DNA of 64,000 bases. Source: Candidatus Limnocylindria bacterium. GTDB lineage: Bacteria; Methylomirabilota; Methylomirabilia; Rokubacteriales; CSP1-6. Location: contig DATLFG010000072.1 of the NCBI GenBank assembly GCA_035524955.1, forward strand, positions 66,173 to 130,172, read 5' to 3'. A model generated the notes under the pieces. The model ran no database searches. It worked only from the letters and a program-made list of their open reading frames with translations, and was not told where the DNA came from. Below are positions 1 through 64,000 of the stretch, in pieces (positions within the stretch are counted from its first letter, which is position 1; every line of letters begins with the position of its first letter). The position numbers were made by a program, and so were the translations under genes.

Positions 1-1162
1 GTAATCCGGTGAGAACGGAGCGGGTGTGCTCCCCGACCCGGTAGGGCGCCGGCCCCGCCGGCGTGACCGCGCGGCCGTCGAACTGAAACGGCGCGGCGGT
101 GACCCGTACTTCGCCGCGGGCCGGATGGGGCACCGTCGGAAAGGCGCCGCGTGCCGCGAGATGCGGATGCGCGACGACCTCCTCGGGCATGAGCACCGCG
201 GCCGCGGGAATGCGGGCGCCGCGCAGGGCTTCCAGCGCCGCGTCCACGGTGGGGAAGCGCGCGATCCACTCGCCGATGATGTCGCGCAGCGCGGGCCAGT
301 TGCGCCGGCGCTGATCCGGCGTCGCGAACCGCGGATCGGTGGCCAGCTCGGGCCGGCCGAGCAGCGCCTGCAGCCGGGGCCACAGCGCGGCGGCGCCGCC
401 GGTCTGGAGCGCGAGATGTCGGCCTCCCACCGCGAAGACGCCCATGGCCGGACGCGGGGAGCCCTGCGTCTCGCCGCCGTTGAGCACCGCCGCGTAGGAG
501 ACGTCGTCGGCCGCGATCAGGGCCTCCAGCATCGAGACGTCGAGGTAGGCGCCCCGACCGGTGCGGTCGCGCCGCCGCAGGGCGGCCAGGATGGCGCCGA
601 AGGCGTGGGTGCCCGCCAGCACGTCGGCGGCCTGGAGATTCGATGCGCGGGGCGACGGCTGATCGCCCTGGTCGAGGTGCATCATGCCGGAGGCCGCGTT
701 GATGATGTGGGCGAAGGCCTGCCGCTCCCGCCACGGGCCGGTCTGGCCGAATCCCGAGATCGAGCAGTAGACGAGATCGGGCTTGATCGCGGCCATCGCG
801 GGGTAGCCCAGACCGAGCTTCTCGACGACACCGGGCGCGAAGTTCTCGACGAAGACGTCGGCGACCCGGCACAGATCGGCCACGACCCCGCGACCCTGCG
901 GGTGGCCGAGGTCCACCGCGACGCTCTCCTTGCCCGCGTTGATGCGAATGAAGTACGTGGACTGGTCGGCGCGGCCCGGCTCGATCTGGAGGTGGTTCTT
1001 CCGCATGTCGTCGCCCTCACCGGGGCGCTCGATCTTGACCACCCGCGCGCCCAGATCGGCGAGCAGGCGGGTGCAGTAGGGGCCGGCGAGCACGCGGGTG
1101 AGATCGAGGACTACGAGATCGGACAGGGGAGGATCGGAGAGCGGGCCGGGGGCGCGCACCGG
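1..1162 (-). CDS. CoA-transferase family III (CaiB/BaiF-like). The C-terminal end runs off the left window edge.
   Basis: Reverse-strand translation from a GTG at ~1160-1162 reads VRAPGPLSDPPLSDLVVLDLTRVLAGPYCTRLLADLGARVVKIERPGEGDD...GLGYPAMAAIKPDLVYCSISGFGQTGPW, the characteristic family III N-terminal region. It is missing from the ORF track because it has no stop inside the window. Confidence 0.75.
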
Positions 1163-1361
1163 GCGAGTATAGCGCGGTGATCGACGGGGCGCACCTGCCC
1201 CGCCGGCTGCTGAAAAGGGCCCATTTGCGGGAGTGCGGCGCCCTTGGTCGGGCGCTCAACGTACAGAGAGTACGCCTCGCGCCCGATCATCGGGCGCCGC
1301 CTCGCACCTGGACCTTCTTGAGCAGCCTGCGAGTCGCCGCGCATCCTGCTAGACTCGGCGC

Positions 1362-2156
1362 ATGCGACCCAATCGACTCCGGGAGCTGCTGCGGGCGGGA
1401 CGACCCACGCTGGGCACGCACATCCATTCGGCGTGGCCCGCGGTGGTGGAGCTGGCCGGGCACGCGGGGGTCTTCGACTACGTGGAGTTCGCGGGCGAGT
1501 ACGCCCCGTACGATCTCTTCGCGCTCGAAAACCTCGGGCGGGCGGTGAACACCTTCGACCACATGTCGGCCATGTTCAAGGTCGAGCAGCAGCCGCGCAC
1601 CTACCTCGCGGTGCGGGCCATCGGGTCGGGGATCCAGAACCTGCTCTTCGCCGATCCACGCACCCCCGACGACGTCCGCGAGTGCGTGCGGAGCGTGCGG
1701 GCGGAGACGCCCGAGGCGGGCGGACTCCACGGCGTGGGCATGCGGCGCGACGTGGGCTACGTGATGGACGTGGGCTCACCCGCCTTCGTGCGGGCGCTCG
1801 ACGACGCGGTGGTGGCGGTGATGATCGAGAAGGCCTCCGCGGTGGAGAACGTGGACGCGATGCTTTCGGTGAAAGGGGTGGACATGGTGCAGTTCGGCCC
1901 TGCCGACTACTCGATGAGCATCGGCCTGCCGGGTCAATGGAATCACCCTCGCGTGATCGAGGCGGAGCGGCACGTGATCCAGACCGCGCTGCGGCTGGGC
2001 ATCGCCCCGCGAGCCGAGATCTCGCACCCGAGCGAGGCCAAGGTCTACCTCGACCTGGGCGTCCGGCACTTCTGCATGGGCTGGGATGTGAGCGTGCTGT
2101 TCGACTATTTCAAGACCGAGGGCGGGACCCTGCGCGACATGCTGGGCGCGGGGTAG
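1362..2156 (+). CDS. HpcH/HpaI-family aldolase (2-keto-3-deoxy sugar acid aldolase-like)
   Basis: 264 aa. TIM-barrel HpcH/HpaI-like sequence (…VEFAGEYAPYDLFALENLGRA…MIEKASAVENVDAMLSVKGVDMVQFGPADYSMSIGLPGQ…). ATG with an upstream GC-rich context. Confidence 0.75.
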   Translation: MRPNRLRELLRAGRPTLGTHIHSAWPAVVELAGHAGVFDYVEFAGEYAPYDLFALENLGRAVNTFDHMSAMFKVEQQPRTYLAVRAIGSGIQNLLFADPRTPDDVRECVRSVRAETPEAGGLHGVGMRRDVGYVMDVGSPAFVRALDDAVVAVMIEKASAVENVDAMLSVKGVDMVQFGPADYSMSIGLPGQWNHPRVIEAERHVIQTALRLGIAPRAEISHPSEAKVYLDLGVRHFCMGWDVSVLFDYFKTEGGTLRDMLGAG

Positions 2157-2174
2157 CGCACGGGGCTGTCGCCC

Positions 2175-3476
2175 ATGGCGCCCCGTCCGGCGCGCGCCGC
2201 GGCCGCCGGCCTCTTCCTGCCGCTCCTCCTCGCCCTGTCGGCAGGCGGCTGCGGCGAGCGTCCCGGGGCGGGCGCGCCGATCACGCTGGTCTTCAAGCAC
2301 GCCAAGATCCTCGGACCCGCCGATCCGATGCCCGGGCTCCTCCGGCGCTTCGAGGCGGATCACCCGGGCGTGCGTGTGCAGAGCGAGGCGCTCACCTGGA
2401 GCTCGGACGAGCAGCACCAGTTCTACGTCATCAACCTCGAAGGCGGTGGTCCGCCCTTCGACGTGATGATGCTCGACGTGATCTGGGTGCCCGAGTTCGC
2501 GCGCGCGGGCTGGATCCTGGACCTCACCTCGTCCGTGCCCCCGGCCGAGCGCGACGCCCATTTCCCGACCGCGATCGCGCCCGCCATGCAGGACGGTCGG
2601 CTCTGGGCCCTGCCGTGGTTCATGAACGTGGGCCTGCTCTACTACCGCGCCGATCTGCTGGCGAAGTACGGCTTCGGCGCGCCGCCCGAGACGTACGAGG
2701 AGCTGACCGCGCAGGTGCGGCGGATCCGCGCGGGGGAGCGCGATCCGAGTCTTGACGGCTACCTCTGGCAGGGCAAGCAGTACGAGGGTGGCATGGTCAA
2801 CGTGCTGGAGGCGCTCTGGGCCAACGGGGCGCGGCTCCTCGACGAGGCGGGGCGGCCGTTCCCCGAGGCCGAGCGCGCGCGCGAGTCGCTCGCCTTCCTC
2901 CGCGGCCTCATCGAGAGCGGGGTGAGCCCGGCCTGGGTCACCGCGGCGGACGAGGAGCTGACCCGCCGGCCCTTCGGCGACGGGCGCGCGATCTTCCTCC
3001 GGAGCTGGCCCTACGCGCTGGATCTGTTCGAGCTGCCGGACTCGCGCGTGCGCGGCAAGGTGGGGGTCGCGCCGATTCCGCGCCTGCGCCACGGCCCGGT
3101 CGGCGCGGCCTCCACCGGCGGTGCGCACCTGGCGGTGAGCGCGCGCACGCGCCACCGGGACCTGGCGGTGGCGCTCGCGCGCTTTCTCACCAGCGAGACC
3201 GCCCAGCGGGCGATGACGGAGGGCGCCGCGCTGCGTCCCTCGCGCCCGGCGCTCTATCGTGACGCGGGGCTGATCGCGCGAGACCCGAGCCTGCCCGCGC
3301 TCCACGGGCTGATGCTCCGCGGCCACCCGCGTCCCATCACGCCCTACTACCTGATGCTCTCCACCACGCTCCAGCCCGAGTTCTCCGCGGTCCTGGTCGG
3401 CCGCAAGTCCCCCGCGCGCGCGATGCGCGACGCCACCGCCCAGGTCGAGCACCTCCTGCGCTCGGTGACGCCGTGA
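2175..3476 (+). CDS. ABC transporter extracellular solute-binding protein (family 1, sugar type), lipoprotein
   Basis: Signal peptide with lipobox (LLLALSAGGC). Family-1 SBP-like sequence. Immediately followed by two permease genes. Confidence 0.8.
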   Translation: MAPRPARAAAAGLFLPLLLALSAGGCGERPGAGAPITLVFKHAKILGPADPMPGLLRRFEADHPGVRVQSEALTWSSDEQHQFYVINLEGGGPPFDVMMLDVIWVPEFARAGWILDLTSSVPPAERDAHFPTAIAPAMQDGRLWALPWFMNVGLLYYRADLLAKYGFGAPPETYEELTAQVRRIRAGERDPSLDGYLWQGKQYEGGMVNVLEALWANGARLLDEAGRPFPEAERARESLAFLRGLIESGVSPAWVTAADEELTRRPFGDGRAIFLRSWPYALDLFELPDSRVRGKVGVAPIPRLRHGPVGAASTGGAHLAVSARTRHRDLAVALARFLTSETAQRAMTEGAALRPSRPALYRDAGLIARDPSLPALHGLMLRGHPRPITPYYLMLSTTLQPEFSAVLVGRKSPARAMRDATAQVEHLLRSVTP

Positions 3477-4330
3477 GCGACCGCGGCCTGGCCTGGCTTC
3501 TCCTGTCCCCGGCCTTGCTGGTCCTCGCCACCCTCACCGTGTATCCCGCGCTCTGGGTGCTGTGGCTCGCGTTCCAGTACCGCATCCCGGTATTCGGCAT
3601 CTCGCGCTGGGCCGGGCTCGACCACTTCGCGTTCCTCGCGGAGGGCACGCGCTTCTGGAACGCGGCGTGGGTCACCGGCGTATTCACGGTGACATCGGTC
3701 GCGCTGGAGAGCGCGCTGGGCCTGGCCATCGCGGTGGCGCTGCGGGGGCAGCGCGGCGGCCGGCGCACCGCCCTGGCCCTGCTGCTCCTGGCCTGGGCGC
3801 TGCCGTCGGTGGTGACGGCCAAGATGTTCGAGTGGCTCTATCACCCCGCGGGCGGACTCGTGAACTTCCTGCTGGGCGACCGCGCCATCAACTGGCTCGG
3901 CGACCCCGCCCTCGCCCTGCCGTCGCTGATCCTGGCCGACGTGTGGCGCGCCACCCCGTTCGTGGCCCTACTCTGCTACGCGCGTCTCCTGACGATTCCG
4001 CCGGATCTCTACGAGGCCGCCGAGGTGGACGGCGCCGCGGGGCTCCAGGCCTTCGCCCGCATCACCTGGCCGCTCGTGCGGCCGATCCTCCTCGTGACGA
4101 TGCTCTTCCGCACGCTGGACGCGATCCGCGCCTTCGACATCATGTTCGTGCTGACGGGCGGGGGGCCGGCGGGCAGCACCGAGTCGCTCACGGTATACGC
4201 CTACCGGGCCCTGTTCCAGACCCTCCAGATCGGCCTCGGCTCCGCGATCGGCGTGGTGGTGTTCGCGCTCGTGATGGTCGTCGCCGCGGTGTATCTGCGG
4301 CTGATCGGCCGACCGGAGCGAACGGCGTGA
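3473..4330 (+). CDS. ABC transporter permease (MalF/UgpA-like)
   Basis: 6-TM permease with an EAA-like loop (…YEAAEVDGAAGLQAFARITWPLVRP…). Start overlaps the upstream stop. Confidence 0.85.
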   Translation: MSDRGLAWLLLSPALLVLATLTVYPALWVLWLAFQYRIPVFGISRWAGLDHFAFLAEGTRFWNAAWVTGVFTVTSVALESALGLAIAVALRGQRGGRRTALALLLLAWALPSVVTAKMFEWLYHPAGGLVNFLLGDRAINWLGDPALALPSLILADVWRATPFVALLCYARLLTIPPDLYEAAEVDGAAGLQAFARITWPLVRPILLVTMLFRTLDAIRAFDIMFVLTGGGPAGSTESLTVYAYRALFQTLQIGLGSAIGVVVFALVMVVAAVYLRLIGRPERTA

Positions 4331-5142
4331 GGGCGGGCCGGCGGCGCGACGCGGTGGTGCTCCTCGCGCTGTCGCTCTACGCCGCGCCCTTCTTCTGGCA
4401 GGCGCTCACCTCGGTGCGGCCCGACGCCGAGCTGCTGCCCCTGACCCGGCTCCTGCCGAGCCGTCTCACGTGGGCCCACTACGACGTGGTGCTCCGTCAG
4501 AGCCTGATGCCGCGCGCCCTGATCAACAGCCTGGGCATCGCCCTCCTCAGCACCCTGCTGGCGATCGGGCTCGGGGCGCTCGCCGCCTATGCGCTCGCGC
4601 GGCTGCCGGTGCGGGGCCGCGGCGTGATCCTGCTCGCCATGGTCGCGGCCACCGCGTTCCCCCAGATCGCCACCGTGAGCCCGCTCTACCTGCTGATGCG
4701 CGCGCTGGGCCTGCGCGACACGTGGCTGGCGCTGATCCTCGCGAACGGCTCGTTCGCGCTGCCGCTGGTGATCTGGCTGCTCACCGGCTTCATCCGCGAG
4801 ATCCCGCGCGCGCTCGAGGAGGCGGCGGCGGTGGACGGCGCCGACCGGCTGGCGATTCTCAGATGGGTTGTTCTACCGCTGGTGGCGCCGGGCATGGCCT
4901 CGGCGGCGCTGCTCGCGTTCCTCTTCTCGTGGAACGAGTTCCTCTTCGCCTACAGCTTCACGGCCACCGAGGCCAGCCGCACGGTCCCGGTCGCGCTGGC
5001 CCTCTTCCCCGGCGTCTTCGAGGTGCCCTGGGGCGACATCGCGGCCGCCTCGCTGCTGGCGAGTCTGCCGCCGATCCTGATCGTGGTGGGCTTCCAGCGC
5101 TACCTGGTCCGCGGTCTCCTGGCCGGCGCCCTGCGCGAATGA
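4327..5142 (+). CDS. ABC transporter permease (MalG/UgpE-like)
   Basis: GTG at 4327 overlaps the upstream TGA (GTGA). EAA motif (…EEAAAVDGADRLAILRWVVLPLVAPG…). The track's 3562..5142 ORF is an over-extension in the same frame. Confidence 0.8.
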   Translation: MRAGRRRDAVVLLALSLYAAPFFWQALTSVRPDAELLPLTRLLPSRLTWAHYDVVLRQSLMPRALINSLGIALLSTLLAIGLGALAAYALARLPVRGRGVILLAMVAATAFPQIATVSPLYLLMRALGLRDTWLALILANGSFALPLVIWLLTGFIREIPRALEEAAAVDGADRLAILRWVVLPLVAPGMASAALLAFLFSWNEFLFAYSFTATEASRTVPVALALFPGVFEVPWGDIAAASLLASLPPILIVVGFQRYLVRGLLAGALRE

Positions 5143-5144
5143 CA

Positions 5145-5191
5145 CCCTCTCCCCTCGGGGGAGAGGGCAGCGTGAGGGGCGGGGTGAGGCG
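5145..5191. repeat. REP-like palindromic element, family 2 (CCCTCTCCCC-tcg-GGGGAGAGGG followed by GTGAGGGG-type repeats). Probable terminator.
   Basis: Perfect 10-bp stem directly after the permease stop. The same palindrome with flanking CCCTCAC repeats recurs at 51043-51135 in opposite orientation. Confidence 0.5.
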
Positions 5192-5200
5192 TTTGGGGCG

Positions 5201-5698
5201 CTACGGCTCCGACACCAGCCCCGGCGTGACCGTCGCCCCCGGCAGCCCGCGGAACACCTCCGGCGAGATCTTCACCTTCAGCGAGCGGCTGCCGCCACCC
5301 AGGATGATCCAGGGGAAGGACATCAGCCCATCGTCCACGTAGATCGGCAGATCCGCGGGCAGGGCGAAGACGGTGACGCCGCCCAGCATCATGCCCGTGA
5401 GTGCGCGGGTCTCCTCCGGGTCGGCGAAGGAGAGCCGGGACACGCCGAGCAGCCTTCGCACCGTGTGGTTGACGTCCACCCGCCGCGTGGCGCGGACCAC
5501 GCAGGCGCAGTAGCGCTTCGGCTCCTTCTTCGAGCCGACGATGATGGTGTTGGCCGACTGCTCCGCCGGGTAGCCGTACTGCGCGCAGAAGGCGGCGGTG
5601 TCGGCGTACTGAGGGTCGATCGCGACCATCTCGTGGGGCAGGCCGAGCCCGTCCAGAACCTGCCGCACCCGCTGCTCGATCTCGTCCGGGGTGATCAC
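5201..5698 (-). CDS. YbaK/ProX-family aminoacyl-tRNA deacylase
   Basis: YbaK/EbsC-like sequence (…ANTIIVGSKKEPKRYCACVVRATRRVDVNHTVRRLLGVSRLSFADPEETRALTGMMLGGVTVFAL…). Start placed at the GTG preceded by GGAGGA; the track ORF extends further upstream. Confidence 0.65.
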   Translation of the reverse strand: MITPDEIEQRVRQVLDGLGLPHEMVAIDPQYADTAAFCAQYGYPAEQSANTIIVGSKKEPKRYCACVVRATRRVDVNHTVRRLLGVSRLSFADPEETRALTGMMLGGVTVFALPADLPIYVDDGLMSFPWIILGGGSRSLKVKISPEVFRGLPGATVTPGLVSEP

Positions 5699-5930
5699 CG
5701 GTACCGATCCTCCGATCAGGATGTGGATTCGCGCGGCCCGCCGAGCATACCGCGCGCCGGCGTCGGGTCGGCGCGGAAGAATCGCTAGGCGAACGCGGTC
5801 GCGCCGGCGTCGCGGCAGACGCGGAGCCACCCCATCGCCTGCCTCGCCGTCCGGCCTTCATTGTACAATCACCCGTCCACGCTTCGGATTCCTCACGACG
5901 ATCCGGCGGCGCCGCCGGAGGAGAGCCACG

Positions 5931-6725
5931 ATGAGCACGGATCTGCTCGAGCAGGTGAAGGACGGAGTGGCTGTGCTGACCCTCAACCGCCCCGACCGGC
6001 TGAATGCGATGTCGCGGCCGATGCTGGACGCCCTGCTGGAAGCCCTGCCGCGGCTGGCCGAGGATCCGGAGGTCGGGGTGGTCGTCCTCACCGGGGCCGG
6101 TCGCGGCTTCTGCGCGGGTGGCGACGTCAAGGCCATGGCCGAGGGCACCGAGCTGGGCGGCCAGACCATGGAAGAGCGGGCCCAGGCGCTGCGCTCGCGC
6201 ATGGAGACCTCGCGGTGGCTCCACGAGATGCCCAAGCCCACCATCGCGATGATGCGGGGGCCGGCCGCGGGTGCCGGGCTCTCGCTGGCGATGGCCTGCG
6301 ACATGCGCATCGCGAGCGACACCGTGAAGCTCGGCACCGCCTTCGCCCGGGTCGGCTACTCCGGCGACTTCGGCGGCAGCTACTACCTGACCCAGCTCGT
6401 AGGCACCGCCAAGGCGCGCGAGCTCTACTTCACCGCGGACCTGCTCGACGCCCAGCAGGCGCTCGGGCTGGGCCTGGTCAACCGGGTGGTAGCCGACGCG
6501 CGCCTCGAGGAGGAGACGATGGGGCTGGCCGCCCGCCTGGCCCGCGGGCCGCGCGTGGCCTATCGCTACATGAAGCGCAACATGAACGCGGCAGAGCACG
6601 CCTCGCTCGAGCAGATGCTCGACCTCGAGGCGTGGCACCACACGCGCACCGGCATGACCGAGGACCACCGCGAGGCCGCGCGCGCCTTCGTGGAGAAGCG
6701 CGAGCCCCACTTCAAGGGCCGCTAG
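5931..6725 (+). CDS. Enoyl-CoA hydratase/isomerase (crotonase family)
   Basis: MSTDLLEQVKDGVAVLTLNRPDRLNAMS…GAGRGFCAGGDVKAM… is a canonical crotonase oxyanion-hole region. The track ORF from 5691 over-extends. Confidence 0.85.
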   Translation: MSTDLLEQVKDGVAVLTLNRPDRLNAMSRPMLDALLEALPRLAEDPEVGVVVLTGAGRGFCAGGDVKAMAEGTELGGQTMEERAQALRSRMETSRWLHEMPKPTIAMMRGPAAGAGLSLAMACDMRIASDTVKLGTAFARVGYSGDFGGSYYLTQLVGTAKARELYFTADLLDAQQALGLGLVNRVVADARLEEETMGLAARLARGPRVAYRYMKRNMNAAEHASLEQMLDLEAWHHTRTGMTEDHREAARAFVEKREPHFKGR

Positions 6726-6803
6726 ATCTTGCCCTGGCACCCCGCCCCCGTGTAGGCTCCGCGCTGTGATGGACACCCTGGTCTCGGGAGGTGGGGGCGG
6801 GTG

Positions 6804-7151
6804 ATGCGGGCCTTCTTGACCCCCACCCCGACCCCCGCCCGGGCCGCCGCGATCCTCCGGCGGGTCTTCGGCAGCTTGCCCGCCTCGTTCGCCTTCCGGC
6901 TCTGGGACGGCCAGGAAGTGCACTTCGGCCAGGACCGGCCCGAGTGCATCACGGTGATCAAGAGCCCGGAGACGTTCCTCTCGCTGATCCGCGACCCTTC
7001 GCCGTACAATTTCGCCGAGGCCTACGTGCAGAGCCGGATCGACCTGGAAGGTGATCTGTTCCGCGCGATGGACGTGGCCAACGTGGTCGAGGAGCTGAAG
7101 GTGACGCCGCTGCAGAAGCTGTCCATCCTCCTGTCGCTGTGGAGGCGGTGA
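6804..7151 (+). CDS. Stand-alone homolog of the N-terminal (dimerisation/lipid-binding) domain of cyclopropane-fatty-acyl-phospholipid synthase
   Basis: …SPETFLSLIRDPSPYNFAEAYVQSRIDLEGDLFRAM… resembles the Cfa N-terminal domain (E. coli …DFFKRVLQEGSLGLGESYMDGWWECDRLDMFF…). SD GGGAGGTGGGGG. The stop overlaps the next start (ATGA). Confidence 0.55.
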   Translation: MRAFLTPTPTPARAAAILRRVFGSLPASFAFRLWDGQEVHFGQDRPECITVIKSPETFLSLIRDPSPYNFAEAYVQSRIDLEGDLFRAMDVANVVEELKVTPLQKLSILLSLWRR

Positions 7152-8275
7152 TGGGCTGGGACGCGATCGTGGTCGGGGGCGGGCCGGGCGGGAGCACCGC
7201 GGCCTGGCGCCTGGCCCTGGCGGGCCTGCGCCCCCTCGTGCTCGACGCCGCGGTCTTCCCGCGGGTGAAGATCTGCGCGGGCTGGGTGACCCCGGAAGCG
7301 CTCGCGGACCTCGAGGTGGATCCCGACAAGTACCCGCTGACCATCCAGCCGTTCGACCAGTGCGTGCTCGAGTTCGCGGGCGCCCGCCACCAGACGGGCT
7401 GGCGGCGGCCCACCAGCTACGGCATCATCCGCCGCGAGTTCGATCACTACCTGCTCGGGCGCGCGGCCGCCGCGGGCGCGGACGTGCGCTGGGGCATCCG
7501 GGTCACCGAGGTGGCCGAGCAGGCCGACCGGGTGCGCGTCGAGACCGATCGCGGCGTGTTCGAGGCGCCGGTGGTGATCGGCGCGGGTGGCCATCGCTGC
7601 CCGGTGGCGCGGGTCCTCGGGCAGGTCTCCGGCCGCGAGGAGGTCGTGGTGGCGCAGGAGAGCGAGACGCGGCTGCCACCCGAGTGGGTCGCGCGCCTCG
7701 AGCCGTTCCTGCGCGCGCCCGAGCTCTACGTCGAGCCCGACCTGCGCGGCTACGGCTGGTACTTCCCGAAGCGCGACTTCGTCAATATCGGCGTTGGATG
7801 CACCCAGGGCGGCGACGGCAGCCTGCCCCGCCGGCGCGACGCGCTGGTGGCGAGCCTGCGCGCTTCCGGCCGGCTGCCCGAGGAGCTCGCGATCGAGCCG
7901 TTCAAGGGCCACGCGTACGTGGTGCGGCGCCAGGCGCCGCGGCGCCTGGCCGGGGCCCGCTTCTGCCTGGTCGGCGATGCGGCCGGGCTCGCCCGCGACC
8001 TGTCGGGCGAGGGGATCGGGCCCGCCATCCGGAGCGGCCGGCTGGCCGCCCTCGCGGTGACCACCCTGATCCGCGAGGGCGCGCCGCTCGACGGCTACGC
8101 GCGGCAGATCGTGGCGCGCTACGGCCCCGGCGAGCTCGGCTGGCTCCCGCGGAAGCTCTCGAATCTCCCGGACGTGCTGGCCCGGCTCGGGGTCCGGATG
8201 GTTCTGGGCTCGGCGGCGGCGCGGCGACGGATCGTGTTCGACTCCATCTTCGGCATGCGAGAGGTGGCGCCATGA
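7151..8275 (+). CDS. Geranylgeranyl-reductase-family FAD-dependent oxidoreductase
   Basis: N-terminal DAIVVGGGPGGSTAAW Rossmann motif. GG-reductase-like middle and C-terminal regions (…GDAAGLARDLSGEGI…). Translationally coupled on both sides (ATGA). Confidence 0.8.
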   Translation: MGWDAIVVGGGPGGSTAAWRLALAGLRPLVLDAAVFPRVKICAGWVTPEALADLEVDPDKYPLTIQPFDQCVLEFAGARHQTGWRRPTSYGIIRREFDHYLLGRAAAAGADVRWGIRVTEVAEQADRVRVETDRGVFEAPVVIGAGGHRCPVARVLGQVSGREEVVVAQESETRLPPEWVARLEPFLRAPELYVEPDLRGYGWYFPKRDFVNIGVGCTQGGDGSLPRRRDALVASLRASGRLPEELAIEPFKGHAYVVRRQAPRRLAGARFCLVGDAAGLARDLSGEGIGPAIRSGRLAALAVTTLIREGAPLDGYARQIVARYGPGELGWLPRKLSNLPDVLARLGVRMVLGSAAARRRIVFDSIFGMREVAP

Positions 8276-9174
8276 CACAGGCTCGATCCAAGGAGCACGA
8301 CGTCCGATCGATCGCGCACCACTACGACGTCTCGAACGACTTCTACGCGCTGTTCCTCGACCCCCTGATGGTCTACACCTGCGCCTACTACCGCGACGCG
8401 GACGGCAAGCTCGAGCAGGCGCAGGAGGACAAGCTCGATCTGGTCTGCCGCAAGCTGCGGCTGCAGGCCGGCGAGCGGGTGCTCGACATCGGCTGCGGCT
8501 GGGGCGGTTTCAGCATCTGGGCCGCCCAGCACTACGGCGTCCGCGCCCACGGGGTCACGCTCTCGAAGGCGCAGGCGGAGTGGGCGGCCGCGCGGATCAA
8601 GCGGGAGGGGCTCGAGGAGCAGTGCCTGGTCGAGTACCGCGACGTCCGGGACCTGCCCGCGGACGCCCGCTACGACAAGATCGCGGCGATCGGGGTCATC
8701 GAGCACGTGGGCATCCCGAACTACCCGTCTTTCTTCGGGCGCGTGAAGGAGATGCTGGTGGACGGGGGGCTCTACCTCAACCACGGCATCCACCACGAGT
8801 TCCACTGGAAGCGCACGAGCCAGACCGATTTCCTGTATCGCCACGTGTTCCCGAACGGCGATCTCTCGGGAGTGACCGAGACGCTCACCGAGATGGAGCG
8901 GGCGGGCTGGGAGCTGCTGGACCTGGAGAACCTGCGGCCGCACTACGCGCGGACGTGCCGCGAGTGGGCGGAGCGCCTCAAGGCCCGCGCGGACGAGGCG
9001 CGCGCGATCGTGGGCGAGCAGATCTACCGGACCTGGCTGCTCTACCTCACGTGCTCGTCGGTGGCTTTCGCAAGCGGCTCCATCGGCCTCTATCAGGTGC
9101 TGATGCAGAAGCAGTGGGACCGCGCGCGCGGCCCCGCGCCCACGACCCGCGAGGACATCTACGCCGGCTGGTAA
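8272..9174 (+). CDS. Cfa-like SAM-dependent methyltransferase (catalytic domain of cyclopropane/methylene fatty-acid synthase, mycolic acid cyclopropane synthetase fold)
   Basis: …HYDVSNDFYALFLDPLMVYTCAYY…VLDIGCGWGGFSIWAA…IAAIGVIEHVG…YRHVFPNGDL… carries the CMAS/Cfa hallmarks. ATG overlaps the upstream TGA. Confidence 0.85.
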   Translation: MTQARSKEHDVRSIAHHYDVSNDFYALFLDPLMVYTCAYYRDADGKLEQAQEDKLDLVCRKLRLQAGERVLDIGCGWGGFSIWAAQHYGVRAHGVTLSKAQAEWAAARIKREGLEEQCLVEYRDVRDLPADARYDKIAAIGVIEHVGIPNYPSFFGRVKEMLVDGGLYLNHGIHHEFHWKRTSQTDFLYRHVFPNGDLSGVTETLTEMERAGWELLDLENLRPHYARTCREWAERLKARADEARAIVGEQIYRTWLLYLTCSSVAFASGSIGLYQVLMQKQWDRARGPAPTTREDIYAGW

Positions 9175-9268
9175 CTATCGGAGGGGGCCTCGGCGGCCCC
9201 CTCCGGGCCTCCCCCCGGTAGCTTGCGCCGGCAAAGGCCGGCGTTCGAACGAAAGCAACGAATGGAGG

Positions 9269-9724
9269 CTAGCGGCGGGCGAGGGCCTGCTCGACCTCGT
9301 CGAGGTGCTCCCGCCGGTGCTCGGCGCGTAGCGGGTTGATGGGATGGCCGCCGGCCGCGATTGCGGCCAGTTGTGCTTCCGACAGGCCGGCGACCCGATC
9401 GTCGGCCGCGACAGCGGCGTCGACGGCGATCCGGGCCGCGACGCGAGGGGGCAGGGCGAGGCAGAGTGGCTTGCTGGCGTCGTTGATCCAGTCCACTGCC
9501 GCCTGGTCGTAGGCGGGTGGGGGGGTGCCCAGACCGCCGGCCCAGCGGTCGACCAGCGTGACGATCCGCTGATCCCAGAAGGCCAGGTGCGCGAGCACGC
9601 CGGCCACCGTCCAGCCCGCCTCCATCGGCCCGGTCAGCTCGCGGTCGCGCAGCTTGTCGACGAGGGCCCGGAGCCGCTCGAGCTGCGCTTGGTTCTCGGA
9701 CACGTACGACCGGTCGATTGCCAT
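9269..9724 (-). CDS. DinB/YfiT-like (DinB_2) metal-dependent hydrolase-fold protein
   Basis: MAIDRSYVSENQAQLERLRALVDKLRDRELTGPMEAGWTVAGVLAHLAFWDQ… is DinB_2-like. Internal ATG chosen as the start. Confidence 0.55.
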   Translation of the reverse strand: MAIDRSYVSENQAQLERLRALVDKLRDRELTGPMEAGWTVAGVLAHLAFWDQRIVTLVDRWAGGLGTPPPAYDQAAVDWINDASKPLCLALPPRVAARIAVDAAVAADDRVAGLSEAQLAAIAAGGHPINPLRAEHRREHLDEVEQALARR

Positions 9725-9843
9725 AGAGGTCCTCCTGATCCTGCCGTGATGGCGCCTATATTGCCTCGACACCGGCCGGGCGCGAACGTGAAACGCGCGG
9801 ACGTTGCCACCTCCGCCCGATTCATGCTACACACGCGGGAGCG

Positions 9844-11373
9844 ATGGACGTGCTCGCCGCGCACGCCGCCCGGCATCCCGAGAAGCCCGCTCTCCTCGAA
9901 GACGAGCGCGTCTGGAGCTGGGCCGAGCTCATCGCGCGGCGCAACCGGCTGGGCCATGGCCTCGTCGGACTCGGGCTGCCGCCCGGCGGCCACGTCATCG
10001 TCTACGCGGAGAACTCGCTGGAGCACTACCTGGCCAGCACGGCCGCACGGGCGGCCGGGCTCATCCCCGCGCCCATGAATCACCGGCTGGTGGCCGAGGA
10101 GGTCGTCTACATCCTCGACCACTCCGACGCGGTCGGGGTGCTGGTGAGCGATCGCTTCCTGCCCGTGGTCGAGGCCATCCGCGCCCAGGCCGGGAAGGTG
10201 CGGCAGTGGATCCTGCTCGGAACCCAGCGGCGACCGTGGGGCGTGCACGTGGACGACCTGCTGGCCGCCGGGCGGCCCGATCCGGTGGAGCCGCGGGTGG
10301 GCGAGGGCTTCGGCGCGTCCGTCATCTATACGGGCGGCACCACCGGGAAGCCCAAGGGGGCCCTGCGCCGGGGGATCGATCCGCAAGACCTGATGGACAC
10401 GCTGCGCGCCATGGACCTACTCGACCCGGCCCACGTGCACCTGGTGGCCGGGCCCATGTACCACTCGGCGCCGGGCGGCCTCGCACTCTACACACACCTG
10501 GTCGGCGGCACCGTGGTCATCATGCCGAAGTTCGACCCGGAGCAGGCGCTGGCCCAGATCGAGCGGCACCGCTGCACCAGCACCTTCATGGCCCCGACCC
10601 TCCTCAAGCGCATCGTGGACCTGCCCGCGGCGGCCCGCGGGCGCTACGACGTCTCCTCGATGCGCGCCATCATCATGGCGGCGGCCCCGTGTCCGATGAG
10701 CGTGAAAGAGAGCGTGGTGGCCCACTTCGGGCCCACGCTCTACGAGTTCTACGGCTCGAGCGAGCTCGGGGTGAACACGGTGTTGCGCCCGGAGGACGTG
10801 CTGCGCAAGCCCGGCTCGTGCGGGCGCGCGGCGCCGGGCAGGGAGATCGCGCTGCTCGATGACGACGGGCGCCCGGTGCCGACCGGCGAGCCGGGCGAGC
10901 TCTACGTGCGCCGGTTCCCCGGAATTCTCGACGAGTACTACCGCGATCCCGAGGCCACCGAGAAGATGCGCCGGGGCGACTGGTACACGGTGGGTGACGT
11001 GGCCTACGTGGACGCGGACGGCTTCTACTACATCTGCGACCGCAAGCGCGACATGATCATCTCGGCGGGTGTCAACATCTACCCGGCCGAGATCGAGGAC
11101 GTGCTGCACCGCCACCCCGAGGTGCTCGACGCCGCCGTCTTCGGGGTGCCCGACGACGAGTGGGGCGAGCGCGTGCACGCCGCGGTCCATGTGCGGCCCG
11201 GGCAGCACCTCACCGCGGAAGAGATCACCGCGTTCTGCCGGGAGCACATGGCCGGCTACAAGGTGCCCCGCGAGGTCTCCTTCCACGACGTCTTCCCGCG
11301 CGACGCGGCGGGCAAGCTGCTCAAGCGCCAGCTCCGCGAGCCCTACTGGGCCGGGCGCGCCGCGCGCGTCTGA
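9844..11373 (+). CDS. AMP-dependent synthetase/ligase (acyl-CoA synthetase)
   Basis: AMP-binding motifs IYTGGTTGKPKG and …YGSSELG…, plus a C-terminal …GDWYTVGDVAYVDADGFYYICDRKRDMIISAGVNIYPAEIE…. Confidence 0.85.
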   Translation: MDVLAAHAARHPEKPALLEDERVWSWAELIARRNRLGHGLVGLGLPPGGHVIVYAENSLEHYLASTAARAAGLIPAPMNHRLVAEEVVYILDHSDAVGVLVSDRFLPVVEAIRAQAGKVRQWILLGTQRRPWGVHVDDLLAAGRPDPVEPRVGEGFGASVIYTGGTTGKPKGALRRGIDPQDLMDTLRAMDLLDPAHVHLVAGPMYHSAPGGLALYTHLVGGTVVIMPKFDPEQALAQIERHRCTSTFMAPTLLKRIVDLPAAARGRYDVSSMRAIIMAAAPCPMSVKESVVAHFGPTLYEFYGSSELGVNTVLRPEDVLRKPGSCGRAAPGREIALLDDDGRPVPTGEPGELYVRRFPGILDEYYRDPEATEKMRRGDWYTVGDVAYVDADGFYYICDRKRDMIISAGVNIYPAEIEDVLHRHPEVLDAAVFGVPDDEWGERVHAAVHVRPGQHLTAEEITAFCREHMAGYKVPREVSFHDVFPRDAAGKLLKRQLREPYWAGRAARV

Positions 11374-11384
11374 GTCCTCCACGC

Positions 11385-12977
11385 ATGCGCTTCCGCCTCA
11401 CCGTCAAGATCACGGTCCTGATCATCCTGGTCCTGATCATCGGGTTCGGGGTCGCGACCGTCCTCACCATCAAGCGGGAGAGCGAGCTGCTCGTCGAGCA
11501 GAACAAGATGGCGGCACGCCAGCTCATCGGCACGCTGGTCTCGAGCATCGAGACCGCCATGCTCTCCGAGCGGCCCGACATCACCCGCGGCCTCATCGAC
11601 GATTTGCGCAGTTCAAAATTGGTCCAGGGCCTGGTCGTCTACCGGCGTAATGGCGTGGAGGCCTTCACCGACCTGGCCACGCTCCGGGAGGTGTCGAAGG
11701 AAGCCGACCTCCCCAGTGGCGTGACGGCCTCGATCGAGAAGATGCGCCGCGAGCCGGGGCGCACGATGGCGGGGCCGCTCTTCACGCGGGCGCTCGAGAC
11801 GCTCCAGACCCAGGAAGCGCTCGAGGCGCGCGACGGAGCCGCGGTGTTCACGGTGTACCAGCCGATCCCCAACCGGGAGCGGTGCCAGGGCTGCCACGGC
11901 TCGGACCACACAGTGCGTGCGGTGGTCCAGGCCGCGACCTCGATGGAGCCGGTGCTGGCCGAGGTGCGCAAGCAGCGGAACCGCCAGATCATGATCGGCC
12001 TCATGACCATCGTGGCGGCGGCCGCGGTGCTCGCGGTGGCCATGCGCTACGTCGTGGTCCGGCCGATCCACGAGCTGGCCGCGGTGGCTCGACGCATCGG
12101 CGAGGGCGACTTCGCGGTGCGGGCCCGCGCCGGCTCCAGTGACGAGGTGGCCGAGCTGGGCGGCGCGCTCAACGATATGACCGGCCATCTTGAACGAGCC
12201 CAGCAGAACCTGGCCGCCCGCAATACCGAGCTGGCCACCGCGCTCGAGAATCTGCAGGCATCGCGGCAGCGGCTCGAGGTGCTCGAGCAGCTCAAGGGCG
12301 AGCTCTCCAAGTTCGTGCCCGACGCGGTGAAGGAGCTGCTCGAGCGGGATCCCAGCGCGACCAGCCTCGAGAAGCGGAACGAGGAGGTCTCGGTGCTCTT
12401 CCTCGACATCGCGGGCTACACGCGACTCTCCGAGCAGCTCGAGGCCAAGCGGCTCAACCAGCTCGTGCAGACCTACTTCTCGAGCTTCCTCGAGATCATC
12501 CGCCGGCACCACGGCGACGTGAACGAGACGGCGGGCGACGGGCTCATGGTGATCTTCCAGAAGCAGCCGCGCGGACCCGGTGGCGGTGACGAGGACCACG
12601 CGCTGAACGCGACCCGGGCCGCCTTCGCGATCCGCCAGAAGACGACCGCGCTGAACGAGGAGTATGGGGGGGTCTTCCCGGCCATCGCGCTACACATGGG
12701 GATCAATACCGGGCAGGCGCTGGTGGGCGCCACCAAGCTCGGCGGGGCCGCCTCCCAGCGCTGGACCTTCACCGCCACCGGGCCCACCACCAACATCGCG
12801 GCGCGGTTCGCGGGCGCCGCCGAGGGTGGGGACATCGTGGTGGGGCAGGTGACCGCCGACCGCATCGCCGGGCTCTTCGTGCTGGAATCCCTCGGCGAGC
12901 GCAGCTTCAAGAATGTCTCGCAGCCGCTCCCGATCTACCGGGTGATCCCGCCCGGCGTCTACAGCAAGGTCACGTAG
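11385..12977 (+). CDS. Membrane-bound class III adenylate/guanylate cyclase with a periplasmic sensor domain (carries a CxxCH), a HAMP domain and a CHD cyclase domain
   Basis: TM1 (ITVLIILVLIIGFGV) and a ~190-aa periplasmic domain containing ERCQGCHGSDH. TM2, then HAMP (…RPIHELAAVARRIGEGDFAVRA…), a coiled coil, then CHD (…VSVLFLDIAGYTRLSE…ETAGDGLMVIF…). Confidence 0.8.
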   Translation: MRFRLTVKITVLIILVLIIGFGVATVLTIKRESELLVEQNKMAARQLIGTLVSSIETAMLSERPDITRGLIDDLRSSKLVQGLVVYRRNGVEAFTDLATLREVSKEADLPSGVTASIEKMRREPGRTMAGPLFTRALETLQTQEALEARDGAAVFTVYQPIPNRERCQGCHGSDHTVRAVVQAATSMEPVLAEVRKQRNRQIMIGLMTIVAAAAVLAVAMRYVVVRPIHELAAVARRIGEGDFAVRARAGSSDEVAELGGALNDMTGHLERAQQNLAARNTELATALENLQASRQRLEVLEQLKGELSKFVPDAVKELLERDPSATSLEKRNEEVSVLFLDIAGYTRLSEQLEAKRLNQLVQTYFSSFLEIIRRHHGDVNETAGDGLMVIFQKQPRGPGGGDEDHALNATRAAFAIRQKTTALNEEYGGVFPAIALHMGINTGQALVGATKLGGAASQRWTFTATGPTTNIAARFAGAAEGGDIVVGQVTADRIAGLFVLESLGERSFKNVSQPLPIYRVIPPGVYSKVT

Positions 12978-12989
12978 CTCCCTCGATCC

Positions 12990-13391
12990 CTACGACCCGC
13001 CGCCGCCCCCTCCGCCTTTCCAGTCGAACGAGGTCACGGTGACCCGGTAGGACGCGCCGGCCGCCTTGAGCGGCACCTCGAAGTAGGTGCGAGCGTTGAA
13101 CTGGACGACGCCGTGCACGAAGCCGATCGTCTTCGCGATCACCGCGCCAGAGGCGTCGAGCGTCTCCACCAGCAGACGGACGTCGGCGGCCGCCCGGCCG
13201 TAGTCGTTGTAGACGTAGCCCCGGATCACCGGCTTGCCCCCGCGCCTGGTTCCCGCCTCCCAGTCGAGCCGGATCCGCGGATCGATGCCCGACGGTGCGC
13301 TCACCGCGGCCGCCGGCGGCGTCGGCGTCGCGACCGGGCCCAGGGCCAGGATCGCCGCGCTCGCCAGTACGAGCGCCTTGATGGTCGTCAT
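12990..13391 (-). CDS. Small secreted hypothetical protein with a poly-Gly C-terminus
   Basis: Signal peptide (MTTIKALVLASAAILALGP), a β-rich body and a GGGGGGGS tail. Lies convergent to the cyclase gene. Confidence 0.45.
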   Translation of the reverse strand: MTTIKALVLASAAILALGPVATPTPPAAAVSAPSGIDPRIRLDWEAGTRRGGKPVIRGYVYNDYGRAAADVRLLVETLDASGAVIAKTIGFVHGVVQFNARTYFEVPLKAAGASYRVTVTSFDWKGGGGGGGS

Positions 13392-13448
13392 CGTCGCGTG
13401 CCTCCCGCCCCCTATGATGCGCGGGGGAGGGCCCGGGATGCGGACGAT

Positions 13449-14666
13449 TCAGCCCCGGCCGCCCGCCAGGAGCCGGGCCTCGGGCATGGCCCGCAGCCGC
13501 GCCATGGCGAGCACCCCCAGCGCCGGCCCCACCGCCAGCACCGCGAAGGCCCAGCGCCAGCCGGCCCATGCCGCCACCGGAGGAATCAGCCAGATTGAGA
13601 CCATGGTCAGCGCGAAGCCGAGGCAGGTCTGACTGGTGAGCGCGGTGCCGACATAGGCCGCGGGCGCCAGCTCGGTGACCGCGGTGGAGAACTGGGCCGA
13701 GTCGGCGATCACCGTGACGCCCCAGACCACCGCCACCAGCAAGGTCAGGACGGGTGGCCCGCCGAACGTGAGCCCGATCAGGATGGCGCACAGGCCGGAG
13801 AGCGCCATGGCCGCGATGGTCAGCGTGGTGCGGCCCCAGCGGTCGGCGAGCGCGCCTCCCGCCCAGGCGCCGACGCCCCCGGCCAGCCCCACGCAGACGA
13901 AGGTGGCCGCGCTGGCATTGAGCCCCGCGTAGCTGCCGCCGCCGCGGGCCTCGAGGCTCGCGGCCAGGAACGTCGCCAGCCAGGCCCACATTGCGTAGAG
14001 CTCCCACATGTGACCGAAGTAGCCGAAGCAGGCGAGCCGGGGTCCGCGGTCGCGCAGCACCGCGGCGGCCATGCGCAGGTCGAAGCGGGCCGGCGGAAAG
14101 CGATGCGGGCCCTCGGTGATCAGCGTGACTGCGAGGGCGCCGAGCGTCGCCGCCAGCGAGGCGGCGAGCAGGGTGTGGCGCCAGGGCAGCTCGGTGAGGC
14201 CGCGGATGAGGTGCGGGGCGGCCGAGCCCACCGTGAGCGCGGCCACGAGGAGCCCGATGGCGAGCCCGCGGCCCTCGCGGAACCAGGTGGCCGCGATCTT
14301 CATCGCGGGCGGGTAGGTGCCGGCCAGGCAGATCCCGGTGAGAAAGCGCAGGACGAGCGCGGGGGTCAGGTGCTCGACCCAGAGCGCCAGTATCGCGTTC
14401 GCGACCGCGCCCGCCAGCGCTCCCCACATCATGAGCGCGCGGGCGGGCACGATGTCCGGCAAGTTGGTGAGCGCCGCGGCGAGGGTGCCGGCGATGAAGC
14501 CGGCCTGCACCGCGATGGTCAGGCCCGCGCGCCCGCCGTCGCCCAGGGCCCACTCGCGGGAGAGCGCGGGCAGCACCGCGGAGGCGGTGAACCAGAGCGA
14601 GAGCACGAGCAGCTCGGCCAGCGACAGCAGGCCGAGCACCCTCCAGCGAGCCGATCCCCCGTCCAT
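13449..14666 (-). CDS. MFS transporter
   Basis: 12 predicted TM segments with an MFS-like pattern. Confidence 0.8.
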   Translation of the reverse strand: MDGGSARWRVLGLLSLAELLVLSLWFTASAVLPALSREWALGDGGRAGLTIAVQAGFIAGTLAAALTNLPDIVPARALMMWGALAGAVANAILALWVEHLTPALVLRFLTGICLAGTYPPAMKIAATWFREGRGLAIGLLVAALTVGSAAPHLIRGLTELPWRHTLLAASLAATLGALAVTLITEGPHRFPPARFDLRMAAAVLRDRGPRLACFGYFGHMWELYAMWAWLATFLAASLEARGGGSYAGLNASAATFVCVGLAGGVGAWAGGALADRWGRTTLTIAAMALSGLCAILIGLTFGGPPVLTLLVAVVWGVTVIADSAQFSTAVTELAPAAYVGTALTSQTCLGFALTMVSIWLIPPVAAWAGWRWAFAVLAVGPALGVLAMARLRAMPEARLLAGGRG

Positions 14667-14707
14667 GATCTGAGCATCTAAGCACAGGTCCGCAAGAGGT
14701 GTGCGTG

Positions 14708-14736
14708 TTGACTGAGTACCGATGATCGTCTAGCAT
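14708..14736 (+). promoter_or_regulatory. Candidate sigma70-type promoter (TTGACT-N17-TAGCAT) upstream of the FBPase gene
   Basis: TTGACT at 14708-14713, a 17-nt spacer, and TAGCAT at 14731-14736. The ATG is at 14789. Confidence 0.35.
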
Positions 14737-14788
14737 CATCGCGAGGCGCCCTGCATCGCGCCATCCGACTCCACGACGAGAGGATTCC

Positions 14789-15790
14789 ATGGCCGATTCG
14801 CCGATGACGCTATCGGAACATCTCTCGACCCAGCAGGCCTCTCTCTCGACCGAGCATGCTCGGAACGTGGCGGCTGTCCTCGGCCGGATCGGGCGTGTCG
14901 CCGCGGTGATCGCGCAGGAGCTGGCCCATGCCGCGCTGCGCGACCGGCTCGGCTACGTGGGCGGCGCCAACGCCAGCGGCGACCAGGTCAAGAAGCTCGA
15001 CGTCTGGGGCCACGACACCATGGTGAGCGCGCTCCGGGAGACCGGCGCGTGCGCCGCGCTGATCTCCGAGGAGGCCGCGGAGCCCATCGAGATGGACGCG
15101 GGCGGCACCCACGCCCTCGTGGTCTGCGCGGATCCGGTGGACGGGTCCTCGAATCTCGACGTCAACGGGGCGGTGGGCACGATCTTCTCGCTGCGGCCCT
15201 CGAGGGGGAAGACGCCCGCGGGTCCGGTCGCGCTCGGCCGCGGCACCGATCAGATCGCGGCGGGCTACGTGATGTACGGCCCCGCCGCCATGCTCGTCTA
15301 CACGGTGGGGCAGGGCACGCACGGTTTCACCCTCGCGCCGGAGTCCGGCGAGTTCCTGCTCACGCATCCGGACATGCGGATTCCCCGGCGCGGCAAGGCT
15401 TACGGGATCAACGAGGGCAACGTCCATTCGTGGCACCCCGGCCAGCGCGCCTTCGTCGAGCATCTGAAGACACCGGACAAGGCGGCCGGCCGACCGTACT
15501 CTCTCCGCTACTCGGGGGCGATGGTGGCCGACGTCCACCGCACCCTGCTGGACGGCGGGCTCTTCATGTACCCTGCGGACTGGAGCGACCCGAAGAAGCC
15601 AAAGGCCAAGCTGCGGCTGCTCTACGAGGTCGCGCCGATGGCCCTGATCTGCGAGCAGGCGGGCGGCCGCGCGAGCACCGGGCTCGAGCGCGTGCTCGAT
15701 CTGGTCGCCACCGAATATCATCAGCGAGCGGCGGTCATCCTCGGCAGCACCGAGGACGTCGAGACGGCCGACGCGTTCTACCGTCGCTGA
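14789..15790 (+). CDS. fbp: Fructose-1,6-bisphosphatase class 1
   Basis: FBPase class I motifs (…DPVDGSSNLDVNGAVGTIFS…, …AAGYVMYGPAAMLVYT…, …GKLRLLYEVAPMA…). Confidence 0.9.
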   Translation: MADSPMTLSEHLSTQQASLSTEHARNVAAVLGRIGRVAAVIAQELAHAALRDRLGYVGGANASGDQVKKLDVWGHDTMVSALRETGACAALISEEAAEPIEMDAGGTHALVVCADPVDGSSNLDVNGAVGTIFSLRPSRGKTPAGPVALGRGTDQIAAGYVMYGPAAMLVYTVGQGTHGFTLAPESGEFLLTHPDMRIPRRGKAYGINEGNVHSWHPGQRAFVEHLKTPDKAAGRPYSLRYSGAMVADVHRTLLDGGLFMYPADWSDPKKPKAKLRLLYEVAPMALICEQAGGRASTGLERVLDLVATEYHQRAAVILGSTEDVETADAFYRR

Positions 15791-15821
15791 CCTTCGAGCC
15801 GGGAAAGGAGCGGGCACACCC

Positions 15822-16748
15822 ATGGAATCGCGAGTGAAGGAGATCCTGAGCTGGTACGGCAGCGACAATCCGGGCACGCTCACCAACATCTCCCGGCTCC
15901 TGAATCACGGACGCCTGGCCGGCACCGGGAAGCTGGTCATCCTTCCGGTGGACCAGGGCTTCGAACACGGCCCCGCGCGCAGCTTCGCGGTGAACGCGCC
16001 CGCCTACGACCCGTCGTACCACTTCCGGCTCGCGATCGACGCCGGCTGCAACGCCTACGCGGCGCCGCTCGGCTTCCTGGAGGCGGGCGCCGCCGAGTTC
16101 GCGGGCCAGGTCCCACTCATCCTCAAGATGAACAACCACGACGTGCTCCACGACGAGAAGGACCCGCTGTCCGCGGTGACCGGCTCGGTGAAGGACGCGC
16201 TCCGGCTCGGCTGCGTGGCGGTGGGCTTCACGATTTACCCGGGGTCGTCCCAGGCCCAGATCATGTACCAGCAGTGCCGCGAGATGATCCAGGAGGCCAA
16301 GGCCAGCGGGCTGGCCGCAGTGGTGTGGTCCTACCCGCGCGGGACGGACGTGAGCAAGGCGGGTGAAACGGGGTTGGACGTCGTCGCCTACGCGGCCCAG
16401 ATCGCGGCCCAGCTCGGCGCCCACGTCATCAAGGTGAAGCCGCCCACCGAGCACATCGAGCAGGCCGAGGCCAAGAAGGCCTACGAGAAAGCCAAGGTAC
16501 CGATGGCCACGCTGAGCGAGCGGGTGCGCCACGTGGTGCAGTCCGCCTTCGACGGGCGTCGCATCGTGATCTTCTCGGGCGGGGCCACCAAGGAGAACGA
16601 CGAGGCGATCTTCGACGAGTGCCGCGGCATCCGCGACGGCGGCGGCTTCGGCTCCATCATCGGGCGCAACTCGTTCCAGCGGCCGCGCGACCACGCGCTG
16701 CGGTTCCTGGACACCGTGATGAAGATCTACTCGGGCGAGAAGAAGTAG
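15822..16748 (+). CDS. Class I fructose-bisphosphate aldolase (DhnA/FbaB archaeal type)
   Basis: …GKLVILPVDQGFEHGP… then …HVIKVKPP… and …IFSGGATKENDEAIFDE… are DhnA-family hallmarks. Adjacent to fbp. Confidence 0.8.
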   Translation: MESRVKEILSWYGSDNPGTLTNISRLLNHGRLAGTGKLVILPVDQGFEHGPARSFAVNAPAYDPSYHFRLAIDAGCNAYAAPLGFLEAGAAEFAGQVPLILKMNNHDVLHDEKDPLSAVTGSVKDALRLGCVAVGFTIYPGSSQAQIMYQQCREMIQEAKASGLAAVVWSYPRGTDVSKAGETGLDVVAYAAQIAAQLGAHVIKVKPPTEHIEQAEAKKAYEKAKVPMATLSERVRHVVQSAFDGRRIVIFSGGATKENDEAIFDECRGIRDGGGFGSIIGRNSFQRPRDHALRFLDTVMKIYSGEKK

Positions 16749-16841
16749 CGCCCGCGGAGGTGACCGTCCGCGAGTCCGCCAAGCCTCGAGGACCCGGCCG
16801 CGCTCGGGCCCGGCAACCCCGCCCGGGGGTTGGAGAATTCC

Positions 16842-17366
16842 ATGGCGGCTGGGAAATGGGGCTGGCATATACTCGGGGCCATGGAGCGGCGCACCTCCTG
16901 GTTCCAGCTCGTGGCGGTGATCCTGGTCCTCGTCGGCCTGGTCACGCTGGCCGCGCCGGAGCCCGCGCAGGCGATGGATCCCCAGATGATGCTGGCCTTG
17001 GCCTCCGCGGCGGGAGCCATCGCGCTGATCGTGGGATACCTCATCGTGGCCAATGGCCGCGAGAAGCAGCGCGCCGCGTCACTGGAAGGGATCTACGCCT
17101 GCGGTGACCAGGAGGCCTCGGGCCCGATGGGCTGCGGCACGCCCTCCGGATCCGCCTTCACCGCTGTCGCGGTCGCGCCGGACGGCCCCATGCCGGGCGA
17201 CGGGCGGGTGGCCTCGCGGACCGACGTCCTCGCGGCCGTGACCGATGCGTGCCCGGCCGGCCAGGCCGCGGGTCCGATGGGCTGCGGCGGCCCGACGAGC
17301 CTTGAGCCCGCCGCCTCCGCCGCCTCCGCCCCCGGCACGCTTCCCTCCGCCGTCCAGGGCCAGTAA
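16842..17366 (+). CDS. Hypothetical membrane protein with a repeated Cys-containing GPMGCG motif
   Basis: ATG at 16842 preceded by GGAG. Two TM helices, then ASGPMGCGTPSG … AAGPMGCGGPTS. Codon usage is consistent with the genome. No recognised family. Confidence 0.4.
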   Translation: MAAGKWGWHILGAMERRTSWFQLVAVILVLVGLVTLAAPEPAQAMDPQMMLALASAAGAIALIVGYLIVANGREKQRAASLEGIYACGDQEASGPMGCGTPSGSAFTAVAVAPDGPMPGDGRVASRTDVLAAVTDACPAGQAAGPMGCGGPTSLEPAASAASAPGTLPSAVQGQ

Positions 17367-17385
17367 CGGGGTCCGGGCAAGAAGC

Positions 17386-17419
17386 GACCGGCGGGGGAGA
17401 CCCCGCCGGTCTTGTTTCG
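17386..17419 (+). terminator. Rho-independent terminator candidate
   Basis: GACCGGCGGGG-GAGA-CCCCGCCGGTC perfect 11-bp stem followed by TTGTTTCG. Lies between convergent genes. Confidence 0.5.
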
Positions 17420-17436
17420 CGGATCCGGCTGGCTGC

Positions 17437-18657
17437 CTATTTGCGGAAGGCGTCCAGGACCTCGCCGAAGAGCGCCCACTTCTCGCCGTCGAACTTGGCG
17501 AGCTGCTCCTGCTCGATCGGGGCGTGGTCGGTCGGGCTCGTGTTGACCTTGATGCCGGGCAGCAGCAGGGGGAGCTCGACGTTCTTGAGGTTCGCCGCCT
17601 GCTTGATGATGTTCTCGCGGGAGAGATCGTTGCCGCACTGCTTGATCGTGTGCGCGACCAGGATGGCCACGTTGTACGCGTAGGCGTTGGCCTGGTCGTC
17701 GAGCGCGCCCTCCGGATAGTACTTCTTCATGAAGGCGACCCACTCGAGGAAGCCCTTGTCGTTCTTCCACTGGGGGTCGGTGATCTCCTTCATGTAGAGC
17801 GCGGTGAGCAGGCCTCGGGAGGCCTCGAGGCCGGCCGGCTTCAGCACGGTGCCGAGCGAGCTCGACACGTTGTTCAGGAAGTGCAGCGGCTTCCAGCCGA
17901 TGTCGTTGGACTTCTTGATGGCCTGCACCGCGAACTTCGGGATCGTGACGTTGAAGAACACGTTGGCGCCGCTGTTCTTGAGGTTGACGATCTGGGAGTC
18001 GATCGTGGGGTCGGTCACCTCGTAGCTCTGCTTCAAGACGATCAGCTTCTTGGCCGCGTCGCCGAGCCCGTCCTCGAAGCCCTTGAGGTAGTCCTTGCCG
18101 TAGTCGTCATTCTGGTACAGGATTCCGACCTTCGCGTTGGGCACGTTCTTCAGCACGTACGCCGCGTAGATCCGGCCCTCCGTCTGGTAGTTGGGCTGGT
18201 AGCCCATCGTCCACGGGAAGCTCTTTGGGTCGTTCCACTTGGTGGCCCCGGTGGCCACGAAGATGTGCGGGACCTTTTGCTGATTCACGTACTTGTGAAT
18301 GGCGCTGTTGGGGGGCGTGCCCAGGGTTTGAAAGAGGAACGCGACCTGGTCCTGCTCGACGAGCCGGCGCACCATCTCCACCGTCTTGGGCGGGCTGTAC
18401 TGGTCGTCGTAGGTGATATAGTTGATCTTGCGGCCGTTGATCCCGCCCTCGTCGTTGACCTTCTTGAAGTAGGCGCCGAGGGCCTTGCCGATGGTCCCGT
18501 AGGCGGACGCCGGGCCGCTGTAGGGGTTGGTGTTACCGATCTTGATCTCGGTGGCGGTGACGCCGACCACCGTCTGGGCCGCCGCCGCGCCGGCGCCGGC
18601 CAGGGCGGCCAGGCCGCCCACCAGAAGCAGCGCAATGAACCGCGTGAACAGACTCAT
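17437..18657 (-). CDS. livK: Branched-chain amino-acid ABC transporter substrate-binding protein (LivJ/LivK family)
   Basis: Signal peptide and Leu/Ile/Val-binding-protein-like sequence. Last gene of a livGFHMK-type operon. Confidence 0.85.
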   Translation of the reverse strand: MSLFTRFIALLLVGGLAALAGAGAAAAQTVVGVTATEIKIGNTNPYSGPASAYGTIGKALGAYFKKVNDEGGINGRKINYITYDDQYSPPKTVEMVRRLVEQDQVAFLFQTLGTPPNSAIHKYVNQQKVPHIFVATGATKWNDPKSFPWTMGYQPNYQTEGRIYAAYVLKNVPNAKVGILYQNDDYGKDYLKGFEDGLGDAAKKLIVLKQSYEVTDPTIDSQIVNLKNSGANVFFNVTIPKFAVQAIKKSNDIGWKPLHFLNNVSSSLGTVLKPAGLEASRGLLTALYMKEITDPQWKNDKGFLEWVAFMKKYYPEGALDDQANAYAYNVAILVAHTIKQCGNDLSRENIIKQAANLKNVELPLLLPGIKVNTSPTDHAPIEQEQLAKFDGEKWALFGEVLDAFRK

Positions 18658-18714
18658 GTTCGCCTCCCGTTCAGGTTGAGGGGTGGGACTTCCGGACGGG
18701 CCACCGGCCCCGGC

Positions 18715-19761
18715 TCACCGGCCCGGCTCTCTTGAAACTGCCGACGTGGTCAGCCGGATCCACACGAGGTGCACGAAGCCGGCGATACCGCGGGGCATGA
18801 CGTACATGAAGAGGATGAGGAGAGCGCCAAAGATCGCCCAGGGGGCAGCCTTCGAGATGTCCTGGGCCCAGGTGGGCACGAACTGGATGAACAGGGCGCC
18901 GTAGATGGCGCCGGAGATGGTCCCGAAGCCGCCGATGACGATCCCGGTCAGGAGCGTGATGGACAGGAAGACGTCGAAGGTGTCGGGGGCCACGAAGGCG
19001 ATGGCGATGGCGCTCAGCCCGCCCGCAATGCCGGTGTAGGCCGCGCTCACCCCGAACACGACCGACTTGTAGAGAGCGTTGTTGACGCCCATGGCCTCGG
19101 CGGCGATGTGGTTGTCCCGGATGGCCACGATGGCGCGACCCACCCGGCCGCGGAGGAGATTCCAGGCCAGGACGAAGAGGACGATGGTGACCGCGAGGGT
19201 CAAGTAGTAGAGCCACTGATCCTCGGTGAGGCGCAGCCCGAAGGGAGCCTTGGGCTTGCTCAGCACGATGCCCTGCGAGCCGCCCGTCCAGTGCTCGAAG
19301 TACTTGAAGATCTGCGGGACCGCCAGGGCCAGGGAGAACGTGGCCAGGGCCAGGTAGAGGCCCTCGAGCCGCAGGGCGGGCCGGCCGAAGAGGAAGCCCA
19401 CGACGAGGCACACGATCCCGGCGGCGAGGATCGTCCAGGCGTACCCGATGTCCCAGCGGTCGATCATGATGGCGGTCGTGTACGCCCCGATGCCGTAGAA
19501 GGCCCCATGGCCGAGCGAGAACTGGCCGTTGTAGCCGGTCAGCATGTTCAGGCCGAGCAGGGCGATGGCGTAGATCAGGACCTGAGTGAACTGAAAGAGC
19601 CGGAAGCCGCTCACGAAGAAGGGGAGCGCCGCCGCCACCGTCAGGATCACCAGCACCGTGGTGACGCCCACCGGCCGGGTCGCGCGCGCGGTGGCGTGAG
19701 GGTGGGCGACGCCGCCCTCCGGCCGACTCGCCGCCGTCGCCTCGCCGGGCCGAGAGTCCAC
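18715..19761 (-). CDS. livM: Branched-chain amino-acid ABC transporter permease LivM
   Basis: LivM-like TM core (…LGHGAFYGIGAYTTAIM…). Start set at the GTG 9 nt downstream of the livH stop. The track ORF over-extends N-terminally (Arg/Gly-rich). Confidence 0.75.
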   Translation of the reverse strand: MDSRPGEATAASRPEGGVAHPHATARATRPVGVTTVLVILTVAAALPFFVSGFRLFQFTQVLIYAIALLGLNMLTGYNGQFSLGHGAFYGIGAYTTAIMIDRWDIGYAWTILAAGIVCLVVGFLFGRPALRLEGLYLALATFSLALAVPQIFKYFEHWTGGSQGIVLSKPKAPFGLRLTEDQWLYYLTLAVTIVLFVLAWNLLRGRVGRAIVAIRDNHIAAEAMGVNNALYKSVVFGVSAAYTGIAGGLSAIAIAFVAPDTFDVFLSITLLTGIVIGGFGTISGAIYGALFIQFVPTWAQDISKAAPWAIFGALLILFMYVMPRGIAGFVHLVWIRLTTSAVSREPGR

Positions 19762-19769
19762 CGTCGTGC

Positions 19770-20651
19770 CTAGACCCGGCGCACGGTGGTGCGACCGAAG
19801 AGGCCGCTGGGTCTCACGAGCAACACGATGATGATCATGGCGAGGGCGACGGTCAGCTTGAGCTCGGTCCCGATGAAGGACACGTAGGTCCCGACCAGGT
19901 TCTCCGTCACCCCCACCAGGAAGCCGCCGACCACCGCGCCGAGCGGGCTCGTGAAGCCGCCGACCGTCGCCGCCGCGAAGGCATAGATCTGGATGCCGCC
20001 CATCATGTTCGGGTCCAGGAAGACCACCGGGGCGACCATCATCCCCGCCACCGCGCCGAAGGCGGCGGCCAGCCCCCACCCGAGCCCGAGCATCCAGCTC
20101 ACGCGGATGCCGCAGAGCCGGCTCGAGACGGGGTTCTGCGCGGCGGCGCGCATGGCGAGCCCGAGCGTCGTGTAGCGGAAGAAGAGGAAGAGCAGAAGCA
20201 GCACGACGAGCGTGATGCCGATCGCCCCCAGGTCGTGAGCGCCGAAGACGATGTTACCGATTTTGATCGGCCTGGACGGGAAGGGGCTCGGGAACGGCTT
20301 CTGGATGTACGAGTAGATCCAGCCGGCCACGCTGGTGAAGATGACGAGCAGCCCCAGGGTCACGATCACGATGGTGAGGATGGGGGCGCCCTCGACCGGT
20401 CGGATCACCACCCGCTCGATCAGCAGCCCACCCACGAAGGCGATGACCACCGTCGCGCCGAACGTCACCCAATAGGGCACACCCGCCTGCAGCAGCGACC
20501 AGGCGATATACGTGCTGAACATCGCCATGTTGCCCTGGGCGAAGTTCACGACGTCGGTGGCCTGGTAGATCATCACGAGGGCCAGGGCCAGGCTCGCGTA
20601 GATGCCCCCCGTCGCGAGCCCGGAGACGACTTGCTGGATGAAGATGTCCAT
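19770..20651 (-). CDS. livH: Branched-chain amino-acid ABC transporter permease LivH
   Basis: MDIFIQQVVSGLATGGIYASLALALVMIY… is LivH-like. Confidence 0.85.
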   Translation of the reverse strand: MDIFIQQVVSGLATGGIYASLALALVMIYQATDVVNFAQGNMAMFSTYIAWSLLQAGVPYWVTFGATVVIAFVGGLLIERVVIRPVEGAPILTIVIVTLGLLVIFTSVAGWIYSYIQKPFPSPFPSRPIKIGNIVFGAHDLGAIGITLVVLLLLFLFFRYTTLGLAMRAAAQNPVSSRLCGIRVSWMLGLGWGLAAAFGAVAGMMVAPVVFLDPNMMGGIQIYAFAAATVGGFTSPLGAVVGGFLVGVTENLVGTYVSFIGTELKLTVALAMIIIVLLVRPSGLFGRTTVRRV

Positions 20652-20653
20652 TT

Positions 20654-20895
20654 TAACTGGGGGGGAGCGGGCGCCGCTCCTCCCCCAGACCCCTCCACCG
20701 CTTCGTACGCGACCCAGACTGGTTCATCGTCCTTAACCGGGGGGGAGCGGGCGCCGCTCCTCCCCCCAGACCCCCCCACCGCTCCGTACGCGACCCCGCC
20801 TGGTTCATCGTCCTTAACCGGGGGGGGGAGCGGGCGCCGCTCCTCCCCCCCAGCCCCCCCGCTCCGAGGCGGATGCTGATCGGTTCATGTTCGGT
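20654..20895. repeat. Tandem direct repeat (~80-bp unit, about 3 copies). Each copy carries a GC-rich hairpin with variable homopolymer G/C tracts. Lies inside the liv operon between livF and livH.
   Basis: Unit ~TAACYGGGGGGGAGCGGGCGCCGCTCCTCCCCCCAGACCCCCCCACCGCTYCGTACGCGACCCNGMCTGGTTCATCGTCCT. G-tract lengths are 7, 7 and 9. A further GGTTCATG motif recurs at 20883 and 20932. Confidence 0.8.
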
Positions 20896-20954
20896 TGCGT
20901 CCGCCTCACGCTTTGGTGCCGCATGCCGGTCGGTTCATGGTGGTCGCTGTCTCC

Positions 20955-21668
20955 TCAGTAGCCGAGATAGGAGCGCCGGATCGCGTCATTCTTCTTCAGA
21001 TCGGCGGCGGGGCCGGACATCACCACCCGTCCGGTCTCGAGCAGGTAGGCGTGGCCGGCCAGATCGAGCGCCATCGCCGCGTTCTGCTCCACCAGCAGCA
21101 CGCTCACGCCCTCCTGCTGGTTGATGGTCTGCACGATGCGGAAGATCTCCCGGACCACGAGGGGGGCCAGGCCGAGCGAGGGCTCGTCGAGCAGCAGGAG
21201 CCGCGGGCGCGACATGAGCGCGCGCGCCACCGCGAGCATCTGCTGCTCGCCACCCGAGAGCGTCCCCGCCTGCTGGCGGCGGCGCTGCGCGAGCACGGGG
21301 AAATACTCGTAGATCTTCTCGTAGTCCTCCGCGAGGCCGGACTTGTCCCGGCGCGCGTAGGCGCCGAGCTTCAGGTTCTCCTCCACCGAGAGATCCACGA
21401 AGGTTCCCCGGCCCTCGGGGGTGTGGGCGATGCCGAGCCGGACGATGTCCTCGGTGGTCTTGCCGTCGATGCGCCGGCCGTCGAAGCGCACCTGGCCGCT
21501 GGTCCGGATCATCTTGCAAACCGCCCGGAGCGTGGTCGTCTTGCCGGCCCCATTGGCACCCAGGATCGTGGTGATCCCGCCCGCTTCCACCCCGAAGGAG
21601 AGCCCGTGCAGGACCTTGGTCGATCCGTACTGCGCCTCCAGGTCCTGCGCCTCCAGCAGGGCCGGCAT
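20955..21668 (-). CDS. livF: Branched-chain amino-acid ABC transporter ATP-binding protein LivF
   Basis: Walker A (GANGAGKTT), LSGGEQQ signature and C-terminal …RRSYLGY. Confidence 0.85.
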   Translation of the reverse strand: MPALLEAQDLEAQYGSTKVLHGLSFGVEAGGITTILGANGAGKTTTLRAVCKMIRTSGQVRFDGRRIDGKTTEDIVRLGIAHTPEGRGTFVDLSVEENLKLGAYARRDKSGLAEDYEKIYEYFPVLAQRRRQQAGTLSGGEQQMLAVARALMSRPRLLLLDEPSLGLAPLVVREIFRIVQTINQQEGVSVLLVEQNAAMALDLAGHAYLLETGRVVMSGPAADLKKNDAIRRSYLGY

Positions 21669-22450
21669 CAGGCCGCGCTCCCGAGATAGGCGCGGATCAC
21701 TTCGGGATCGCGTTGCACCGCGGCGGGTGGCCCCTCCGCGATTTTGCGGCCGAAGTCGAGGACCACCACCCGGTCGGACACCTGCATGACCAGACTCATG
21801 TGGTGCTCGACGAGGAGCACGGTCACACCCCGTCGATCGCGGATGGCCCGGAGGATGGCGCCGAGCGCGGCGACCTCCTCGTGGTTCAGGCCGCCCGCCG
21901 GCTCGTCGGCGAGCAGGAGCTTGGGCGTGCCCGCGAGCGCCCGCGCCAGCTCCACGCGCTTCAGCGTGCCGAACGGCAGGCCCGCGGCGCGATGCGCGGC
22001 GACGCGCTCGAGCTCGAGGAAGGCGATGACCTCCATCGCGACCTCTCGCATCATGCGCTCCTCGCGGCCGACCGACGGCAGGCGGAGCGCGTTGCTCAGG
22101 AAATCGCTTCCGGTGCGCGCGTGCACGCCCACCATCACGTTCTGCAGCACGCTCATGCTGGGGAAGAGCGCGAGGTTCTGGAAGGTGCGGCCGATGCCGA
22201 GGGCGGCCACGTGATGCGGGGTGTCGCGGATGATCGACTTGCCCTCGAAGACCAGGTCGCCGCTGTTCGGCGTGTACAGCCGGCTCACGCAGTTGAACAG
22301 CGTGGTCTTGCCCGCCCCGTTCGGGCCGATCAGCCCGACGATGTGGCCCGCCGCCATGTTGAAGGAGACGTCGTCGAGAGCGACGATACCCCCGAAACGC
22401 ATCGAGACGTTCCGCACGGACAGAATATCGGCGCCCACGGCCGCAGTCAC
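21668..22450 (-). CDS. livG: Branched-chain amino-acid ABC transporter ATP-binding protein LivG
   Basis: …MRFGGIVALDDVSF…[15 protein letters not shown]…LADEPAGGLN… is LivG-like. Start at a GTG. The stop overlaps the livF start (ATGA). The track ORF 21668..24784 is a large over-extension. Confidence 0.8.
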   Translation of the reverse strand: MTAAVGADILSVRNVSMRFGGIVALDDVSFNMAAGHIVGLIGPNGAGKTTLFNCVSRLYTPNSGDLVFEGKSIIRDTPHHVAALGIGRTFQNLALFPSMSVLQNVMVGVHARTGSDFLSNALRLPSVGREERMMREVAMEVIAFLELERVAAHRAAGLPFGTLKRVELARALAGTPKLLLADEPAGGLNHEEVAALGAILRAIRDRRGVTVLLVEHHMSLVMQVSDRVVVLDFGRKIAEGPPAAVQRDPEVIRAYLGSAA

Positions 22451-22459
22451 GGTTCGTAT

Positions 22460-22489
22460 CTTATAGGGGGTGGGCGGCGCTTTTGTCAA
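22460..22489 (-). promoter_or_regulatory. Candidate sigma70 promoter for the liv operon (TTGACA-N18-TATAAG). It would give a near-leaderless transcript.
   Basis: On the minus strand, TTGACA lies at 22489-22484 and TATAAG at 22465-22460, about 9 nt upstream of the GTG start. Confidence 0.35.
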
Positions 22490-22525
22490 TCCTAAACGCC
22501 ACTTCGCTGGTATGATCCGGGGTCT

Positions 22526-24205
22526 ATGGCGCACCAGTACATCTTCGTGATGAAGGACCTGAAGAAGATCGTCCCGCCCAAGCGGGAGATCCTGAAGGGC
22601 ATCTGGCTGTCGTTCTACCCCGGGGCCAAGATCGGCGTGATCGGTGGTAACGGCGCGGGCAAGAGCACGCTGCTGCGCATCATGGCCGGCGTGGACACGG
22701 ACTTCCTGGGCGAGGCGTGGCCCGCCGACGGCGTACGGGTGGGCTATCTGCCGCAGGAGCCCCGGCTCGATCCCGCGAAGGACGTCCGCGGCAACGTCGA
22801 GGACGGCGTCGCCGATGTCCGCGGCCTGCTGACCCGCTTCGACGAGATCAACGCCAAGCTGGGCGAGCCCCTCGACGATGAGGGCATGGAGAAGCTTCTC
22901 GCCGACCAGGCGCGGGTGCAGGACGCCATCGAGGCGGCCAACGGCTGGGACCTGGACCGGACGGTCGAGATCGCGATGGACGCCCTCCGGTGCCCGCCGG
23001 GTGACGCGGACGTGGGGACCCTGTCCGGCGGCGAGGTCCGGCGCGTCGCCCTCTGCCGCCTGCTGCTCCAGAAGCCCGATCTCCTGCTGCTGGACGAGCC
23101 CACCAACCACCTCGACGCGGAGTCGGTGGCCTGGCTCGAGCGGTTCCTCAAGGAGTACCCGGGCACGGTGGTGGCGATCACCCACGACCGCTACTTCCTG
23201 GACAACGTGGCGGGCTGGATCCTCGAGCTGGACCGCGGCGCGGGCATCCCGTGGGAGGGCAACTACACCTCCTGGCTCGATCAGAAGAAGCAGCGCCTCG
23301 CCGTCGAGGAGAAGCAGGAGACCGCGCGGCAGCGCACGCTCGAGCGCGAGCTCGAGTGGGTGCGCATGTCGCCGCGCGCGCGCCAGGCCAAGTCCAAGTC
23401 GCGGCTGCAGGCCTACGAGCAGCTGCTCGCGGAGGGCGGCAGCGACCGCGAGGGGCAGGCCGAGATCATCATCCCGGCCGGGCCGCGCCTCGGCGACGTG
23501 GTGGTGCAGGCCGAGCACCTCGTCAAGGGCTACGGCGACCGGCTGCTGATCGAGGATCTCTCGTTCAGCCTCCCGCGGGGTGGCATCGTCGGCGTCATCG
23601 GCCCCAACGGGGCGGGCAAGACCACGCTCTTCCGCATGATCACCGGCCAGGAGAAGCCCGACCGCGGCAGCCTCCAGGTGGGGGAGACCGTGCGCCTGGC
23701 CTCCGTGGACCAGAGCCGCGACTCCCTCGATCCGTCCAAGAACGTCTGGGAGGAGATCTCGGGCGGCGCCGAGCAGCTCCAGCTCGGCACGCGCCAGATG
23801 GCCTCGCGCGCCTACGTGGCCTCCTTCAACTTCAAGGGCTCCGACCAGCAGAAGAAGGTGGGCGATCTCTCCGGGGGCGAGCGCAACCGCGTGCACCTGG
23901 CCACCCTGCTCAAGAGCGGCGGCAACCTGCTGCTCCTCGACGAGCCCACCAACGACCTCGACGTGGACACCCTGCGAGCCCTCGAGGACGCGCTGCTGTC
24001 CTTCGCGGGTTGCGCGGTGGTGATCAGCCACGACCGCTGGTTCCTCGACCGGGTCGCCACCCACATGCTGGCCTTCGAGGGCGACAGCCGGGTGGCCTGG
24101 TTCGAGGGCAACTATGAAGACTACGAGGCCGACCGGCACAAGCGGCTGGGCGCGGCCGCCGACACCCCGCACCGCATCCGGTACAAGCCGCTCACCCGCG
24201 GCTAG
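22526..24205 (+). CDS. ettA: ABC-F family translational throttle ATPase EttA (YjjK)
   Basis: [55 protein letters not shown]…. Two ABC domains, with an EttA-specific arm and linker. Confidence 0.9.
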
Positions 24206-24224
24206 CCTCGGGGAGGGCCCCGCC

Positions 24225-24857
24225 ATGTTCAAGGACACCGTGACGTCCCGGGAGGAGCTCCGCGCCATCTTCGGGGCACCCATGGAGCGCGCCGTGCTCA
24301 AGGAGCGCGCGAGCCTCGACGTCCACTCTCGTGCCTTCATCGCCGCCGCGCCCTTCGTGCTGATCGCCACCTCGGGCGCGGCCGGGCGCTGCGACGTCTC
24401 GCCCAAGGGCGACGCGCCCGGCTTCGTGCTGGTGGTGGATGACCACCACCTGGTAGTGCCCGACCGCCCCGGCAACAACCGCATCGACGGGTTCACCAAT
24501 ATCGTGGAGAACCCGCACGTGGGTATGATCTTCCTGATCCCCGGCCGCGAGGATACTTTGCGCGTCAACGGCCGCGCCTGCATCGCACGGGACGCGGAGA
24601 TCCTGGCGCGGCTCGCGGTGCAGGGCAAGCGGCCCAAGGTCGCGATCGGAGTGGAGGTGGAGGAGTGCTTCCTGCACTGCGCGAAGGCCTTCAAGCGCTC
24701 CGGCCTCTGGGAGCGGGAGCACTGGCCCGACGTGGCCGGGCTGCCCTCGATGGCGCGGATGCTGTGGGACCAGATCGAGGCCAAGCCGGCCGGGCACGCC
24801 TGCGTCGAGGACTACGAGCGCGACCAGCAGGAGCGCTTGCGGAAGACGCTCTATTGA
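24225..24857 (+). CDS. PPOX-class (pyridoxamine 5'-phosphate oxidase-like) FMN-binding protein
   Basis: …FIAAAPFVLIATSGAAGRCDVSPKGDAPGFVLVVDDHHLVVPDRPGNNR… is an MSMEG_1061-type flavoprotein sequence. Confidence 0.6.
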   Translation: MFKDTVTSREELRAIFGAPMERAVLKERASLDVHSRAFIAAAPFVLIATSGAAGRCDVSPKGDAPGFVLVVDDHHLVVPDRPGNNRIDGFTNIVENPHVGMIFLIPGREDTLRVNGRACIARDAEILARLAVQGKRPKVAIGVEVEECFLHCAKAFKRSGLWEREHWPDVAGLPSMARMLWDQIEAKPAGHACVEDYERDQQERLRKTLY

Positions 24858-24869
24858 TCTGACCGCTCG

Positions 24870-26000
24870 ATGAGCCCCGATCTCCCGCGCAGCGCCGACG
24901 TCGTGATCATCGGGGCCGGCGCCATCGGCGCTAGCATCGCCTACCAGCTCGGGCGGCGCGGCGTCCGCGACGTGGTGGTGCTCGAGCGCGACGCGGTCGG
25001 CGCCGGGTCGACGAGCAAGGCGGCGGGCGGGATCCGGGTGCAGTTCGCGACCCGGGTGGAGATCGAGCTCTCGCTCCGCGGCATCGCTTTCTTCAAGCGC
25101 TTCGAGGACGAGATGGGGGTGCCCTGCGATTTCCACCAGGAGGGCTACCTCTTCGTGGTCACCGACGAGCCGACCCTGGCGCGCTTTCGCGACAACGTGG
25201 CGCTCCAGCGGAGCATGGGCGCGGACGTGCGGGTGATCGCCCCCGACGACGCCCGTGCCCTGGTGCCTTCGCTCAACATGGACGATGCTCTCGCCGCGGT
25301 CTGGGGGCCCATGGACGGCCACGCCTCGCCCAACGACGTGGTGCAGGCCTACGCCGCCCAGGCGCGGGCCCGCGGCGTCCGCATCGTGGAGGACTCCCCG
25401 GTGACCGGGATCGTGGTCGAGCGCGGGCGGGTGGCGGGCGTCGTCACCCCGGCCGGCGCCATCGCCACCCGGCTCGTGGTCAACGCCGCCGGACCCTGGG
25501 CCCCGCTGGTCGCCCGGATGGCCGGGCTCGACCTGCCGGTGGACCCGCGCCGACGGCACATCTTCGTGACCGACGCCTTCGACGGCATCCGCCATCCGCT
25601 GCCGCTCGTCACCGATACCGGCAGCGGCTTCTACTGCCGGAGCGAGCAGGGGGCCATCCTGATGAGCCCGGGCGACATCGGAGCCACCACCGAGTACGAG
25701 GCGCGGGTGGACTGGAGCGTGCTGGAGCTGGCGGTGGAGAAGGCGATCCGGCGGATCCCCGCGCTCGAGCGCGCCCAGGTGCGCCACGCGTGGGCCGGGC
25801 TCCGGCCGCTCACCCCCGACGGGCGCGCCATCCTGGACTGGGCTCCCGGGGTCGAGGGCCTCTACCTGGCGGTGGGGTTCTGCGGCCACGGCTTCCAGCA
25901 CTCCCCCGGGGTGGGCGAGACGGTGGCCGAGCTGCTGCTCGACGGCCGCTCGGCGCTCGACGTCCACGACCTGCGCCTCGGCCGCTTTGCGTCGGCTTGA
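24870..26000 (+). CDS. FAD-dependent oxidoreductase (DAO family; glycine/sarcosine oxidase beta-like)
   Basis: N-terminal ADVVIIGAGAIGASIAYQL. DAO-like C-terminus (…GFCGHGFQHSPGVGE…). Confidence 0.8.
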   Translation: MSPDLPRSADVVIIGAGAIGASIAYQLGRRGVRDVVVLERDAVGAGSTSKAAGGIRVQFATRVEIELSLRGIAFFKRFEDEMGVPCDFHQEGYLFVVTDEPTLARFRDNVALQRSMGADVRVIAPDDARALVPSLNMDDALAAVWGPMDGHASPNDVVQAYAAQARARGVRIVEDSPVTGIVVERGRVAGVVTPAGAIATRLVVNAAGPWAPLVARMAGLDLPVDPRRRHIFVTDAFDGIRHPLPLVTDTGSGFYCRSEQGAILMSPGDIGATTEYEARVDWSVLELAVEKAIRRIPALERAQVRHAWAGLRPLTPDGRAILDWAPGVEGLYLAVGFCGHGFQHSPGVGETVAELLLDGRSALDVHDLRLGRFASA

Positions 26001-26039
26001 CACGGCGGCATCGGGCCGCTAACGTCCGAGTCCGCGGCG

Positions 26040-28754
26040 ATGCAGAACGTCTCCCTCGACCGTCTCCGGCAGGTGGCGAACCTGGCCCGCTCCGTGGCGA
26101 GCGCGCTCGACGTGGACACCGTCCTCCGCCAGGTCGTGGAGGCGGTGCTCTCGCTACGGCCGCGCGCCTTCTGCGTGGTGCGCCTGGTGGACCTGGAGCG
26201 GGGCGGTTACCGGCTCGCGGCCAAGGGCGGGTCCGGCGAGGACGCGACGGACTTCGAGAGCGTGGCCGAGATCATCCCCTTCGGGAGCGGGATCACCCAT
26301 GCGGTCGCGCAGAGCGGACAGCCGGTGCTGTTGCCGGACGCGCTCGGCGATCCGCGGCTCGTCTCGGCGATGTGGCGCGAGGAGCGAGGCCTCAAGGTCT
26401 ACTACGGCGTGCCGATCAGCGCGGGCGGTGAGCTGATGGGCGTGCTCAACGTGGCACTCTCCGAGACCGCGCCACCCACCGCGGAGGAGCGGGAGATCGT
26501 GGACCTGCTGGCGAGCCACGCGGCGGTCGCGATCGGCAACGCGCGGCTCTTCGCGGAGAGCGAGACCCGGCGCCGGACCGCGGAGGCCCTCGCGGAGGTC
26601 TGGCGCTTCCTCTCCGAGACGTTCGACGTGGCCGCGCTCGGCCAGCGCATCGCCGACGTCGTGCTGCGCGCCCTGCGGGTGCGGGCGGCCGTGCTCTACC
26701 GCCTCCTGCCCGGGTCGGGGGATCTTGCGGTGATCGGCCGCTCGGGGGAGGCGGAGCGATTATTCGATCCCGGTGTCGTGCTGCCCGCGGGTCACGGCGT
26801 GGTCGGCCTGGCCGTGAACCGCCGGCAGCCGGTGGTCACGCCCGACGTGCGGGTGGATAGCCGCATCGTCTCACCCGCGAGCATGCGCCCCGGACAGACC
26901 CTGTGCCCGTCGGTGCTCTCGCTGCCCCTGGTGGTGAAGGGGCAGGTGGTGGGCGGCTTCACGGTGGGCGACTTCCTCGGGCGCGTCTACACCGACGAGG
27001 ATCTCCGATTGGCCCAGACCTTCGCGGACCAGGCGGCGGTGGCGCTCGAGAACGCGCGGCTGTTCGCGGAGACGGAGCGGCGGCGGCGCGAGAGCCTGGC
27101 GCTCGGCAACGTGAGCCAGACGCTCGCGCAGTCGCTGCATCCCGGCGCGGTCGCCCAGCGCGCGGTGGACTGTGTGCGAGACCTGGTCGGGGTGCTCGCG
27201 GCCTCCGTCTTCCGCCTCGAGCCCGAGTCGGGCGCGCTGGAGGAGACGGCCTCCTCGGGGCTGTCCTCCTTCCGCGACCGGCCGCCGCGGTTCCTGCGCG
27301 GCACCGGGGTGGTCGGGCTGGCGGTCGCCGAGCGGCGGGCGGTGGTCTCGAATGATGTCCTCGCCGACCCGCGGCTGCGGTTCCCCCCCGAGGTGCGCGC
27401 GTTCCTCGAGGTCTCGCAGATCCGCGCCATCCTCGCGGTGCCGCTCATCGTGAAGGAGCAGGTGATCGGCGCCCTCGGGCTGGTGGACGCGAGCGGCCGG
27501 GTCTTCGCGGAGGACGACGTGCGGCTCGCCCAGGCCTTCGCGGACCAGGCGGCGGTGGCGCTCGAGAACGCGCGGCTCTACGCGGACGCAGAGCGGCGGC
27601 GGGTCGAGGCCGAGACGCTCGCCGGCCTGGTGCGCACCATCACCGCCACGCTCGATCCCGCGCTGGTCCTGCGCCGGGTGGTGGCGGCCGCCCGGGAGCT
27701 GTGCGGGAGCGACTCCGCCCACATCCTGCTGCGCGATGCCGAGACCGACACGATGTTCACCCGCTACGGCGTGGGCCAGGCGGTGGGCGACGCGGACGCG
27801 CCGCGCATCACGCGCGGCCGCGGCGCGGGGGGGCAAGCGTGGAGCACGGGCCGGCCCTTCCGCACCGCGAACCGGCCCGACGACCCGCGGGTGCGGGACG
27901 ACTATCCGGAGGCGATCAGGCGGGAAGGTGTCATCGCCACCCTCGTGGTCCCGATCTGGATCGGCGGCCAGGTCGAAGGGCTCCTCTACGTCTCCAACCG
28001 CGCCGACCGGTCGTTCACCGACCGTGACGAGGCGATCCTGATCCGACTGGCCGACCACGCGGCGATCGCGATCCAGAACGCGACCCTGTACAGCCGTCTG
28101 CAGGCGCTCTCCGGGCGCCTGATGGAGGTCCAGGAGGCGGAGCGGCGGCACCTGGCCCGCGAGCTCCACGACGAGATCGGCCAGCTCCTCACCGGGCTGC
28201 GCCTCACCCTCGACGTCCCCGAGCCGCCGTCGCCCGCGCTTGGCCTGCGGCTCGGGCAGGCCCAGGCCCTGGTGCAAGAGCTGCTCGAGCGGATCCGCGC
28301 GCTGTCGCTCGACCTGCGGCCGAGCATCCTGGACGACCTGGGCGTGCTGCCCGCGCTGCTCGACAACGTCGAGCGGTACATGAGCCAGACCAAGATCCGC
28401 GTGCACCTCGAGCACAGCGGGCTCGACCGGCGCTTCGCCCCCGAGACCGAGACCGGCGTCTACCGCATCGTCCAGGAAGCGCTGACCAACGTGGCGCGCC
28501 ACGGCCGCGTGGACGAGGTGACGGTGCGCCTGTGGGCCACCGACGACGTGCTCGGCGTCCAGGTCGAGGACCACGGCGCCGGGTTCGACCCGGACGCGGT
28601 GCTCGCGGCCGGCCGGAGCGGCGGGCTCGCGGGCCTGCGCGAGCGGGCGGCCCTGCTGAACGGCCACCTCACGGTGGAGACGCATCCGGGCCGTGGCGTG
28701 CGGCTGACCGCCGAGGTCCCCCTCAACGGCTCGCTCAGGCGGCCCGGTGAGTGA
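26040..28754 (+). CDS. Sensor histidine kinase with four tandem GAF domains, a HisKA_3 dimerisation domain and a HATPase domain (NarX/LiaS type)
   Basis: Four repeated …FADQAAVALENARLFAE(S/T)E(T)RRR… GAF-terminal segments. Phospho-acceptor site ERRHLARELHDEIGQLLTGL. ATP-binding G-box motifs. Confidence 0.85.
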   Translation: MQNVSLDRLRQVANLARSVASALDVDTVLRQVVEAVLSLRPRAFCVVRLVDLERGGYRLAAKGGSGEDATDFESVAEIIPFGSGITHAVAQSGQPVLLPDALGDPRLVSAMWREERGLKVYYGVPISAGGELMGVLNVALSETAPPTAEEREIVDLLASHAAVAIGNARLFAESETRRRTAEALAEVWRFLSETFDVAALGQRIADVVLRALRVRAAVLYRLLPGSGDLAVIGRSGEAERLFDPGVVLPAGHGVVGLAVNRRQPVVTPDVRVDSRIVSPASMRPGQTLCPSVLSLPLVVKGQVVGGFTVGDFLGRVYTDEDLRLAQTFADQAAVALENARLFAETERRRRESLALGNVSQTLAQSLHPGAVAQRAVDCVRDLVGVLAASVFRLEPESGALEETASSGLSSFRDRPPRFLRGTGVVGLAVAERRAVVSNDVLADPRLRFPPEVRAFLEVSQIRAILAVPLIVKEQVIGALGLVDASGRVFAEDDVRLAQAFADQAAVALENARLYADAERRRVEAETLAGLVRTITATLDPALVLRRVVAAARELCGSDSAHILLRDAETDTMFTRYGVGQAVGDADAPRITRGRGAGGQAWSTGRPFRTANRPDDPRVRDDYPEAIRREGVIATLVVPIWIGGQVEGLLYVSNRADRSFTDRDEAILIRLADHAAIAIQNATLYSRLQALSGRLMEVQEAERRHLARELHDEIGQLLTGLRLTLDVPEPPSPALGLRLGQAQALVQELLERIRALSLDLRPSILDDLGVLPALLDNVERYMSQTKIRVHLEHSGLDRRFAPETETGVYRIVQEALTNVARHGRVDEVTVRLWATDDVLGVQVEDHGAGFDPDAVLAAGRSGGLAGLRERAALLNGHLTVETHPGRGVRLTAEVPLNGSLRRPGE

Positions 28755-29415
28755 GCCGGTGAAGACGATCAGCGTGGTGCTGGCCGAGGATCACCACGTG
28801 GTGCGGCAGGGCCTCCGCGCCCTCCTCGCGGCCGAGCCCGATCTCGAGGTGGTGGGCGAGGCGGCGAGCGGCCTCGACGTGGGCGACCTGGTGGAGCGGG
28901 TGAAGCCCGACGTGCTGGTGGTGGACTTCGTGATGCCCGGCCTGAATGCGCCCGACATCATCCGGCGGGTGGCCCGGGTCTCCCCGCCCACGCGCGCCCT
29001 CGTGCTCTCCATGCACGCCAATCCCGCCTACGTCGTCGAGGCCATCCAGAGCGGCGCCGCCGGCTACGTGCTGAAGGGCTCGAGCGCGGCCGAGCTGGTG
29101 CGGGCGATCCGGGCGGTCGCGGAAGGCTCCCGGCACCTGAGCCCGCCGCTGTCCGAGGAGATGGTCGAGGCCTACGCGCAGCGCGCGGTGCCGACCGGCC
29201 TCGATCTCTACCGCACGCTCACCCAGCGGGAGCGAGAGGTGCTGCACCTCGCGGCGGAGGGGCAGACCAGCGGGCAGATCGGGGCTCGACTGAATATCAG
29301 CCCGCGCACGGTGGAGGTCCACCGGGCGAACTTGCTCCGCAAGCTGCGGCTCCGCGGCCAGAGCGACCTGGTCCGCTACGCGGTCGGGCGTGGGATCCTC
29401 ACGGTGGACGGCTGA
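28747..29415 (+). CDS. NarL/LuxR-family response regulator
   Basis: REC domain (…VLAEDHHVVRQGLRALL…DVLVVDFVMPG…) plus a LuxR HTH (…LTQREREVLHLAAEGQTSGQIGARLNISPRTVEVHR…). GTG overlaps the kinase stop. Confidence 0.85.
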   Translation: MSEPVKTISVVLAEDHHVVRQGLRALLAAEPDLEVVGEAASGLDVGDLVERVKPDVLVVDFVMPGLNAPDIIRRVARVSPPTRALVLSMHANPAYVVEAIQSGAAGYVLKGSSAAELVRAIRAVAEGSRHLSPPLSEEMVEAYAQRAVPTGLDLYRTLTQREREVLHLAAEGQTSGQIGARLNISPRTVEVHRANLLRKLRLRGQSDLVRYAVGRGILTVDG

Positions 29416-29521
29416 GCCGCGGGCCCGAATTACGTACCTGTACGAATAGACGAGGGCGCGGTCATGCGCGCAACGTTGCGGGCGGTGACGACGCGGTCCT
29501 CGGGAGTGTGCCCGCTCCGCC

Positions 29522-29908
29522 ATGCCTGATCCGGAGATTCGTCCGGCCACCATCCTGGTCGTCGAGGACGAGGAAGAAGTGCGCGCGCTCGCCCGCGACG
29601 TCCTCGAGATGAACGGGTACCGGGTGCTGGAGGCGCTCGACGTAGCGGACGCCACGCGGCTCTCCGAGACTCATCCCGGCACGATCGACCTGCTGATCAC
29701 CGACGTGGTGATGCCGGGCACGAGCGGCCCGGAGCTCGCGCGGCGGCTGCGCGTGCATCGCCCCGGGCTCCGCGTGCTCTGCATGTCGGGCTACCCGGAG
29801 AGCGCGGACCAGCGGATCGAGGGCGAGGCGGGCTGGAACGCCTGGCTGCAGAAGCCCTTCACGCCCGACGTCCTGATGGAAAAGGTGCGCGACTGCCTCA
29901 CCAGCTGA
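29522..29908 (+). CDS. Single-domain CheY-like response regulator
   Basis: ILVVEDEEEVRAL…DLLITDVVMPGTSGPELA…KPF is a receiver domain only. Confidence 0.8.
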   Translation: MPDPEIRPATILVVEDEEEVRALARDVLEMNGYRVLEALDVADATRLSETHPGTIDLLITDVVMPGTSGPELARRLRVHRPGLRVLCMSGYPESADQRIEGEAGWNAWLQKPFTPDVLMEKVRDCLTS

Positions 29909-30150
29909 GGACGCCGGTCTTCCAGTAGCCCACGAGCTGCCAGAGGATCCCGCCCACGAACATGACGAGCCCGAGCCCCGCGAGCGCCCGGAACGCGGTG
30001 GGCGCCGGGGTCCCGCGGCGCCACTCGCCCGCGAAGGAGAACCAGAGCGCGGCCAGCAGCAGGGCGCCGACTCCCGCGGCCTGGAGCAGCCAGCCCGCCA
30101 TCACCCCTATCGTGAACTGCGGATCGAAGAAGATCGTCGGATGATACATG
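29898..30150 (-). CDS. Small hypothetical membrane protein (2 TM)
   Basis: MYHPTIFFDPQFTIGVMAGWLLQAAGVGALLLAALWFSF…. It is the only plausible part of the 429-aa track ORF. Confidence 0.35.
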
Positions 30151-30163
30151 GTCGCTCCTGTGC

Positions 30164-30931
30164 TCAGCGGGGCTGCATGCGGATGGCGCCGTCCAGGCGG
30201 ATGATCTCGCCGTTGAGCATCGGGTTCTCGATGATGTGGGCCGCGAGGGCGGCGTACTCGACCGGCCGCCCGAGACGGGGCGGGAAGGGAACCTGCTTGC
30301 CCAGCGAGAGCCGCGCGGGCTCGGGCAGGCCGGCCAGCATCGGCGTCTCGAAGAGGCCGGGGGCGATCGTCATGACCCGGATGCCCAGCTCGGCCAGGTC
30401 GCGGGCGATCGGCAGCGTCATGCCGACTACGCCGCCCTTGGAGGCGGAGTAGGCGGCCTGGCCGATCTGGCCGTCGAAGGCGGCCACGGAGGCGGTGTTG
30501 ATCACCACCCCGCGCTCGCCCTCGGCGTTGGGCGCGTTCTTGGCCATCTGGGCGGCGGCGAGCCGGATGCAGTTGAAGGTACCGATCAGGTTGACCTGGA
30601 TGGTGCGGGCGAAGCCGGCCAGGTCGGCGGGCCCCCGCTTGCCGAAGGTCTTGTCCGCGGTGCCGATGCCCGCGCAGTTGACGAGCGCGCTGACCGCCCC
30701 GAACCGCGCCACCGCCGCCGCGAGCGCCGCGGCGACCTCGTCGGCGCTGGTGACGTCGGCGGGCCCGAAGAGAGCCCGCTCGCCGAGCGCCGCGGCGACC
30801 TGCGCGCCAGGCGACTTCGCGAGGTCGAGCAGTACCACGGCGCCACCGCCGCCGTGCAGGCGCTCCGCGGTCGCCCGGCCGAGGCCGGACGCGCCGCCCG
30901 TGATCACCGTGGTCGATCCCGCGATCTGCAT
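30164..30931 (-). CDS. Short-chain dehydrogenase (3-hydroxyacyl-CoA dehydrogenase type-2 / HSD17B10-like)
   Basis: [25 protein letters not shown]…NCAGI…[39 protein letters not shown] lies upstream of the internal ATG. Confidence 0.8.
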
Positions 30932-30988
30932 GCCGTCCTCCTCCTCCGGGGGCTCTGTCGCCGACGGTGTAGTATAACCGAGCCGACG

Positions 30989-32125
30989 ATGCCGCTTCCC
31001 CTCTGGATCCGGACCCCCGAAGCCCTGGAGATGCTGGCCCGCGAGCTCGAAGGCGCGGGCGCGCTGGCCATCGACACCGAGGCCGACAGCCTGCATCACT
31101 ACCCCGGCAAGCTCTGCCTGGTGCAGGTGGCCGACGCGCGCGGGCGCGGGCACCTGGTGGATCCGCTCGCGCTGCGCGACCTCTCACCCCTCGGGCCCGT
31201 GCTGGCGGATCCGGGTACCCTCAAGGTCCTGCACGCCGCCGACAACGACCTGGCCTATCTCAAGCGCCTGTACGGCGTGACGGTGGTCTCGCTCTTCGAT
31301 ACCGCGGTGGCCGCGCGGTTCCTCGGTGCCCCCGCGCTCGGGCTCGAAGGGCTGCTCACCCAGTACCTGGGGGTGACCGCGGTGAAGTCGCGCCAGAAGG
31401 ACGACTGGTCCCGGCGGCCGCTGACCGCCGCGCAGGAGGATTACGCCCTCGACGACGTGCTCCATCTCATCCCGCTGCGGGAGCGCCTGCTCGAAGCCCT
31501 CCACGCGATCGGGCGGGCGCAGTGGGTGGAGGAGGAGTGCGCGGGGCTGGCCGCGCTGGTGGTGCCCGACAAGCCGGTGGATCCCGACGCCTACATGAAG
31601 CTCAAGGGCGCCCGCGAGCTGGACGCGCGCGGGCTCGCGGTGCTGCGCGAGCTGAACGCCGCGCGCGAGATCCTGGCGCTGCGCCTCGATCGCCCGCCGT
31701 TCATGATCGTGGGCAACGAGAGCCTGGTGGCCCTCGCGGCCCGCCGGCCCCTGGACGCCGAGGGCATCCTGGCGGTGCCGGGCTGCACCCCGCCGGTGGT
31801 ACGCCGCGCCGGCCCCGCCATCCTCGACGCGATCGCGCGCGGGCTCGCGCTGCCCGACGCGGACCTCCCGGCCTACCGCCCGAGCCCTCGGCCCCACGTG
31901 CCCGGGGTGGTGCGGCGGCGCGCGGAGGCCCTACGCGAGTGGCGGGCCAAGGCGGCGAAGGAGATCGGCCTCGAGCCGGGCGTGCTCTTTCCCCAGCGCC
32001 TCATCGACCGGCTCGCCGCGACGCCGCCCGCCGATCTTGGCGCGCTGCGACAGGTCGAGGGCGTGCGCGACTGGCGCGTCGGCCTGTTCGGCGCCGATCT
32101 GCTGAAGGCGCTCGCGGTCCCCTGA
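30989..32125 (+). CDS. rnd: Ribonuclease D (DEDDy 3'-5' exonuclease plus HRDC)
   Basis: …[23 protein letters not shown]… gives exo motif I. Exo motifs …[11 protein letters not shown]… and …YALDDVLHL… follow, then an HRDC-like C-terminus. Confidence 0.8.
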
Positions 32126-32214
32126 CGCTGCGGCTCCCGCCCGCTTGCCCTCGGTACCGGTTGGTGGTACCGGTGGGGTCACGATCCGGATCTGCAGTGG
32201 AAGGGAGGATTCCC

Positions 32215-33171
32215 ATGGCCTCCGATTCCCGGTATTTCCGCGAGGGTATCATCGCCGGCCTGATCGGTGCCGCGCTCGTGGCCGTCTGGTTCCTCATCTA
32301 CGACGCGGCGCTCGGCCGGCCGTTCCGCACGCCCTCGCTGCTCGGCGCCGCCGCATTCCAGGGAGTGAGCGATCCGGCGGCGGTGCCCACCGCGGCCCAG
32401 CTGGTCGTGCAGTACACCGTGCTGCACGGCGTGGTGTTCGCTCTGATCGGCGTGCTCATCGCGTACCTGATCGTCTCGGCCCAGCGCGAGCCGAGCCGCG
32501 TGCTGACCCTGTTCATCGCGCTGCTGTGCTTCGAGGTGTTCTTCCTGGCGGTGCTCACGTGGCTCGCCCACCCGGTGCTCGGCGAGCTCGCCTGGTGGAC
32601 GATCCTCACCGCCAACGCGCTGGCCGCCGGCGGCATGCTCATCTACCTCTTCGTGGGCCACCGCGCGCTCGGGCGCGCCCTGCTGGGGCCGCTCTGGACG
32701 GGCGTCGTGCGCGAGGGCATCGTCGGGGCGCTGCTGGGCGCGGTCGCGGTCGCGCTCTGGTTCCTGGCCTACGACGCGGCGGCGGGGGCGCCGCTGCGCA
32801 CGCCGGCCCTGCTGGGCGCCGCGGTGTTCCACGGCCTGCGTGACCCGGGCGCGCTCGTGATCACGATGCCCCTGGTGCTGCAGTACACGGTGGTTCACGG
32901 CGCCGTCTTCATCCTCTTCGGTCTCGCGGCGGCCGGAATGCTGGCGCTGGCCGATCGCGAGCCGCGGCTGCTCTTCGCCTTCGTCATGCTCTTCTGCTGC
33001 TTCGAGGTCTTCTTCGCGGCGATGCTGGCGATCCTCGCCGAGTGGATGCTCGAGGTGGTCCCCTGGTGGAGCATCCTCGCGGGCAACCTGCTCGCTGCCG
33101 TCGTCATGATGGGCTACTTCTTCCGCGGCCATCGGGTCACCTGGCACGAGTTCATCCACGCGCGCCGCTAG
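32215..33171 (+). CDS. Hypothetical integral membrane protein with an internal tandem duplication (two ~155-aa homologous halves)
   Basis: Half 1 (…IIAGLIGAALVAVWFLIYDAALGRPFRTPSLLGAAAFQGV…QYTVLHGVVFALIG…) and half 2 (…IVGALLGAVAVALWFLAYDAAAGAPLRTPALLGAAVFHGL…QYTVVHGAVFILFG…). SD AAGGGAGG. Confidence 0.55.
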   Translation: MASDSRYFREGIIAGLIGAALVAVWFLIYDAALGRPFRTPSLLGAAAFQGVSDPAAVPTAAQLVVQYTVLHGVVFALIGVLIAYLIVSAQREPSRVLTLFIALLCFEVFFLAVLTWLAHPVLGELAWWTILTANALAAGGMLIYLFVGHRALGRALLGPLWTGVVREGIVGALLGAVAVALWFLAYDAAAGAPLRTPALLGAAVFHGLRDPGALVITMPLVLQYTVVHGAVFILFGLAAAGMLALADREPRLLFAFVMLFCCFEVFFAAMLAILAEWMLEVVPWWSILAGNLLAAVVMMGYFFRGHRVTWHEFIHARR

Positions 33172-33176
33172 CTCCG

Positions 33177-33260
33177 GGGTCAGGTCTTACATTCCGACAT
33201 TTTGGAACGTGAGGGCCGGCCCGCGCCTCGCGAAAATGTCGGAATGTAAGACCTGACCCC
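33177..33260. repeat. Perfect 28-bp inverted repeat flanking a 28-nt loop
   Basis: GGGGTCAGGTCTTACATTCCGACATTTT … AAAATGTCGGAATGTAAGACCTGACCCC. Markedly AT-richer than the surrounding sequence. Confidence 0.8.
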
Positions 33261-33314
33261 AATGTAGACTTCTGCCACGACGCGACACACGACACTGGTG
33301 AGGAGGCGAGCATC

Positions 33315-34079
33315 GTGGCCGACGGGGCGCTGAAGGGGCGGGTGGCGGTGGTGACAGGTGGCAACGGGGGGATCGGCCTCGGCATGGCCCGGGGGTTCGC
33401 GGCCGCCGGCGCGGCGGTCGTGGTCTCGGGGCGCAACGCGGAGAAGAGCCGGGGTGCGGTCGCCGAGCTCACCAAGCTGGGCGCTTCGGCGGTGGCGATC
33501 GAGGCCGACGTGGCCGACGAGGCCGCGGTGAACGCGCTGGTGGGCGCCACCGTGGATCGCTTCGGCCGCCTCGACGTCCTCGTCAACAACGCGGGCATGA
33601 ACATCCGCAAGCCGGTGCACGAGCTGACTCTCGGGGAGTGGCGCCAGGTGCTCGACACCAACCTCACCAGCGCCTTCCTGACGAGCCGCGCGGTGTACCC
33701 GATCATGAAGAAGAACGGGGGCGGGAAGATCATCAACATCGGGTCCATGATGTCGATCTTCGGCGCCTCCTTCGCGCCCGCCTACGCCGCCTCCAAGGGC
33801 GGCATCGTCCAGCTCACCAAGGCGACCGCGTCGGCGTGGGCCCGCGACAACATCCAGGTCAACGCGGTGCTGCCCGGCTGGATCGACACCGAGCTCACCA
33901 CCAACGCGCGGCGTGAGGTCCAGGGCCTCCACGAGCGCGTGCTCGCGCGCACGCCCGCCGCGCGCTGGGGCGTGCCCGACGATCTCTCCGGCATCGCGGT
34001 GTTTCTCGGCGGTCCCGCCTCCGATTTCGTCACCGGTACCGCGATTCCCGTGGACGGAGGCTATTCGATCCAGGGCTGA
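33315..34079 (+). CDS. Short-chain dehydrogenase/reductase (FabG / gluconate-5-dehydrogenase-like)
   Basis: VTGGNGGIGLG…NNAG…SMMSIFGASFAPAYAASKGG…. SD GAGGAGG lies before the GTG. Confidence 0.85.
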   Translation: MADGALKGRVAVVTGGNGGIGLGMARGFAAAGAAVVVSGRNAEKSRGAVAELTKLGASAVAIEADVADEAAVNALVGATVDRFGRLDVLVNNAGMNIRKPVHELTLGEWRQVLDTNLTSAFLTSRAVYPIMKKNGGGKIINIGSMMSIFGASFAPAYAASKGGIVQLTKATASAWARDNIQVNAVLPGWIDTELTTNARREVQGLHERVLARTPAARWGVPDDLSGIAVFLGGPASDFVTGTAIPVDGGYSIQG

Positions 34080-34104
34080 AGTGCGGTACACTGCACGACG
34101 CGTG

Positions 34105-34878
34105 ATGTGGGCGTCGGCACGACTCTTCCTGCTGGCCGTGGTGGTGTCCGGCTGTGCGTCGGCCGCCCCGATCGACGCGGCGGTCCGCCGCCCGGCCCCG
34201 CCCGACCTGCTGCGCTTCGGGGTGGATACCTTCGCGTTCGCCAACGAGAGCCGCAGCAAGAATCGCGGCAAGCCCGACCTCTACGCCAACTACTGCTTCG
34301 TGATGGCGCGGGGCGTGACGCAGTTCCAGCGCTTCGCCCGCTTCGATCCGGCCGCGCCCCGGCTCACCGCCGAGGAGTACGTGGCGCGCGTCCGGCAGGT
34401 GGTCGCCAATGCGCCCTGGGCCGAGTCGTGGCCCCCCGACCGCCGCATCGTGATCCCCGGCTACGCCTCGCTGCACGAGTTCTCCCGCGCCCAGGAGGCG
34501 GCGGTGAAGACGGGGATGGTCGGGCGATTCTGGACGCTCGTGCACTGGACCAACTGGCGGGTGGTGTTCCCGTTCCCGCGCTGGCAGCAGGAGCGCGTCG
34601 CGCGCGAGGCGCTCGCCGAGCTGAGCGAAGGGCGGCCGGTGCAGCTCCTCGTGACGAACTTCCCGACGTGGGAGCTCAACCACACCGTGCTCGCCTACGC
34701 GTACGAGCTCGACGCGGCGGGCAACGTGCGGTTCACGGTCTACGACCCGAACGATCCCGCCCGCGCCGGGCGCGTCACCTTCGATCGGACCGCGCGCCGC
34801 TTCGAGGCGACCCGGCTCCACGACACGGAGCGGGGGCCGATCCGCGCGTTCCGCATGTACTACTGGGCCCTGCTCTAG
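34105..34878 (+). CDS. Hypothetical lipoprotein
   Basis: Signal peptide with lipobox (LLAVVVSGC). No family recognised. First gene of the lipid island. Confidence 0.5.
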   Translation: MWASARLFLLAVVVSGCASAAPIDAAVRRPAPPDLLRFGVDTFAFANESRSKNRGKPDLYANYCFVMARGVTQFQRFARFDPAAPRLTAEEYVARVRQVVANAPWAESWPPDRRIVIPGYASLHEFSRAQEAAVKTGMVGRFWTLVHWTNWRVVFPFPRWQQERVAREALAELSEGRPVQLLVTNFPTWELNHTVLAYAYELDAAGNVRFTVYDPNDPARAGRVTFDRTARRFEATRLHDTERGPIRAFRMYYWALL

Positions 34879-34882
34879 GCCG

Positions 34883-35791
34883 ATGGCGAGCGAGCCCGCC
34901 GCGCCCGACTGGTATTCGCATGGACTCAACCGGGTGGCCTACTACCGGCTGGCGAGCGCCGCCGCGGCGGCGCTGCCTCGCTCCGCGCGCCTGCGGATCG
35001 CGCGCGCGCTCGGCCGGCTGCTCGCGCGCGCGCTGCCCGCGGAGCGCCGGGCGGTGCGGAGCAACCTCGGGCGCGTGCTCGCGGGATCGGGGCCCGCCCT
35101 GATCGAGGCGCAGGTGGCGGAGACGTTCGCCAACTTCGGGGCCTTCTTCGCGGATCTCCTCACCCTCAACCGCCGCCCGGGCGCTGACCTCCGCGCCTTC
35201 GTCGCGTCCGCCGACGGGGAGCATCACCTCGACGCGGGCCTCGTGTCCGGGCGGGGCGTGGTGCTGCTCACCGCACACCTCGGCAACTGGGAGCTCGCGG
35301 GGCGGCTCCTGTCGTCCCGCGGCGGCCGCACCGCCCACGTGGTGCTCTCCGCCGAGCAGGACGCCGCGCTCGAGCGTTACCTCCGTCTCGACGGCCCGCA
35401 GCTCCGCTTCGTGACGCGCCACCACGCCACCTCCACGCTCGGCCTGCTCGCCGCGCTCCGGCGCGCCGAGCTGGTGGCGATGCAGGCAGACCGGCCCAGC
35501 GGCGGGCGGGGCGACGCGATCGTGCCCTTCTTCGGCGAGCCCGCCGCGTTTCCGCTGGGGCCCTTCGTGCTGGCCCGGGCGGCGGGCGCGGCGGTGGTGC
35601 CCGCCTTCTGTGCGATGGCGCCGAGCGGCCGCTATCGGCTCGAGATCGATCCGCCGATCTGGGTCAAGCCCGGCGAGGAGCAGGCCGGCCTCACCACCGT
35701 GGTCGCCGCGCTGGAGCGCGTGATCCGCGCGCAGCCCACCCAGTGGTTCAACTTCTTCGACGCATGGAGCCCGCCCGGTGGCCACCCCTGA
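34883..35791 (+). CDS. LpxL/HtrB-family (lipid A biosynthesis lauroyl/myristoyl) acyltransferase
   Basis: LPLAT_LABLAT-like with an HX4E motif (TAHLGNWELAG) and …QADRPSGGRGDAIVPFFGEPAAFPLGPFVLA…. Confidence 0.75.
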   Translation: MASEPAAPDWYSHGLNRVAYYRLASAAAAALPRSARLRIARALGRLLARALPAERRAVRSNLGRVLAGSGPALIEAQVAETFANFGAFFADLLTLNRRPGADLRAFVASADGEHHLDAGLVSGRGVVLLTAHLGNWELAGRLLSSRGGRTAHVVLSAEQDAALERYLRLDGPQLRFVTRHHATSTLGLLAALRRAELVAMQADRPSGGRGDAIVPFFGEPAAFPLGPFVLARAAGAAVVPAFCAMAPSGRYRLEIDPPIWVKPGEEQAGLTTVVAALERVIRAQPTQWFNFFDAWSPPGGHP

Positions 35792-36959
35792 GCGCGTGGT
35801 GGTCGCCGCCGCCGGGGTCGTGACCCCGATCGGTCAGGACCTCGAGGCGTTCTGGTCCTCGCTGGTCACCGGGGCCTCGGGCATCTCGCAGATCGAGCGC
35901 GTGCCGGTGGCCGACCTGCGCGTGCAGCGGGGCGGCGAGGTCAAGAAGCTCGGCCGCATCAAGGACTGGCGCGGCGTGCCCGAGTGCCGCGCGAGCCGCC
36001 TCCTGATCGCGGCCGCCGACGACCTCTGCGCGCAGGCCGGCTTCCGCCCGCTCCCGCTGGATCCGGCGCGGGTTGGGGTGGTGGTCGGCACCGCCCTGGG
36101 CGGCGTGGAGGAGGGGGAGAAGGCGCTCGCGGGCGACCGCGGGCGTCGGCGGCTGCCGCAGGCGCTCTATGACGGCCCCGGCTGGGCGCTCGCGCGGTGG
36201 CTCGGCGCGCGCGGGCCGGTGATCACGGTGTCCACCGCGTGCGCCTCGGGCGCCACCGCGATGGCGGTCGGCGCCGATCTGCTGCGCGCGGGCGAGGCCG
36301 ACGCGGTGGTGGCGGGAGGCTACGACGCGCTCTGCCGGTTCGTGCTGCGCGGCTTCGACGCCCTCCGATCGCTCACGCGCGACGAGGTCCGGCCGTTCGA
36401 TCGCCGCCGCAGCGGCCTGCTTCTGGGCGAGGCGGGCGCGCTCGCCCTGCTGGTGCGCGAGCGGGACGCGCGGGGCCCGCGGCTCGGCACCCTGCTGGGT
36501 TACGGCAGCGCCAGCGACGGCTTCCACATCGCGGCGCCCGAGCCGGAGGGTCGCGGCCTCGAGCGGGCGATCCGCGCCGCGCTCGCCGACGCGCGCGTCT
36601 CGGCCGCGGACATCGACCTGGTGAGCGCGCACGGTACCGCCACCCCGCTCAACGACCCGATCGAGACGGCCGCGCTCAAGCGGGCGCTGGGGCGGCGGGC
36701 CCACGAGATCCCGATCAACTCCATCAAGGGTAGCCTGGGGCACACCATGGGCGCCGCCGCCGCGCTCGAGGCCTTCATGTGTCTGCTGTCGGCGCAGCGG
36801 GGCCTGATCCCGCCCACCCTGCACCTGGAGGAGCCCGATCCGGTGTGCGATCTCGACTACGTGCCGGGCCGGGCGCGTCCGGGGCGGCCCCGCGTCATGC
36901 TGAGCACGTCCATGGGGTTCGGCGGCTGCAACGGGGCCCTCGTGCTCGAGGCCGCCTGA
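35778..36959 (+). CDS. Beta-ketoacyl-ACP synthase (FabF/KAS II-like)
   Basis: Active-site TACASG, His motifs (HGTATP… and …GHTMGAAAAL…) and a C-terminal GFGGCNGALVLE. Confidence 0.85.
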   Translation: MATPERVVVAAAGVVTPIGQDLEAFWSSLVTGASGISQIERVPVADLRVQRGGEVKKLGRIKDWRGVPECRASRLLIAAADDLCAQAGFRPLPLDPARVGVVVGTALGGVEEGEKALAGDRGRRRLPQALYDGPGWALARWLGARGPVITVSTACASGATAMAVGADLLRAGEADAVVAGGYDALCRFVLRGFDALRSLTRDEVRPFDRRRSGLLLGEAGALALLVRERDARGPRLGTLLGYGSASDGFHIAAPEPEGRGLERAIRAALADARVSAADIDLVSAHGTATPLNDPIETAALKRALGRRAHEIPINSIKGSLGHTMGAAAALEAFMCLLSAQRGLIPPTLHLEEPDPVCDLDYVPGRARPGRPRVMLSTSMGFGGCNGALVLEAA

Positions 36960-37026
36960 TGGGCGCTCCCGCGATCCGGGGCCTCGGCGTCCTGTCCGGG
37001 GCAGAGGCAAGGTCCGCCACGACAGG

Positions 37027-37125
37027 GTCCGCGGACGGGGGGAGTGCGGGGGCCAATTGCGGCGATTCCACCCAGGTAAAGTCCGCGGACGGGGGGAGTG
37101 CGGGGGCCATTTCTGGGCCCCCGCA
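37027..37125. repeat. REP-like element family 1, two tandem copies (54-nt period). Core GGGAGTGCGGGGGCC-ATTTCT-GGCCCCCGCA.
   Basis: Copy 1 at 37027-37064 is degenerate in its right arm. Copy 2 at 37081-37125 is intact. Related copies lie at 45343-45413 and 48855-48886. Confidence 0.7.
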
Positions 37126-37129
37126 TACA

Positions 37130-37876
37130 ATGGGCCTAAAGAACGAAACGGTAGACCGCAAACTCGAGATTCTTACGCTCCCCCGCCCGGACCGCCCGGG
37201 CGACCGCTTCCGGCGGTCCACCCGGGAATGCCTCCTGGCCCTTGCGGCCGTGGACGCGATGCTTGAAGATGGGAAGGCCTCGCGCGAGGCGATCGCGGGC
37301 GAGCGGACGGCCCTGCTGTACGTGACCGCCGCGGCCTACGGCGCTGCCAACCGCGCGTTCATCGAGCGGCGGGGCGGGGTGATGCACTTCGCCTACACCG
37401 CGCCCGCTGTGGTGCCGGCGGAGGTGGCGATCGAGTTCGGGGTGGCGGGTCCGTACGGCATCCTGATCGGCGGCGCGCCCGCGACGCTCCGGGCCATCGC
37501 GCAGGCGGCCCGGCTGCTGGAGGCCGGCGGCTGCGATCGGGTGCTGGTGCTGGCGGTCGAGATCTTCGAGGAGTGCGCGGATCTCTACACGCGTCATCGC
37601 CGGGCCTATCGGTGGCCGCTGGTGGAGACCGCGGCGTGCCTGTGGCTGGAGCGCGGCGCGGGGGCGATCTCGCTCGAGTCCGCGCGCGGCGGCCGCCCGG
37701 CGGCCGGGCCGGCCGGCGGGGGCGAGCGCTTTGCGGCGGGCCCGCTCGCCGATCTGCGCGACTGGCGCGCGCGGGCGACGGCCGGTCCGGTCGAGCTGTC
37801 GGGACGCTGGCGGGGAGAGCATGCGCGGCTCCACTGGAGCCGAGAAATTGTCCACGCGCGCGGCAGCGCGGCGTGA
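37130..37876 (+). CDS. Small KS-like protein lacking the catalytic Cys (chain-length-factor-like partner). The start is ambiguous (37130 or 36959).
   Basis: …LLYVTAAAYGAANRAFIERRGGVMHFAYTAPAVVPAEVAIEFGVAGPYGILIGGAPATLRAIAQAARLLEAGGCDRVLVLAVE… is a thiolase-fold N-terminal half with GGAPA in place of TACAS. An in-frame ATG at 36959 overlaps the upstream TGA but would translate the REP copies. Confidence 0.55.
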   Translation: MGLKNETVDRKLEILTLPRPDRPGDRFRRSTRECLLALAAVDAMLEDGKASREAIAGERTALLYVTAAAYGAANRAFIERRGGVMHFAYTAPAVVPAEVAIEFGVAGPYGILIGGAPATLRAIAQAARLLEAGGCDRVLVLAVEIFEECADLYTRHRRAYRWPLVETAACLWLERGAGAISLESARGGRPAAGPAGGGERFAAGPLADLRDWRARATAGPVELSGRWRGEHARLHWSREIVHARGSAA

Positions 37877-37892
37877 AACGGAGGTCGTGTTG

Positions 37893-38168
37893 ATGACCCA
37901 GAAGGAAGTCCTGGACGAGCTGAAGGGGCTCGTCGTCGAGCGGCTGAAGTTCGATCCGCGCCGGGCGGCCGAGATGACGCTCGAGACGACGCTGCCCAAG
38001 GGCGTCGACGGCTCGCTGGGCCTGGACTCGCTCGACTTCATCGAGCTGTCGGTCGCCATCGAGGAGCGCTTCGGGATCGTGATCGACGAGAGTCGCGATC
38101 TCACGGACGAGTTTCTCTCGCTCGACTCCCTCTCCCGGTTCATCCTGGCCAAGAACGGCCAGGCCTGA
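37893..38168 (+). CDS. Acyl carrier protein (dedicated)
   Basis: …GLDSLDFIELSVAIEERFG… carries the phosphopantetheine-attachment Ser in a DSL motif. 91 aa. Confidence 0.85.
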   Translation: MTQKEVLDELKGLVVERLKFDPRRAAEMTLETTLPKGVDGSLGLDSLDFIELSVAIEERFGIVIDESRDLTDEFLSLDSLSRFILAKNGQA

Positions 38169-38203
38169 GGGCTCGAGGCGCAGCCCCGGGCGATGAGCGC
38201 GGC

Positions 38204-39478
38204 ATGAGCCGGTCGGCGGCGCGCGACGGCCGGCCCGACGTCGTCGTCAGCGGCCTCGGGGTCGTGAGCCCCTACGGGGCCGGCGCGAAGAGCTTCTGGA
38301 GCGGGCTCGCCGCGGGTGCCTGCGCGATCAAGCCCATCACGGTCATCGAGACCGAGGGCTTCCGCTCGCGCATCGCCGCCGAGATCCCCGCCGAGGCCAT
38401 GAGCGCGCTGGGCGCCTCGCGCCGCCGCTCGCGCGCGGATCGGATCGCCCTCGCGGCGGCGCGCGAGGCCCTGGCCGACGCGGGCCTGGAGGGCGCCGCG
38501 CGCCGGGAGGCCGCCCTCCTGATCGGCGCGGTCGGGGGCGGCATGCTCGAGGGGGAGGACTGGTACTGGGAGGTCGCGCGCGGCCGCCCGTCGTCACGGA
38601 TGGGCGCGCTGCGCTCGATCCTGCCGTTCTCGCACGCCGAGACCCTCGGCTGGCGGCTCGGCCTCACCGGGCCCAAGGAGACGGTGGTCATGGCCTGTGC
38701 CTCCGGTGCCGCCTCGATCGCGCTGGGGGCCGATCTGATCCGTGGGGGCGTGACGCCCACCGCGCTGGTGGGCGGCGTGGATGCGCTGACCCACATCTGC
38801 TTCATGGGCTTCAACGCGCTCAAGCTGCTCGATCCCACCCCGTGCCGGCCCTTCGACCGTGAGCGGCGCGGCATGTCGATCGGGGAGGCCGCCGCCTTCC
38901 TGGTCATCGAGGACGCGGAGCACTGCCGGGCGCGGGGCGGGCGAGCGCACGCGCGCCTCGCCGGCTACGGCATGACCACCGACGCGTACCACGTCACCGC
39001 GCCGCATCCCGAAGGCGAGGGGATGATCCACGCGATGCGGCAGGCCCTGGCGGACGCCGGGCTCGCGGCGGCCGACATCGGCTACGTGAACGCCCACGGC
39101 ACCGGCACCCCGCAGAACGACCGCGCGGAGGCGCTCGCCCTCCGGCGCGTCTTCGGCGAGGGCGGGGTGCTGGTCAGCTCCACCAAGTCGCTGGTGGGCC
39201 ACACGATGGCGGCGGCGGGCAGCGTGGAGGCGGCCGCCACGATCCTGGCGCTCCAGCACGGGCTCCTGCCGCCGACCGCGAACCTCGACCAGGCGGATCC
39301 CGAGGTGCCCTTCGACTGCCTGCCGGGCGTCGCGCGTGCCGCCGAGGTGGCCGCCGCGCTGTCGAACTCGTTCGGCTTCGGCGGCCAGAACGTGAGCCTC
39401 GTGTTCGAGCTTGGCGAGGTGCACGTGCCGGGCGAGGCGCAGGCGAGCCGAGTGAATACAAGAGAGACGCTCCCGTGA
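38204..39478 (+). CDS. Beta-ketoacyl-ACP synthase II-like
   Basis: Active-site Cys (VVMACASGA), YHVTAPHPEG and NAHGTGTPQND. Confidence 0.85.
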   Translation: MSRSAARDGRPDVVVSGLGVVSPYGAGAKSFWSGLAAGACAIKPITVIETEGFRSRIAAEIPAEAMSALGASRRRSRADRIALAAAREALADAGLEGAARREAALLIGAVGGGMLEGEDWYWEVARGRPSSRMGALRSILPFSHAETLGWRLGLTGPKETVVMACASGAASIALGADLIRGGVTPTALVGGVDALTHICFMGFNALKLLDPTPCRPFDRERRGMSIGEAAAFLVIEDAEHCRARGGRAHARLAGYGMTTDAYHVTAPHPEGEGMIHAMRQALADAGLAAADIGYVNAHGTGTPQNDRAEALALRRVFGEGGVLVSSTKSLVGHTMAAAGSVEAAATILALQHGLLPPTANLDQADPEVPFDCLPGVARAAEVAAALSNSFGFGGQNVSLVFELGEVHVPGEAQASRVNTRETLP

Positions 39479-40614
39479 GCGCGGACCGCCGCGTCGTCGT
39501 CACCGGGATCGGCACCGTCAACGCCTCGACCGCCGGCGGCCGGGAAGCGCTGGCGCGGGCGCTGGCCCTCGGCCGCTCCGCGATCGCCCCGGTCCGCGCG
39601 TTCGACACTGCGGCGATGTCGAGCCGGCTCGCCGCCGAGGTGGACGAGGCGACGCTCGCCTCGCTCGTGGATCGCGACGCGGGCCGGCGGCTCTCGCGCA
39701 TCTGTCGCCTCGCCCTCGGAGCCTGCCTGCTCGCGGTGCGCGACGCGGACGTGGCGGGGGGGCCCGGGCTCGGTATCGTGGTGGGCACCGAGCACGGGGA
39801 CTTCACCTCGAGCCACGACTTCGCCCAGGGCTTCCTGCGCCGGGGCCCGGCCGGCCTCTCGCCGATGATTTTCCCCAATACCGTGATGAACACGATGGCC
39901 TCCATCGCGGCCATCGCGATCGGGGCAAAGGCCCCGTCGGTCACGGTGAACCAGGCCACCCTCGCGGGCGATCTCGCGGTCGTGCGCGGGGCGCGCCTGA
40001 TCACCGACGGTCACGCGGAGGCGGTGGTGGCGGGCGGCGTGGACGAGCTGTTCCACGACGTGTACGAGCGCCTGGCCCAGATGGGGGCGCTCTCCCCGAT
40101 GCGCGGCCGGGGCCAAGAGGGATGCCGGCCCTTCGCGGCCGATCACAACGGGCCGGTGCTGGGCGAGGGCGCCACGTTCCTGGTGCTGGAGGAGCGGGAG
40201 GCCGCGCGGGTGCGCGGCGCGCGGGTCATGGCCGAGATCACCGCGACCGCCTCGGGCAACGTGCCGGCCGCGCCCCACACCGGGCGGGCCGCGCGGGTCG
40301 ATGCCGGCTCCCCGGTGGCGCGCCTGATCCGCGGGCGCGGGGCGCCCGGCGTCGCGCGGTGCTACGGCGCCGGCAACGGCGACCCCGCGCTGGACGACTG
40401 GGAGCGCGCGCTGCTGGGCCGCGACCTGGCCGCGGCCGCCGCTCTGCTCCCACCGGTCTCGCTGGCCCCGCTCTTCGGGCAGCACGGCGGGCTCGGCGCG
40501 CTGCGCGTGGGCGCGGCCGCCCTGGACGCCTCACGCGGGACGGCGGCGGTACTCGTGCACGGCATCGCGCGCGGCGGCTGCCGGACCGCGATGATCGTGG
40601 AGCCCGCCCCTTGA
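39475..40614 (+). CDS. KS-beta / chain-length-factor-like protein with the active-site Cys replaced by Gln (KSQ)
   Basis: SVTVNQATLAGD where a KS has TACASG. Start overlaps the upstream stop. Typical type II PKS / aryl-polyene-like KS:CLF arrangement. Confidence 0.7.
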   Translation: MSADRRVVVTGIGTVNASTAGGREALARALALGRSAIAPVRAFDTAAMSSRLAAEVDEATLASLVDRDAGRRLSRICRLALGACLLAVRDADVAGGPGLGIVVGTEHGDFTSSHDFAQGFLRRGPAGLSPMIFPNTVMNTMASIAAIAIGAKAPSVTVNQATLAGDLAVVRGARLITDGHAEAVVAGGVDELFHDVYERLAQMGALSPMRGRGQEGCRPFAADHNGPVLGEGATFLVLEEREAARVRGARVMAEITATASGNVPAAPHTGRAARVDAGSPVARLIRGRGAPGVARCYGAGNGDPALDDWERALLGRDLAAAAALLPPVSLAPLFGQHGGLGALRVGAAALDASRGTAAVLVHGIARGGCRTAMIVEPAP

Positions 40615-42959
40615 ATCCGGTCAGCGAGCCCCTGATCGTCATCCCGGTTTTCAACGAGGCCCCCACCATCGGCGACATCGTGGAGCGCGCCCGGCTGCAC
40701 GGACCGGTGCTGGTGGTGGACGACGGCTCGACCGATCAGAGCGCCGCGGTGGCCGCGAGGGCCGGAGCCGAGGTGCTCTCGCTGGGCGGGCGCCGGGGCA
40801 AGGGCGCGGCGCTGCGACGCGCCTTCGCCGAGGGGCGGAGGCGCAAAGCCGAGTGGGTGGTGACCCTGGACGGCGACGGCCAGCACGATCCCGACGACAT
40901 CCCGCGGCTGCTCAAGGCGGCGATCGAGGAGCCGGGAGCCTTCGTGATCGGCGGGCGCCTGGGCGGGCTCGGGGCCGCGCCGACGCGGGTGATGCCCGCC
41001 GGGCGCCTCGCGGCCCTGCGCGTGGCGGGGTTCTTCATCGACTGGCTGGGCGGTGTCCCGGTCGCCGACACCCAGTCCGGCTTCCGCGTCTACCCGGCGC
41101 GCCTCCTCGCCACGGTGACGCCGCGTCACGGCGGATTCGTGCTGGAGAGCGAGATGCTGTTGCGCGCGGCCGCCCTGGGTTGGCGGGTCCTCGAGGTCCC
41201 GATCACGCCGATCCACTTCGAGGATCGCCGCAGCCGGTTCCGCCCGGCGCGCGACGGCCTCGCGGTCGGGGCCTTCCTGGCCGGCCGCATCGTGACGCGC
41301 TGGGCGCGCGAGAGCACCGCGGGCGCGCGCTACCTCCTCGGGATCTTCAGCCCGTCGCGCCTCCGGGCGCGACACCGCGAGATGTACGCGTTCGCGGCGC
41401 CGCATCGCGCTAACCCCTCCGGCTGGACGCTCGCCGTCGGCGCGTTCATCGCGGATCGCGCGATCCGGTCCGTCGAGGACGGCTGGCGCTCCCCGCACGC
41501 GCGCGGGCTGCGCCTGGCCGCGCTGGCCACCGCTGCGACCCCGCTCATGCTCGGACTCGCGCTGAGCCGGAGCGCGCTCGCCGCAGTCGGCATCGACTGG
41601 CTTGGCCCGGCGGCCCGGCGTCTCTATCGCCAGGAGGCCCTGGCGGGCACGCTGGAGGCGCCCGCGCGCCGGCGCGCCGCGGCCGCTCGTCCGGCGGACT
41701 ACGACGTGCTGGTGGTAGGCGGCGGTCCCGGCGGGTCGAGCGCGGCCACGTTCCTCTCGCGCGGCGGCCTGCGGGTGGCGGTGGCCGAGCGCGAGACCTT
41801 CCCGCGCTTCCACGTGGGCGAGTCGCTGCTGCCCGCCAACATGACGGTGCTCGAGCGCCTGGGCGTCCTCGACGAGGTGAAGGCGCACGGCTTCATCGTG
41901 AAGTCCGGCGCCTACTTCGCGGACCAGGAGATGGGCCTCGGCTACCAGTTCTTCTTCCGGGAGGGCAAGCCCTGGCCGCCCTACACCTACGAGGTGTCGC
42001 GCGGCGAGTTCGACAAGATCCTGCTCGATCACGCGGCCCGGCAGCCGAACGTGACCCTGCTCCAGCCCGCGAGCGTGGAGCGCGCGGCCTTCGACGACGA
42101 GGGCGTGACGGTGACCGTCTCCGAGGCCGCGGGGTCGCGCGAGATCCGCGCCCGCTTCCTGGTGGACGCGAGCGGGCGCGACGCGTTCATCGCCTCGCGG
42201 CACGGTCGGCGCCGCCCCATCGAGGGGCTGGGCAAGGTGGCGCTGTTCGCCCACTTCCGCGGCGGACGCCGCTGGCCCGGGAAGGAAGAGGGCAATATCC
42301 GCATCTTCATCTTCGAGCCGGGCTGGTTCTGGTACATCCCGTTCGTCAACGGCACGAGCAGCGTCGGCTGCGTGCTGCACGCGCGCACGGTGCGCGGGCG
42401 CGAGGGCAACCTGGAGCAGCTCTACGACTCGCTGATCGCCCGCTGCCAGGGGCTCGCCGAGGCGCTCGACGGCGCCCCCCGCATCACCGCGGTGCACCGC
42501 GCGGCGAACTTCTCGTACCGGACCGACCCGGCCATCGGCGACCGGTTCCTCTGCGTGGGCGACGCCATCGCGTTCGTGGATCCGATCTTCTCCTCCGGCG
42601 TCTACATCGCGACCCAGTCGGCGGAGCTCTCCTCGGCGGAGATCCTCAGGGCGTTCCGGGACAATCGCTTCGAGGCCCGCCGCTTCCGCGGCTACGAGCG
42701 CCGCATCCGCCGCGGGATGAAGCCCTTCCAGCGCTTCATCCGGAACTTCTACGATCCCTCGTTCATCGAGATGTTCCTCAAGCCGCGCGAGTTTGCGGGC
42801 ATGGTGGACAGCGTCACCGGGGTGCTGGCGGGCGGCGCCTTCCTCCGCTGCTCCCTCCGGATGCGGCTGTCGCTGGAGGTGTTCTTCACCGTCGTTCGCA
42901 TCAACCGCTGGGTCCGCCGGCGCCGGGGCCTGCCCACGGAATCCCGCTTCGAATGGTAG
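40611..42959 (+). CDS. Fusion protein: N-terminal GT2 polyprenyl-phosphate glycosyltransferase (ArnC/DPM1-like), a TM linker, and a C-terminal flavin-dependent halogenase-like domain
   Basis: GT2 region (…IVIPVFNEAPTIGDIVERA…VVDDGSTDQS…LDGDGQHDP…). Halogenase region (…YDVLVVGGGPGGSSAA…FHVGESLLP…EPGWFWYIPF…) with GxGxxG and WxWxIP motifs. One continuous frame. TTG start overlaps the upstream TGA. Confidence 0.65.
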   Translation: MNPVSEPLIVIPVFNEAPTIGDIVERARLHGPVLVVDDGSTDQSAAVAARAGAEVLSLGGRRGKGAALRRAFAEGRRRKAEWVVTLDGDGQHDPDDIPRLLKAAIEEPGAFVIGGRLGGLGAAPTRVMPAGRLAALRVAGFFIDWLGGVPVADTQSGFRVYPARLLATVTPRHGGFVLESEMLLRAAALGWRVLEVPITPIHFEDRRSRFRPARDGLAVGAFLAGRIVTRWARESTAGARYLLGIFSPSRLRARHREMYAFAAPHRANPSGWTLAVGAFIADRAIRSVEDGWRSPHARGLRLAALATAATPLMLGLALSRSALAAVGIDWLGPAARRLYRQEALAGTLEAPARRRAAAARPADYDVLVVGGGPGGSSAATFLSRGGLRVAVAERETFPRFHVGESLLPANMTVLERLGVLDEVKAHGFIVKSGAYFADQEMGLGYQFFFREGKPWPPYTYEVSRGEFDKILLDHAARQPNVTLLQPASVERAAFDDEGVTVTVSEAAGSREIRARFLVDASGRDAFIASRHGRRRPIEGLGKVALFAHFRGGRRWPGKEEGNIRIFIFEPGWFWYIPFVNGTSSVGCVLHARTVRGREGNLEQLYDSLIARCQGLAEALDGAPRITAVHRAANFSYRTDPAIGDRFLCVGDAIAFVDPIFSSGVYIATQSAELSSAEILRAFRDNRFEARRFRGYERRIRRGMKPFQRFIRNFYDPSFIEMFLKPREFAGMVDSVTGVLAGGAFLRCSLRMRLSLEVFFTVVRINRWVRRRRGLPTESRFEW

Positions 42960-42972
42960 GTGCCCGCCTCGC

Positions 42973-44163
42973 ATGGTAGACGTGCGCCGGCTCCTCCCGC
43001 GGGGCTACCTCTTCACGGTGCTGGGTATCGCGGTCGGCGTGGCCGGGCTCGTCGCGCTGGGCGCCATGGCGGAGCGCATCACGCGCTTCATCGACGGGGG
43101 CGACCGCTTCGTGCTTGGCCAGATCTCGGTGGCCGGCGAGGGCATGGGCATGGGCACCGGCTTCACCGCGGGCGGCCTGTTGCGCGCGTCCAAGATCGAG
43201 GAGATCGCGCGGGTATCCGGGGTGGCCGCGGTACAGGGGCAGGTGATGCTGCCGCTCAATCCCACCACGTCGCAGTTCCTGACCCTCACCCAGGAGCTGA
43301 TCCTGGGCGTGGATCCGGCGGTGCGCGTCTCCAACCGCGAGTTCCGCGAGCTCCCGGTGCGCGACGGGCGCGCCCTGCGCGAAGGCGATCGCGGGGTGGT
43401 GGTGGTCGGCGCCGACTTCGCGGCCTCGCGCGGCCTGCGGGCGGGCGGGACGCTCGACCTGGCGACCGGCCGGAGCTTCCAGGTGGTGGGGGTGCTCGAC
43501 AAGACGCTCACCGCGCCCGATCGCTTCGCGATCGTGCCCCTCGACGACGCCCGCGATCTCTGGCTGCGGCGCGACCCGCTGCTCGTGCAGGTCTTCACGG
43601 GGGGCGCGGGCGGCCTCGGCCGCCGCGACCTGAACACCGGCGCGGCGGTGGCGTGGGCGGACGGGGTGGATCCGGACGCGCTCGCGCGCCGCATCCAGGC
43701 CGAGGTGCCCGGCCTCAACGTCACGATCCCCGGTGAGCTGAGCCGCCTGCTGCGGCAGTCCACCGCGTTCTTCTCGGCGCTGCTCTTCGGCATCGGGGTG
43801 CTGGGGCTCGTGATCGGCGGGCTCTCGCTCTCCAACACGGTGACGGCGGCGGTCTTCGAGCGTATCCGCGACTTCGGCATCAAGCGGGCGCTCGGCGCCA
43901 CTGACGGGCAGCTCCTGCGCGAGATCCTGGGCGAGGCCCTCGGCGTGTCCATGTCGGGGGGACTGCTCGGGGTAGGGCTGGCCCTCGCGGTCGGCACCCT
44001 GGTGGACGCGCGGGGCGGAGGCCAGCAGCTCTTCCTCTTCTCGCCCCGCCTGCTCGGCTTCGCGCTCGCCTTCTCGATCGTCCTGGGCGGACTCGCCGCC
44101 ACCTACGCCACCCTCCGGATCGTGCGGCTGTCGCCCGCCGAGGCCATCCGGCGCGGAGCCTGA
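42973..44163 (+). CDS. ABC transporter permease, FtsX/MacB/LolE family
   Basis: N-terminal TM, a large periplasmic domain and a C-terminal 3-TM FtsX-like region (…LGATDGQLLREIL…). Confidence 0.8.
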   Translation: MVDVRRLLPRGYLFTVLGIAVGVAGLVALGAMAERITRFIDGGDRFVLGQISVAGEGMGMGTGFTAGGLLRASKIEEIARVSGVAAVQGQVMLPLNPTTSQFLTLTQELILGVDPAVRVSNREFRELPVRDGRALREGDRGVVVVGADFAASRGLRAGGTLDLATGRSFQVVGVLDKTLTAPDRFAIVPLDDARDLWLRRDPLLVQVFTGGAGGLGRRDLNTGAAVAWADGVDPDALARRIQAEVPGLNVTIPGELSRLLRQSTAFFSALLFGIGVLGLVIGGLSLSNTVTAAVFERIRDFGIKRALGATDGQLLREILGEALGVSMSGGLLGVGLALAVGTLVDARGGGQQLFLFSPRLLGFALAFSIVLGGLAATYATLRIVRLSPAEAIRRGA

Positions 44164-44164
44164 G

Positions 44165-44857
44165 GTGGTCGTCCGCGCGCGCGGGCTCAGCAAGACGTTC
44201 CGGGGTCCCGACGGCCGGCCGGTTCCGGTGCTCCGCGGCGTGGACGTGGCCGTGGAGGCGGGCGAGTTCGTGGCGGTGGCGGGGCCGTCCGGCTGCGGCA
44301 AGACCACCCTGCTGAACCTGCTCGGCCTGCTCGAGCCGGCCGACGCGGGCGAGATCTGGCTCGACGAGGTCTGTGTGAATCGGCTCTCGCGCCGGGCCCA
44401 GTGCGGGGTGCGGGGGCGCTCGATCGGCTACGTGTTCCAGTCGTTCCTGCTGATCGCCGGCCTCACCGCGCTCGAGAACGTGCTGCTCGCCGCACGCTAC
44501 GTCGGGCGTCCGCGGCCGTCGGCGCTGGCGGAGGCGCGGGTCCTGATGGAGCGGCTCGGGGTCGCCCACCGCGCGGACCACTACCCGGCGCAGCTCTCGG
44601 GCGGCGAGCAGCAGCGGGTGGCCTATTGCCGGGCGGTGCTCAACACTCCGCCGCTCGTGCTGGCCGACGAGCCGACCGGCAACCTGGACGAAGGCCACGC
44701 CGCGGTGATCCTGGCGGAGTTGCGCGCGCTCTGCCGCGGGCGTGGGACCTCGGTCATCCTGGTCACGCATCGGGCCGATGCGGCCGCCCGCGCGGACCGC
44801 GCCCTGCGCCTGCGCGAGGGTCGGCTCGAAGCGTCGGGAGGCGACGGGCCCGCATGA
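44165..44857 (+). CDS. ABC transporter ATP-binding protein (MacB/LolD-like)
   Basis: Walker A (GPSGCGKTT), LSGGEQQRVA signature and Walker B (LVLADEPTGNLD). Confidence 0.85.
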   Translation: MVVRARGLSKTFRGPDGRPVPVLRGVDVAVEAGEFVAVAGPSGCGKTTLLNLLGLLEPADAGEIWLDEVCVNRLSRRAQCGVRGRSIGYVFQSFLLIAGLTALENVLLAARYVGRPRPSALAEARVLMERLGVAHRADHYPAQLSGGEQQRVAYCRAVLNTPPLVLADEPTGNLDEGHAAVILAELRALCRGRGTSVILVTHRADAAARADRALRLREGRLEASGGDGPA

Positions 44858-44873
44858 TCGGCCGCCCCCTCTA

Positions 44874-46715
44874 GTGGGGAGGCTTCGCGGCGCCGGCGTC
44901 GCCGTCCTCCTGGTCGTGGCCCTGGCCGCGGCGCTGCTCGCCCCGGGCCTGGGCCGGGCGCCCTTCGACGATCCGGGCGAAGGCCAGCACGCGGAGATCG
45001 CCCGGGAGATGCTGGGTGGGAGCTGGCTCACGCCGCGCCTGAACGGTGTGCGCTACTTCGACAAGCCCCCGTTGCTCTACTGGCTAACCGGGATCTCCTT
45101 CTCGCTCTTCGGCTTGACCGAAGGCGCCGCGCGCCTGGCCCCTCTGCTGGGCGCGCTGCTCGCCGTGGCGGCCACGGCGGTGCTGGGCGCCAGGTTGCTG
45201 GGACCCGCCGGCGGCGCGCTGGCTGGCCTGGCGCTCTTGTCCTGCGCCCTCTTCGCGGCGTTTGCGCGGTACGTGCGGCCGGAGAGCCTGTTCGTGGCCG
45301 CTATGGCCTGGGGCTTTACGGGGCTTCTTGTGCATATGCGGGGGCCCAACTCTCTTAATCCTCTCGCCTCGCCGGCGCCTGCGGCTCGCCAAGCGGGCCC
45401 CCGCACTCCCCCAACCGCGGACGCTCGTTCCGGCGCTGCCTGGGCCTTGCTCGGCTGCGCGGCGCTCGGGGTCGCGGCGCTCGCCAAGGATCCGCTGGGG
45501 TTGATCGGGCCGCTGGCGGCGATCGCGGTCGCGGCGGGGCTGGCGGGGCGGCTGCGGCCGGTGCGCGCCTGGCTGCCGCCGCTCGGGGTGGCGCTCCTCG
45601 TCATCATCGGGTTCGGCTGGTACGTGGTGGCCGCGCTGATCGAGCCCGCGTTCCTCTGGTACACGGTGGTCGACAACCATCTGCTGAACGTCGCGCGGAT
45701 GCGGCAGTTCCCCGACGAGGACGTGCCGCTCTCCGCGCTCGAGTTCCTCACCGCGGCCTCCTTCGGGGCCTTTCCCTGGATCGTGGCGGCCGCGGTGGCG
45801 GTGGGTGCGCTCATCCGCGGGCGCGCCTGGCGTGATCCCGCGGAGCTGCCGTGGGTCGCTCTGGCCCTCTGGATGGTGGGCGTGCTCGCGCTCTTCACGA
45901 TCTCGCCGTTCAAGCTGCCGCACTACGGCCTGCCCGCCTATCCCGCGCTGGCCCTGCTCGCGGCACGCGCGTGGCGCGACGCCGCGCCGCGGCCGCGCGG
46001 GCTGATCGCGGCCCACCTGGTACTCTTCGCCCTCGCGGGCGCGGGCTGCGCCTGGGCCGCGGCGGGCGACGGGCAGGCGTTCACCGAGGCGGTGTTCGGC
46101 GTCTCCGACGTGTACTCGCGGAAGGAGGCGGCGTGGGGACAGGCGTCGCCCTATCCCGCGTGGTCGGCGCTCCAGCCGCTGGTGAGGTGGGCGGCGGTGG
46201 TGCTGCTCGCGGGCGCGGCGGGTCTGGCGGCGGCGGCGGCGCGCCGCTCGGCGCGCGCCGGGGCCTGGACGGTGGCGGCGGCGATGCTCCTGCTCACGCC
46301 GGTGGTGGCGATGGGGCTCACGGTGACCTCGTCGGCCCGCGCGGTCACCGTGATGGCGGCGGAGATCCGGGCCCGGCTGGCGCCGGACGACGTGCTCGTG
46401 CTCGAGGGCCCCATCGAGAACGCGGGCGCGGTGGAATTCTACTCGGGGCGCCGGCCGGCCCTGCTCGACGCCTCCCGCAGCGTGCTCGGCATCGGGGCCA
46501 CCTTCGCGGACGCGGCGGACACCTTCTGGAGCGCTCCGCGTTTCGCGGAAGCGTGGGCGTCGTCGCGACCGCCCTATCTGCTGACCACGCGCGAGCCGGG
46601 ACGGGGCATCGTGGCCTCCCTGCCGCCCGCGAGCGCCCGGTTGCTCTTCGCCCACAACGGCCGCTGGCTCTACGGCCGCGCCCCCGCCGGTGACGCGGCG
46701 CCGGCCTCGCGCTGA
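44874..46715 (+). CDS. GT-C family glycosyltransferase (GT39/GT83 ArnT/PMT-like; a lipid-linked sugar is the predicted donor)
   Basis: …RYFDKPPLLYWLTGISFSLFG… is an ArnT-like motif. Multi-TM N-terminus plus a periplasmic C-terminal domain. GTG start. Confidence 0.75.
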   Translation: MGRLRGAGVAVLLVVALAAALLAPGLGRAPFDDPGEGQHAEIAREMLGGSWLTPRLNGVRYFDKPPLLYWLTGISFSLFGLTEGAARLAPLLGALLAVAATAVLGARLLGPAGGALAGLALLSCALFAAFARYVRPESLFVAAMAWGFTGLLVHMRGPNSLNPLASPAPAARQAGPRTPPTADARSGAAWALLGCAALGVAALAKDPLGLIGPLAAIAVAAGLAGRLRPVRAWLPPLGVALLVIIGFGWYVVAALIEPAFLWYTVVDNHLLNVARMRQFPDEDVPLSALEFLTAASFGAFPWIVAAAVAVGALIRGRAWRDPAELPWVALALWMVGVLALFTISPFKLPHYGLPAYPALALLAARAWRDAAPRPRGLIAAHLVLFALAGAGCAWAAAGDGQAFTEAVFGVSDVYSRKEAAWGQASPYPAWSALQPLVRWAAVVLLAGAAGLAAAAARRSARAGAWTVAAAMLLLTPVVAMGLTVTSSARAVTVMAAEIRARLAPDDVLVLEGPIENAGAVEFYSGRRPALLDASRSVLGIGATFADAADTFWSAPRFAEAWASSRPPYLLTTREPGRGIVASLPPASARLLFAHNGRWLYGRAPAGDAAPASR

Positions 46716-46718
46716 CCG

Positions 46719-47309
46719 GTGCTGACCGAGCTGATCGGCCACTTCACGTATCCGGGGGTGTTCCTGGTTCTGCTCGCCACCGGCCTGGGCCTGCCGATCC
46801 CGGAGGAGCTGCCGATCGTCATCGCGGCCATGATGTCGCGCTGGGAGGTGATGCACTGGTGGGGCGCGCTCCTGTCCTGCCTGGGCGGCGTGCTGGCCGG
46901 CGACATGCTGCTCTACGCGGTGGGCCGGCAGTTTGGCCGGCGCATCCTCGAGTGGCCCGCCGCGCGGCGCATCCTGACTCCGAAGCGGGAGGCGCGGGTC
47001 ATGGAGGCCTACCATCGCCACGGCCTCAAGTTCTTGATCCTGGCTCGGCTCGTGATGGGGCTGCGGGCGGCCGCCTTCCTGACCGCGGGGCTGGTCCGGG
47101 TGCCGTTCCTCCGCTTCCTCCTGGTGGACGTCGCCGCGGTGCTGGTGAGCGTCACGCTAGCGTTCGGCCTGGCCTACGCGGTCGCGGACTCGGTGGCGGT
47201 GGCGCTCGCCCACGTGCACGAGCTGCAGCTCTGGGTCGGCGGCGCCGTCCTGCTGGCCGCGGCCGCATGGATCCTCGTCCTGTGGCGCCGCCACCGCCGG
47301 CGGGGCTAG
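46719..47309 (+). CDS. DedA/TVP38-family membrane protein
   Basis: …VFLVLLATGLGLPIPEELPIVIAA…HGLKFLILARLVMGLRAAAFLTAG… are DedA hallmarks. Confidence 0.8.
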   Translation: MLTELIGHFTYPGVFLVLLATGLGLPIPEELPIVIAAMMSRWEVMHWWGALLSCLGGVLAGDMLLYAVGRQFGRRILEWPAARRILTPKREARVMEAYHRHGLKFLILARLVMGLRAAAFLTAGLVRVPFLRFLLVDVAAVLVSVTLAFGLAYAVADSVAVALAHVHELQLWVGGAVLLAAAAWILVLWRRHRRRG

Positions 47310-47358
47310 TGGCCGGGACCGGTGGCCGCGCCGGCGGCTGTGGTATCGTGAGCCAACC

Positions 47359-48777
47359 GTGACCGACTACCAGCGTACGCTGTTTCTCCATCCGCCCGCG
47401 GTGGCCGGCTTCGACGGCGGCGCGGGCTCGCGCTACCAGGCCCGGCGCGAGATCCGGTCCTTCTGGTACCCGACCTGGCTGGCCCAGCCGGCCGCGCTGG
47501 TGCCGGGCTCGAGGCTCGTGGACGCCCCGCCGGACGGCCTCACCCTGGACGACGTGCTGCCGCTGGCCCGGGGCTACGACCTCTGCGTCATGCACACCAG
47601 CACGCCGTCGTTCGCCTCGGACGTGCGCGTGGCCGAGGCGCTCAAGGCCGAGAACCCCGCGCTCATCATCGGGCTCGTGGGGGCCGCGGTGGCGGTGGCT
47701 CCGGAGGCCTCGCTCCGGGCGAGCGCCGCGCTCTCCTTCGCGGCCCGGAGCGAGTTCGACTTCACGATCCAGGAGGTGGCTCAGGGCCGGCGCTTCGCCG
47801 ACGTCCGCGGGCTCTCCTACCGGGTCAACGGCCATGTGGAGCACACGCCGGAGCGTCCCCCGCTCGAGAACATGGACGCGCTGCCCTTCGTGACGCCGAT
47901 CTACAAGCGCGACCTCACCGTCGAGCACTACGCGATCGGCTACCTCCAGCACCCCTACGTGTCGCTCTACACCGGGCGCGGCTGCCGCTCCCGGTGTACC
48001 TTCTGCCTCTGGCCGCAGACGGTGGGGGGGCAGCGCTATCGCACCCGCAGCACCGAGCACGTGGCCGAGGAGATGGCGCAGGCCGCGCGGATGTTCCCGC
48101 AGGTGCGCGAGTTCTTCTTCGACGACGACACGTTCACCGACGACCTGCCCCGCGCGGAGGCCATCGCGAAGCGGCTCGGGCGGCTCGGGGTCACCTGGTC
48201 GGTCAACGCCAAGGCCAACGTGCCCTACGCGACCCTGAAGGTGCTCAAGGACAACGGCCTCCGTCTCCTCCTGGTGGGCTACGAGTCAGGCAACCAGGCC
48301 ATCCTGAACAACGTCAAGAAGGGCGTGCGCCTCGACGTGGCACGGCGGTTCACCCGCGGCGCCAAGTCGCTCGGCATCGCCGTCCACGGCACCTTCATCC
48401 TGGGCCTACCCGGCGAGACGCCCGAGACCATCGCGGAGACCATCCGCTTCGCCACCGAGATCGACCCCGACACCATCCAGGTCTCGCTGGCCGCGCCGTA
48501 TCCGGGCACCGCGCTCTACGAGGAGGCGCAGCGCAACGGCTGGCTCGAGTCCGACGAGCTGGTGGACGGGGCCGGGGTCCAGGTGAGCGCGCTCGGCTAC
48601 CCGCATCTCTCGCGCCCCGAGATCTTCCGCTCGGTGGACCAGTTCTACCGCCGCTTTTACTTCCGCCCCCGCAAGATGCTCTCGCTGGGCTCCGAGATGC
48701 TCCGCGACCGCCGGGTGATGAAGCGCCGTCTGTCCGAGGGCCGCGAGTTCCTGCGGTTCCTCCGCACCCGCCGCTAG
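47359..48777 (+). CDS. B12-binding radical SAM protein (HpnJ-like class B)
   Basis: N-terminal B12-binding domain (…AGFDGGAGSRYQARREIRSFWYPTWLAQPAA…). Radical-SAM cluster motif (…GRGCRSRCTFCLWPQ…). Strongly resembles the hopanoid-associated HpnJ family, from memory. Confidence 0.75.
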   Translation: MTDYQRTLFLHPPAVAGFDGGAGSRYQARREIRSFWYPTWLAQPAALVPGSRLVDAPPDGLTLDDVLPLARGYDLCVMHTSTPSFASDVRVAEALKAENPALIIGLVGAAVAVAPEASLRASAALSFAARSEFDFTIQEVAQGRRFADVRGLSYRVNGHVEHTPERPPLENMDALPFVTPIYKRDLTVEHYAIGYLQHPYVSLYTGRGCRSRCTFCLWPQTVGGQRYRTRSTEHVAEEMAQAARMFPQVREFFFDDDTFTDDLPRAEAIAKRLGRLGVTWSVNAKANVPYATLKVLKDNGLRLLLVGYESGNQAILNNVKKGVRLDVARRFTRGAKSLGIAVHGTFILGLPGETPETIAETIRFATEIDPDTIQVSLAAPYPGTALYEEAQRNGWLESDELVDGAGVQVSALGYPHLSRPEIFRSVDQFYRRFYFRPRKMLSLGSEMLRDRRVMKRRLSEGREFLRFLRTRR

Positions 48778-48784
48778 AGGGTCC

Positions 48785-48936
48785 GGCGCGGTGACTGGGC
48801 GTTGCGCCCGGTTGCGGGCAGCCTCTCTATCCGCCTCGGTTGTCCGCGGATTGAGGGAGTGCGGGGGCCATTTCTGGGCCCCCGCATTGGATAGAGAAGC
48901 TCCCCGCATCCAGGCGCAACGCGCGGTCACCGCGCC
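48785..48936. repeat. Composite nested palindrome containing a REP family-1 copy
   Basis: Outer arms GGCGCGGTGACTGGGCGTTGCGCC / GGCGCAACGCGCGGTCACCGCGCC. Inner arms CTCTCTATCC / GGATAGAGAAG. Core GGGAGTGCGGGGGCCATTTCTGGGCCCCCGCA at 48855-48886. Confidence 0.7.
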
Positions 48937-49020
48937 AAAACCACCCGCCTCGACCCCGGTGGCCCGCGGACGACCCTGACCCGGCGTCCGAAACGCCGTG
49001 CGTGCTAGCATGTTCACGAG

Positions 49021-50607
49021 ATGAAGGTTCTCGTGATCGATACCGTCGCCCCCGAGGGGATCGCCTATCTGACCGAGCGCGGCTTTCAGGTTGACCAGGT
49101 CTCGAGCACGCTGCCCAGGGAGGATCTGCTCGCGCGGCTGGGCGACTACGAGGCGATCGTCACGCGCTCCTCCACCGCGGTGACCCCGGCGTTCCTGGGC
49201 CACGCGCGGCGGCTACGCATCCTCGGGCGGGCCGGGGTCGGCGTGGACAATATCGACGTGGACGCCTGCTCGCGCCAGGGCGTGGTGGTGGTCAACGCTC
49301 CCTACGGCAACGTGGTCTCCGCGGCCGAGCACACGGTGGGCATGCTGCTGGCCCTGGTCCGCCGGATCCCGGCGGCCCACGACTCGCTCAAGCAGCTCGA
49401 GTGGGACCGGGGCATCTACGGCTCCGAGCTCTATCGCAAGACGGCGGGCGTGCTGGGGCTCGGCAAGGTGGGCTCGCGGGTGGCCGCCCGGCTGCGGGCC
49501 TTCGACATGGAGATCCTGGTCTACGATCCGTTCATCCCGGAGAGTCGGGCGCGCGATCTGGGCGTGCGGTTGACCGATCTGCAGACCGTGCTGAGCCGCG
49601 CCGACATCCTGACCGTGCACGTGCCGCTCACCGACGAGACCGAGAACATGATCGGGGCGCCCGAGCTCGCCGCGCTGAAGCCGGGCGCGCGCGTGATCAA
49701 CTGCGCGCGCGGCGGCATCGTCAACGAGGTGGACCTGCTGGCCGCGCTCGACTCGGGCCACGTGGCGGGCGCCGCGGTGGACGTGTGGAGCGAGGAGCCG
49801 CCCCGATCCCCCGCGGTCAAGCGTCTGATCCAGCACCCGCGCGTGGTGGTCACGCCGCATCTGGGCGCCAACACCCAGGAGGCGCAGGTCAACGTGGCGG
49901 TGGACGTGGCGCGGCAGCTCGTGGCCTATCGCGACGGTGAGCTGGTCGAGCACGCGGTGAACATCCCGGTGGGCAACCGCGAGACCATGGTCGAGCAGCG
50001 CCCGTTCCTGTACCTGGCCGAGCTGCTGGGCCGCTTCCTCCGGCAGCTCGAGCCGGGGAACGTCGAGCGCGTGGAGATCGAGGTGGGCGGGCATCTGGCC
50101 CGCGTGGACACCGAGCTGCTGGGCCGGGCCGTGCTGAAGGGGCTGCTCGAAGGGGTGACCGCGCAGGCGGTGAACCTGGTCAACGCCCACCTGATCGCGC
50201 GCGACCGGGGGCTGTCGGTGGAGGTACGGGCCGACGCGGAGGCCGCCTCCGGCTACACGAACCTGATCACGGTCACGACCCAGGCGGGAACGGGGCGGAA
50301 GACGATCGCGGGGACAGTGTTCGACGGCGTCCCCCGCATCGTGCGGCTGCGCGACCTCCACATCGAGTTCATCCCGGAGGGGCATATCCTGGTGCTGGCC
50401 TACGAGGACCGGCCCGGCATGGTCGGCCGGCTCGGCTCGATCCTGGGCCGCCACAACGTCAACATCGCCTCGATGCACGTGGGCCGGCGCACGCGCCGGG
50501 GTCGCGCCATCGTGGTGCTGCTGCTGGACGACGACGTGCCCCCGGAGGTCGTGGAAGAGGTGAGCAAGAGCGTCGAGGCCGATTTCGCGCGGGTGATCCG
50601 GCTGTGA
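49021..50607 (+). CDS. serA: D-3-phosphoglycerate dehydrogenase (long form with ASB and ACT domains)
   Basis: D-2-hydroxyacid dehydrogenase motifs (…GVLGLGKVGSRVA…, …RGGIVNE…, …VVTPHLGANT…). 528 aa with a C-terminal ACT domain. Confidence 0.9.
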   Translation: MKVLVIDTVAPEGIAYLTERGFQVDQVSSTLPREDLLARLGDYEAIVTRSSTAVTPAFLGHARRLRILGRAGVGVDNIDVDACSRQGVVVVNAPYGNVVSAAEHTVGMLLALVRRIPAAHDSLKQLEWDRGIYGSELYRKTAGVLGLGKVGSRVAARLRAFDMEILVYDPFIPESRARDLGVRLTDLQTVLSRADILTVHVPLTDETENMIGAPELAALKPGARVINCARGGIVNEVDLLAALDSGHVAGAAVDVWSEEPPRSPAVKRLIQHPRVVVTPHLGANTQEAQVNVAVDVARQLVAYRDGELVEHAVNIPVGNRETMVEQRPFLYLAELLGRFLRQLEPGNVERVEIEVGGHLARVDTELLGRAVLKGLLEGVTAQAVNLVNAHLIARDRGLSVEVRADAEAASGYTNLITVTTQAGTGRKTIAGTVFDGVPRIVRLRDLHIEFIPEGHILVLAYEDRPGMVGRLGSILGRHNVNIASMHVGRRTRRGRAIVVLLLDDDVPPEVVEEVSKSVEADFARVIRL

Positions 50608-51032
50608 AGGCGCCCGGCAAGCGCGCGGGCGAGACCCCGGTGGGCGTCTTCGAGACGCGGCCCTGGGGCGGGTTCGTCACGGTGGAGGAGGGCCGCGGGT
50701 ACAAGGTCAAGCGGCTGTTCGTCCGCCCGGGCCGGCGGCTGAGCCTACAGCGGCACCGGTTCCGCGCCGAGCACTGGGTGGTGGTCTCGGGCTCGCCGCG
50801 CGTGATCATCTCGGGCCGCCCGAAGCGGCTCAAGCCCCGGGGCGCGGTCGACGTCCCGCGCGGGGCCTGGCACCGCATCGAGAACACCGGCCGGATCCCG
50901 GTGGTCCTCATCGAGGTCCAGCACGGGCCGTACCTCGGGGAGGACGACATCATTCGCCGCCAGGACGACTACGGCCGCGCCGCCCCCACCACGGCCACCC
51001 GGGCGCGGAAGCGTCGGCGCAGCGGACGCTAG
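50604..51032 (+). CDS. Cupin-domain protein (mannose-6-phosphate isomerase type II C-terminal-like)
   Basis: …RPWGGFVTVEEGRGYKVKRLFVRPGRRLSLQRHRFRAEHWVVVSG… is a cupin_2 sequence. GTG overlaps the serA stop. Confidence 0.6.
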   Translation: MKAPGKRAGETPVGVFETRPWGGFVTVEEGRGYKVKRLFVRPGRRLSLQRHRFRAEHWVVVSGSPRVIISGRPKRLKPRGAVDVPRGAWHRIENTGRIPVVLIEVQHGPYLGEDDIIRRQDDYGRAAPTTATRARKRRRSGR

Positions 51033-51042
51033 TCCGTCACAC

Positions 51043-51135
51043 TCACGCCTCACCACACCAACCCCCTCACCCCTCACCACACGAACCCCTCACCACACGA
51101 ACCCCTCACCCTACCCTCTCCCCTGAGGGGAGAGG
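51043..51135. repeat. REP-like element family 2 (CCTCACCACACGAAC direct repeats plus a CCCTCTCCCC-TGA-GGGGAGAGGG palindrome)
   Basis: Same palindrome as at 5145-5167, in opposite orientation relative to the GTGAGGGG-type flanks. Confidence 0.6.
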
Positions 51136-51157
51136 GGGAGACACGGAGCCGACCGCG

Positions 51158-51514
51158 ATGCCCATCCAGACCCGCTACCTCTTCAGCGCCGCCATGGATG
51201 TCGAGCCCTCCCAGGAGCGCCTCTTCAACGAGGTCTACGACCAGGAGCACGTGCCGAGCCTGCTCACCGTGCCCGGGGTGATCGCGGTGTCGCGCTACGA
51301 GATGCAGCCGCTCGCAATGAGCATCGGCGGGCAGCTCAGGACCATCGTCATCGAGGGCGCACCAAAGTATGGCGCCCTCTACGAAATCGAAACTCCCGAC
51401 GTGCTGGTGACCGAGGCGTGGGCCACCGCGGTCGAGAAGGGCCGCTGGCCGGCCCAGGTGCGGCCCCACACGCGCAACCGGCAGCACATCCTTTACCGCC
51501 GCATCGGGCCCTAG
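51158..51514 (+). CDS. Hypothetical protein (small alpha+beta; possibly EthD/Dabb-like)
   Basis: 118 aa. Genome-typical codon usage. No confident family assignment. Confidence 0.45.
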   Translation: MPIQTRYLFSAAMDVEPSQERLFNEVYDQEHVPSLLTVPGVIAVSRYEMQPLAMSIGGQLRTIVIEGAPKYGALYEIETPDVLVTEAWATAVEKGRWPAQVRPHTRNRQHILYRRIGP

Positions 51515-51527
51515 CCGCGGGCGCCCG

Positions 51528-52226
51528 TCAGCGCATCAGGCTCGAGATGCCCAGGTAGAGGGCGAGGAGCCCCAGGTACTCGTGCAGCACGGATTCGCTG
51601 CAGCGGCGGCGGCGCCACCAGGCGTCTCCGCCGCTGCACTCGTCCGGCACCCCGGCCAGCCGGGCCTCGATGGCGCCGCCGGTCTCGCGCCGCCAGATGG
51701 CCTGCACGCGGCGGGAATGGAACTCGGTCGTGACAAGCACGAGGCGCCGCCAGCCGCGGTCCCGGGCGACCGCGGCCACCAGGCGCAGCTCCGTCTCCGT
51801 GATCTCCACCGGCTGGTCGAGGATGACGATGGCGTCACGGGGCACACCGAATTGCTCCAGCGCGGCCACCGATTCGCCCTGGAAGTCCAGGCGGCGGATC
51901 CCCAGGTCGAGGAGGCGCTGGACCGGGGCGGGCACGAACTGCCGGGAGACCAGCACCCGCGGGGCCCGGCCCTCGCGGAACAACGCCGCCGCCGCCTCCT
52001 CCCGGTTGGGCGTGCGGCCGGCCACGACCACGATGGCGTCGGCCTGCTCGGGTGGATCGTCCACGACGAGGACCTGCCCCGCCGCGCGCAGCAGGGGCCG
52101 GTGGGCGAGGACGGCCAGTCCGGCCAGCGCGAGCAGGGCGATCAGCGCGATCCAAACCGGGCGCCGGCTCACCGGCGGGCCTCGCCCGTCGCGCGCGCTC
52201 CCAAAAGCTTGGGCCGGCGCCCCCAC
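51528..52226 (-). CDS. YdcF/ElyC (DUF218) family protein
   Basis: N-terminal TM, then …ADAIVVVAGRTPNREEAAAALFREGRAPRVLVS…LVTTEFHSRRVQAIWRRE…. The start is uncertain. Confidence 0.6.
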   Translation of the reverse strand: MGAPAQAFGSARDGRGPPVSRRPVWIALIALLALAGLAVLAHRPLLRAAGQVLVVDDPPEQADAIVVVAGRTPNREEAAAALFREGRAPRVLVSRQFVPAPVQRLLDLGIRRLDFQGESVAALEQFGVPRDAIVILDQPVEITETELRLVAAVARDRGWRRLVLVTTEFHSRRVQAIWRRETGGAIEARLAGVPDECSGGDAWWRRRRCSESVLHEYLGLLALYLGISSLMR

Positions 52227-52259
52227 GGACGGTACGATGACGGCCAGGAGGTACTACCC

Positions 52260-52670
52260 ATGCGACGTTTTCTCGTCCTGTCCCTGACCGTCGTCGCGCT
52301 GACCGCGTGCGCGTCGACGCCGCCCAAGGTGCAGCGCAGCGAGTTCGAGGACATCCCGGTGCCGAAGGGCCTCGCGGTGGACCTGAACCGCTCCACGATC
52401 ATCGAGTCGCCGACGGTGAAGGCGGCCCGCATCTTCTACAAGGGTCGCATCGAGCCGGACAGCCTTTCGGTCGCGTTCCGCACCACGCTCGAGGCCAACG
52501 GCTGGAAGCACCTGTCGTCGACGACCGCGTCCGACAAAGGCACCACGCAGGTGTACGAGAAGTCCGGCAGCTCGCTCCAGGTCCTGATCTACGAGAGCTG
52601 GTACTACACCTGGGTCGAGATGTCCGCGACGCGGATGGTGGGTCAGGCGTCGGCGCAGCTCAAGCCGTAG
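52260..52670 (+). CDS. Hypothetical lipoprotein
   Basis: Lipobox LTVVALTAC. SD GGAGG. Lower GC than neighbouring genes. Confidence 0.5.
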   Translation: MRRFLVLSLTVVALTACASTPPKVQRSEFEDIPVPKGLAVDLNRSTIIESPTVKAARIFYKGRIEPDSLSVAFRTTLEANGWKHLSSTTASDKGTTQVYEKSGSSLQVLIYESWYYTWVEMSATRMVGQASAQLKP

Positions 52671-52697
52671 TCCCGGCGCCACGGCGGCGGCGCCCGC

Positions 52698-54206
52698 TCA
52701 GGGGCGCCGCCAGCGCCGCCCGCTGCGCTCGATCAGCGTGTCGGCCTCGGCCGGGCCCCAGGTACCGGCCTCGTAGTTGGGGAACTTGCGCGGATCCCCT
52801 CCGGCCCAGGCGTCGAGCACGGGCTGCAGCAGCTCCCACGCCATCGTGACCCAGTCGCCCCGCGCGTAGAGGGTGGCGTCTCCCTTCATCGCGTCCAGCA
52901 ACAGCCGCTCGTAGGCCTCGGGGGGCTCGCCGCCGAAGGCCTTGCCGTAGTCGAACTCCATCTCCACCGGCTTGATCCGCAGCTCGGCGCCGGGCAGCTT
53001 GGCCCCGAAGGAGAGCGACATGCCCTCGTCGGGCTGGATACGGAGTACGAGCAGATTGGGCTCGGCCAGGATCTCCGGGTTGCGGCGGAACACGAGGTGC
53101 GGCGTGCGCCTGAACTGCACCGCGATCTCGCTCGCGCGCTTGGGCAGCCGCTTGCCGGTGCGCAGGTAGAAGGGCACGCCGGCCCACCGCCAGTTCTCGA
53201 CCTCGAGCCGGAGCGCCGCGAAGCTCTCGGTGAGGGAGCCGGCGGAGACGCCCTTCTCCTCGCGGTAGCCCACCACCCGCTGCCCGCCCACGAAGCCCGG
53301 CCCGTACTGGCCGCGGACCGCCACGCGGTCCACCTCGTCGGCCGCGATGGGCCGGATCGCGCGCATCACCTTGGTCTTCTCGTCGCGCACCGGATCGGAG
53401 TCGAAGGTGACCGGCGGCTCCATCGCGACCAGGCAGAGGAGCTGCAGGATGTGGTTCTGGATCATGTCGCGGAGCGCCCCCGATTCCTCGTAGTAGGCGC
53501 CGCGGCCCTCGACCCCGATGGACTCGCCCACCGTGATCTGCACGTGATCCACGTGATTGCGGTTCCACAGCGGCTCGAAGATGCCGTTGGCCCACCGGAA
53601 CACGAGGATGTTCTGGACCGTCTCCTTGCCCAGGTAGTGATCGATCCGATAGACCTGGTCCTCGGTGAACGCGGAGGCGACCACCTGGTTGAGCGCGCCC
53701 GCGGAGGCCAGGTCGCGGCCGAAGGGCTTCTCGATGATGATGCGCACCCAGCCGCCGGTGTGCTCGGTCGCGCGGTTGAGGCCCGCCTCGCCCAGGCGGG
53801 TGACGAGGTGTGGGTACACCGAGGGTGGGGTGGAGACGTAGAAGAGCCGGTTGCCGCTCGTGCCGCGCTCCTGCTCGACCTGCTTCAGGTAGGCCGCGAG
53901 CCCGGGGTACGTGCCGGTGTCGGCGGGATCGCCGGAGTAGTAGAAGAGGGCCTGCGCGAAGCGGTCCCACACGCGGGTCGAGGGCGGCTGCACGCGCGCG
54001 AAGTCGGAGACGGCCTCGCGCATGCGGGCCCGGAACTGCTCGTTGGTCATCTCCGAGCGCGCGACGCCGACCACCGCGAACGGCTCCGGGAGCACGCGGC
54101 TGCCGAACATGGACCACAGCGCGGGGATGAGCTTGCGCCGCGTGAGATCGCCCGAGGCACCGAAGATGACCAGCGCACAGGACTCGTCGGGGGTGGGAGT
54201 CGTCAT
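52698..54206 (-). CDS. zwf: Glucose-6-phosphate 1-dehydrogenase
   Basis: …LVIFGASGDLTRRKL… NADP-binding site. …RIDHYLGKE… active site. …LVLRIQPDEG…. Confidence 0.9.
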   Translation of the reverse strand: MTTPTPDESCALVIFGASGDLTRRKLIPALWSMFGSRVLPEPFAVVGVARSEMTNEQFRARMREAVSDFARVQPPSTRVWDRFAQALFYYSGDPADTGTYPGLAAYLKQVEQERGTSGNRLFYVSTPPSVYPHLVTRLGEAGLNRATEHTGGWVRIIIEKPFGRDLASAGALNQVVASAFTEDQVYRIDHYLGKETVQNILVFRWANGIFEPLWNRNHVDHVQITVGESIGVEGRGAYYEESGALRDMIQNHILQLLCLVAMEPPVTFDSDPVRDEKTKVMRAIRPIAADEVDRVAVRGQYGPGFVGGQRVVGYREEKGVSAGSLTESFAALRLEVENWRWAGVPFYLRTGKRLPKRASEIAVQFRRTPHLVFRRNPEILAEPNLLVLRIQPDEGMSLSFGAKLPGAELRIKPVEMEFDYGKAFGGEPPEAYERLLLDAMKGDATLYARGDWVTMAWELLQPVLDAWAGGDPRKFPNYEAGTWGPAEADTLIERSGRRWRRP

Positions 54207-54211
54207 GCGCG

Positions 54212-56530
54212 TCAGAGCCTCTTGGTCAGTCCCTGGACCAGCTGGAGCAGGTGCGGCAGGGCCTGGGACTGCTTGCCGGTGAGATGAAGCCGGATCACCC
54301 GGCGCGCTCCGTCGCGCAGACTCTGGAGATCGCCCAGCGCCTGGGCGGCCTTCAGGGTCGAGAAGCCGTATCCCGCGCCGGGAATGGCCGGGTCCTCACG
54401 GTCGTCCCCGGTGATCTGGATGAACAGGCCGCTCGTGGGCCCGCCCTTGTGGAGCTGGCCCGTCGAGTGGAGATAGCGCGGGCCCCAACCGACCGTGGTC
54501 GCGATGCGCAGCCGGTCGCGCAGAGCCACCCGGACCTCCTGGAGGATCCGCCACGCGTCCGAGGTCGGCGTGAGATAGGCCTGGATGGCCAGGTAGTCGC
54601 CGGGGACCGCCTGGGCCAGGTGCGCAGCCACGCCTCGGCTGACCGACGTCGGCTTCTTGTTCGACTTGGTCATGAGCACCAGGCCGTCTTCCTCGATGTC
54701 CGAGGGCCACTCGGGCAGGCGGCGCGAGCGCCGCCACTCGGTGAGCAGTGTGCTCGTCTGCTCCTTGCCGCGCGCCACGTCGGGCTCGTCGAAGGGATTC
54801 ACCCCGAGCACGGCGCCCGCGGTGGCGGTCGCCAGCTCCCAGCGGAAGAACTCGGCGCCGAGATCCATCGCATCCTTCAGCATGAGCCGCAGCACGGGGT
54901 GGCCCGCATCCGAGAGCGTCGCGAGAGCCGCGTCGTGGGTGGTATCGCCCTCGAGCACGATGGACACGAAGATTCGGTCGTCGCCGTACACGCTCGGCGC
55001 GCCGAGCGGCTCGTCCGCCACCGGCACGAGACCGGTGCCGTCCTTGCCGAGCGACTCGGCCAGGAGCTGCTCGATCCAGCTTCCGAGCGCGCGGATCTTC
55101 TCGGAGAGCACCAGCGTGACCTTGTCGCGGCCGGCGCGGGCGAGCCCGGCCAGCACCGCGCCGAGCTGGACCGCGGGATTACCGCGCACGCCTACCTCGT
55201 TGCCGCACGTCTCCACCATGCCGTGGGCGCGCTCGAGCAGGATCTTGATGTCCACGCCGATCATCGCCGCGGGCACCAGGCCGAAGAACGAGAGCGCGGA
55301 GAAGCGCCCGCCGATGGACGCGGGATTGAGGAAGGTGCGGCGGAAGCCGGTCTCGGTGGCCAGCTTGTCCAGCGGGCGCCCGGGGTCGGTGATGGCCACA
55401 AACTGCATGCCGGGGCGGGGCGACGCCGCGGCCTCGACCTGGCCGCGGAAGAACGAGTACGCGGCGAGGGTCTCCGCGGTGGTGCCGGACTTGCTCGAGA
55501 CCAAGAAGAGCGTGCGCCCCAGGTTGCAGGCGTCGAGAATGTGCTTGACCGCGCCCGGATCCGTGGAGTCGAGCACGAGCATGTCCGGGAAGCCCATCTT
55601 GGACCCGAAGGTCTCGTTCAGCACTTCGCCGGTCAAGGAGGAGCCGCCCATGCCCAGGAGGACCACCTGGGAGAATTGGAGCCGGCGGATCTCGTCGGCG
55701 AACGTGCGGATGTCCTCGGCGTGGCTGCGCATGATGGTGGGCGAGGTGAGCCAGCCGAGGCGATTGCGCACGGTGGCGGGGTCGCCCTTCCACAGCGTGG
55801 CGTCCTTTACCCAGAGGCGGTCCAGGAACTCGTGGGTCTCGAGGAAGCGCAGCGTCTCCTCCACCGCGGGCAGCTTGAGCGGGTCCGGCAGCACCAGCGC
55901 CGGGGTCGTGACTGCCGGCGCCGTCGGGCGCGGGGGCGGCGTCTCCGCCGGGGCGTCCGACTCCGCGCGCACGGCCACGGGTTGGCCCAGGGGCGGGGCC
56001 GGTTTCGCGGACACCGGCCTGGGCGTGGTGGCCCTCGGGCCTCCCTTTTCTTCCGCGGGCCGGAGCGGCGCCTTGTCGGCTCCGAGCAGCCCGGCCTCGA
56101 GTTGTCCGATCTTGGCCACGTGCCGCGACTGGGGCTCGCCCGCGGGGAACTGGCTGCCGATGAAGGCCTGGGCGATCTCGATGGCGGTCTTGGCCTCGAG
56201 CCCGGCCGCGGCAAGGCAGAGCACGTTGGCGTCCACCTCCTCGCGGCTCCGGCGGGCGGAATCGATGTCGTGACTCATCGTCGCGCGGATGCCCCGCATC
56301 TTGTTGGCCGCGACCACCCCGCCGGCCCCGCTGGCGCAGAGGAGCAGGCTCGCGTCCACGAAGCCCCGGAGCACCGCCTGGCCGACCGCCCGAGCGTAGT
56401 CCGGATAGTCCACGGGGTCGGTCGAGAAGGTGCCGAGGTCGAGGACGTCATGCCCGTCGGCCTCGAGGGCCGCCACGAGGGGCTCTTTGAGGGCCAAACC
56501 GGTGTCGTCACAGCCGATCGCGATTCGCAT
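54212..56530 (-). CDS. Fusion protein: N-terminal ribose-5-phosphate isomerase B (RpiB/LacAB), a Pro-rich linker, and a C-terminal glucose-6-phosphate isomerase (PGI, SIS-type)
   Basis: RpiB part (MRIAIGCDDTGLALKE…LLCASGAGGVVAANKMRGIRA…). PGI part (…LWKGDPATVRNRLGWL…MGGSSL…LVSSKSGTTAETL…SIGGRFSALS…). One 772-aa frame. Confidence 0.8.
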   Translation of the reverse strand: MRIAIGCDDTGLALKEPLVAALEADGHDVLDLGTFSTDPVDYPDYARAVGQAVLRGFVDASLLLCASGAGGVVAANKMRGIRATMSHDIDSARRSREEVDANVLCLAAAGLEAKTAIEIAQAFIGSQFPAGEPQSRHVAKIGQLEAGLLGADKAPLRPAEEKGGPRATTPRPVSAKPAPPLGQPVAVRAESDAPAETPPPRPTAPAVTTPALVLPDPLKLPAVEETLRFLETHEFLDRLWVKDATLWKGDPATVRNRLGWLTSPTIMRSHAEDIRTFADEIRRLQFSQVVLLGMGGSSLTGEVLNETFGSKMGFPDMLVLDSTDPGAVKHILDACNLGRTLFLVSSKSGTTAETLAAYSFFRGQVEAAASPRPGMQFVAITDPGRPLDKLATETGFRRTFLNPASIGGRFSALSFFGLVPAAMIGVDIKILLERAHGMVETCGNEVGVRGNPAVQLGAVLAGLARAGRDKVTLVLSEKIRALGSWIEQLLAESLGKDGTGLVPVADEPLGAPSVYGDDRIFVSIVLEGDTTHDAALATLSDAGHPVLRLMLKDAMDLGAEFFRWELATATAGAVLGVNPFDEPDVARGKEQTSTLLTEWRRSRRLPEWPSDIEEDGLVLMTKSNKKPTSVSRGVAAHLAQAVPGDYLAIQAYLTPTSDAWRILQEVRVALRDRLRIATTVGWGPRYLHSTGQLHKGGPTSGLFIQITGDDREDPAIPGAGYGFSTLKAAQALGDLQSLRDGARRVIRLHLTGKQSQALPHLLQLVQGLTKRL

Positions 56531-56550
56531 GGTCCCGCACGGCTATTCTC

Positions 56551-58020
56551 TCAGGACTGGTTAACGCCGACAATGTTGTCGTAGAGGCGTCGCTGCCGCT
56601 CGCGCGCGGCCCGGTACCGGGCATGCCGCTCCGCGACCGGATGGAGGAGCCGGGTGGGTGCCGGCGCCTCGGGAACGGCCACACCCAGGGTCTCGAGGGC
56701 CAGGAGGGCCGCTCCCCGGGTCGAGGCCTCCGCGTCCCCGCCCTGTGCCACCGGGACACCCAGGGCGTCGGTCACGATCTGGGCCCAGGCCGGTGAATGG
56801 GCCAGCGCCCCACCGGAGGCCACCACGACGTGATCGGCGCTCGCCAGCGGGCGCAGCCGGTCGTAGACGTCGGCCAGGCGGAACGCGACGCTCTCGAGGA
56901 GCGCCCGGGTGATCTCGACGGCCCCCGTGTCGAGCGAGAGGCCTGTGACGGCGGCCCGCGCCTCCGGCCGCCAGCCCGGGCTCCGCTCGCCGGCCAGGAA
57001 GGGGAGCGCGGTGAGCCCGTGTCCGTCCGGCGCGGCCGCGCCGAGTGCCGCCTCGAGGGCCGCGGGATCGGCGGGCAGGGCCAGGTGCCGGCGGCACCAG
57101 GCGAGCACGTTGCCGCCCTCCGATGTCGCGCCGCCGACCAGCGCGCGCCGGGCGTCCACCCGGTAGCGCCACAGTCCCCACGGCGTGACCGGGTGCGGGC
57201 CCAGGGGCTCCGCCAGGACCACGCGCAGAGCGGCGGAGGTCCCGACATTGAGCGCGACCCGCCGCGGGCCCCAGCAGCCGGAGCCCACGTTCGAGCACGC
57301 GCCGTCGCCGCGCGCCGGATGCCAGGGCACGCGCGCGAGCGCGGGCCAGCGCGCGGCGTGCGGGGTGATCAGGCCGGACGCGGTGGTGTCGTCGATGGGC
57401 GGCAGCTGCGCGGCGGTGATCCCGGCCGCGGCGAGCATGTCGGCGTCCCAGCCGCCGGCGATCTGATCCAGCAGGCCGGTGCCGGAGGCCATCGAGAGGC
57501 TCGTGGCGAGGCGGCCGGTCAGCCGCGCGTGCAGGTACTCGCCGAAGCCGCACCAGACGGCGGCACGCGCGAAGACCTCGGGGCGGCTCTCGCGCAGCCA
57601 GCGGAGCTTGGCGGGGAAGAACGCGGAGTGCAAGGGCGCCCCGGTGCGCGCGTGAATGCGGCGCTCGTCGTGGGCGCGCCGGAGCGCGGCGGCCGCGGGC
57701 CCGCTGCGGGTGTCGGCCCAGGTGATGACCGGCGTGAGCGGGCGACCGGCGCCGTCGAGCGCGAGCAGGCTGTGCCAGAAGACGGAGACGCCCACCGCCG
57801 CGATCTCCGGCGCGCGCGCGCCGCAGCCGGTGAGGGAGGTGTCGAGCGCGTTGGTCATCGCGGCCAGCAGGATATCGGCGTCCAGCTCGACGCCGCCGTC
57901 GGGCGTGGTACGTGGCTCGTAGGCGACCTGGCCCTCCGCGCCGGGCAGCGCGCGCCCGGCCCGGTCGAAGACGCGGACGCGGGCGGAGCTGGTGCCGACG
58001 TCCAGCGCCAGGACGAGCAT
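56551..58020 (-). CDS. FGGY-family carbohydrate kinase (gluconokinase/xylulokinase-like)
   Basis: MLVLALDVGTSSARVRVFD… N-terminal FGGY motif. …VASGGALAHSPAWAQIVTDALGVPV… C-terminal motif. The track ORF over-extends to 58611. Confidence 0.75.
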   Translation of the reverse strand: MLVLALDVGTSSARVRVFDRAGRALPGAEGQVAYEPRTTPDGGVELDADILLAAMTNALDTSLTGCGARAPEIAAVGVSVFWHSLLALDGAGRPLTPVITWADTRSGPAAAALRRAHDERRIHARTGAPLHSAFFPAKLRWLRESRPEVFARAAVWCGFGEYLHARLTGRLATSLSMASGTGLLDQIAGGWDADMLAAAGITAAQLPPIDDTTASGLITPHAARWPALARVPWHPARGDGACSNVGSGCWGPRRVALNVGTSAALRVVLAEPLGPHPVTPWGLWRYRVDARRALVGGATSEGGNVLAWCRRHLALPADPAALEAALGAAAPDGHGLTALPFLAGERSPGWRPEARAAVTGLSLDTGAVEITRALLESVAFRLADVYDRLRPLASADHVVVASGGALAHSPAWAQIVTDALGVPVAQGGDAEASTRGAALLALETLGVAVPEAPAPTRLLHPVAERHARYRAARERQRRLYDNIVGVNQS

Positions 58021-58096
58021 GTGCGATACTATACGACGCACTGGATCCGGGCTCGGGCCCGCTCCACGCCGTTCACCCGACAGGCAGGAGACCGAC

Positions 58097-58627
58097 ATGT
58101 CCCTCATCACGGTGCTGAGCCCGGTGGGCGAGCTCCGGACGGCGACCACGGCGATTCCGCCGCTGCCCGCCGATCTGCGCGGCCTCACGGTGGGCTTCCT
58201 CGACAACACCAAGCACAACTTCGACCGCCTGGTCACCGGCATCGGCGAGCGGCTCATGGAGCGCCACGGTGTCAAGCGTGTGGTGATCCTCCGGAAGGCC
58301 AACGCGGCCACCGGCGCCGCCCACGCGATCATCGAGGAGCTGTCGAAGGAGTGCGATCTCGTCTTCGCCGGATCCGCGGACTGAGGCTCCTGCACGTCGT
58401 GGAGTCTCCACGACTCGCTGGAGCTGGCGAAGGCGGGCACGCCCGCGGGCCTGATCACCACCACCGTGTTCCAGCGCCTGGCCCTGGGGGAGATGGCGGC
58501 GCTCGGCGCCACCGGGCTGCCGATGCTCGTCGTCCAGCATCCGCTGGGCGGTGAGGCGCCGGAAGGCGTGAGCCGCCGCATCGCGCAGGCGGTGGAGCAG
58601 CTCGGCGCCATGCTGGGCGCCCGGTGA
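58097..58627 (+). CDS. Candidate selenoprotein with in-frame TGA (Sec) in a U-G-S-C motif (UGSC-family-like). Alternatively a 95-aa protein ending at the TGA.
   Basis: The ORF reads …CDLVFAGSAD-TGA(58382-58384)-GSCTSWSLHDSLELAKAGTPAGLITTTVFQRLALGEMAALGATGLPMLVVQHPLGGEAPEGVSRRIAQAVEQLGAMLGAR*. The downstream 80 codons are well-formed and high-GC3 in the same frame. A hairpin lies 11 nt after the TGA. Confidence 0.55.
58396..58414 (+). promoter_or_regulatory. Candidate bacterial SECIS-like hairpin
   Basis: GUCGUGGAG-U-CUCCACGAC starts 11 nt after the UGA. A plausible apical loop is AGUCU, containing G and U. Confidence 0.4.
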
Positions 58628-58634
58628 GCCCGTC

Positions 58635-59684
58635 GTGAGCGAGGCGGTCGAGACGGCGCTGACCCTGCCGGAGGAAGACGTCTACGCGGAGTTCTGCAAA
58701 CGGGAGTGGTGCGACGGGCTCCCGTTCGTGCCGCCCACCGCGGAGCGCGTGCGCGCGATGCTGGCCGGGGCCAGGGCGAAGCCCGCCGAATCGCTCGGCG
58801 TGATGCCGCCGCTCTGGCGCGAGTGCGCGGTCGAGAAGCTCGCGGTCAACGCGGTGATGGCGGGCTGCGAGCCGGCGTGCTTCCCGGTGATCGTCGCGGC
58901 CACCCAGGCCCTGCTCGATCCCGCCTTCAATCTCTACGGCGTCCAGGCCACGACGCATCCGGTGGCGCCGCTGGTCGTCGTGACCGGGCCGTACGCGCGC
59001 GCGATCGGGCTGCACGCGGGCTCCGGCCTCTTCGGGCCTGGCTTCCGTGCCAATGCCACGATCGGGCGGGCGATCCGGCTGATCCTGATGAACGTGGGCG
59101 GCGGCTGGCCCGGCCGCGGCGACATGGCCACCCAGGGCAGCCCGGCCAAGTTCTCCTACGCGATCACCGAGCGCGAGGACTCGCCGTGGGAGCCGCTGCA
59201 CGTGGCGCTCGGCTTCAAGGCGGAGCAGAGCGTGGTCACCGTGTTCGGCGGCGAGGGCCCGCACAACGTCAACGACCACGTGTCGACCACCGCGACCGGC
59301 ATCCTCAACAACGTGGCCGACGTGGCCACCACGCTGGGCTCCAACGTCGGCTGGTACCTCTCGCAGAGCCAGCTGCTGGTCGTGCTCGGGCCGGAGCACG
59401 CCGCCACCATCGCCGCCGACGGGTTCACCCGCGCGGACGTGCAGCGCTTCGTCTTCGAGAACGCGCGCATGCCGCTCGGCCGCATGAAGCTGGGCGGCAT
59501 GTGGGGCATGCACGACTGGCCCACGTGGATGGCCAGGGAGACCGACGATTCGGTGCGGCTGCCACGCGTGCCCGCGGTGGAGGACGTCTACGTGATGGTG
59601 GGCGGCGGCTCGGGGAAGCACTCCTGCGTCGTCCCCAACTGCACGTTCAGCCGCGCGGTCAGCCGCGCCCTCGACCCGGCCTAA
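58635..59684 (+). CDS. Conserved hypothetical protein (no family recognised)
   Basis: 349 aa with good codon usage. GTG start 8 nt after the upstream stop. Confidence 0.5.
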   Translation: MSEAVETALTLPEEDVYAEFCKREWCDGLPFVPPTAERVRAMLAGARAKPAESLGVMPPLWRECAVEKLAVNAVMAGCEPACFPVIVAATQALLDPAFNLYGVQATTHPVAPLVVVTGPYARAIGLHAGSGLFGPGFRANATIGRAIRLILMNVGGGWPGRGDMATQGSPAKFSYAITEREDSPWEPLHVALGFKAEQSVVTVFGGEGPHNVNDHVSTTATGILNNVADVATTLGSNVGWYLSQSQLLVVLGPEHAATIAADGFTRADVQRFVFENARMPLGRMKLGGMWGMHDWPTWMARETDDSVRLPRVPAVEDVYVMVGGGSGKHSCVVPNCTFSRAVSRALDPA

Positions 59685-60589
59685 CGGCGGACGGTCGCGA
59701 GCAGCGCGATGGCGGCCAGGAGAAGGAGGGCGCCGGCGACGCCGAGCGGGCCCAGGCGCTCGCCGAAGACCACGAGGCCGAGCGTGGTGGCGGTGAGCGG
59801 CTCGAGCAGGGCGACGATGCCGGCGGTGGTGGCCGGCACGCGGTCCAGTCCCGCCGCGAACAGCGCGTAGGCCGCCGCGGTGGGCCCGAGCCCGAGGTAG
59901 AGCAGGAGCGGCCAGCCGGTCGCGATCGCGCGCCCGGGCGCGGCCTCGCCGAGCAACGCGGGCGCGAGGAGGAGCGCGGCCAGGGCGAAGGTGATCGCGG
60001 ACACCGCGAGCGGCGTCACGCGCGCCAGGAGCCCCTTTGCGGCCACCGCGTACACGGCGTAAGATATCCCCGCGCCGAACGCGAGAAGCGCCCCCAGTCC
60101 GAAGCGGCCCGCGATCTCGCCGAATCCGCGCGGGCCGACCAGGAGCAGCGCGGTCCCGGCGACTGCCATCCCGAGCGATAGCCGCACGAGCGGGGTCGAT
60201 CGCTCGCCGAGGAGGAGGGTCGCCAGCACCGCGATGAGGAGCGGGGCGGAGCAGATGGCGAGGAGCGCGGCGGGCGCCACGCCGACCAGGGTGACCGCGC
60301 GGAAGTAGCAGACCTGGTACGCGGCCATCGCCACGCCGAGCGCCGCGCAGAGCGGCAGATCGGCGAGCGAAGGCCAGGGGCGGCGCGACGGGTGGCGCAC
60401 GCCGAAGCGGCCGACGCCGGCGGCGGCGAGCACGAGAACCGGCGCGGCGATGGCGAGGCGGCTCCAGCCGACGAGGAGCGGCGACACGGCGGCCTCGCGC
60501 GAGAGTAGAGTCATGGTGGCACCGGTGGTGCCCCACGAGATGGCGGCGATCGCGATGAGAACCAGGCCGAGCAGCACGGCCCCGAGCAT
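59681..60589 (-). CDS. EamA/DMT-family transporter
   Basis: 10 TM segments in two EamA repeats. ATG at 60589. The track ORF extends to 61450. Confidence 0.75.
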   Translation of the reverse strand: MLGAVLLGLVLIAIAAISWGTTGATMTLLSREAAVSPLLVGWSRLAIAAPVLVLAAAGVGRFGVRHPSRRPWPSLADLPLCAALGVAMAAYQVCYFRAVTLVGVAPAALLAICSAPLLIAVLATLLLGERSTPLVRLSLGMAVAGTALLLVGPRGFGEIAGRFGLGALLAFGAGISYAVYAVAAKGLLARVTPLAVSAITFALAALLLAPALLGEAAPGRAIATGWPLLLYLGLGPTAAAYALFAAGLDRVPATTAGIVALLEPLTATTLGLVVFGERLGPLGVAGALLLLAAIALLATVRR

Positions 60590-60610
60590 ACAGGAGGCGC
60601 GACAGCAAGC

Positions 60611-61519
60611 ATGAGCGAGCAGATCGGCTTCATCGGGCTTGGCAACATGGGCGTGCCGATGGCGGGGCGTCTGATGGAGGGCGGGTGCGCGCTGGTCGTC
60701 AACGACATCCGGCAGGACGCCGCGCGCCCGCTCCTGGCCCGGGGCGCCACGTGGGCCGCATCGCCCGCCGAGGTCGCGGCCGCCGCGCAGACCGTCATCA
60801 CGATCCTGCCGACCTCGCGCGAGGTGCGGGACGTGCTGCTGGGGGCGAAGGGGCTGCTCGAGGCGCTGCGGCCGGGGAGCCTCGTAATCGAGATGACCTC
60901 GGCCGACCCCTCGGCCACCCGCGATCTGGAGCGCGAGGTCGCCGCGCGTGGCTCCGCCCTCATCGACGCGCCGGTCTCGGGCGGGGTGCGCGGGGCGGTC
61001 GAGGGTTCCCTCGCCATCATGGTCGGCGGCGATCCCGCGCTGCTCGAGCGCGCGCGCCCGGTGCTGGCCCGCATGGGCAAGAACATCTTCCACGCCGGTC
61101 CGGTCGGCGCGGGCCACGCGATCAAGCTCGTGAACAACATGTGCTCGGGCGGCATCCTCGCGCTCACCATCGAGGCGGTCGCGGTGGCGGCCCGGTCCGG
61201 GGTGGACCCGACGCGGGCGGTGGAGATCCTGCAGGCCTCCAGCGGACGCTCCAACGCGAGCGACAACAAGTTCCCGCGGTTCATCCTCAACGGCGCCTTC
61301 GACGCGGGCTTTGCGATCCGTCTCATGATGAAGGATCTCGACGGCTACGGCCGGCTCGCCCAGGAGTCGGGCGTGCCGTCGCCGGTGGCCCGCGCGGCCG
61401 CGGAGGTCTACCGCCTCGCCATGGCCCGCGGCATGGCCGAGCAGGACCACACCGCGATCGCCCGCATCATCGAGGAGTGGGCGGGCGTCTCGCTCCGATC
61501 CCGGGGAGGCACGGCATGA
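60611..61519 (+). CDS. NAD-binding 3-hydroxyisobutyrate dehydrogenase / 2-hydroxy-3-oxopropionate reductase family protein
   Basis: IGFIGLGNMGVPMAGRL… then …GHAIKLVNNM… and …MMKDLDGYG…. Confidence 0.85.
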   Translation: MSEQIGFIGLGNMGVPMAGRLMEGGCALVVNDIRQDAARPLLARGATWAASPAEVAAAAQTVITILPTSREVRDVLLGAKGLLEALRPGSLVIEMTSADPSATRDLEREVAARGSALIDAPVSGGVRGAVEGSLAIMVGGDPALLERARPVLARMGKNIFHAGPVGAGHAIKLVNNMCSGGILALTIEAVAVAARSGVDPTRAVEILQASSGRSNASDNKFPRFILNGAFDAGFAIRLMMKDLDGYGRLAQESGVPSPVARAAAEVYRLAMARGMAEQDHTAIARIIEEWAGVSLRSRGGTA

Positions 61520-62421
61520 CGCGCATCGGCTTCATCGGGGTGGGCACCATGGGGCTGCCCATGGCGAGGAACCTCGTGAAGAAGGGCTTCACGGTGACCG
61601 CGTTCGACTCCAATCCGGAGGCGGTGAAGGCCGCCGCGGCGGCGGGGATGACCGCGGCGGCCAGCGCGGCGGAGGCGGTGGCCACCGCGGACATCGTGGT
61701 GACGATGCTGCCCTCCTCGCCGCACGTGGAATCGGTGTACACCGGCGACGGCGGCGTGCTGGCGGCGGCGCGGAAGGGCACGCTGTGCGTGGACATGTCC
61801 ACCATCGACCCGGCGGTGTCGCAACGGGTGGCGAAGGCCGCGCAGGAGCGGGGCGTGCGCTTCGTGGACGCGCCCGTCTCGGGCGGGACGCCGCGGGCCA
61901 CCGACGGCACGCTCGCCATCATGGTGGGCGGGGCCGCCGCGGATTTCGAGGAGGCCAGGCCGGCGCTGGCCGCGATGGGGACCAACGTCATCCACGTGGG
62001 CGCGGTCGGGAGCGGAGAGGTCGTCAAGCTCTGCAACAATCTCATCGCGGGCGTCGTCGGAGTGGCGGTGAGCGAGGCCTTCCGCATCGCGGAAGGCTTC
62101 GGCATGGACCCCAAGGTCGTCACCGATGTCATCTCCAAGTCTTCCGGCAACACCTTCCTGATGGGCTTCATGCACCCGGTGCCGGGCATCATGCCGACCG
62201 CGGCCTCCAGCAACGAGTACAAGCCGGGCTTCATGACCGATCTCATGTGCAAGGACCTGGGGTTGGCGGTGGACGCGGCGCGGAACCTCAGGGTGCCACT
62301 CTTCGTGACGCCCGCGGCCCAGCAGGTCTACCGCCTCGCCTCCTCCCACGGACTCGGGCGCCGCGACTTCACGAGCGTCTATTCCTTCCTCAAGCCGTCC
62401 TCGAGTCGGGCCCCGGTCTAG
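61516..62421 (+). CDS. 3-hydroxyisobutyrate dehydrogenase family protein (tandem paralog)
   Basis: IGFIGVGTMGLPMARNL… then …GEVVKLCNNL… and …LMCKDLGLA…. ATG overlaps the upstream TGA. Confidence 0.85.
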   Translation: MTRIGFIGVGTMGLPMARNLVKKGFTVTAFDSNPEAVKAAAAAGMTAAASAAEAVATADIVVTMLPSSPHVESVYTGDGGVLAAARKGTLCVDMSTIDPAVSQRVAKAAQERGVRFVDAPVSGGTPRATDGTLAIMVGGAAADFEEARPALAAMGTNVIHVGAVGSGEVVKLCNNLIAGVVGVAVSEAFRIAEGFGMDPKVVTDVISKSSGNTFLMGFMHPVPGIMPTAASSNEYKPGFMTDLMCKDLGLAVDAARNLRVPLFVTPAAQQVYRLASSHGLGRRDFTSVYSFLKPSSSRAPV

Positions 62422-62427
62422 GCGGCG

Positions 62428-64000
62428 ATGCGCGAGATGAGCCGCCGGCAGAAGCGCTGGCTGATCGTCCTGGCCGCCTTGCTGGTGGTGGGCATCGCGT
62501 TCATCTGGACACTGCCCGAGATCGTCAAGTGGCAGGCGCTCAAGCAGATCCCGGCAATCACCGGGCGGGCCGTCGCGATCGAGGACATCGACATCAACCT
62601 GTTCACCGGGCGGGTGGCGATCAAGAACTTCCGCCTCGCGGAGCCGGATCCGGCCCAGGCCTTCGTCGAGCTCGAGCGGCTGGACGTGCGGGTGGTTCCG
62701 TGGTCGCCCATCTTCGGCCATGTCCGGGTCACGGAGCTGGTGCTCACCGCACCCACCGTGAAGCTGGTGCGCGTGAGCTCGACCGTGTTCAACTTCTCCG
62801 ACATCCTGGCCCGGCTCGCGACTACCGCGGGGCCACCGCCGCCGCCGCCCGCCGAGCCCGCGACCAAGTCGCGCTGGACGATCGGGATCGAGCGGTTCGC
62901 GCTGATCCGGGCCAATATCAACGCGACCGATCGCGCGGTCACCCCGGTGAGCGAGTGGAAGGTGCAGGACCTCTCGATCGACGCGGACAACCTCACGACC
63001 AAGCCCTCGGGGCCGGTCGGCCAGCTGGCGGTGCACGGCGCGCTCAACAACTCGCCGATCGAGTTCTCGGCCCAGGACATCGATCTGACGCCGACCTCGT
63101 TCGGCGGGAAGTTCTCGATCCAGAACTTCAGCCTGCTCCAGGTCCGGCCCTATCTCCCGCCCACGCTGCCCGCCTCGTTGGAGTCCGGCGTCGCGGGCGT
63201 GACCATGGCCGTCCAGCTCGAGCTGGGGCCGGGGGGCGGGCTCGCGGTCGGACTCGTCACCGGCGACGTGACGTTGACCGGCGTGGCGCTGGCCCAGCCC
63301 GGGAAGCCGACCCCGTTTCTCACGGTGCCGCGGATCGCGGTGGGGCTGAAGGAGGGCAACCTGGTCTCCCGCGTCGTCACCCTGTCGAGCGTGGACATCG
63401 AGGGGCTCGACCTCAAGGCGGTGCGCGACAAGCAGGAGACGATCGATCTGCTCCTGCTGACGAAGAAGCCGGATGGCGACGCCACCGGAGCTTCTGTTTC
63501 CAATGCGCTCGGCTCGCCTTCGGCTGCGCCTCGCAAACCCGGTGCGACGCCTCCCGCCGCTCCGAGCTCTCCCGCACCGGTGAAGCCGGAGGCGGAGTAC
63601 AAGATCACGGTGGAGAAGGTCGCGCTGAAGGGCGGCGCGACGTTCACGGACGAGGCGATCTCGGCGCCGCCGACCGTGCTGAAGCTCGGGGACCTCGCGG
63701 TGCAGCTGGACGACGTGACGTGGCCGAATATCCGGTCCATGAATCTGGCGGCGGCCGCGGAGCTGCCGGGTGGCGGCAAGGTCAACGCGAAGGGCGCGTT
63801 GAAGATCGAGCCGCTCGACCTGACCGTGACGCTCAACACCCGGAACGCGCCGATCGAGCCGTATCGGGCGTACTTTCCGTTCCCGGCGAGCTTCTCGGGG
63901 CGGTTCAACTCGGACAGCCAGAACCAGGTGCGCATCACCAACGGCAAGCTCACGGTGCGCTCCCGCGGCAAGAGCTGGGCCACCGACCTGGCCGTGAAGA
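62428..64000 (+). CDS. AsmA/DUF748-family protein. Partial: continues past the right window edge.
   Basis: N-terminal TM (RWLIVLAALLVVGIAFIW), then a long β-rich periplasmic region (…KNFRLAEPDPAQAFVELERLDVRVVPWSPIFGHVRVTELVLTAPTVKLV…). No stop before 64000, so it is absent from the track. Confidence 0.55.
   Translation, partial: MREMSRRQKRWLIVLAALLVVGIAFIWTLPEIVKWQALKQIPAITGRAVAIEDIDINLFTGRVAIKNFRLAEPDPAQAFVELERLDVRVVPWSPIFGHVRVTELVLTAPTVKLVRVSSTVFNFSDILARLATTAGPPPPPPAEPATKSRWTIGIERFALIRANINATDRAVTPVSEWKVQDLSIDADNLTTKPSGPVGQLAVHGALNNSPIEFSAQDIDLTPTSFGGKFSIQNFSLLQVRPYLPPTLPASLESGVAGVTMAVQLELGPGGGLAVGLVTGDVTLTGVALAQPGKPTPFLTVPRIAVGLKEGNLVSRVVTLSSVDIEGLDLKAVRDKQETIDLLLLTKKPDGDATGASVSNALGSPSAAPRKPGATPPAAPSSPAPVKPEAEYKITVEKVALKGGATFTDEAISAPPTVLKLGDLAVQLDDVTWPNIRSMNLAAAAELPGGGKVNAKGALKIEPLDLTVTLNTRNAPIEPYRAYFPFPASFSGRFNSDSQNQVRITNGKLTVRSRGKSWATDLAVK

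Follow-up and report, generated by a model that had tools for sequence, protein, structure and literature searches.

A split Cfa-type methyltransferase gene with a TmpA-like flavoprotein gene between its halves in soil Rokubacteria: a putative module for methyl-branched fatty acyl chains

The closest described system is the 'ten-methyl palmitate' operon tmpBA of Desulfobacter, Desulfobacula, Marinobacter and Thiohalospira, which encodes a Cfa-like enzyme (TmpB) and a putative reductase resembling geranylgeranyl reductases (GGRs), TmpA (Blitzblau et al. 2021, PMC7791843). TmpB turns 16:1-delta9 into 10-methylene-16:0 in E. coli, and the operon is found in organisms containing saturated 10-methyl-16:0 (PMC7791843, Table S2); neither E. 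coli nor yeast formed a 10-methyl product with TmpA (PMC7791843), which leaves even the reference reductase putative. In the actinomycete tuberculostearic acid pathway bfaAB, BfaB makes 10-methylene fatty acids and BfaA reduces them (Machida et al. 2017, PMC5660069; PMC7791843). The Cfa enzymes of E. coli (6BQC), Aquifex (7QOS) and Lactobacillus (5Z9O) consist of an SCP2-like N-domain and a CMAS domain, the former being the phospholipid-handling domain (PMC11387697). The pairing of a Cfa-like enzyme with a GGR-type partner is thus already published as tmpBA, and the route as such is not new; what is new here is the gene fission, the hybrid pairing of a BfaB-like methyltransferase with a TmpA-like flavoprotein, and the uncultured soil hosts.

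The window analysed is a stretch of 64,000 nucleotides from a soil Rokubacteria genome, in which the interval 6804-9174 is filled exactly by three coupled ORFs on one strand. ORF A (6804..7151, + strand, 115 aa) is a stand-alone Cfa-type N-terminal domain with an SCP2-like lipid-binding fold. ORF B (7151..8275, + strand, 374 aa) is a TmpA-like FAD flavoprotein of the GGR family and a putative exomethylene reductase. ORF C (8272..9174, + strand, 300 aa) is the catalytic domain of a CMAS-family SAM methyltransferase without an N-domain; it is BfaB-like and a putative acyl-chain methylenase. The order given in the earlier note (Cfa N-domain, flavoprotein, Cfa methyltransferase) is borne out, with the domains matched by Pfam and NCBIfam models, although the ATGA overlap described there for both junctions is present only between ORFs B and C (8272-8275). 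The ORF A/ORF B junction is TGATG with a 1-nt overlap (stop 7149-7151, ATG 7151-7153), and is GTGA only if ORF B starts at an in-frame GTG at 7148. Shine-Dalgarno-like GGAGG or GAGG motifs lie 5-12 nt before every start (6787-6791, 7141-7145 and 8261-8264); the first, a GGAGG read from the + strand sequence (6787..6791), is 12 nt 5' of the ORF A start, and DNA similarity to the nearest relatives (loci L003-L007) starts at 6797. The ORFs are all intact and have a high GC3 (~0.90 in ORFs A and B). A GC-rich stem-loop (9175..9221, + strand; MFE -32 kcal/mol, z = -2.5 versus shuffles) immediately 3' of the ORF C stop is likely the end of the transcription unit, and is missed by a consensus terminator scan because it has no U-tract. 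The consensus promoter and terminator scan finds nothing within the cassette, and no tRNAs or Rfam families are present in the window.

ORF A matches Pfam DUF7884 (34.6 bits versus a cut-off of 27; E 2.3e-8), a domain also located at residues 44-121 of the fused Marinobacter TmpB, just ahead of its CMAS domain. Since ORF A aligns to positions 5-80 and ORF C to positions 96-393 of the NCBIfam CfaB model (length 393), the two correspond to the halves of one Cfa-type enzyme, and the alignment places the fission point in the inter-domain linker. An AF2 model of ORF A (pLDDT 84) has its best PDB fold matches, at weak E-values of ~1e-3, in the N-domain of Aquifex CFA synthase 7qos and then in SCP2/UbiJ-SCP2 proteins. 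Five residues (F70, A71, V75, G83 and D84) are invariant in the N-domain proteins and lie in the stretch through which the N-domain of E. coli Cfa touches the catalytic domain. An HMM of the stand-alone N-domain proteins matches fused TmpBs and T. curvata BfaB at their N-termini about equally, a result that speaks neither for nor against a mosaic of a TmpB-type N-domain and a BfaB-type catalytic domain. The view that a free Cfa N-domain is unusual does not hold, as homologues form 548 clusters at 90% identity in metagenomes and the top 120 are all stand-alone proteins of 113-139 aa; such proteins are unannotated rather than rare. Separate expression of the two domains costs E. coli Cfa much of its activity (Hari et al. 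2018, as summarised in PMC11387697); a natural split must be somehow compensated.

ORF C belongs to the CMAS family (PF02353; 302 bits, cut-off 27, E 4e-90), and its best curated matches are cyclopropane synthase models together with solved CFA synthases. These matches would be expected if the cassette encoded an ordinary cyclopropane fatty acid synthase in two pieces, with the flavoprotein merely co-transcribed and serving some other lipid-related role. However, the scores are far below the equivalog cut-offs of all the Cfa models (CfaB NF040703, 323.9 versus 650 bits; PRK11705, 250.1 versus 400; NF053839, 248.2 versus 600). The five bicarbonate-site residues of E. coli Cfa (equivalents of C139, E239, H266, I268 and Y317), typical of cyclopropane synthases, are all kept in ORF C, but BfaB and TmpB, which are methylenases, conserve this site just as well (alignment; PMC7791843).

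Phylogeny places the catalytic domains of the split methyltransferases as a sister clade to BfaB, not nested within it, in 152 of 200 NJ bootstraps, and with fused TmpB in only 1 of 200. Mean catalytic-domain identity is 45% to BfaB (45-48% over the comparisons made), 38% to CFA synthases and 39% to TmpB. The comparison proposed in the earlier note was with Cfa, BfaB and UfaM; as run it covers Cfa, BfaB and TmpB, with BfaB the nearest of these. Product type is unreadable from phylogeny alone, since the methylenase TmpB of Desulfobacter groups with E. coli Cfa in 197 of 200 bootstraps. Two positions beside the catalytic C139 and E239 (E. coli positions 138 and 238) were also compared: they are Thr/Ile in ORF C and all 36 split methyltransferases, Thr with Met, Leu or Thr in seven of seven TmpB/BfaB methylenases, and Ser/Phe in eight enzymes without exomethylene products (the E. 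coli, Aquifex and Lactobacillus CFA synthases, CmaA1, CmaA2, PcaA, MmaA2 and MmaA4). This signature is based on 15 enzymes, of which MmaA4 has Ser/Phe though it is not a cyclopropane synthase, and the pair is a candidate determinant of an exomethylene as opposed to a cyclopropane (or other) outcome. ORF C thus resembles BfaB, a single fused polypeptide, in having Thr ahead of the active-site Cys and a non-aromatic side chain ahead of the catalytic Glu. It differs from the Cfa enzymes, with which it shares the bicarbonate-site residues, in having its N-domain on a separate polypeptide, Thr/Ile in place of Ser/Phe, and a dedicated flavoprotein partner. The grouping with BfaB and the methylenase-type pair both argue against simple cyclopropanation, as does the near-constant adjacency and co-divergence of the flavoprotein described below, which is hard to explain without a common pathway; a cyclopropane product is accordingly an unlikely outcome for this locus.

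The earlier note assigned the flavoprotein to the GGR family, and ORF B passes the curated cut-off of that family's model (TIGR02032; 173.5 versus 158.8 bits). It aligns along its full length with the TmpA proteins of Marinobacter and Thiohalospira at 37% identity (residues 3-372, C-terminal extension included; E 7e-60) and shares every family-invariant motif of TmpA, and TmpA relatives prevail among its nearest 50%-identity cluster representatives. The likeness to two-enzyme routes pairing a Cfa-like methyltransferase with a flavoprotein, pointed out previously, is therefore supported, with tmpBA as the closest published pairing: both loci couple a Cfa-like methyltransferase to a GGR-like flavoprotein, and ORF B is flanked on both sides by Cfa-derived genes. 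The arrangements differ in that TmpB is one polypeptide and the operon order is B then A, whereas here the methyltransferase is split around the TmpA-like gene and its catalytic domain is not nearest to TmpB. BfaA, by contrast, is an FAD-linked oxidase-type enzyme unrelated to ORF B, although both pathways would proceed by methylenation then flavin-dependent reduction; T. curvata BfaA gives a best tblastn E of 0.12 in the window and no match in the 82 compared loci at E<=1e-3.

The best PDB match of the ORF B family profile is T. acidophilum GGR (3oz2; E 2.7e-29), to which the AF2 model of ORF B aligns with a TM of 0.75. ORF B Cys42 and GYGWYFPK..NIGVG (motif GYxWxFPK..NxGxG) align with the equivalent GGR elements, and both are conserved throughout the TmpA-like family. 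Fold, FAD-binding motifs, Cys and YxWxFP..GxG are common to archaeal and bacterial GGRs (3OZ2, S. acidocaldarius GGR 3ATQ, BchP/ChlP and MenJ), but ORF B is only ~20% identical to these, falls in a distinct clade marked by FPRxKxCAGW and GAGGxxCP that almost always adjoins a Cfa-like gene, and fails every function-specific curated model. On these scores it was rejected as MenJ (77.5 versus 700 bits), as BchP/ChlP (118.6 versus 343.3 bits) and as an archaeal lipid (DGGGPL) reductase (55.8 versus 580 bits). Public annotation of the cassette genes is uninformative or wrong, with entries such as 'hypothetical protein', 'menaquinone-9 beta-reductase' and 'cyclopropane-fatty-acyl-phospholipid synthase'.

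The substrate could in principle be a long alkyl chain other than a fatty acyl one, isoprenoid or not (menaquinone, polyprenol, a hopanoid side chain, or an ether or membrane-spanning lipid) that is methylated and saturated. ORF B is in a family that saturates isoprenoid chains, JGI labels many of its homologues as menaquinone reductases, and fused tmpBA is also present in Acidobacteria (Vicinamibacterales and Bryobacteraceae). The Acidobacteria are known for unusual branched membrane-spanning lipids. However, ORF B fails the MenJ, BchP/ChlP and archaeal lipid reductase models, and the characterised close relatives of the methyltransferase (BfaB, TmpB and Cfa) all use unsaturated phospholipid fatty acyl chains, consistent with an N-domain that handles phospholipids in Cfa enzymes (PMC11387697); a substrate of this kind seems improbable.

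A different doubt concerns the chemistry of ORF B, whose fold is common to halogenases and group-A flavin monooxygenases that score slightly below GGR. Such an identity is not adopted because the GGR-specific Cys and YxWxFP motif are conserved family-wide; in both sequence and fold, the top match is a GGR. A flavoprotein that desaturates, isomerises or oxygenates would lead to methyl-branched unsaturated or furan-type fatty acids, in the manner of 10-methyl-16:1-delta7 or of UfaM/UfaD. The UfaM/UfaD/UfaO furan fatty acid pathway of Rhodobacter likewise uses a Cfa-like methyltransferase and a flavoprotein on phospholipid acyl chains, but UfaD is a desaturase of another flavoprotein family and UfaO is needed as a third enzyme. 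The cassette is set apart from this pathway by description, not by sequence, and no UfaO-like or further gene is conserved beside it. The production of the unusual 10-methyl-16:1-delta7 by Ca. Methylomirabilis (PMC6581649) and the failure to observe TmpA reductase activity speak for a role other than simple reduction, against which the hosts that define tmpBA hold the saturated 10-methyl-16:0; overall such a role for ORF B is doubtful.

The comparison covered 82 loci and drew on the best 80 genome loci among the matches listed and on two metagenome contigs. The best 80 genome loci with an ORF B relative include 38 with the split cassette and 38 (plus one truncated) with a fused TmpB directly upstream; two run off the end of their contig, and L042 alone has no CMAS gene within 5 kb. 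By these counts a TmpA-like flavoprotein gene hardly ever occurs without a linked gene for a Cfa-like methyltransferase. All 40 related loci with a flavoprotein at least 48% identical (the 38 among the best 80 genome loci listed and the two metagenome contigs) have the order N-domain, flavoprotein, methyltransferase, the recurrence that the earlier note had proposed looking for, and this arrangement recurs far beyond chance. The N-domain and flavoprotein genes lie -4 to +4 nt apart in 36 of 41 loci. The hosts are Rokubacteria, Binatia, Nitrospinota, Tectomicrobia and others from soil and sediment, all uncultured, in contrast to the Proteobacteria and Desulfobacterota that carry tmpBA.

Distances between flavoproteins and between methyltransferases are strongly correlated (r=0.93 among split loci, 0.92 overall), and the flavoproteins of the split loci are monophyletic in 200 of 200 bootstraps. 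The two genes have therefore co-diverged across phyla, and the flavoprotein is not the unrelated, recent insertion that had been considered as an alternative. Decay of a fused gene broken by such an insertion, leaving a non-functional remnant, is suggested by the impairment of the separated E. coli domains and by individual relatives, in which the N-domain gene is fragmented (L009) or the methyltransferase stop codon is lost (L008). But the three ORFs here are intact, the N-domain retains its catalytic-domain contact segment, and lengths, catalytic residues and coupling are preserved in the 40 other split loci from several phyla; this conservation effectively refutes a decaying remnant, which is very improbable. 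Apparent fusions of the N-domain with the flavoprotein and of the flavoprotein with the methyltransferase (P0231, P0212, P0236 and P0148) were rejected as Rosetta-stone evidence, their many frameshifts indicating artefacts; P0185, in which the TmpB C-terminus reads through into TmpA, is ambiguous.

Clustering the flanking ORFs against one another gave only the three cassette genes and antisense shadow ORFs, with no other conserved neighbour such as a ferredoxin, a desaturase, a bfaC-like gene or an electron donor. The neighbours in the window encode an enoyl-CoA hydratase, a DinB-family protein and an acyl-CoA synthetase, and are not kept beside the cassette in more distant relatives.

These comparisons suggest, with a probability of roughly 0.6, that the three genes form one module making mid-chain methyl-branched fatty acyl chains in membrane phospholipids by methylenation then reduction. 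The branches would most likely be of the 10-methyl-16:0/18:0 type, a position and chain length extrapolated from the homologues. A route to 10-methyl-type chains in which a Cfa-like methyltransferase works with a C=C-reducing flavoprotein, as proposed in the earlier note, is supported by the TmpA homology, the sister position to BfaB, the co-divergence of the two genes and the absence of BfaA. ORF A would dock in trans onto ORF C to rebuild a two-domain enzyme of the Cfa/BfaB type, which would use SAM to methylate a cis double bond in the acyl chain of a phospholipid; loss of a proton from the new carbon would leave an exomethylene branch. ORF B, with reduced FAD, would then convert this to a methyl branch, the kind of chemistry performed by GGRs on methyl-bearing C=C bonds in isoprenoid chains. 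The tight translational coupling of the three genes would supply the polypeptides jointly and in a fixed ratio.

Lipid records from other hosts provide circumstantial context for methyl-branched products. Ca. Methylomirabilis, of the same phylum as the host, has 10-methyl-16:0 as a typical lipid (PMC6581649), although no Methylomirabilis genome is among the best 80 loci listed and a literature search gave no gene assignment for the 10-methyl-16:0 of Ca. Methylomirabilis oxyfera. Steroidobacter agaridevorans SA29-B, which carries fused tmpBA (L048), contains MIDI summed feature 9 (iso-17:1w9c and/or 10-methyl-16:0) at 7.6% (PMC7966939). A more speculative extension is that the fission serves a function and is no accident: the free SCP2-like N-domain would be a shared lipid-presenting subunit of a three-protein complex, drawing one acyl chain out of the bilayer and handing it to the methyltransferase and then the reductase, so that the reactive 10-methylene intermediate is never released. 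On this view Rokubacteria, Binatia and Nitrospinota, together with Vicinamibacterales through the fused form, might be major unrecognised sources of '10-methyl' PLFAs in soils and sediments.

With the cassette, a little-studied pathway of Cfa-like methylenase and GGR-like reductase reaches beyond a few cultured Proteobacteria and Desulfobacterota into several phyla of soil and sediment that are abundant but uncultured. Because the methyltransferase is BfaB-like and the reductase TmpA-like, two unrelated types of reductase appear to have been swapped onto related methylenases in evolution. Should the product prove to be a 10-methyl fatty acid, the common use of 10-methyl-16:0 and 10-methyl-18:0 PLFAs as markers of actinomycetes and sulfate reducers would need qualification. 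The locus is also a natural example of a gene divided at a domain linker, the partner gene lying between the halves and the arrangement being conserved across phyla, where the corresponding artificial separation cripples E. coli Cfa; it thereby offers a route to study what the Cfa N-domain does.

The window has a G+C content of about 72%, and positions 6804–9174 of its forward strand are occupied without gaps by three ORFs. ORF A (6804–7151, +; 115 aa) scores above the cut-off of Pfam DUF7884 and covers positions 5–80 of the 393-position NCBIfam CfaB model, which describes a cyclopropane synthase. ORF B (7151–8275, +; 374 aa) is a FAD protein matching TIGR02032, the geranylgeranyl-reductase (GGR) family, with 173.5 bits against a curated cut-off of 158.8, and ORF C (8272–9174, +; 300 aa) matches Pfam CMAS with 302 bits and covers positions 96–393 of the CfaB model. 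A Shine-Dalgarno-like GGAGG or GAGG is present 5′ of each of the three starts, and a GC-rich hairpin (−32 kcal/mol, z −2.5) follows the ORF C stop. The ORF calls, domain matches and an alignment of concatenated A+C thus confirm the earlier note, which described a Cfa N-domain, a flavoprotein and a methyltransferase as three coupled ORFs joined by ATGA at both junctions, with a small correction: ORFs B and C do overlap in ATGA, but the A/B junction is TGATG with a one-base overlap (or GTGA, if ORF B starts with the GTG at 7148).

That alignment, which set A+C against E. coli Cfa, TmpB (four sequences) and BfaB (three sequences), places the break between ORF A and ORF C exactly at the inter-domain linker and shows that ORF C has the complete bicarbonate site of E. 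coli Cfa (five residues: C139, E239, H266, I268 and Y317). ORF A belongs to the Pfam family of the N-terminus of the fused Marinobacter TmpB, and the N-domain HMM also matches T. curvata BfaB. The closest matches of its AlphaFold model (pLDDT 84) are the Aquifex CFA synthase N-domain and lipid carriers of the SCP2 type; the scores are weak, though consistent. The segment equivalent to E. coli Cfa residues 57–68, which contact the catalytic domain (PMC11387697), is kept and almost invariant. Stand-alone N-domains had been thought unusual, but 548 metagenome clusters of such proteins are found, nearly all labelled 'hypothetical'; ORF A homologues are likewise labelled 'hypothetical protein', or occasionally 'SCP2 sterol-binding domain-containing protein' or 'cyclopropane-fatty-acyl-phospholipid synthase'.

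Blitzblau et al. 2021 (PMC7791843) distinguish two pathways leading to 10-methyl fatty acids. In actinomycetes, the Cfa homologue BfaB converts a delta-9 unsaturated acyl chain to a 10-methylene chain, which is reduced by BfaA, a FAD-linked oxidase-type protein; a different operon, tmpBA, is present in Desulfobacter, Desulfobacula, Marinobacter and Thiohalospira (PMC7791843). Because tmpBA is published, the Cfa-like/GGR-like pairing singled out previously is already in the literature and the cassette is not categorically new; a literature search found no later papers on tmp genes.

Compared with the TmpA, TmpB and BfaB reference sequences in the supplement of PMC7791843, ORF B is 37% identical end to end to Marinobacter and Thiohalospira TmpA (E 7e-60 and 9e-53) and 30–33% identical to the shorter Desulfobacter-type TmpA, and its nearest 50%-identity cluster representatives are filled by TmpA relatives. 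An alignment of 24 diverse ORF B relatives (A1) contains the invariant motifs FPRxKxCAGW, GAGGxxCP, GYxW...K...NxGxG, GHxY, GDAAG and EGI. The best solved-structure match of the family profile is T. acidophilum GGR (E 2.7e-29), with the Cys of its VRCGEG aligning with the family's invariant Cys and its YxWxFP..GxG motif aligning too; the same structure is the best match of the ORF B AlphaFold model (pLDDT 76.5; TM 0.75). ORF B falls far short of the curated cut-offs for MenJ, BchP/ChlP and archaeal lipid reductases, and the JGI label 'menaquinone-9 beta-reductase' often carried by ORF B homologues is probably wrong, given a score of 77.5 bits where the MenJ model requires 700.

ORF B homologues of 77–91% identity carry the names Methylomirabilota or Candidatus Rokuibacteriota, and the closest genome contigs are 86–93% identical to the window in DNA sequence. 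The source of the window is a Rokubacteria-type soil organism. A scan covered one genome per GTDB species, and N-domain, flavoprotein and CMAS matches were placed on six-frame ORFs of the best 80 loci. In all 38 of these where flavoprotein identity to ORF B is 48% or more, the genes are split and run N-domain, flavoprotein, CMAS; the hosts are Rokubacteria/Methylomirabilota, Binatia, Nitrospinota, Tectomicrobia and several 'delta proteobacterium' or unclassified MAGs. The same three genes are present on two long metagenome contigs with flanks different from those of the window, so that the gene order, whose recurrence in related genomes was to be checked, is split in 40 of 40 related loci from several phyla. 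At 37–46% identity, a fused N+CMAS gene lies immediately upstream of the flavoprotein gene in 38 of 42 loci (Gammaproteobacteria, Vicinamibacterales, other Acidobacteria, Planctomycetes, Spirochaetes and Thermodesulfobacteriota). Of the other four, one ends inside the upstream gene (L059), two are broken by contig ends (L041 and L050), and L042 (Magnetococcales, PEAK01000002.1; cluster of library protein P0130) has a TmpA-like flavoprotein 40% identical to ORF B with no Cfa-like gene found within 5 kb, the only clear linkage exception among the best 80. The N-domain and flavoprotein genes are spaced by −4 to +4 nt in 36 of 41 split loci; the B/C spacing is −4 nt in all Rokubacteria-type loci and 4–49 nt in most other split loci. 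No conserved flanking genes were found around the cassette loci, and the conserved unit is the three-gene cassette.

The split-locus flavoproteins form one clade (200/200 NJ bootstraps), and flavoprotein and methyltransferase-domain distances from the same loci are correlated (Pearson 0.93 within split loci, 0.92 overall). These values rule out the flavoprotein as an unrelated insertion and indicate that the two genes have been together since before these phyla's versions diverged. In a neighbor-joining tree of the methyltransferases (252 catalytic-domain columns, 86 sequences, 200 bootstraps) the split enzymes are monophyletic (199/200). Their sister is actinobacterial BfaB, with modest support (152/200, 76%) and a mean identity of 45%, whereas fused TmpBs (39% identity) group with them in 1/200 bootstraps and CFA synthases are 38% identical. 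The cassette thus appears to pair a putative BfaB-like methylenase with a putative TmpA-like reductase; a search for BfaA homologues across the window and all 82 loci found none.

The product of a methyltransferase does not follow from phylogeny alone, which counts against a methylenase reading, and a plain cyclopropane synthase beside a flavoprotein of unrelated function is one alternative. A search for alignment columns separating enzymes of known outcome gave two, each adjoining an active-site residue: E. coli Cfa positions 138 (before C139) and 238 (before E239), approximately T36 and I143 of ORF C. Eight enzymes without exomethylene products have Ser/Phe (the E. coli, Aquifex and Lactobacillus CFA synthases, CmaA1, CmaA2, PcaA, MmaA2 and MmaA4). 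Thr with a non-aromatic residue is present in 7/7 known TmpB/BfaB methylenases (Met, Leu or Thr at 238) and 74/74 TmpA-associated methyltransferases examined: ORF C and all 36 split enzymes have Thr/Ile, and fused TmpB-like enzymes have Thr in 38/38 and Leu in 37/38. UmaA, for which no function is known, is mixed (Thr/Phe). Desulfobacter TmpB groups with E. coli Cfa (197/200) yet carries the methylenase-type pair, so the signature is not simply phylogenetic. However, MmaA4 has Ser/Phe though it is not a cyclopropane synthase, and with the small sample this makes the pair a suggestive rather than diagnostic candidate marker of exomethylene outcome.

In the proposed mechanism, ORFs A and C would reassemble a two-domain BfaB-like enzyme that methylenates a cis-unsaturated acyl chain of a phospholipid, and ORF B would reduce the exomethylene to a methyl branch. 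GGRs saturate methyl-bearing C=C bonds in lipid chains, so this reduction would be chemically close to GGR action. The gene order and overlaps suggest co-translational, fixed-ratio assembly; no electron donor gene is encoded in the cassette. E. coli Cfa became much less active when its two domains were separated (Hari et al. 2018, as reported in PMC11387697), which counts against the mechanism, as does the uncultured state of all cassette hosts. Non-reductive flavoprotein chemistry would fit the expression of cloned tmpBA operons in E. coli, where four of five gave 10-methylene-palmitate and none of five 10-methyl-palmitate (PMC7791843); TmpA reductase activity has never been seen (PMC7791843), and set against this is the likeness of ORF B to GGR. 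A substrate other than a fatty acyl chain is a further alternative. Lipid data give circumstantial support to the proposed mechanism: 10-methyl-16:0 is typical of Ca. Methylomirabilis, of the window's own phylum (PMC6581649), and Steroidobacter agaridevorans SA29-B, which carries a fused tmpBA (L048), has 7.6% of a MIDI feature lumping iso-17:1w9c and 10-methyl-16:0 (PMC7966939). The last alternative is a decaying gene, against which stand the conservation and the intact catalytic sites. These four alternatives are jointly unlikely, and methylenation then reduction to methyl-branched acyl chains, for which homology, conservation and intact catalytic sites are observed while product, branch position and reductase activity are all putative, is given a probability of roughly 60%.

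DNA similarity to the closest relatives, L003–L007 (86–93%), begins abruptly at 6797, 7 nt 5′ of ORF A, marking the upstream flank as a synteny breakpoint; it breaks off where ORF C terminates and picks up again over 9267–13343 in L003–L005, so the hairpin-bearing spacer (9175–9266) is not conserved. This pattern is consistent with the cassette acting as a movable unit.

Rokubacteria-type cassettes are also present on contigs of MAGs titled Nitrosotalea sp. (L004, DATIWG010000035.1), Candidatus Nitrosocosmicus sp. (L011, DASRWT010000065.1) and Candidatus Eisenbacteria (L006, JBGQIE010000277.1), with 75–92% flavoprotein identity and about 70% contig G+C; L004 is 84–89% identical to the window in DNA. 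Nitrosotalea and Nitrosocosmicus are ammonia-oxidising archaea, and all three contigs are almost certainly mis-binned. MAG CAWIZN01 has two copies: the usual stop of the methyltransferase ORF is missing from L008, where the frame stays open for 985 aa in the direction of an acyl-CoA synthetase region downstream, and the N-domain gene of L009 is broken into two pieces, which could reflect duplicate decay, strain mixing or assembly error. The 459-aa library protein P0185 joins in frame the C-terminal ~70 residues of a TmpB-type methyltransferase, a ~40-residue linker and a complete TmpA-like flavoprotein, and could be either a natural fusion of TmpB with TmpA or an artefact of gene calling; four other apparent fusions (P0231, P0212, P0236 and P0148) were rejected as frameshift artefacts. 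About 20 kb downstream of the cassette is a group of fatty-acid-synthesis-type genes (30164–36959), with two short-chain dehydrogenase/enoyl-ACP-reductase-like proteins (30164–31183, −; 33213–34079, +) and a beta-ketoacyl synthase (35724–36959, +); the gene annotation used a GC3 filter that left out 31–33 kb and 37–42.7 kb.

Four features are new: a methyltransferase cut at its linker, with the reductase gene sitting between the two parts, an arrangement kept across all 40 related loci from several phyla; the hybrid BfaB-like/TmpA-like pairing; the residue signature; and hosts that belong to abundant but uncultured lineages of soils and sediments. Soil Acidobacteria commonly carry fused operons of the tmpBA type (L061–L065, L067, L071 and L082; Vicinamibacterales, Luteitalea, other Acidobacteriota and Bryobacteraceae), and a tie to the additional methyl branches seen in the membrane-spanning lipids of Acidobacteria is purely speculative. 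To lipid biochemists the architecture offers a useful natural experiment for studying what the Cfa N-domain does. For soil ecologists it has an implication for 10-methyl PLFA biomarkers, which are conventionally assigned to actinomycetes, an assignment that the acidobacterial tmpBA-type operons may likewise confound.

Follow-up and report, generated by a model that had tools for sequence, protein, structure and literature searches.

In one review (PMC12548453, citing Supply et al. 1997), the MIRUs of mycobacteria are described as tandem units in operon spacers, each of which has a small ORF coupled to the start of the downstream gene and which vary in number; they are thought there to insert at start codons at little cost to expression. 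Another account (PMC6286618) describes MIRUs as exclusive to mycobacteria. REPs and BIMEs, which include the GTAG- and CGTC-tagged superfamilies, are high-copy, dispersed imperfect palindromes that lie mostly between co-directional or convergent genes, are probably transcribed and occur in some copies within ORFs (PMC3733652). Here we describe a tandem array of ~81-nt repeats between livF and livH, of which the closest analogue is the mycobacterial MIRU. In the literature on Rokubacteria repeats, on REPs and translational coupling and on the coding density of Rokubacteria, we did not find a description of this family.

The array is located in the window, i.e., the whole 64-kb stretch of DNA that was analysed, with a G+C content of 72%, and belongs to an operon in which livG, livF, the spacer with the array, livH, livM and a binding-protein gene follow one another, all on the minus strand (Table 1). 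The scores of the LivF-like and LivH-like proteins fall under the equivalog cut-offs of NCBIfam, and these names are therefore to be read as "branched-chain amino acid type" with the substrate unproven. At the junctions of the operon, the stop of livG and the start of livF overlap as TGATG, and livF ends with TGA (20957-20955). The binding-protein gene is preceded by a GGGAGG Shine-Dalgarno sequence 6 nt 5' of its ATG; upon inspection of the junction sequence, no Shine-Dalgarno sequence was seen between the last hairpin of the array and the ATG of livH. A scan of positions 20300-21300 detected neither a promoter nor a terminator-like site.

A first-pass annotation of this DNA had proposed tandem repeats of about 80 bp with GC hairpins between livF and livH, and this proposal holds. 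Tandem Repeats Finder returned an array at 20653-20860 with a period of 81, 2.6 copies, 92% matches and a score of 340, which is by far the strongest tandem array in the window, and three units of ~81 nt were delineated, each with a 14-bp G/C hairpin. The palindrome noted in every unit was also borne out; namely, its 26-mer core, GGGGGAGCGGGCGCCGCTCCTCCCCC, occurs exactly three times (20661, 20741, and 20824) and nowhere else in the window, with no occurrence in 100 shuffles. The homopolymer lengths were likewise as described, with G tracts of 7, 7 and 9 and C tracts of 5-7 on the plus strand. By folding, the hairpin is predicted to be stable (~-30 kcal/mol), and that of unit 3 ends, on the mRNA strand, 7 nt 5' of the AUG of livH. 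A covariance-model search of the window gave no copies beyond the array, the weak matches being other hairpin families. Against Rfam, the whole window had no match at the gathering score, and a permissive search of the spacer gave only a chance match to a microRNA (E = 0.21).

Table 1. Positions of the repeat units, hairpins, mini-ORFs and flanking genes in the window
Feature	Position	Strand	Description	Basis
livH-like permease gene	19770..20651	-	ATG at 20651-20649	profile match
livF–livH spacer	20652..20954	-	303 nt, containing the whole repeat array	window sequence
Unit 3	20652..20732	-	81 nt; internal ATG at 20727	alignment to long-form copies; covariance-model match 20646-20712, 75 bits
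Unit 3 hairpin	20659..20685	-		inverted repeat; folding
Unit 2	20733..20813	-	81 nt; ATG at 20808 opens mini-ORF C	Tandem Repeats Finder; covariance-model match 20726-20793, 64 bits
Unit 2 hairpin	20739..20765	-		inverted repeat; stem covariation in family
Unit 1	20814..20893	-	80 nt; holds mini-ORF B	Tandem Repeats Finder; covariance-model match 20809-20873, 57 bits
Unit 1 hairpin	20820..20850	-		inverted repeat; stem covariation in family
Mini-ORF C	20808-20653	-	51 aa; units 2 and 3; internal ATG at 20727	ORF scan
Mini-ORF B	20888-20814	-	24 aa; stop TAA	ORF scan
Mini-ORF A	20906..20938	-	MNRPACGTKA*, 10 aa; truncated head module	ORF scan; head homologous to start of mini-ORF B (direct repeat)
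livF-like ABC ATPase gene	20955..21668	-		NCBIfam LivF/UrtE matches, E 2e-70

Short reading frames on the minus strand, one per unit and each ending at a TAA, had been suggested in passing for this array. Three such mini-ORFs do exist, but the frame of unit 2 does not end at its own TAA; because the homopolymer lengths put that codon out of frame, it reads in phase into unit 3 and merges with it into an ORF of 51 residues. The AAGGACG before each unit ATG, which had been taken as a Shine-Dalgarno sequence, is a poor one since it is only 2-3 nt away from the ATG. In contrast, the mini-ORF said to follow the livF stop behind a spaced GGAG was found as claimed: it is the 10-aa frame, 16 nt past the livF stop, and GGAG at 20954-20951 precedes its ATG (20938) by 12 nt. 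The chain of mini-ORFs in the window is loose, with gaps of 16, 17 and 5 nt and a frame that changes from unit to unit, and the last of them stops with TAA (20655-20653) 1 nt 5' of the livH ATG.

The peptides themselves were examined as well. An amino-acid-sensing leader peptide was considered and rejected, since no run of Leu, Ile or Val codons is present in MNRPACGTKA, MNRSASASERGGWGGGAAPAPPPG or the 51-aa ORF. With these short queries, no protein homologues of the mini-ORF peptides were detected by Pfam and phmmer; for the 51-aa mini-ORF, Pfam gave no match and phmmer against 1.84 billion representatives gave two weak matches only, from a query too short to be informative.

In principle, a single unit might have been expanded to three by mistake during assembly, given that tandem repeats of 81 nt are at times handled wrongly when short-read metagenomes are assembled; the first-pass annotation had named assembly noise with regard to the homopolymer lengths. 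We therefore compared eight metagenome contigs, all from soil, that encode a LivH identical to that of the window, one of which (L008) begins at livH and has no spacer. The spacer is 146 nt long in four contigs (L001, L002, L006, and L007), where it holds one unit and a hairpin-less module, 202 nt in L004, 298 nt in L003, where it holds three units with their own substitutions, and 303 nt, again with three units, in the window; that of L005 is incomplete with a partial unit. L004 and L005 contain odd partial units, which might be taken as a sign of misassembly. Nonetheless, the same LivH adjoins spacers of 146, 202, 298 or 303 nt, and the array is hence a true copy-number polymorphism and not noise: independent assemblies carry alleles of one, two and three units, L003 repeats the three-unit layout of the window, the units within the window differ mutually at several positions, and the one-unit allele is a separate haplotype with a different upstream module. 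The chance of an assembly artefact is, in our judgement, close to nil.

The same comparison bears on another role that had been offered, namely, a phase-variable switch in which slippage of the G or C runs would shift the mini-ORF frame and turn the coupling to livH on or off. Runs of 5-9 G or C are indeed found inside the mini-ORFs, their lengths are not the same in all units, L003 and the window differ in those of units 1 and 2, and in one related contig (L042) G8 replaces G7 and breaks the mini-ORF frame. In the livH-proximal unit, however, the tracts are G7/G5/C7 in all eight contigs with the identical LivH, the window differing by a G-to-A change, and what varies among these alleles is the number of units together with substitutions. 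The tract differences in the distal units look like divergence and not slippage, because substitutions accompany them. Furthermore, two of the three frames after a hairpin still reach livH, so that a 1-nt slip would often have little effect, and some of the MAGs are nanopore assemblies, which are prone to homopolymer errors. We thus regard a phase switch as very improbable.

The repeat is not confined to this operon. A 23-mer core, GAGGAGCGGCGCYCGCTCCCCCC, was found in at least 119 stretches from about 40 MAGs of Rokubacteria/Methylomirabilota when one genome per species was scanned, and the repeat is therefore not specific to liv. Nearly all of the MAG labels among the matches listed are Rokubacteria, Rokuibacteriota or Methylomirabilota, and single MAGs among them often carry the 23-mer on many contigs. 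A few of the matches listed are in bins named Acidoferrum, Verrucomicrobiia, Deferrimicrobiaceae and delta proteobacterium, and these may be binning errors. A BLAST search with a two-unit stretch against plasmids and phages gave no match.

The conserved part of the element, as seen in 114 aligned copies, consists of a G-rich box (CGGTGGGGGGG), the stem and, on either side of the stem, three variable bases, the two triplets being paired with each other. The stem of the family has 14 bp of G/C, a single bulged A and a loop of 3 nt, and 98.5% of the stem cells in the alignment are paired. The three outer pairs covary as GC, CG, UA and AU (e.g., GC 49, CG 34, UA 15, and AU 3), with shuffled and slid alignments both scoring far lower; the inner stem is uninformative for covariation because the search pattern fixed it. 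Also, the lengths of the G-run and the C-run change jointly, being 5/5 in 52 copies and 4/4 in 49. The pair closing the loop is G-U in 98 of the 114 copies, and the loop is hence closed by pairing on one strand only, in most cases that of the mRNA.

In one subfamily, the 5' module (AGAGCGCGTGAAAGAATCG...) is conserved, and the full-length form is exactly 81 nt in 13 of 17 copies. The anatomy of the element is a loosely conserved 5' module, the G-rich box, the 14-bp hairpin and a short tail with stop codons. In these long-form copies, the left flank CT[C/G] together with the first AG of the element gives CT[C/G]AG, the identical five bases follow the right end, and the choice of C or G matches between the two flanks. 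This direct repeat, in which TGA or its complement provides a stop codon, resembles a short duplication of the target. By inspection, no complementarity exists between the two termini of the 81-nt consensus, AGAGCGCGTGAA... and ...GACGTTGA; namely, terminal inverted repeats are absent from it. Unit 3 of the window aligns end to end with 81-nt long-form copies from other genomes, GTGAA of the latter being GATGAA in the window unit and thereby creating an ATG. In view of this alignment, the window array is composed of three complete elements instead of a hairpin with local flanks and, as far as its sequence tells, is three head-to-tail copies of a ~81-nt dispersed repeat of which many copies occur in Rokubacteria (Methylomirabilota) genomes. 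The family forms tandem arrays at other loci too (L041, L049, L063, L097, and L118). Between co-directional genes, 46 copies are in sense and 8 in antisense orientation according to rough gene calls, and most copies of the family end 8-15 nt 5' of the start of the downstream gene.

In order to see the livF–livH junction in relatives, 72 metagenome contigs were gathered via the conserved 5' end of livH. The stop of livF and the ATG of livH are 0-25 nt apart in most of them (0 nt in 13 and 1 nt in 9), and element-bearing spacers of 140-300 nt are a minority (L135, L142/L170, L163, L169/L171/L192, and L154). Together with the overlap between livG and livF, these short distances bear out the earlier view that the repeats break into an operon that is otherwise coupled, and the close junction would be the ancestral state. 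One further contig (L186) has three tandem units of a diverged version of the element between livF and livH, and its array is, to judge from these units, an amplification independent of the window lineage. Also, a related contig without the element (L178) reads TGAGGAGACCAG...ATGGAC at the position matching the start of the GGAG-preceded first mini-ORF; this likeness suggests that mini-ORF A may start at the former start site of livH.

Comparison of orthologous junctions reveals conserved ORF chains and a constraint on the length of the spacer. At livF–livH, the last mini-ORF ends 1 nt 5' of the livH ATG in all alleles and species that carry the element, L042 being the sole exception, and the stop codon at this position is TAA, TAG or TGA depending on the lineage. 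The upstream mini-ORFs at this junction are joined via ATGA overlaps, and the spacings, which include 23, 23, 35, 47, 35, 68, 23 and 53 nt, are 2 mod 3 in nine of nine cases. In one contig (L058), ACG is found where the others have ATG.

A second orthologous junction lies between an upstream gene ending ...CTCGACTGA and a downstream gene starting ATGCCC.G.AAGCTCGCGCCCGAC.... The sequence from the upstream stop to the element is wholly diverged there, and the stop-to-stop distances are 62, 77, 80, 83, 86, 110 and 116 nt, all of which are 2 mod 3, with a single exception of 100. At most of these loci, the start of the mini-ORF overlaps the upstream stop (TGATG, ATGA or GTGA) and its stop overlaps the downstream start; overlaps of the TAATG, TGATG and ATGA types are present at other junctions as well. 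Six or more indels in multiples of three would be unlikely in the absence of a frame constraint, with a roughly estimated chance of (1/3)^6 ≈ 0.001.

At a third junction, in a gene for a BcrAD_BadFG-type ATPase from five MAGs, the element is in frame and constitutes an N-terminal extension of 28 residues (...ERWGGLGEERRSLPPS...); the start ATG of the extension overlaps the upstream stop, and residue 29 is the first of the conserved domain. Since four of the five MAGs have no other start before the conserved domain, the element must be translated in this gene.

For the family as a whole, 46 sense copies were scored for an ORF chain that connects the stop of the upstream gene with the gene downstream, and the same was done after a shift of 1 or 2 nt in the loop. 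When gaps up to 10 nt were allowed, a chain was present in 24 of the 46 real copies and in 18-19 of the shifted ones; the counts were 34 and 26, respectively, with gaps up to 25 nt, and 14 versus 7 and 14 (one for each shift) for tight coupling with ATG only. The real and the shifted copies thus did not differ significantly under any definition of the chain, in part because only one of the three frames past the hairpin is unproductive; of the others, one stops beside the start and one is in phase with the gene. The stop-to-stop distances obtained automatically for all sense copies were distributed as 11:5:3 among the residues mod 3 in favour of residue 2, with start-codon calls that are unreliable. 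Among the antisense copies, a bridging ORF on the gene strand was present in two of three testable cases. We also noticed that bridging ORF paths arise easily in such GC-rich DNA.

Given that the family-wide control is not significant, we do not claim a translational relay for the whole family. What the sequences support is a relay at particular orthologous junctions, in a series chosen after inspection of the data, and not a rule for all copies. The mini-frames, a side remark in the first-pass annotation, turned out to be the proposed feature with the best comparative support, which does not extend to the frame control across the family.

The three strong hairpins on the mRNA strand raise the question of whether the array acts upon RNA synthesis or decay. 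High-GC bacteria are reported to use terminators without U-runs, and the array might act within the operon as such an I-shaped (U-less) terminator, as an attenuator or as a site of RNase processing; transcription or RNA integrity would then fall at each hairpin, and the copy number would set the amount of message reaching livH. In the window, however, the tails after the hairpins read AGUUAAAAUG or GGUUAAGGACG without a U-run, and the terminator scan mentioned above was empty; an intrinsic terminator as the basis of the intra-operon attenuator proposed earlier is accordingly not supported by the sequence. Most copies of the family, furthermore, are placed shortly 5' of a gene whose expression is needed, and the BcrAD_BadFG copies are inside a coding sequence. 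A terminator or processing site is, in our opinion, improbable.

We consider instead, with a probability of roughly 0.6, that the array represents a mobile element, both MIRU-like and REP-like, the presence of which at translationally coupled junctions is tolerated since ribosomes translate through it. An 81-nt repeat would have been inserted at the livF/livH junction and then amplified in tandem, leaving 1-3 units depending on the strain. From the apparent insertion at co-directional stop/start junctions and the local tandem amplification, we infer that the element behaves like a mobile one. Free ribosomes should not initiate at livH, given that the hairpin ends so close to its AUG and that livH has no Shine-Dalgarno sequence. 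Ribosomes would rather arrive from livF, or initiate at the GGAG-preceded first mini-ORF, and translate the short frames across the units with the hairpins being melted; they would then terminate at the UAA, which is 1 nt 5' of the livH AUG, and start anew at this AUG by termination-reinitiation. The mini-ORFs would in this way constitute a translational relay, by which the expression of livH, livM and the binding-protein gene is maintained in spite of the insert. An extra unit probably reduces the yield of livH each time, and the copy number may hence tune the ratio of ATPase to permease.

The array could also be an ordinary REP-type element, i.e., a selfish or structural palindromic repeat in which the mini-ORFs are accidents of GC-rich sequence. 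The RNA hairpin would then shield the livG-livF message from 3' exonucleases, or partly block transcription or translation, and the ATPase and permease genes would be expressed at different levels as a result. Among the roles put forward initially, REP-type repeats come closest, in that the family is made of dispersed palindromes found across the phylum. Like REPs and BIMEs, it comprises imperfect palindromes in many extragenic copies, with several contigs per MAG; its stem covaries, the hairpin is very stable and the frame control fails to distinguish real from shifted copies. Known REPs, moreover, are situated for the most part between genes that are co-directional or convergent, and their action is thought to be at the RNA level (PMC3733652). 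Some features nonetheless depart from REPs. The Rokubacteria unit is 81 nt long versus 20-40 nt, and its stem has 14 bp, nearly all G/C, versus 8-9 bp. While REPs hug the upstream stop, the Rokubacteria copies nearly fill the spacer and come up to the next start, and they are mostly single or head-to-tail instead of inverted dimers. No GTAG was present in the family alignment, and thus no unpaired GTAG/CGTC tag; CGTC occurs only on the complementary strand of the GAC subfamily, where it is base-paired in the stem, and is replaced in the window copies by CTG/CAG or CCGG. Length differences in multiples of three at two orthologous junctions, the retention of a stop beside the livH ATG as TAA, TAG or TGA, and the in-frame element in the BcrAD_BadFG gene without an alternative start further argue against accidental mini-ORFs. 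We therefore regard an ordinary REP-type element as unlikely, albeit with a chance large enough to be kept in mind. It is also compatible with a translational relay, in that the hairpin could stabilise the RNA and yet be translated through.

Returning to the mobile element translated through at coupled junctions, its likeness to MIRUs is found in several respects. The array has a period of 81 and 2.6-3 copies, arranged head to tail in an intergenic spacer, where MIRU-like units measure ~46-101 bp; it is oriented as the genes of its operon, on the minus strand, and the end of its last ORF is, by sequence, coupled to the downstream start. Its number of units varies among strains, as in a VNTR, with the four spacer lengths beside the identical LivH, and insertion at start codons is presumed for both systems. 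As for the MIRU sequence motifs A and B, a 13-mer, GGAGGAGCGGCGC, is the only match; it is common to the Rokubacteria element, MIRU motif A and MIRU292. The local alignment with MIRU scores 24-27 versus ~15 for shuffles and is reached by 0-9 of 1000 shuffles, but the similarity is limited to a single short block and is at most suggestive of homology. A BLAST search with a MIRU dimer against plasmids gave no match. As differences, the hosts of our matches are MAGs of Rokubacteria/Methylomirabilota and not mycobacteria; the Rokubacteria element has a 14-bp G/C hairpin core, whereas MIRUs are not known to contain obvious palindromes; and the coupling at livH is a 1-nt gap and not a -4 overlap, with -1 or -4 elsewhere in the family.

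Other repeats resemble the element in part. BOX of Streptococcus pneumoniae and MITEs such as Correia are small, non-autonomous and modular repeats with a variable number of internal modules; they are co-transcribed with their neighbours and affect expression. The short direct repeat at the ends of the Rokubacteria element, suggestive of target duplication, is reminiscent of these, but terminal inverted repeats were not seen in its 81-nt consensus, and the whole unit is repeated instead of an inner module. The Rickettsia palindromic elements (RPEs) and other intragenic REPs are palindromes that can be situated in frame within genes and be translated, as is the element in the BcrAD_BadFG ATPase of the five MAGs; the window element, in contrast, forms separate mini-ORFs between genes, and there is no sequence relationship to RPEs.

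A bolder reading would place the Rokubacteria element and MIRUs in a single class of small mobile "coupling cassettes", old and shared across phyla, that target stop/start junctions, bring their own relay frame and sustain translation of the genes downstream, with an added strand-specific hairpin in the Rokubacteria element as a handle for the mobilising enzyme and the number of units as a heritable dial of subunit ratios. We mention this as a speculation that is rather unlikely to be correct.

If the array is indeed translated through, MIRU-style repeats would be more than a peculiarity of mycobacteria, and a mobile repeat that hands on ribosomes within operons would be a recurrent solution, extending to Rokubacteria as an uncultured soil phylum with large genomes. 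The livF–livH junction would then provide a natural case of a very stable hairpin just before a start codon that lacks a Shine-Dalgarno sequence, and the dependence of reinitiation on upstream translation would be testable there. The 81-nt arrays would also be ready strain markers (VNTRs) for Rokubacteria in soil metagenomes. Furthermore, gene callers would be expected to mis-annotate these spacers and the adjoining N-termini, and knowledge of the family would hence improve the annotation of the phylum.

Besides the main element, namely the ~81-nt repeat with a 14-bp G/C hairpin found in Rokubacteria/Methylomirabilota, other hairpins and short repeats were noticed in the window (see the table). 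The two identical copies of the GAGTGCGGGGGCCATTTCTGGGCCCCCGCAT hairpin, which is distinct from that of the main element, are separated by 11.7 kb, and no copy arose in any of the shuffles; this genome thus probably contains, in this hairpin, another small family of dispersed repeats, the second one. A third hairpin family adjoins the main element at several Rokubacteria loci. Among the other contigs and loci compared with the window (L-numbers), it is also present in L092, L093, L098, L099, and L134; further sites lie in the left flank at L015, L019, L040, L046, L091, and L112. TTCGAG is often located 5' of the hairpin. The copy of this family in the window has one additional base and is followed by a further different hairpin, GGAGGGGGCCGCCGAGGCCCCCTCC.

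Repeats and a rejected reading frame in the window
Feature	Position	Strand	Source
Third hairpin family, CGCCGGC(T/C)TT(T/C)GCCGGCGCAA	9150-9245	-	
Reading frame of 1038 aa that ends where livF starts (rejected)	21668-24784	-	mechanical ORF list
G/C hairpin GAGTGCGGGGGCCATTTCTGGGCCCCCGCAT, copy 1	37096-37126	+	
G/C hairpin GAGTGCGGGGGCCATTTCTGGGCCCCCGCAT, copy 2	48857-48887	+	
Tandem array of the short perfect repeat ACCCCTCACCACACGA (2.6 copies)	51042-51110	+	

The tandem repeats of ACCCCTCACCACACGA lie in a C-rich stretch, overlap an array of 24-nt period, and have no relation to the livF–livH array. Also, the 1038-aa frame was rejected as a gene and considered to be a GC-rich artefact, because the gene calls of this region on related contigs give livG of 244-260 aa and, on the opposite strand, a 559-aa ABC-F type gene.

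Further observations concern the main element at other junctions. Immediately 3' of the stop of its short reading frame (mini-ORF), just past the element, four MAGs have a non-ATG codon in the downstream gene where the orthologues have ATG, namely CTG in L076, L081, and L120 and ATC in L030; this could represent restart at a non-canonical codon or else a sequence error. In the gene of a BcrAD_BadFG-family ATPase (L022, L038, L125, L040, and L046), the in-frame element constitutes an N-terminal extension of ~28 residues, the opening ATG of which overlaps the stop of the upstream gene. At one orthologous gene junction, furthermore, the element in L129 is oriented opposite to that in L036, L056, L064, L095, and L121, which points to independent insertions or inversion.

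In terms of sequence, the core of the Rokubacteria element shares the 13-mer GGAGGAGCGGCGC with motif A of the mycobacterial interspersed repetitive units (MIRU) and with MIRU292, and GGCGCCG..ACGAT is also common, at similar spacing, to one subfamily and MIRU. In the contig L186 (Ga0210138_1001957), the livF–livH spacer is 228 nt and contains three tandem units of a diverged hairpin version with a period of ~62 nt. This array is an amplification independent of that in the window, having occurred in a different lineage but between livF and livH in both.

Follow-up and report, generated by a model that had tools for sequence, protein, structure and literature searches.

Codon-position GC analysis and Pfam/NCBIfam profile scans were applied across the window, i.e., the whole 64-kb stretch of DNA under analysis, and delineated a run of 13 plus-strand genes between positions 34105 and 48777 (g2–g14). 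An SDR gene (g1) on the same strand ends 25 nt before this island. The genes are as follows, with their domain matches in brackets:

g1, 33315–34079, +, SDR oxidoreductase, accessory, possible ketoreductase (adh_short / adh_short_C2)
g2, 34105–34878, +, lipoprotein with a papain-like Cys-His-Asp fold (DUF8321/DUF8322 in ortholog)
g3, 34883–35791, +, LpxL/PatA/ApeD-family acyltransferase (Lip_A_acyltrans PF03279, 119 bits)
g4, 35778–36959, +, β-ketoacyl-ACP synthase KS1, catalytically complete (ketoacyl-synt N + C domains)
g5, 36959 or 37130–37876, +, short degenerate KS, CLF-like partner 1 (ketoacyl-synt N-terminal, 29.5 bits)
g6, 37893–38168, +, acyl carrier protein (PP-binding)
g7, 38204–39478, +, β-ketoacyl-ACP synthase KS2, catalytically complete (FabF, 348 bits)
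g8, 39475–40614, +, FabF-derived catalytically dead KS, CLF-like partner 2 (KS N-terminal domain only)
g9, 40611–42959, +, fusion of a GT2 and a flavin-dependent halogenase (Glycos_transf_2 + Trp_halogenase)
g10, 42973–44163, +, MacB/FtsX-type ABC permease (MacB_PCD + FtsX)
g11, 44165–44857, +, LolD/MacB/DevA-like ABC ATPase (ABC_tran)
g12, 44874–46715, +, GT-C glycosyltransferase, PMT_2/ArnT-like (PMT_2 + PMT)
g13, 46719–47309, +, DedA/VTT-domain membrane protein, candidate polyprenyl-phosphate transporter (VTT_dom)
g14, 47359–48777, +, HpnJ, B12-type radical SAM enzyme of hopanoid cyclitol-ether formation (TIGR03471)

Junction spacing across the island ranges from −14 to +49 nt, with start–stop overlaps at g7/g8 (GTGA) and g8/g9 (TTGA) and a 1-nt overlap at g4/g5 (TGATG), and a 243-nt gap separates the island end from serA. 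An initial annotation had described this same-strand run with its start–stop overlaps, two upstream SDR genes (g1 and a second one at 30164–30955 on the minus strand) and the lack of dehydratase and thioesterase genes, all of which were borne out, the last across the whole 64-kb window; no enoyl reductase is encoded by the island either. Every component family it had named was recovered in the Pfam/NCBIfam profile scans, with the following corrections. The exporter is present but is a MacB/LolCDE/DevCA-type ABC pair (g10/g11) rather than an RND system; the halogenase domain is not separate, but forms one polypeptide with an ArnC-like GT2; the first gene encodes a papain-fold lipoprotein; and the B12-radical-SAM enzyme, although assigned to the right family, had been underrated and is specifically HpnJ.

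Motifs and closest relatives of the encoded proteins

The Cys-His-His set is kept in g4 and g7 and missing in g5 and g8, which argues for two KS/dead-KS pairs. Sequence reading placed the g4 active site at the cysteine of TACASG and the histidines of AHGTAT and GHTMG, and the protein scores 303 bits on the NCBIfam FabF model. The active-site cysteine is absent from g5, whose residues 1–59 are of low complexity and not conserved relative to the ortholog from locus L080, the conserved part beginning near position 37130; profile comparison of g5 with ApeC-type CLFs was not significant. In g8, NQATLAGD stands where the cysteine would be, and there is no HGTGT. The top PDB match of g4 is 9s5h_B (260 bits) and that of g8 is 9s5h_C, the partner chain in an anammox KS heterodimer, so the best matches to two chains of a single heterodimer likewise point to a KS/dead-KS assembly. 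For g7, PDB scores were 280 bits for T. thermophilus FabF, 278 for 9s5h_B and 180 for ApeO (6qsp_A). The carrier protein g6 bears the serine motif LGLDSLD (DSL) and shows 67–97% identity among related loci. The best NCBIfam matches of g1 are KduD, glucose-1-DH and FabG-like models, and it is just 27% identical to the FabG from an aryl-polyene (APE)-type cluster.

Among the tailoring and export genes, g2 gave no match in the Pfam set scanned, DUF8321/DUF8322 being detected in an ortholog. The top NCBIfam match of g3 is a PIM acyltransferase model (97 bits vs. a cutoff of 209), its HX4E motif reads HLGNWE, and its sole eight matches in the plasmid collection lie in records that also bear an APE-type halogenase/GT2 cluster. 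The fusion protein g9 comprises a GT2 domain (aa 1–~230), a membrane linker (~aa 300–318) and a flavin-dependent halogenase (aa 363–715). The GT2 moiety is ArnC/DPMS/ApeJ-like, with a DGD motif and best PDB matches to ArnC and DPMS, and could feed the GT-C enzyme following Arn/Gtr logic or act on a phospholipid as ApeJ does. The halogenase moiety contains GGGPGG at 370, WFWYIP at 572 and FVDPIFSSG, its Lys431 aligns with the PltA lysine, and its best PDB matches are ChlB4, PltA, CndH and CmlS (190–200 bits). Four TM segments were found in g10, and g11 scores 190 bits on DarD, 180 on LolD and 164 on DevA, each under its cutoff. Further downstream, g12 possesses about 11–13 TM segments and reaches 89 bits on the ArnT model (cutoff 567), and g13 gives weak matches to the DedA and UptA models.

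Conservation of the island and the HpnJ connection

The synteny search in related genomes suggested with the initial annotation showed that the island recurs in 44 Rokubacteria/Methylomirabilota MAG loci, at protein identities down to 41–60%, an arrangement far beyond chance. A core made up of g2, both KS/CLF pairs, ACP, GT2, FtsX/ABC and GT-C persists almost throughout; L036 gave no detectable g2 and L027 no detectable ACP. The LpxL-like gene, halogenase, DedA gene and SDR are dispensable among relatives: g3 is missing or relocated in about 11 loci, g13 is confined to group A, and g1 occurs in the loci of groups A and B but not in those of group C. A modular operon is therefore more likely than one indivisible pathway of 13 genes, and, as some relatives lack g3, some the halogenase, some DedA and some the SDR, the modules may contribute to more than one product. 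In group C, the core order is kept at 41–70% identity between wholly different flanks (DHODH upstream, CE4/GT28 downstream), and a small lipoprotein-like gene and an ArnE/F-like EamA half-transporter lie between the ABC ATPase and GT-C. As the half-transporter adjoins GT-C in a group without DedA, a carrier-lipid flipping step would fit.

That the island merely joins chance neighbours, namely a FAS-like set, an ABC transporter, a generic GT-C/DedA pair and hpnJ, packed by compaction and shared ancestry, is distinctly unlikely. Such packing would match the coming and going of several parts, the opposite-strand insertions between GT-C and hpnJ in group B, and the synteny in groups A and B, which reaches into the clearly unrelated serA and a cupin gene, so that part of the conservation does reflect shared ancestry. 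However, the tight junctions with their translational-coupling overlaps cross module borders, the core order survives in group C despite the different flanks, and every module concerns membrane lipids or glycolipids.

On sequence grounds, g14 is a true HpnJ ortholog: it scored 768.5 bits over its full length on TIGR03471 (cutoff 577.6), carries the cluster motif CRSRCTFC, and shares 64% identity, across 99% of its length, with proteins annotated as HpnJ in Mycetohabitans, Paraburkholderia and Methylobacterium. SHC and HpnH were present in five of five Rokubacteriales genomes (Table S5 in 10.1101/2025.07.29.667474; see also PMC10697835 and PMC7306690), the HpnJ family was restricted to genomes with both in a genome survey (10.1101/2025.07.29.667474), and hpnJ adjoins SHC in Methylomirabilis. 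HpnJ orthology in a phylum carrying SHC/HpnH ties the island to the chemistry of hopanoid side chains. Of the 32 informative loci, 31 have the gene after GT-C, among them those of group C, in which serA is no longer its neighbour. Its absence from L036 and the opposite-strand genes that lie between it and GT-C in seven group B loci weaken obligate coupling of HpnJ to the other modules. Regarding separate operons, which the initial annotation had raised as a counter-argument, terminator-like sites showed no excess (four found vs. 3.7 expected from shuffling). No hpnI, hpnK or hpnL was found near g14. A UgtP-like GT28 and a NodB-like CE4 deacetylase flank hpnJ in five group C loci, and the GT28 adjoins it in two group B loci; neither is encoded in the 64-kb window.

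These neighbours bear on a single unified pathway, in which HpnJ would work not on hopanoids but on the hexosamine head group of the island's own glycolipid. The GT2 or GT28 would add GlcNAc/GalNAc to the lipid, CE4 would deacetylate it and HpnJ would contract the ring, to yield a halogenated, polyketide-acylated aminocyclitol lipid. Consistent with this are the retention of HpnJ at the island end even in group C, the most divergent, with no hpnI, hpnK or hpnL nearby; the flanking deacetylase and GT28, the latter of the diacylglycerol glycosyltransferase family; the occurrence of the same GT28 in Omnitrophota and Verrucomicrobiota, where it makes up a three-gene module together with an LpxL-like and a GT2 gene; and a homologous deacetylase (40–50% identical) in an Azospirillum APE-type cluster. 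We nonetheless consider this pathway unlikely in view of the identity of g14 to hopanoid HpnJ, the genomic distribution of the family and its adjacency to SHC, the lack of GT28 and CE4 in the window, and the separation or loss of hpnJ in the aforementioned loci.

Envelope-lipid model and comparison with known systems

Gene content, catalytic motifs, synteny, HpnJ orthology and homology to APE-type tailoring genes were observed directly. With confidence that is evenly balanced, we regard the island, which is conserved across the uncultured soil phylum Rokubacteria, as a composite, modular envelope-lipid operon, or tightly linked neighbourhood, of a Rokubacteria-like bacterium. In the best reading, its outputs would be a specialised, usually halogenated acyl-glycolipid, polyprenyl-phosphate-dependent periplasmic glycosylation, and a hopanoid cyclitol ether. 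Specialised outer-envelope lipids are thus its most likely products, and the general proposal of the initial annotation, a specialised and possibly halogenated acyl- or glycolipid tied to the envelope, still fits best, as does its failure to match any described pathway.

For this modular operon, we infer co-transcription, substrates, step order, halogenation target and acceptor lipids as follows. Chain extension would fall to the g4/g5 and g7/g8 heterodimers, with the dedicated ACP g6 carrying the acyl chain. Since the island has no dehydratase or enoyl reductase, either housekeeping FAS II would reduce the chain or part of it would remain as an enolisable or aromatic poly-β-keto end. The g9 halogenase may chlorinate or brominate the ACP-bound intermediate, its class acting on carrier-protein-tethered, electron-rich substrates; the lack of an obvious aromatic substrate for it weakens the model. 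Acyl transfer from the ACP by g3 would target a hydroxyl group on a glycolipid or lysolipid of the membrane, and the g9 GT2 may attach a hexose or hexosamine to a lipid phosphate, in the manner of ArnC/DPMS with polyprenyl phosphate and of the role proposed for ApeJ in aryl-polyene lipids. The ABC pair g10/g11 would pull the lipid out of the inner membrane, with g2 as a putative hydrolase or transacylase acting on it at the periplasmic side. The polyprenyl-phosphate carrier may be moved or recycled by g13, and g12 would pass the sugar to a periplasm-facing acceptor. Finally, g14 would convert lipid-bound glucosamine by radical ring contraction into an aminocyclitol ether, most likely on bacteriohopanetetrol, with sugar transfer and deacetylation possibly supplied by the non-orthologous UgtP-like GT28 and NodB-like CE4.

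Lipid A remodelling on the rhizobial and Arn models, the analogies drawn in the initial annotation, is improbable. The GT2, DedA and GT-C proteins would sugar lipid A phosphates like ArnC/ArnT or LgmA/LgmB, and the hopanoid link would parallel the Bradyrhizobium hopanoid-lipid A, HoLA, which shows that a covalent bond between hopanoids and VLCFA-lipid A is possible (PMC5613085). An ACP with extra FabF-like KSs and an LpxL-family enzyme follows the acpXL-fabZXL-fabF1XL-fabF2XL-lpxXL logic (PMC5613085), the KSs do score FabF-like, the best solved relative of the GT2 is ArnC, GT-C matches the ArnT model, and group C has ArnE/F-like genes. However, likeness to AcpXL/LpxXL and to the Arn route stands at family level only: the ACP reaches 19.6 bits on PRK06508 (cutoff 83), the ArnT and ArnC scores are far under their curated cutoffs, there is no FabZXL equivalent, and g3 is missing in about 11 related loci. 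On PRK06553, which we take to be a rhizobial-type model, g3 scored 48 bits (cutoff 273), its best matches being PatA-like and ApeD-like. Neither model accounts for the halogenase or the MacB-type exporter.

An ordinary aryl-polyene/xanthomonadin pigment cluster, with dehydratases, ketoreductase, aryl-AMP ligase and MMPL/LolA exporter encoded elsewhere in the genome, is highly unlikely. Homologs of the GT2, halogenase and LpxL-like protein do occur together in APE/xanthomonadin-type clusters of Azospirillum ramasamyi, Skermanella and Burkholderia, and a neighbourhood of KS, CLF, ACP, GT2 and halogenase is typical of xanthomonadin loci, in which a DPM-synthase-like gene and a halogenase flank KS/CLF (PMC3691225). 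An aryl-polyene lipid structure revealed the role of an LpxL-like plus GT2 pair in clusters of this kind (10.1101/2020.12.19.423268), and locus L035 has an ApeQ-like FabG and methyltransferases beside the island. Yet APE clusters have dehydratases, an ApeQ-type reductase, an aryl-AMP ligase and an MMPL/LolA exporter, none of which the island encodes, for which reason a canonical APE cluster was rejected. No ApeI/ApeP-, ApeH-, ApeM- or LolA-like gene was found beside the island or in any of the 44 loci, and the window's sole AMP-binding gene, ~23 kb upstream, matches only in part, at 27% identity. Moreover, there are two KS/CLF pairs vs. one, and an ABC vs. an RND exporter. As the KSs are nearer to FabF than to ApeO and the CLFs, g5 included, are not detectably ApeC-like, the aryl-polyene analogy of the initial annotation applies to the tailoring genes and not to the KS/CLF genes: it is in these proteobacterial clusters that the closest relatives outside the phylum of the GT2, the halogenase and the LpxL-like acyltransferase lie.

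Gene layout and conservation of the island

Raw open-reading-frame lists were noisy because the G+C content of the window is ~72%. Genes were called from codon-position GC profiles combined with start-codon inspection, and families were assigned by Pfam and NCBIfam scans. Codon-position GC and start codons delineated an unbroken series of plus-strand genes from 33315 to 48777, comprising an SDR gene and the thirteen genes of the island (34105–48777).

Genes of the plus-strand series and their families

g1, 33315–34079, plus strand: SDR
g2, plus strand: lipoprotein, without a Pfam match
g3, plus strand: Lip_A_acyltrans family (LpxL-like)
g4, plus strand: KS, complete
g5, plus strand: KS, short and degenerate
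g6, plus strand: ACP
g7, plus strand: KS, complete
g8, plus strand: KS, with the N-terminal domain alone recognisable
g9, plus strand: 782 aa, GT2 fused to a Trp_halogenase-type flavoenzyme
g10, plus strand: MacB_PCD/FtsX permease
g11, plus strand: ABC ATPase
g12, plus strand: PMT_2 GT-C
g13, plus strand: DedA/VTT
g14, plus strand: radical SAM protein, 768.5 bits against HpnJ model TIGR03471 (cutoff 577.6)

The genes are tightly linked: neighbours overlap by up to 14 nt or stand at most 49 nt apart, GTGA and TTGA overlaps among them, and the next gene, serA, lies 243 nt past g14. The spacer between hpnJ (g14) and serA (48778–49020) contains a GC-rich hairpin, GGGGGCC-ATTTCT-GGGCCCCC, which lacks a T tail and has no Rfam match. 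Nothing relevant emerged when the window or island was scanned for Rfam families, tRNAs and tandem repeats, and terminator- and promoter-like matches did not exceed shuffled expectation, in a scan that is uninformative where the promoter types of a phylum are unknown. The thirteen genes of the initial annotation were recovered with the same coordinates and families, three corrections apart: the halogenase and the ArnC-like GT2 are a single protein (g9); the first gene encodes a lipoprotein (g2) and no biosynthetic enzyme of a known family; and the exporter was reassigned to the MacB/LolCDE/DevCA class of ABC pairs.

Other features of the window

26001–29908, plus strand: histidine kinase containing four GAF domains, with a LuxR-type response regulator and a stand-alone receiver domain behind it
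32215–33171, plus strand: g0, a 318-aa membrane protein of two similar halves with ~8 TM segments, without a Pfam or NCBIfam match
52698–58626, minus strand: pentose-phosphate/sugar block of G6PD, a 757-aa RpiB-PGI-like fusion and an FGGY kinase whose N terminus carries a long extension
62422–64000, plus strand: AsmA/DUF748-family protein (lipid-transport family), cut by the window end

The kinase/regulator set, ~4 kb upstream of the island, is a possible regulator. The g0 gene lies just 5' of the SDR in group A and B relatives (see below), is missing from group C, and may be an extra island member.

Rokubacteria, which are uncultured and have large genomes, are abundant in soil. One genome per species was scanned for the g9 fusion or its split form, which was found in 44 loci from Rokubacteria/Methylomirabilota MAGs; gene order was compared by searching these loci with every window protein (tblastn), together with gene calls on selected ones. 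This synteny search, which had been proposed with the initial annotation, revealed a near-invariant order of lipoprotein, KS, CLF, ACP, KS, CLF, GT2(-halogenase), FtsX, ABC and GT-C, the exceptions being one locus with no detected lipoprotein (L036) and one with no detected ACP (L027). Group A (~75–97% identity) has the exact window content, including DedA, serA and a cupin gene, and the same gene calls were obtained in a relative on a 5.4-Mb contig. Group B (~55–80%) lacks DedA, and the LpxL-like gene is often absent from its usual place; the halogenase is absent from four of its loci (L034, L035, L036 and L047), hpnJ from L036, and in seven a CopD-like gene on the opposite strand, alone or together with a GT28 gene, intervenes between GT-C and hpnJ. 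Group C (L029, L030, L032, L041, L042 and L044; 41–70%) is devoid of SDR, serA and DedA. There, two genes, one for a small lipoprotein-like product and one for an ArnE/F-like EamA half-transporter, separate the ABC ATPase from GT-C, hpnJ directly follows GT-C, and a CE4 (NodB/PgdA-like) polysaccharide deacetylase and a UgtP-like GT28 lipid glycosyltransferase are convergent with hpnJ.

Overall, the island is followed by hpnJ in 31 of the 32 loci that reach far enough. As the order is kept in divergent loci, conservation of the core goes well beyond what flanking synteny explains, and the island is among the most conserved lipid loci of Rokubacteria. Around this core, the LpxL-like gene, halogenase, DedA and SDR act as accessories that can be exchanged. 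These data bear on whether the genes are unrelated neighbours or, as the initial annotation had allowed, members of separate operons: co-conservation of the core and the tight junctions speak for a unit, whereas the exchangeability of the accessories speaks against one.

Among the matches listed, homolog searches with g9 and g2 returned relatives of at least 66% identity, and those from public metagenomes included hundreds of near-identical island copies. As these searches offered no view of distant contexts, genome-contig loci and the plasmid collection were used for that purpose. Seven loci (L001, L003, L005, L010, L011, L017 and L019) derive from MAGs labelled Nitrosotalea, Nitrosocosmicus, Verrucomicrobiia, Dormibacterota, Acidoferrum or Deferrimicrobiaceae; their contigs share 64–91% protein identity with the window g9, and such island contigs labelled as other phyla are probably mis-binned Rokubacteria.

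Chain-building, tailoring and export genes

Read from sequence, the KS Cys-His-His triad is intact in g4 and g7. The active-site Cys is absent from g5 and g8, and g8 also lacks the HGTGT histidine, so both are assigned as CLF-like partners. ACP g6 possesses the DSL serine. The start of g5 is uncertain: its first 59 codons are of low complexity and unconserved relative to the ortholog in L080. In a comparison with PDB entries, the g4 and g7 KSs scored 245–280 bits against FabF vs ~180 bits against ApeO. Assignment of g5 as ApeC was not supported, as a profile of g5 orthologs gave a non-significant match to ApeC-type CLFs (hhalign probability ~1%). The SDR g1, which group C lacks, is only 27% identical to an APE FabG and scores best with KduD/glucose-DH-like enzymes. 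The two KS/CLF heterodimers would extend a chain on g6. The lack of a dedicated dehydratase or enoyl reductase, and in group C of any reductase, points either to processing by housekeeping FAS II or to retention of enolisable or aromatic poly-β-keto parts; the latter would offer the halogenase an electron-rich target.

The GT2 domain of g9 carries a DGD motif, and its closest solved relatives are ArnC and dolichol-phosphate mannose synthase; identity with HpnI was rejected, the two being unrelated in comparison. The features of flavin-dependent halogenases are all present: GxGxxG as GGGPGG at 370, WxWxIP as WFWYIP at 572, the C-terminal FxxPxxSxG as FVDPIFSSG, and a lysine, K431, that aligns with the region of the catalytic lysine in PltA and ChlB4. 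Among solved structures, this domain is most closely related to ChlB4, PltA, CndH, CmlS and Mpy16-type enzymes, most of which act on carrier-protein-tethered substrates. Upstream, g3 carries the HX4E motif of LpxL/PlsC-type acyltransferases. Outside the phylum, the best homologs of the GT2 domain (30–46% identity), the halogenase (35–40%) and g3 (28%) belong to APE-type proteobacterial clusters. There, GT2 and halogenase neighbour genes for KS, CLF, ACP and FabG, together with those for a hot-dog dehydratase, an AMP ligase, an MMPL transporter and a LolA-like protein, with a plasmid locus of Azospirillum ramasamyi (L082) as a fully annotated example; these loci are clusters of the aryl-polyene/xanthomonadin type. 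In the plasmid collection, g3 had only eight matches, every record also containing the FDH/GT2 cluster. In the proposed scheme, g3 would move the chain onto a glycolipid or lysolipid hydroxyl, and the GT2 would glycosylate a lipid phosphate.

A three-gene module without KS, consisting of a MGDG_synth-like GT28, an LpxL-family acyltransferase and an ArnC/ApeJ-like GT2, was observed in Omnitrophota and Verrucomicrobiota (L071 8023–10672; L049, L052, L056 and L077 around 8000–10700). It may represent an ancestral glycolipid core beneath the Rokubacteria island.

As to export, two of the parts of a type VII ABC system (MacB/LolCDE/DevCA) were found, namely a MacB_PCD and FtsX permease and a LolD-like ATPase, with no membrane-fusion adaptor (MacA/DevB) in the island. 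A role for g2 as a LolA/LolB-like carrier was rejected because its fold is papain-like, not that of LolA or an MFP; g2 is a periplasm-facing Cys-His enzyme, predicted to be a hydrolase or transacylase. The ABC pair and g2 would carry out export and periplasmic processing, and DedA (or the ArnE/F-like proteins) together with GT-C would add a sugar in the periplasm. This modular reading of the island as an envelope-lipid locus is, in our estimate, about evenly poised between right and wrong.

HpnJ and its hopanoid context

Protein g14 is an HpnJ ortholog. It matches TIGR03471 at full length (profile positions 2–471/472) and above the curated cutoff, bears the radical SAM CxxxCxxC motif as CRSRCTFC, and aligns end to end, at 64% identity, with annotated HpnJ from Mycetohabitans, Paraburkholderia, Caballeronia and Methylobacterium, organisms in which the gene lies in an hpnI-hpnJ-hpnK-hpnL context. 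The island shares a full-length HpnJ with the hpnI-hpnJ-hpnK module of Burkholderia cenocepacia, Mycetohabitans and Methylobacterium, but the neighbours of its hpnJ are GT-C and DedA instead of hpnI, hpnK and hpnL. No homologs of HpnI, HpnK or HpnL were found in the window or the 44 loci, and no SHC or hpn gene other than g14 within the 64-kb window.

Genetics in B. cenocepacia tied HpnJ to formation of bacteriohopanetetrol (BHT) cyclitol ether, with radical ring contraction of BHT-glucosamine as the proposed reaction (reviewed in PMC13459092). Rokubacteria commonly carry SHC and HpnP (PMC10697835). In a genome survey (10.1101/2025.07.29.667474), HpnJ domains are confined to genomes with SHC and HpnH, both of which Table S5 reports in 5/5 Rokubacteriales species, and the tables place hpnJ next to SHC in Methylomirabilis. 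The simplest reading of g14 is a hopanoid enzyme, which would turn the head group of a glucosaminyl lipid, most probably BHT, into the cyclitol ether.

In divergent relatives, a UgtP-like GT28 and a CE4 deacetylase, neither of which is in the window, stand where hpnI and hpnK flank proteobacterial hpnJ.

Glycosyltransferase and deacetylase genes near hpnJ

L041, 18279–20134, minus strand: UgtP-like GT28 and NodB-like CE4 beside hpnJ; also in L030, L032, L042 and L044
L034 and L047 (group B), 16715–17842, minus strand: GT28 near hpnJ

Their recurrence beside hpnJ in groups B and C suggests that a lipid glycosyltransferase of another family and a GlcNAc deacetylase replace HpnI and HpnK, a non-orthologous replacement within this phylum. 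The same genes, together with the constancy of hpnJ behind the island, fit a unified pathway, in which HpnJ would act outside the hpnI/hpnK route on the island's own hexosamine lipid, and an aminocyclitol lipid coupled to the halogenated polyketide-type chain would constitute a new, MacB-exported lipid class. GT28 and the deacetylase would then make a glucosaminyl lipid (on BHT or diacylglycerol) whose ring HpnJ would contract, and the KS/CLF/ACP/halogenase/LpxL-like genes of the same operon would supply the acyl chain. Coupling would be biosynthetic or physical, and the product a halogenated acyl-aminocyclitol (or hopanoid-linked) outer-membrane lipid. The surveyed link of HpnJ to SHC and HpnH stands on the other side, and we deem this pathway improbable.

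BHT cyclitol ether is a geochemical biomarker. The context of hpnJ provides a lead on its synthesis in a phylum apparently without adjacent hpnI and hpnK, and raises the question of whether HpnJ chemistry operates on non-hopanoid glycolipids.

Comparison with known systems

For aryl-polyene (APE) systems, the comparators were the ape clusters of E. coli CFT073 and Xenorhabdus doucetiae, the pigment loci of Xanthomonas and Lysobacter, and L082. Both these clusters and the island contain type II KS with a catalytically dead partner and a discrete ACP (here two KSs, two dead partners and one ACP), and both have their own system for export to the outer membrane. They further share an ApeD-like LpxL-family acyltransferase and an ApeJ-like, DPM-synthase-like GT2, which in APE clusters anchor the chain to a sugar-phospholipid, and it is in APE-type clusters that g3 and the g9 GT2 find their closest homologs outside the phylum. 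In Xenorhabdus, ApeD loads the conjugated acyl chain onto a lysophospholipid (10.1101/2020.12.19.423268; see also PMC8253772), and ApeJ couples GalNAc to the phosphate of the lipid and adds the aryl polyene to it (10.1101/2020.12.19.423268). Xanthomonadin-type loci likewise have a flavin halogenase adjoining the GT2, and a Lysobacter study described a DPM-synthase-like gene and a halogenase as conserved KS/CLF neighbours in such loci (PMC3691225).

In contrast to APE clusters, the island has two KS/CLF pairs, whose KSs resemble FabF more than ApeO. Its GT2 and halogenase are fused, its exporter is of the MacB ABC type, and it contains an extra papain-fold lipoprotein, GT-C, DedA and HpnJ. It lacks ApeI/ApeP, aryl-AMP ligase, thioesterase and the MMPL/LolA/DUF3261 export set, and has no clear ApeQ-type reductase. 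No island protein matched FabA, FabZ, ApeI or ApeP in Pfam/NCBIfam scans, tblastn with the Azospirillum APE dehydratase retrieved nothing from the window or any Rokubacteria locus, and homologs of the ApeH AMP ligase, ApeM MMPL and LolA/LolB-like ApeL/ApeN were absent in and beside the island. The absence of dehydratase and thioesterase, already stated in the initial annotation, extends to the related loci, as does that of aryl-AMP ligase, MMPL, LolA-like and DUF3261 genes. The only AMP-binding gene of the window lies ~23 kb upstream of the island, and an ApeQ-like FabG occurs solely in variant L035. A canonical APE cluster was rejected because these defining genes are missing; a split one, with those genes elsewhere, would suit the anchoring and tailoring homology and sits poorly with the FabF-like KSs and the different exporter. 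In L035, a UbiE-type methyltransferase lies between the ABC ATPase and GT-C, and the ApeQ-like FabG, an LpxL-like gene and another methyltransferase follow hpnJ (12996–14266 and 17659–20639), a content nearer to the APE gene set than that of the window.

In the rhizobial acpXL-fabZXL-fabF1XL-fabF2XL-lpxXL locus, a dedicated ACP is grouped with additional FabF-like condensing enzymes and a transferase of the LpxL family, the remaining steps being left to housekeeping FAS II (PMC5613085). The island resembles it in grouping these three components, which is what a lipid A VLCFA/Arn-like remodelling locus would entail. It differs in having no FabZXL and four KS-family genes, two of them dead, and the rhizobial locus has no counterpart of its halogenase, GT2, exporter or GT-C. 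The AcpXL/LpxXL analogy of the initial annotation held only at family level in profile comparison with what we take to be the rhizobial-type models: g3 scored 48 bits against PRK06553 (cutoff 273) and g6 19.6 bits against PRK06508 (cutoff 83). With these scores and no FabZ, an orthologous set was rejected.

On the Arn-like side, the three-component systems of periplasmic glycosylation, Arn (ArnC/ArnE-F/ArnT), Gtr (GtrB/GtrA/GT-C) and LgmA/B/C, with DedA/UptA-type proteins as carrier-lipid transporters, employ the same polyprenyl-phosphate GT2 family, ArnC being the best PDB match of the g9 GT2. The island also offers a PMT_2/ArnT-like GT-C (g12) and candidate flippases or recyclers (DedA in the window, the ArnE/F-like EamA in group C). 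However, none of the scores comes near its equivalog cutoff, the ABC exporter lies between GT-C and the halogenase-fused GT2, and sugar-nucleotide modification genes are lacking. The g9 GT2 could be ApeJ-like instead of an Arn/Gtr-type donor enzyme.

The best solved match of both g4 (chain B) and g8 (chain C) is the KS heterodimer of PDB entry 9s5h, for which no publication was found, with scores of 260 and 119 bits vs 245 and 117 bits for ordinary FabF. All its relatives are from anammox Brocadiales, the source lineage being assigned by homology, and its locus (L083 9194–15449) encodes ACP, an ApeI/P-like dehydratase, two KSs, an amine-oxidase-like flavoenzyme and a B12 radical SAM protein, presumably the 'ladderane' cluster. 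The island likewise has a FabF-like KS heterodimer together with a flavoenzyme and a radical SAM enzyme of the B12 type, but its flavoenzyme is a halogenase rather than of the amine-oxidase/desaturase type, and it has no ApeI/P-like dehydratase. Moreover, g14 scores 80 bits against the ladderane-type radical SAM model TIGR04072 (cutoff 360) vs 768 against HpnJ. A ladderane-type reading was rejected on account of this score, the missing dehydratase and a KS match barely over FabF.

If expressed, the island would yield an envelope lipid nobody has seen, probably halogenated, and would show APE-type anchoring (LpxL-like transferase and GT2) rewired to another chain-building set and another exporter. 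Throughout the phylum, it is a good target for lipid discovery and for asking how the cyclitol ether arises in the absence of hpnI and hpnK. The initial annotation could not match it to a described pathway, and this held: a search of the literature on Rokubacteria with aryl polyenes or hopanoids found no paper with such a gene order, and the island proved not to be an APE cluster. On present evidence, it is not a categorically new system. Each part comes from a known family, and the logic is that of aryl-polyene lipids, namely an acyl chain on a private ACP, tailoring, glycolipid anchoring and export. What is new is the combination: FabF-derived KS/CLF pairs are present twice and dehydratases not at all, GT2 and halogenase are fused, a papain-fold lipoprotein accompanies the MacB-type exporter, GT-C and DedA form a further set, and HpnJ stands without its usual partners.
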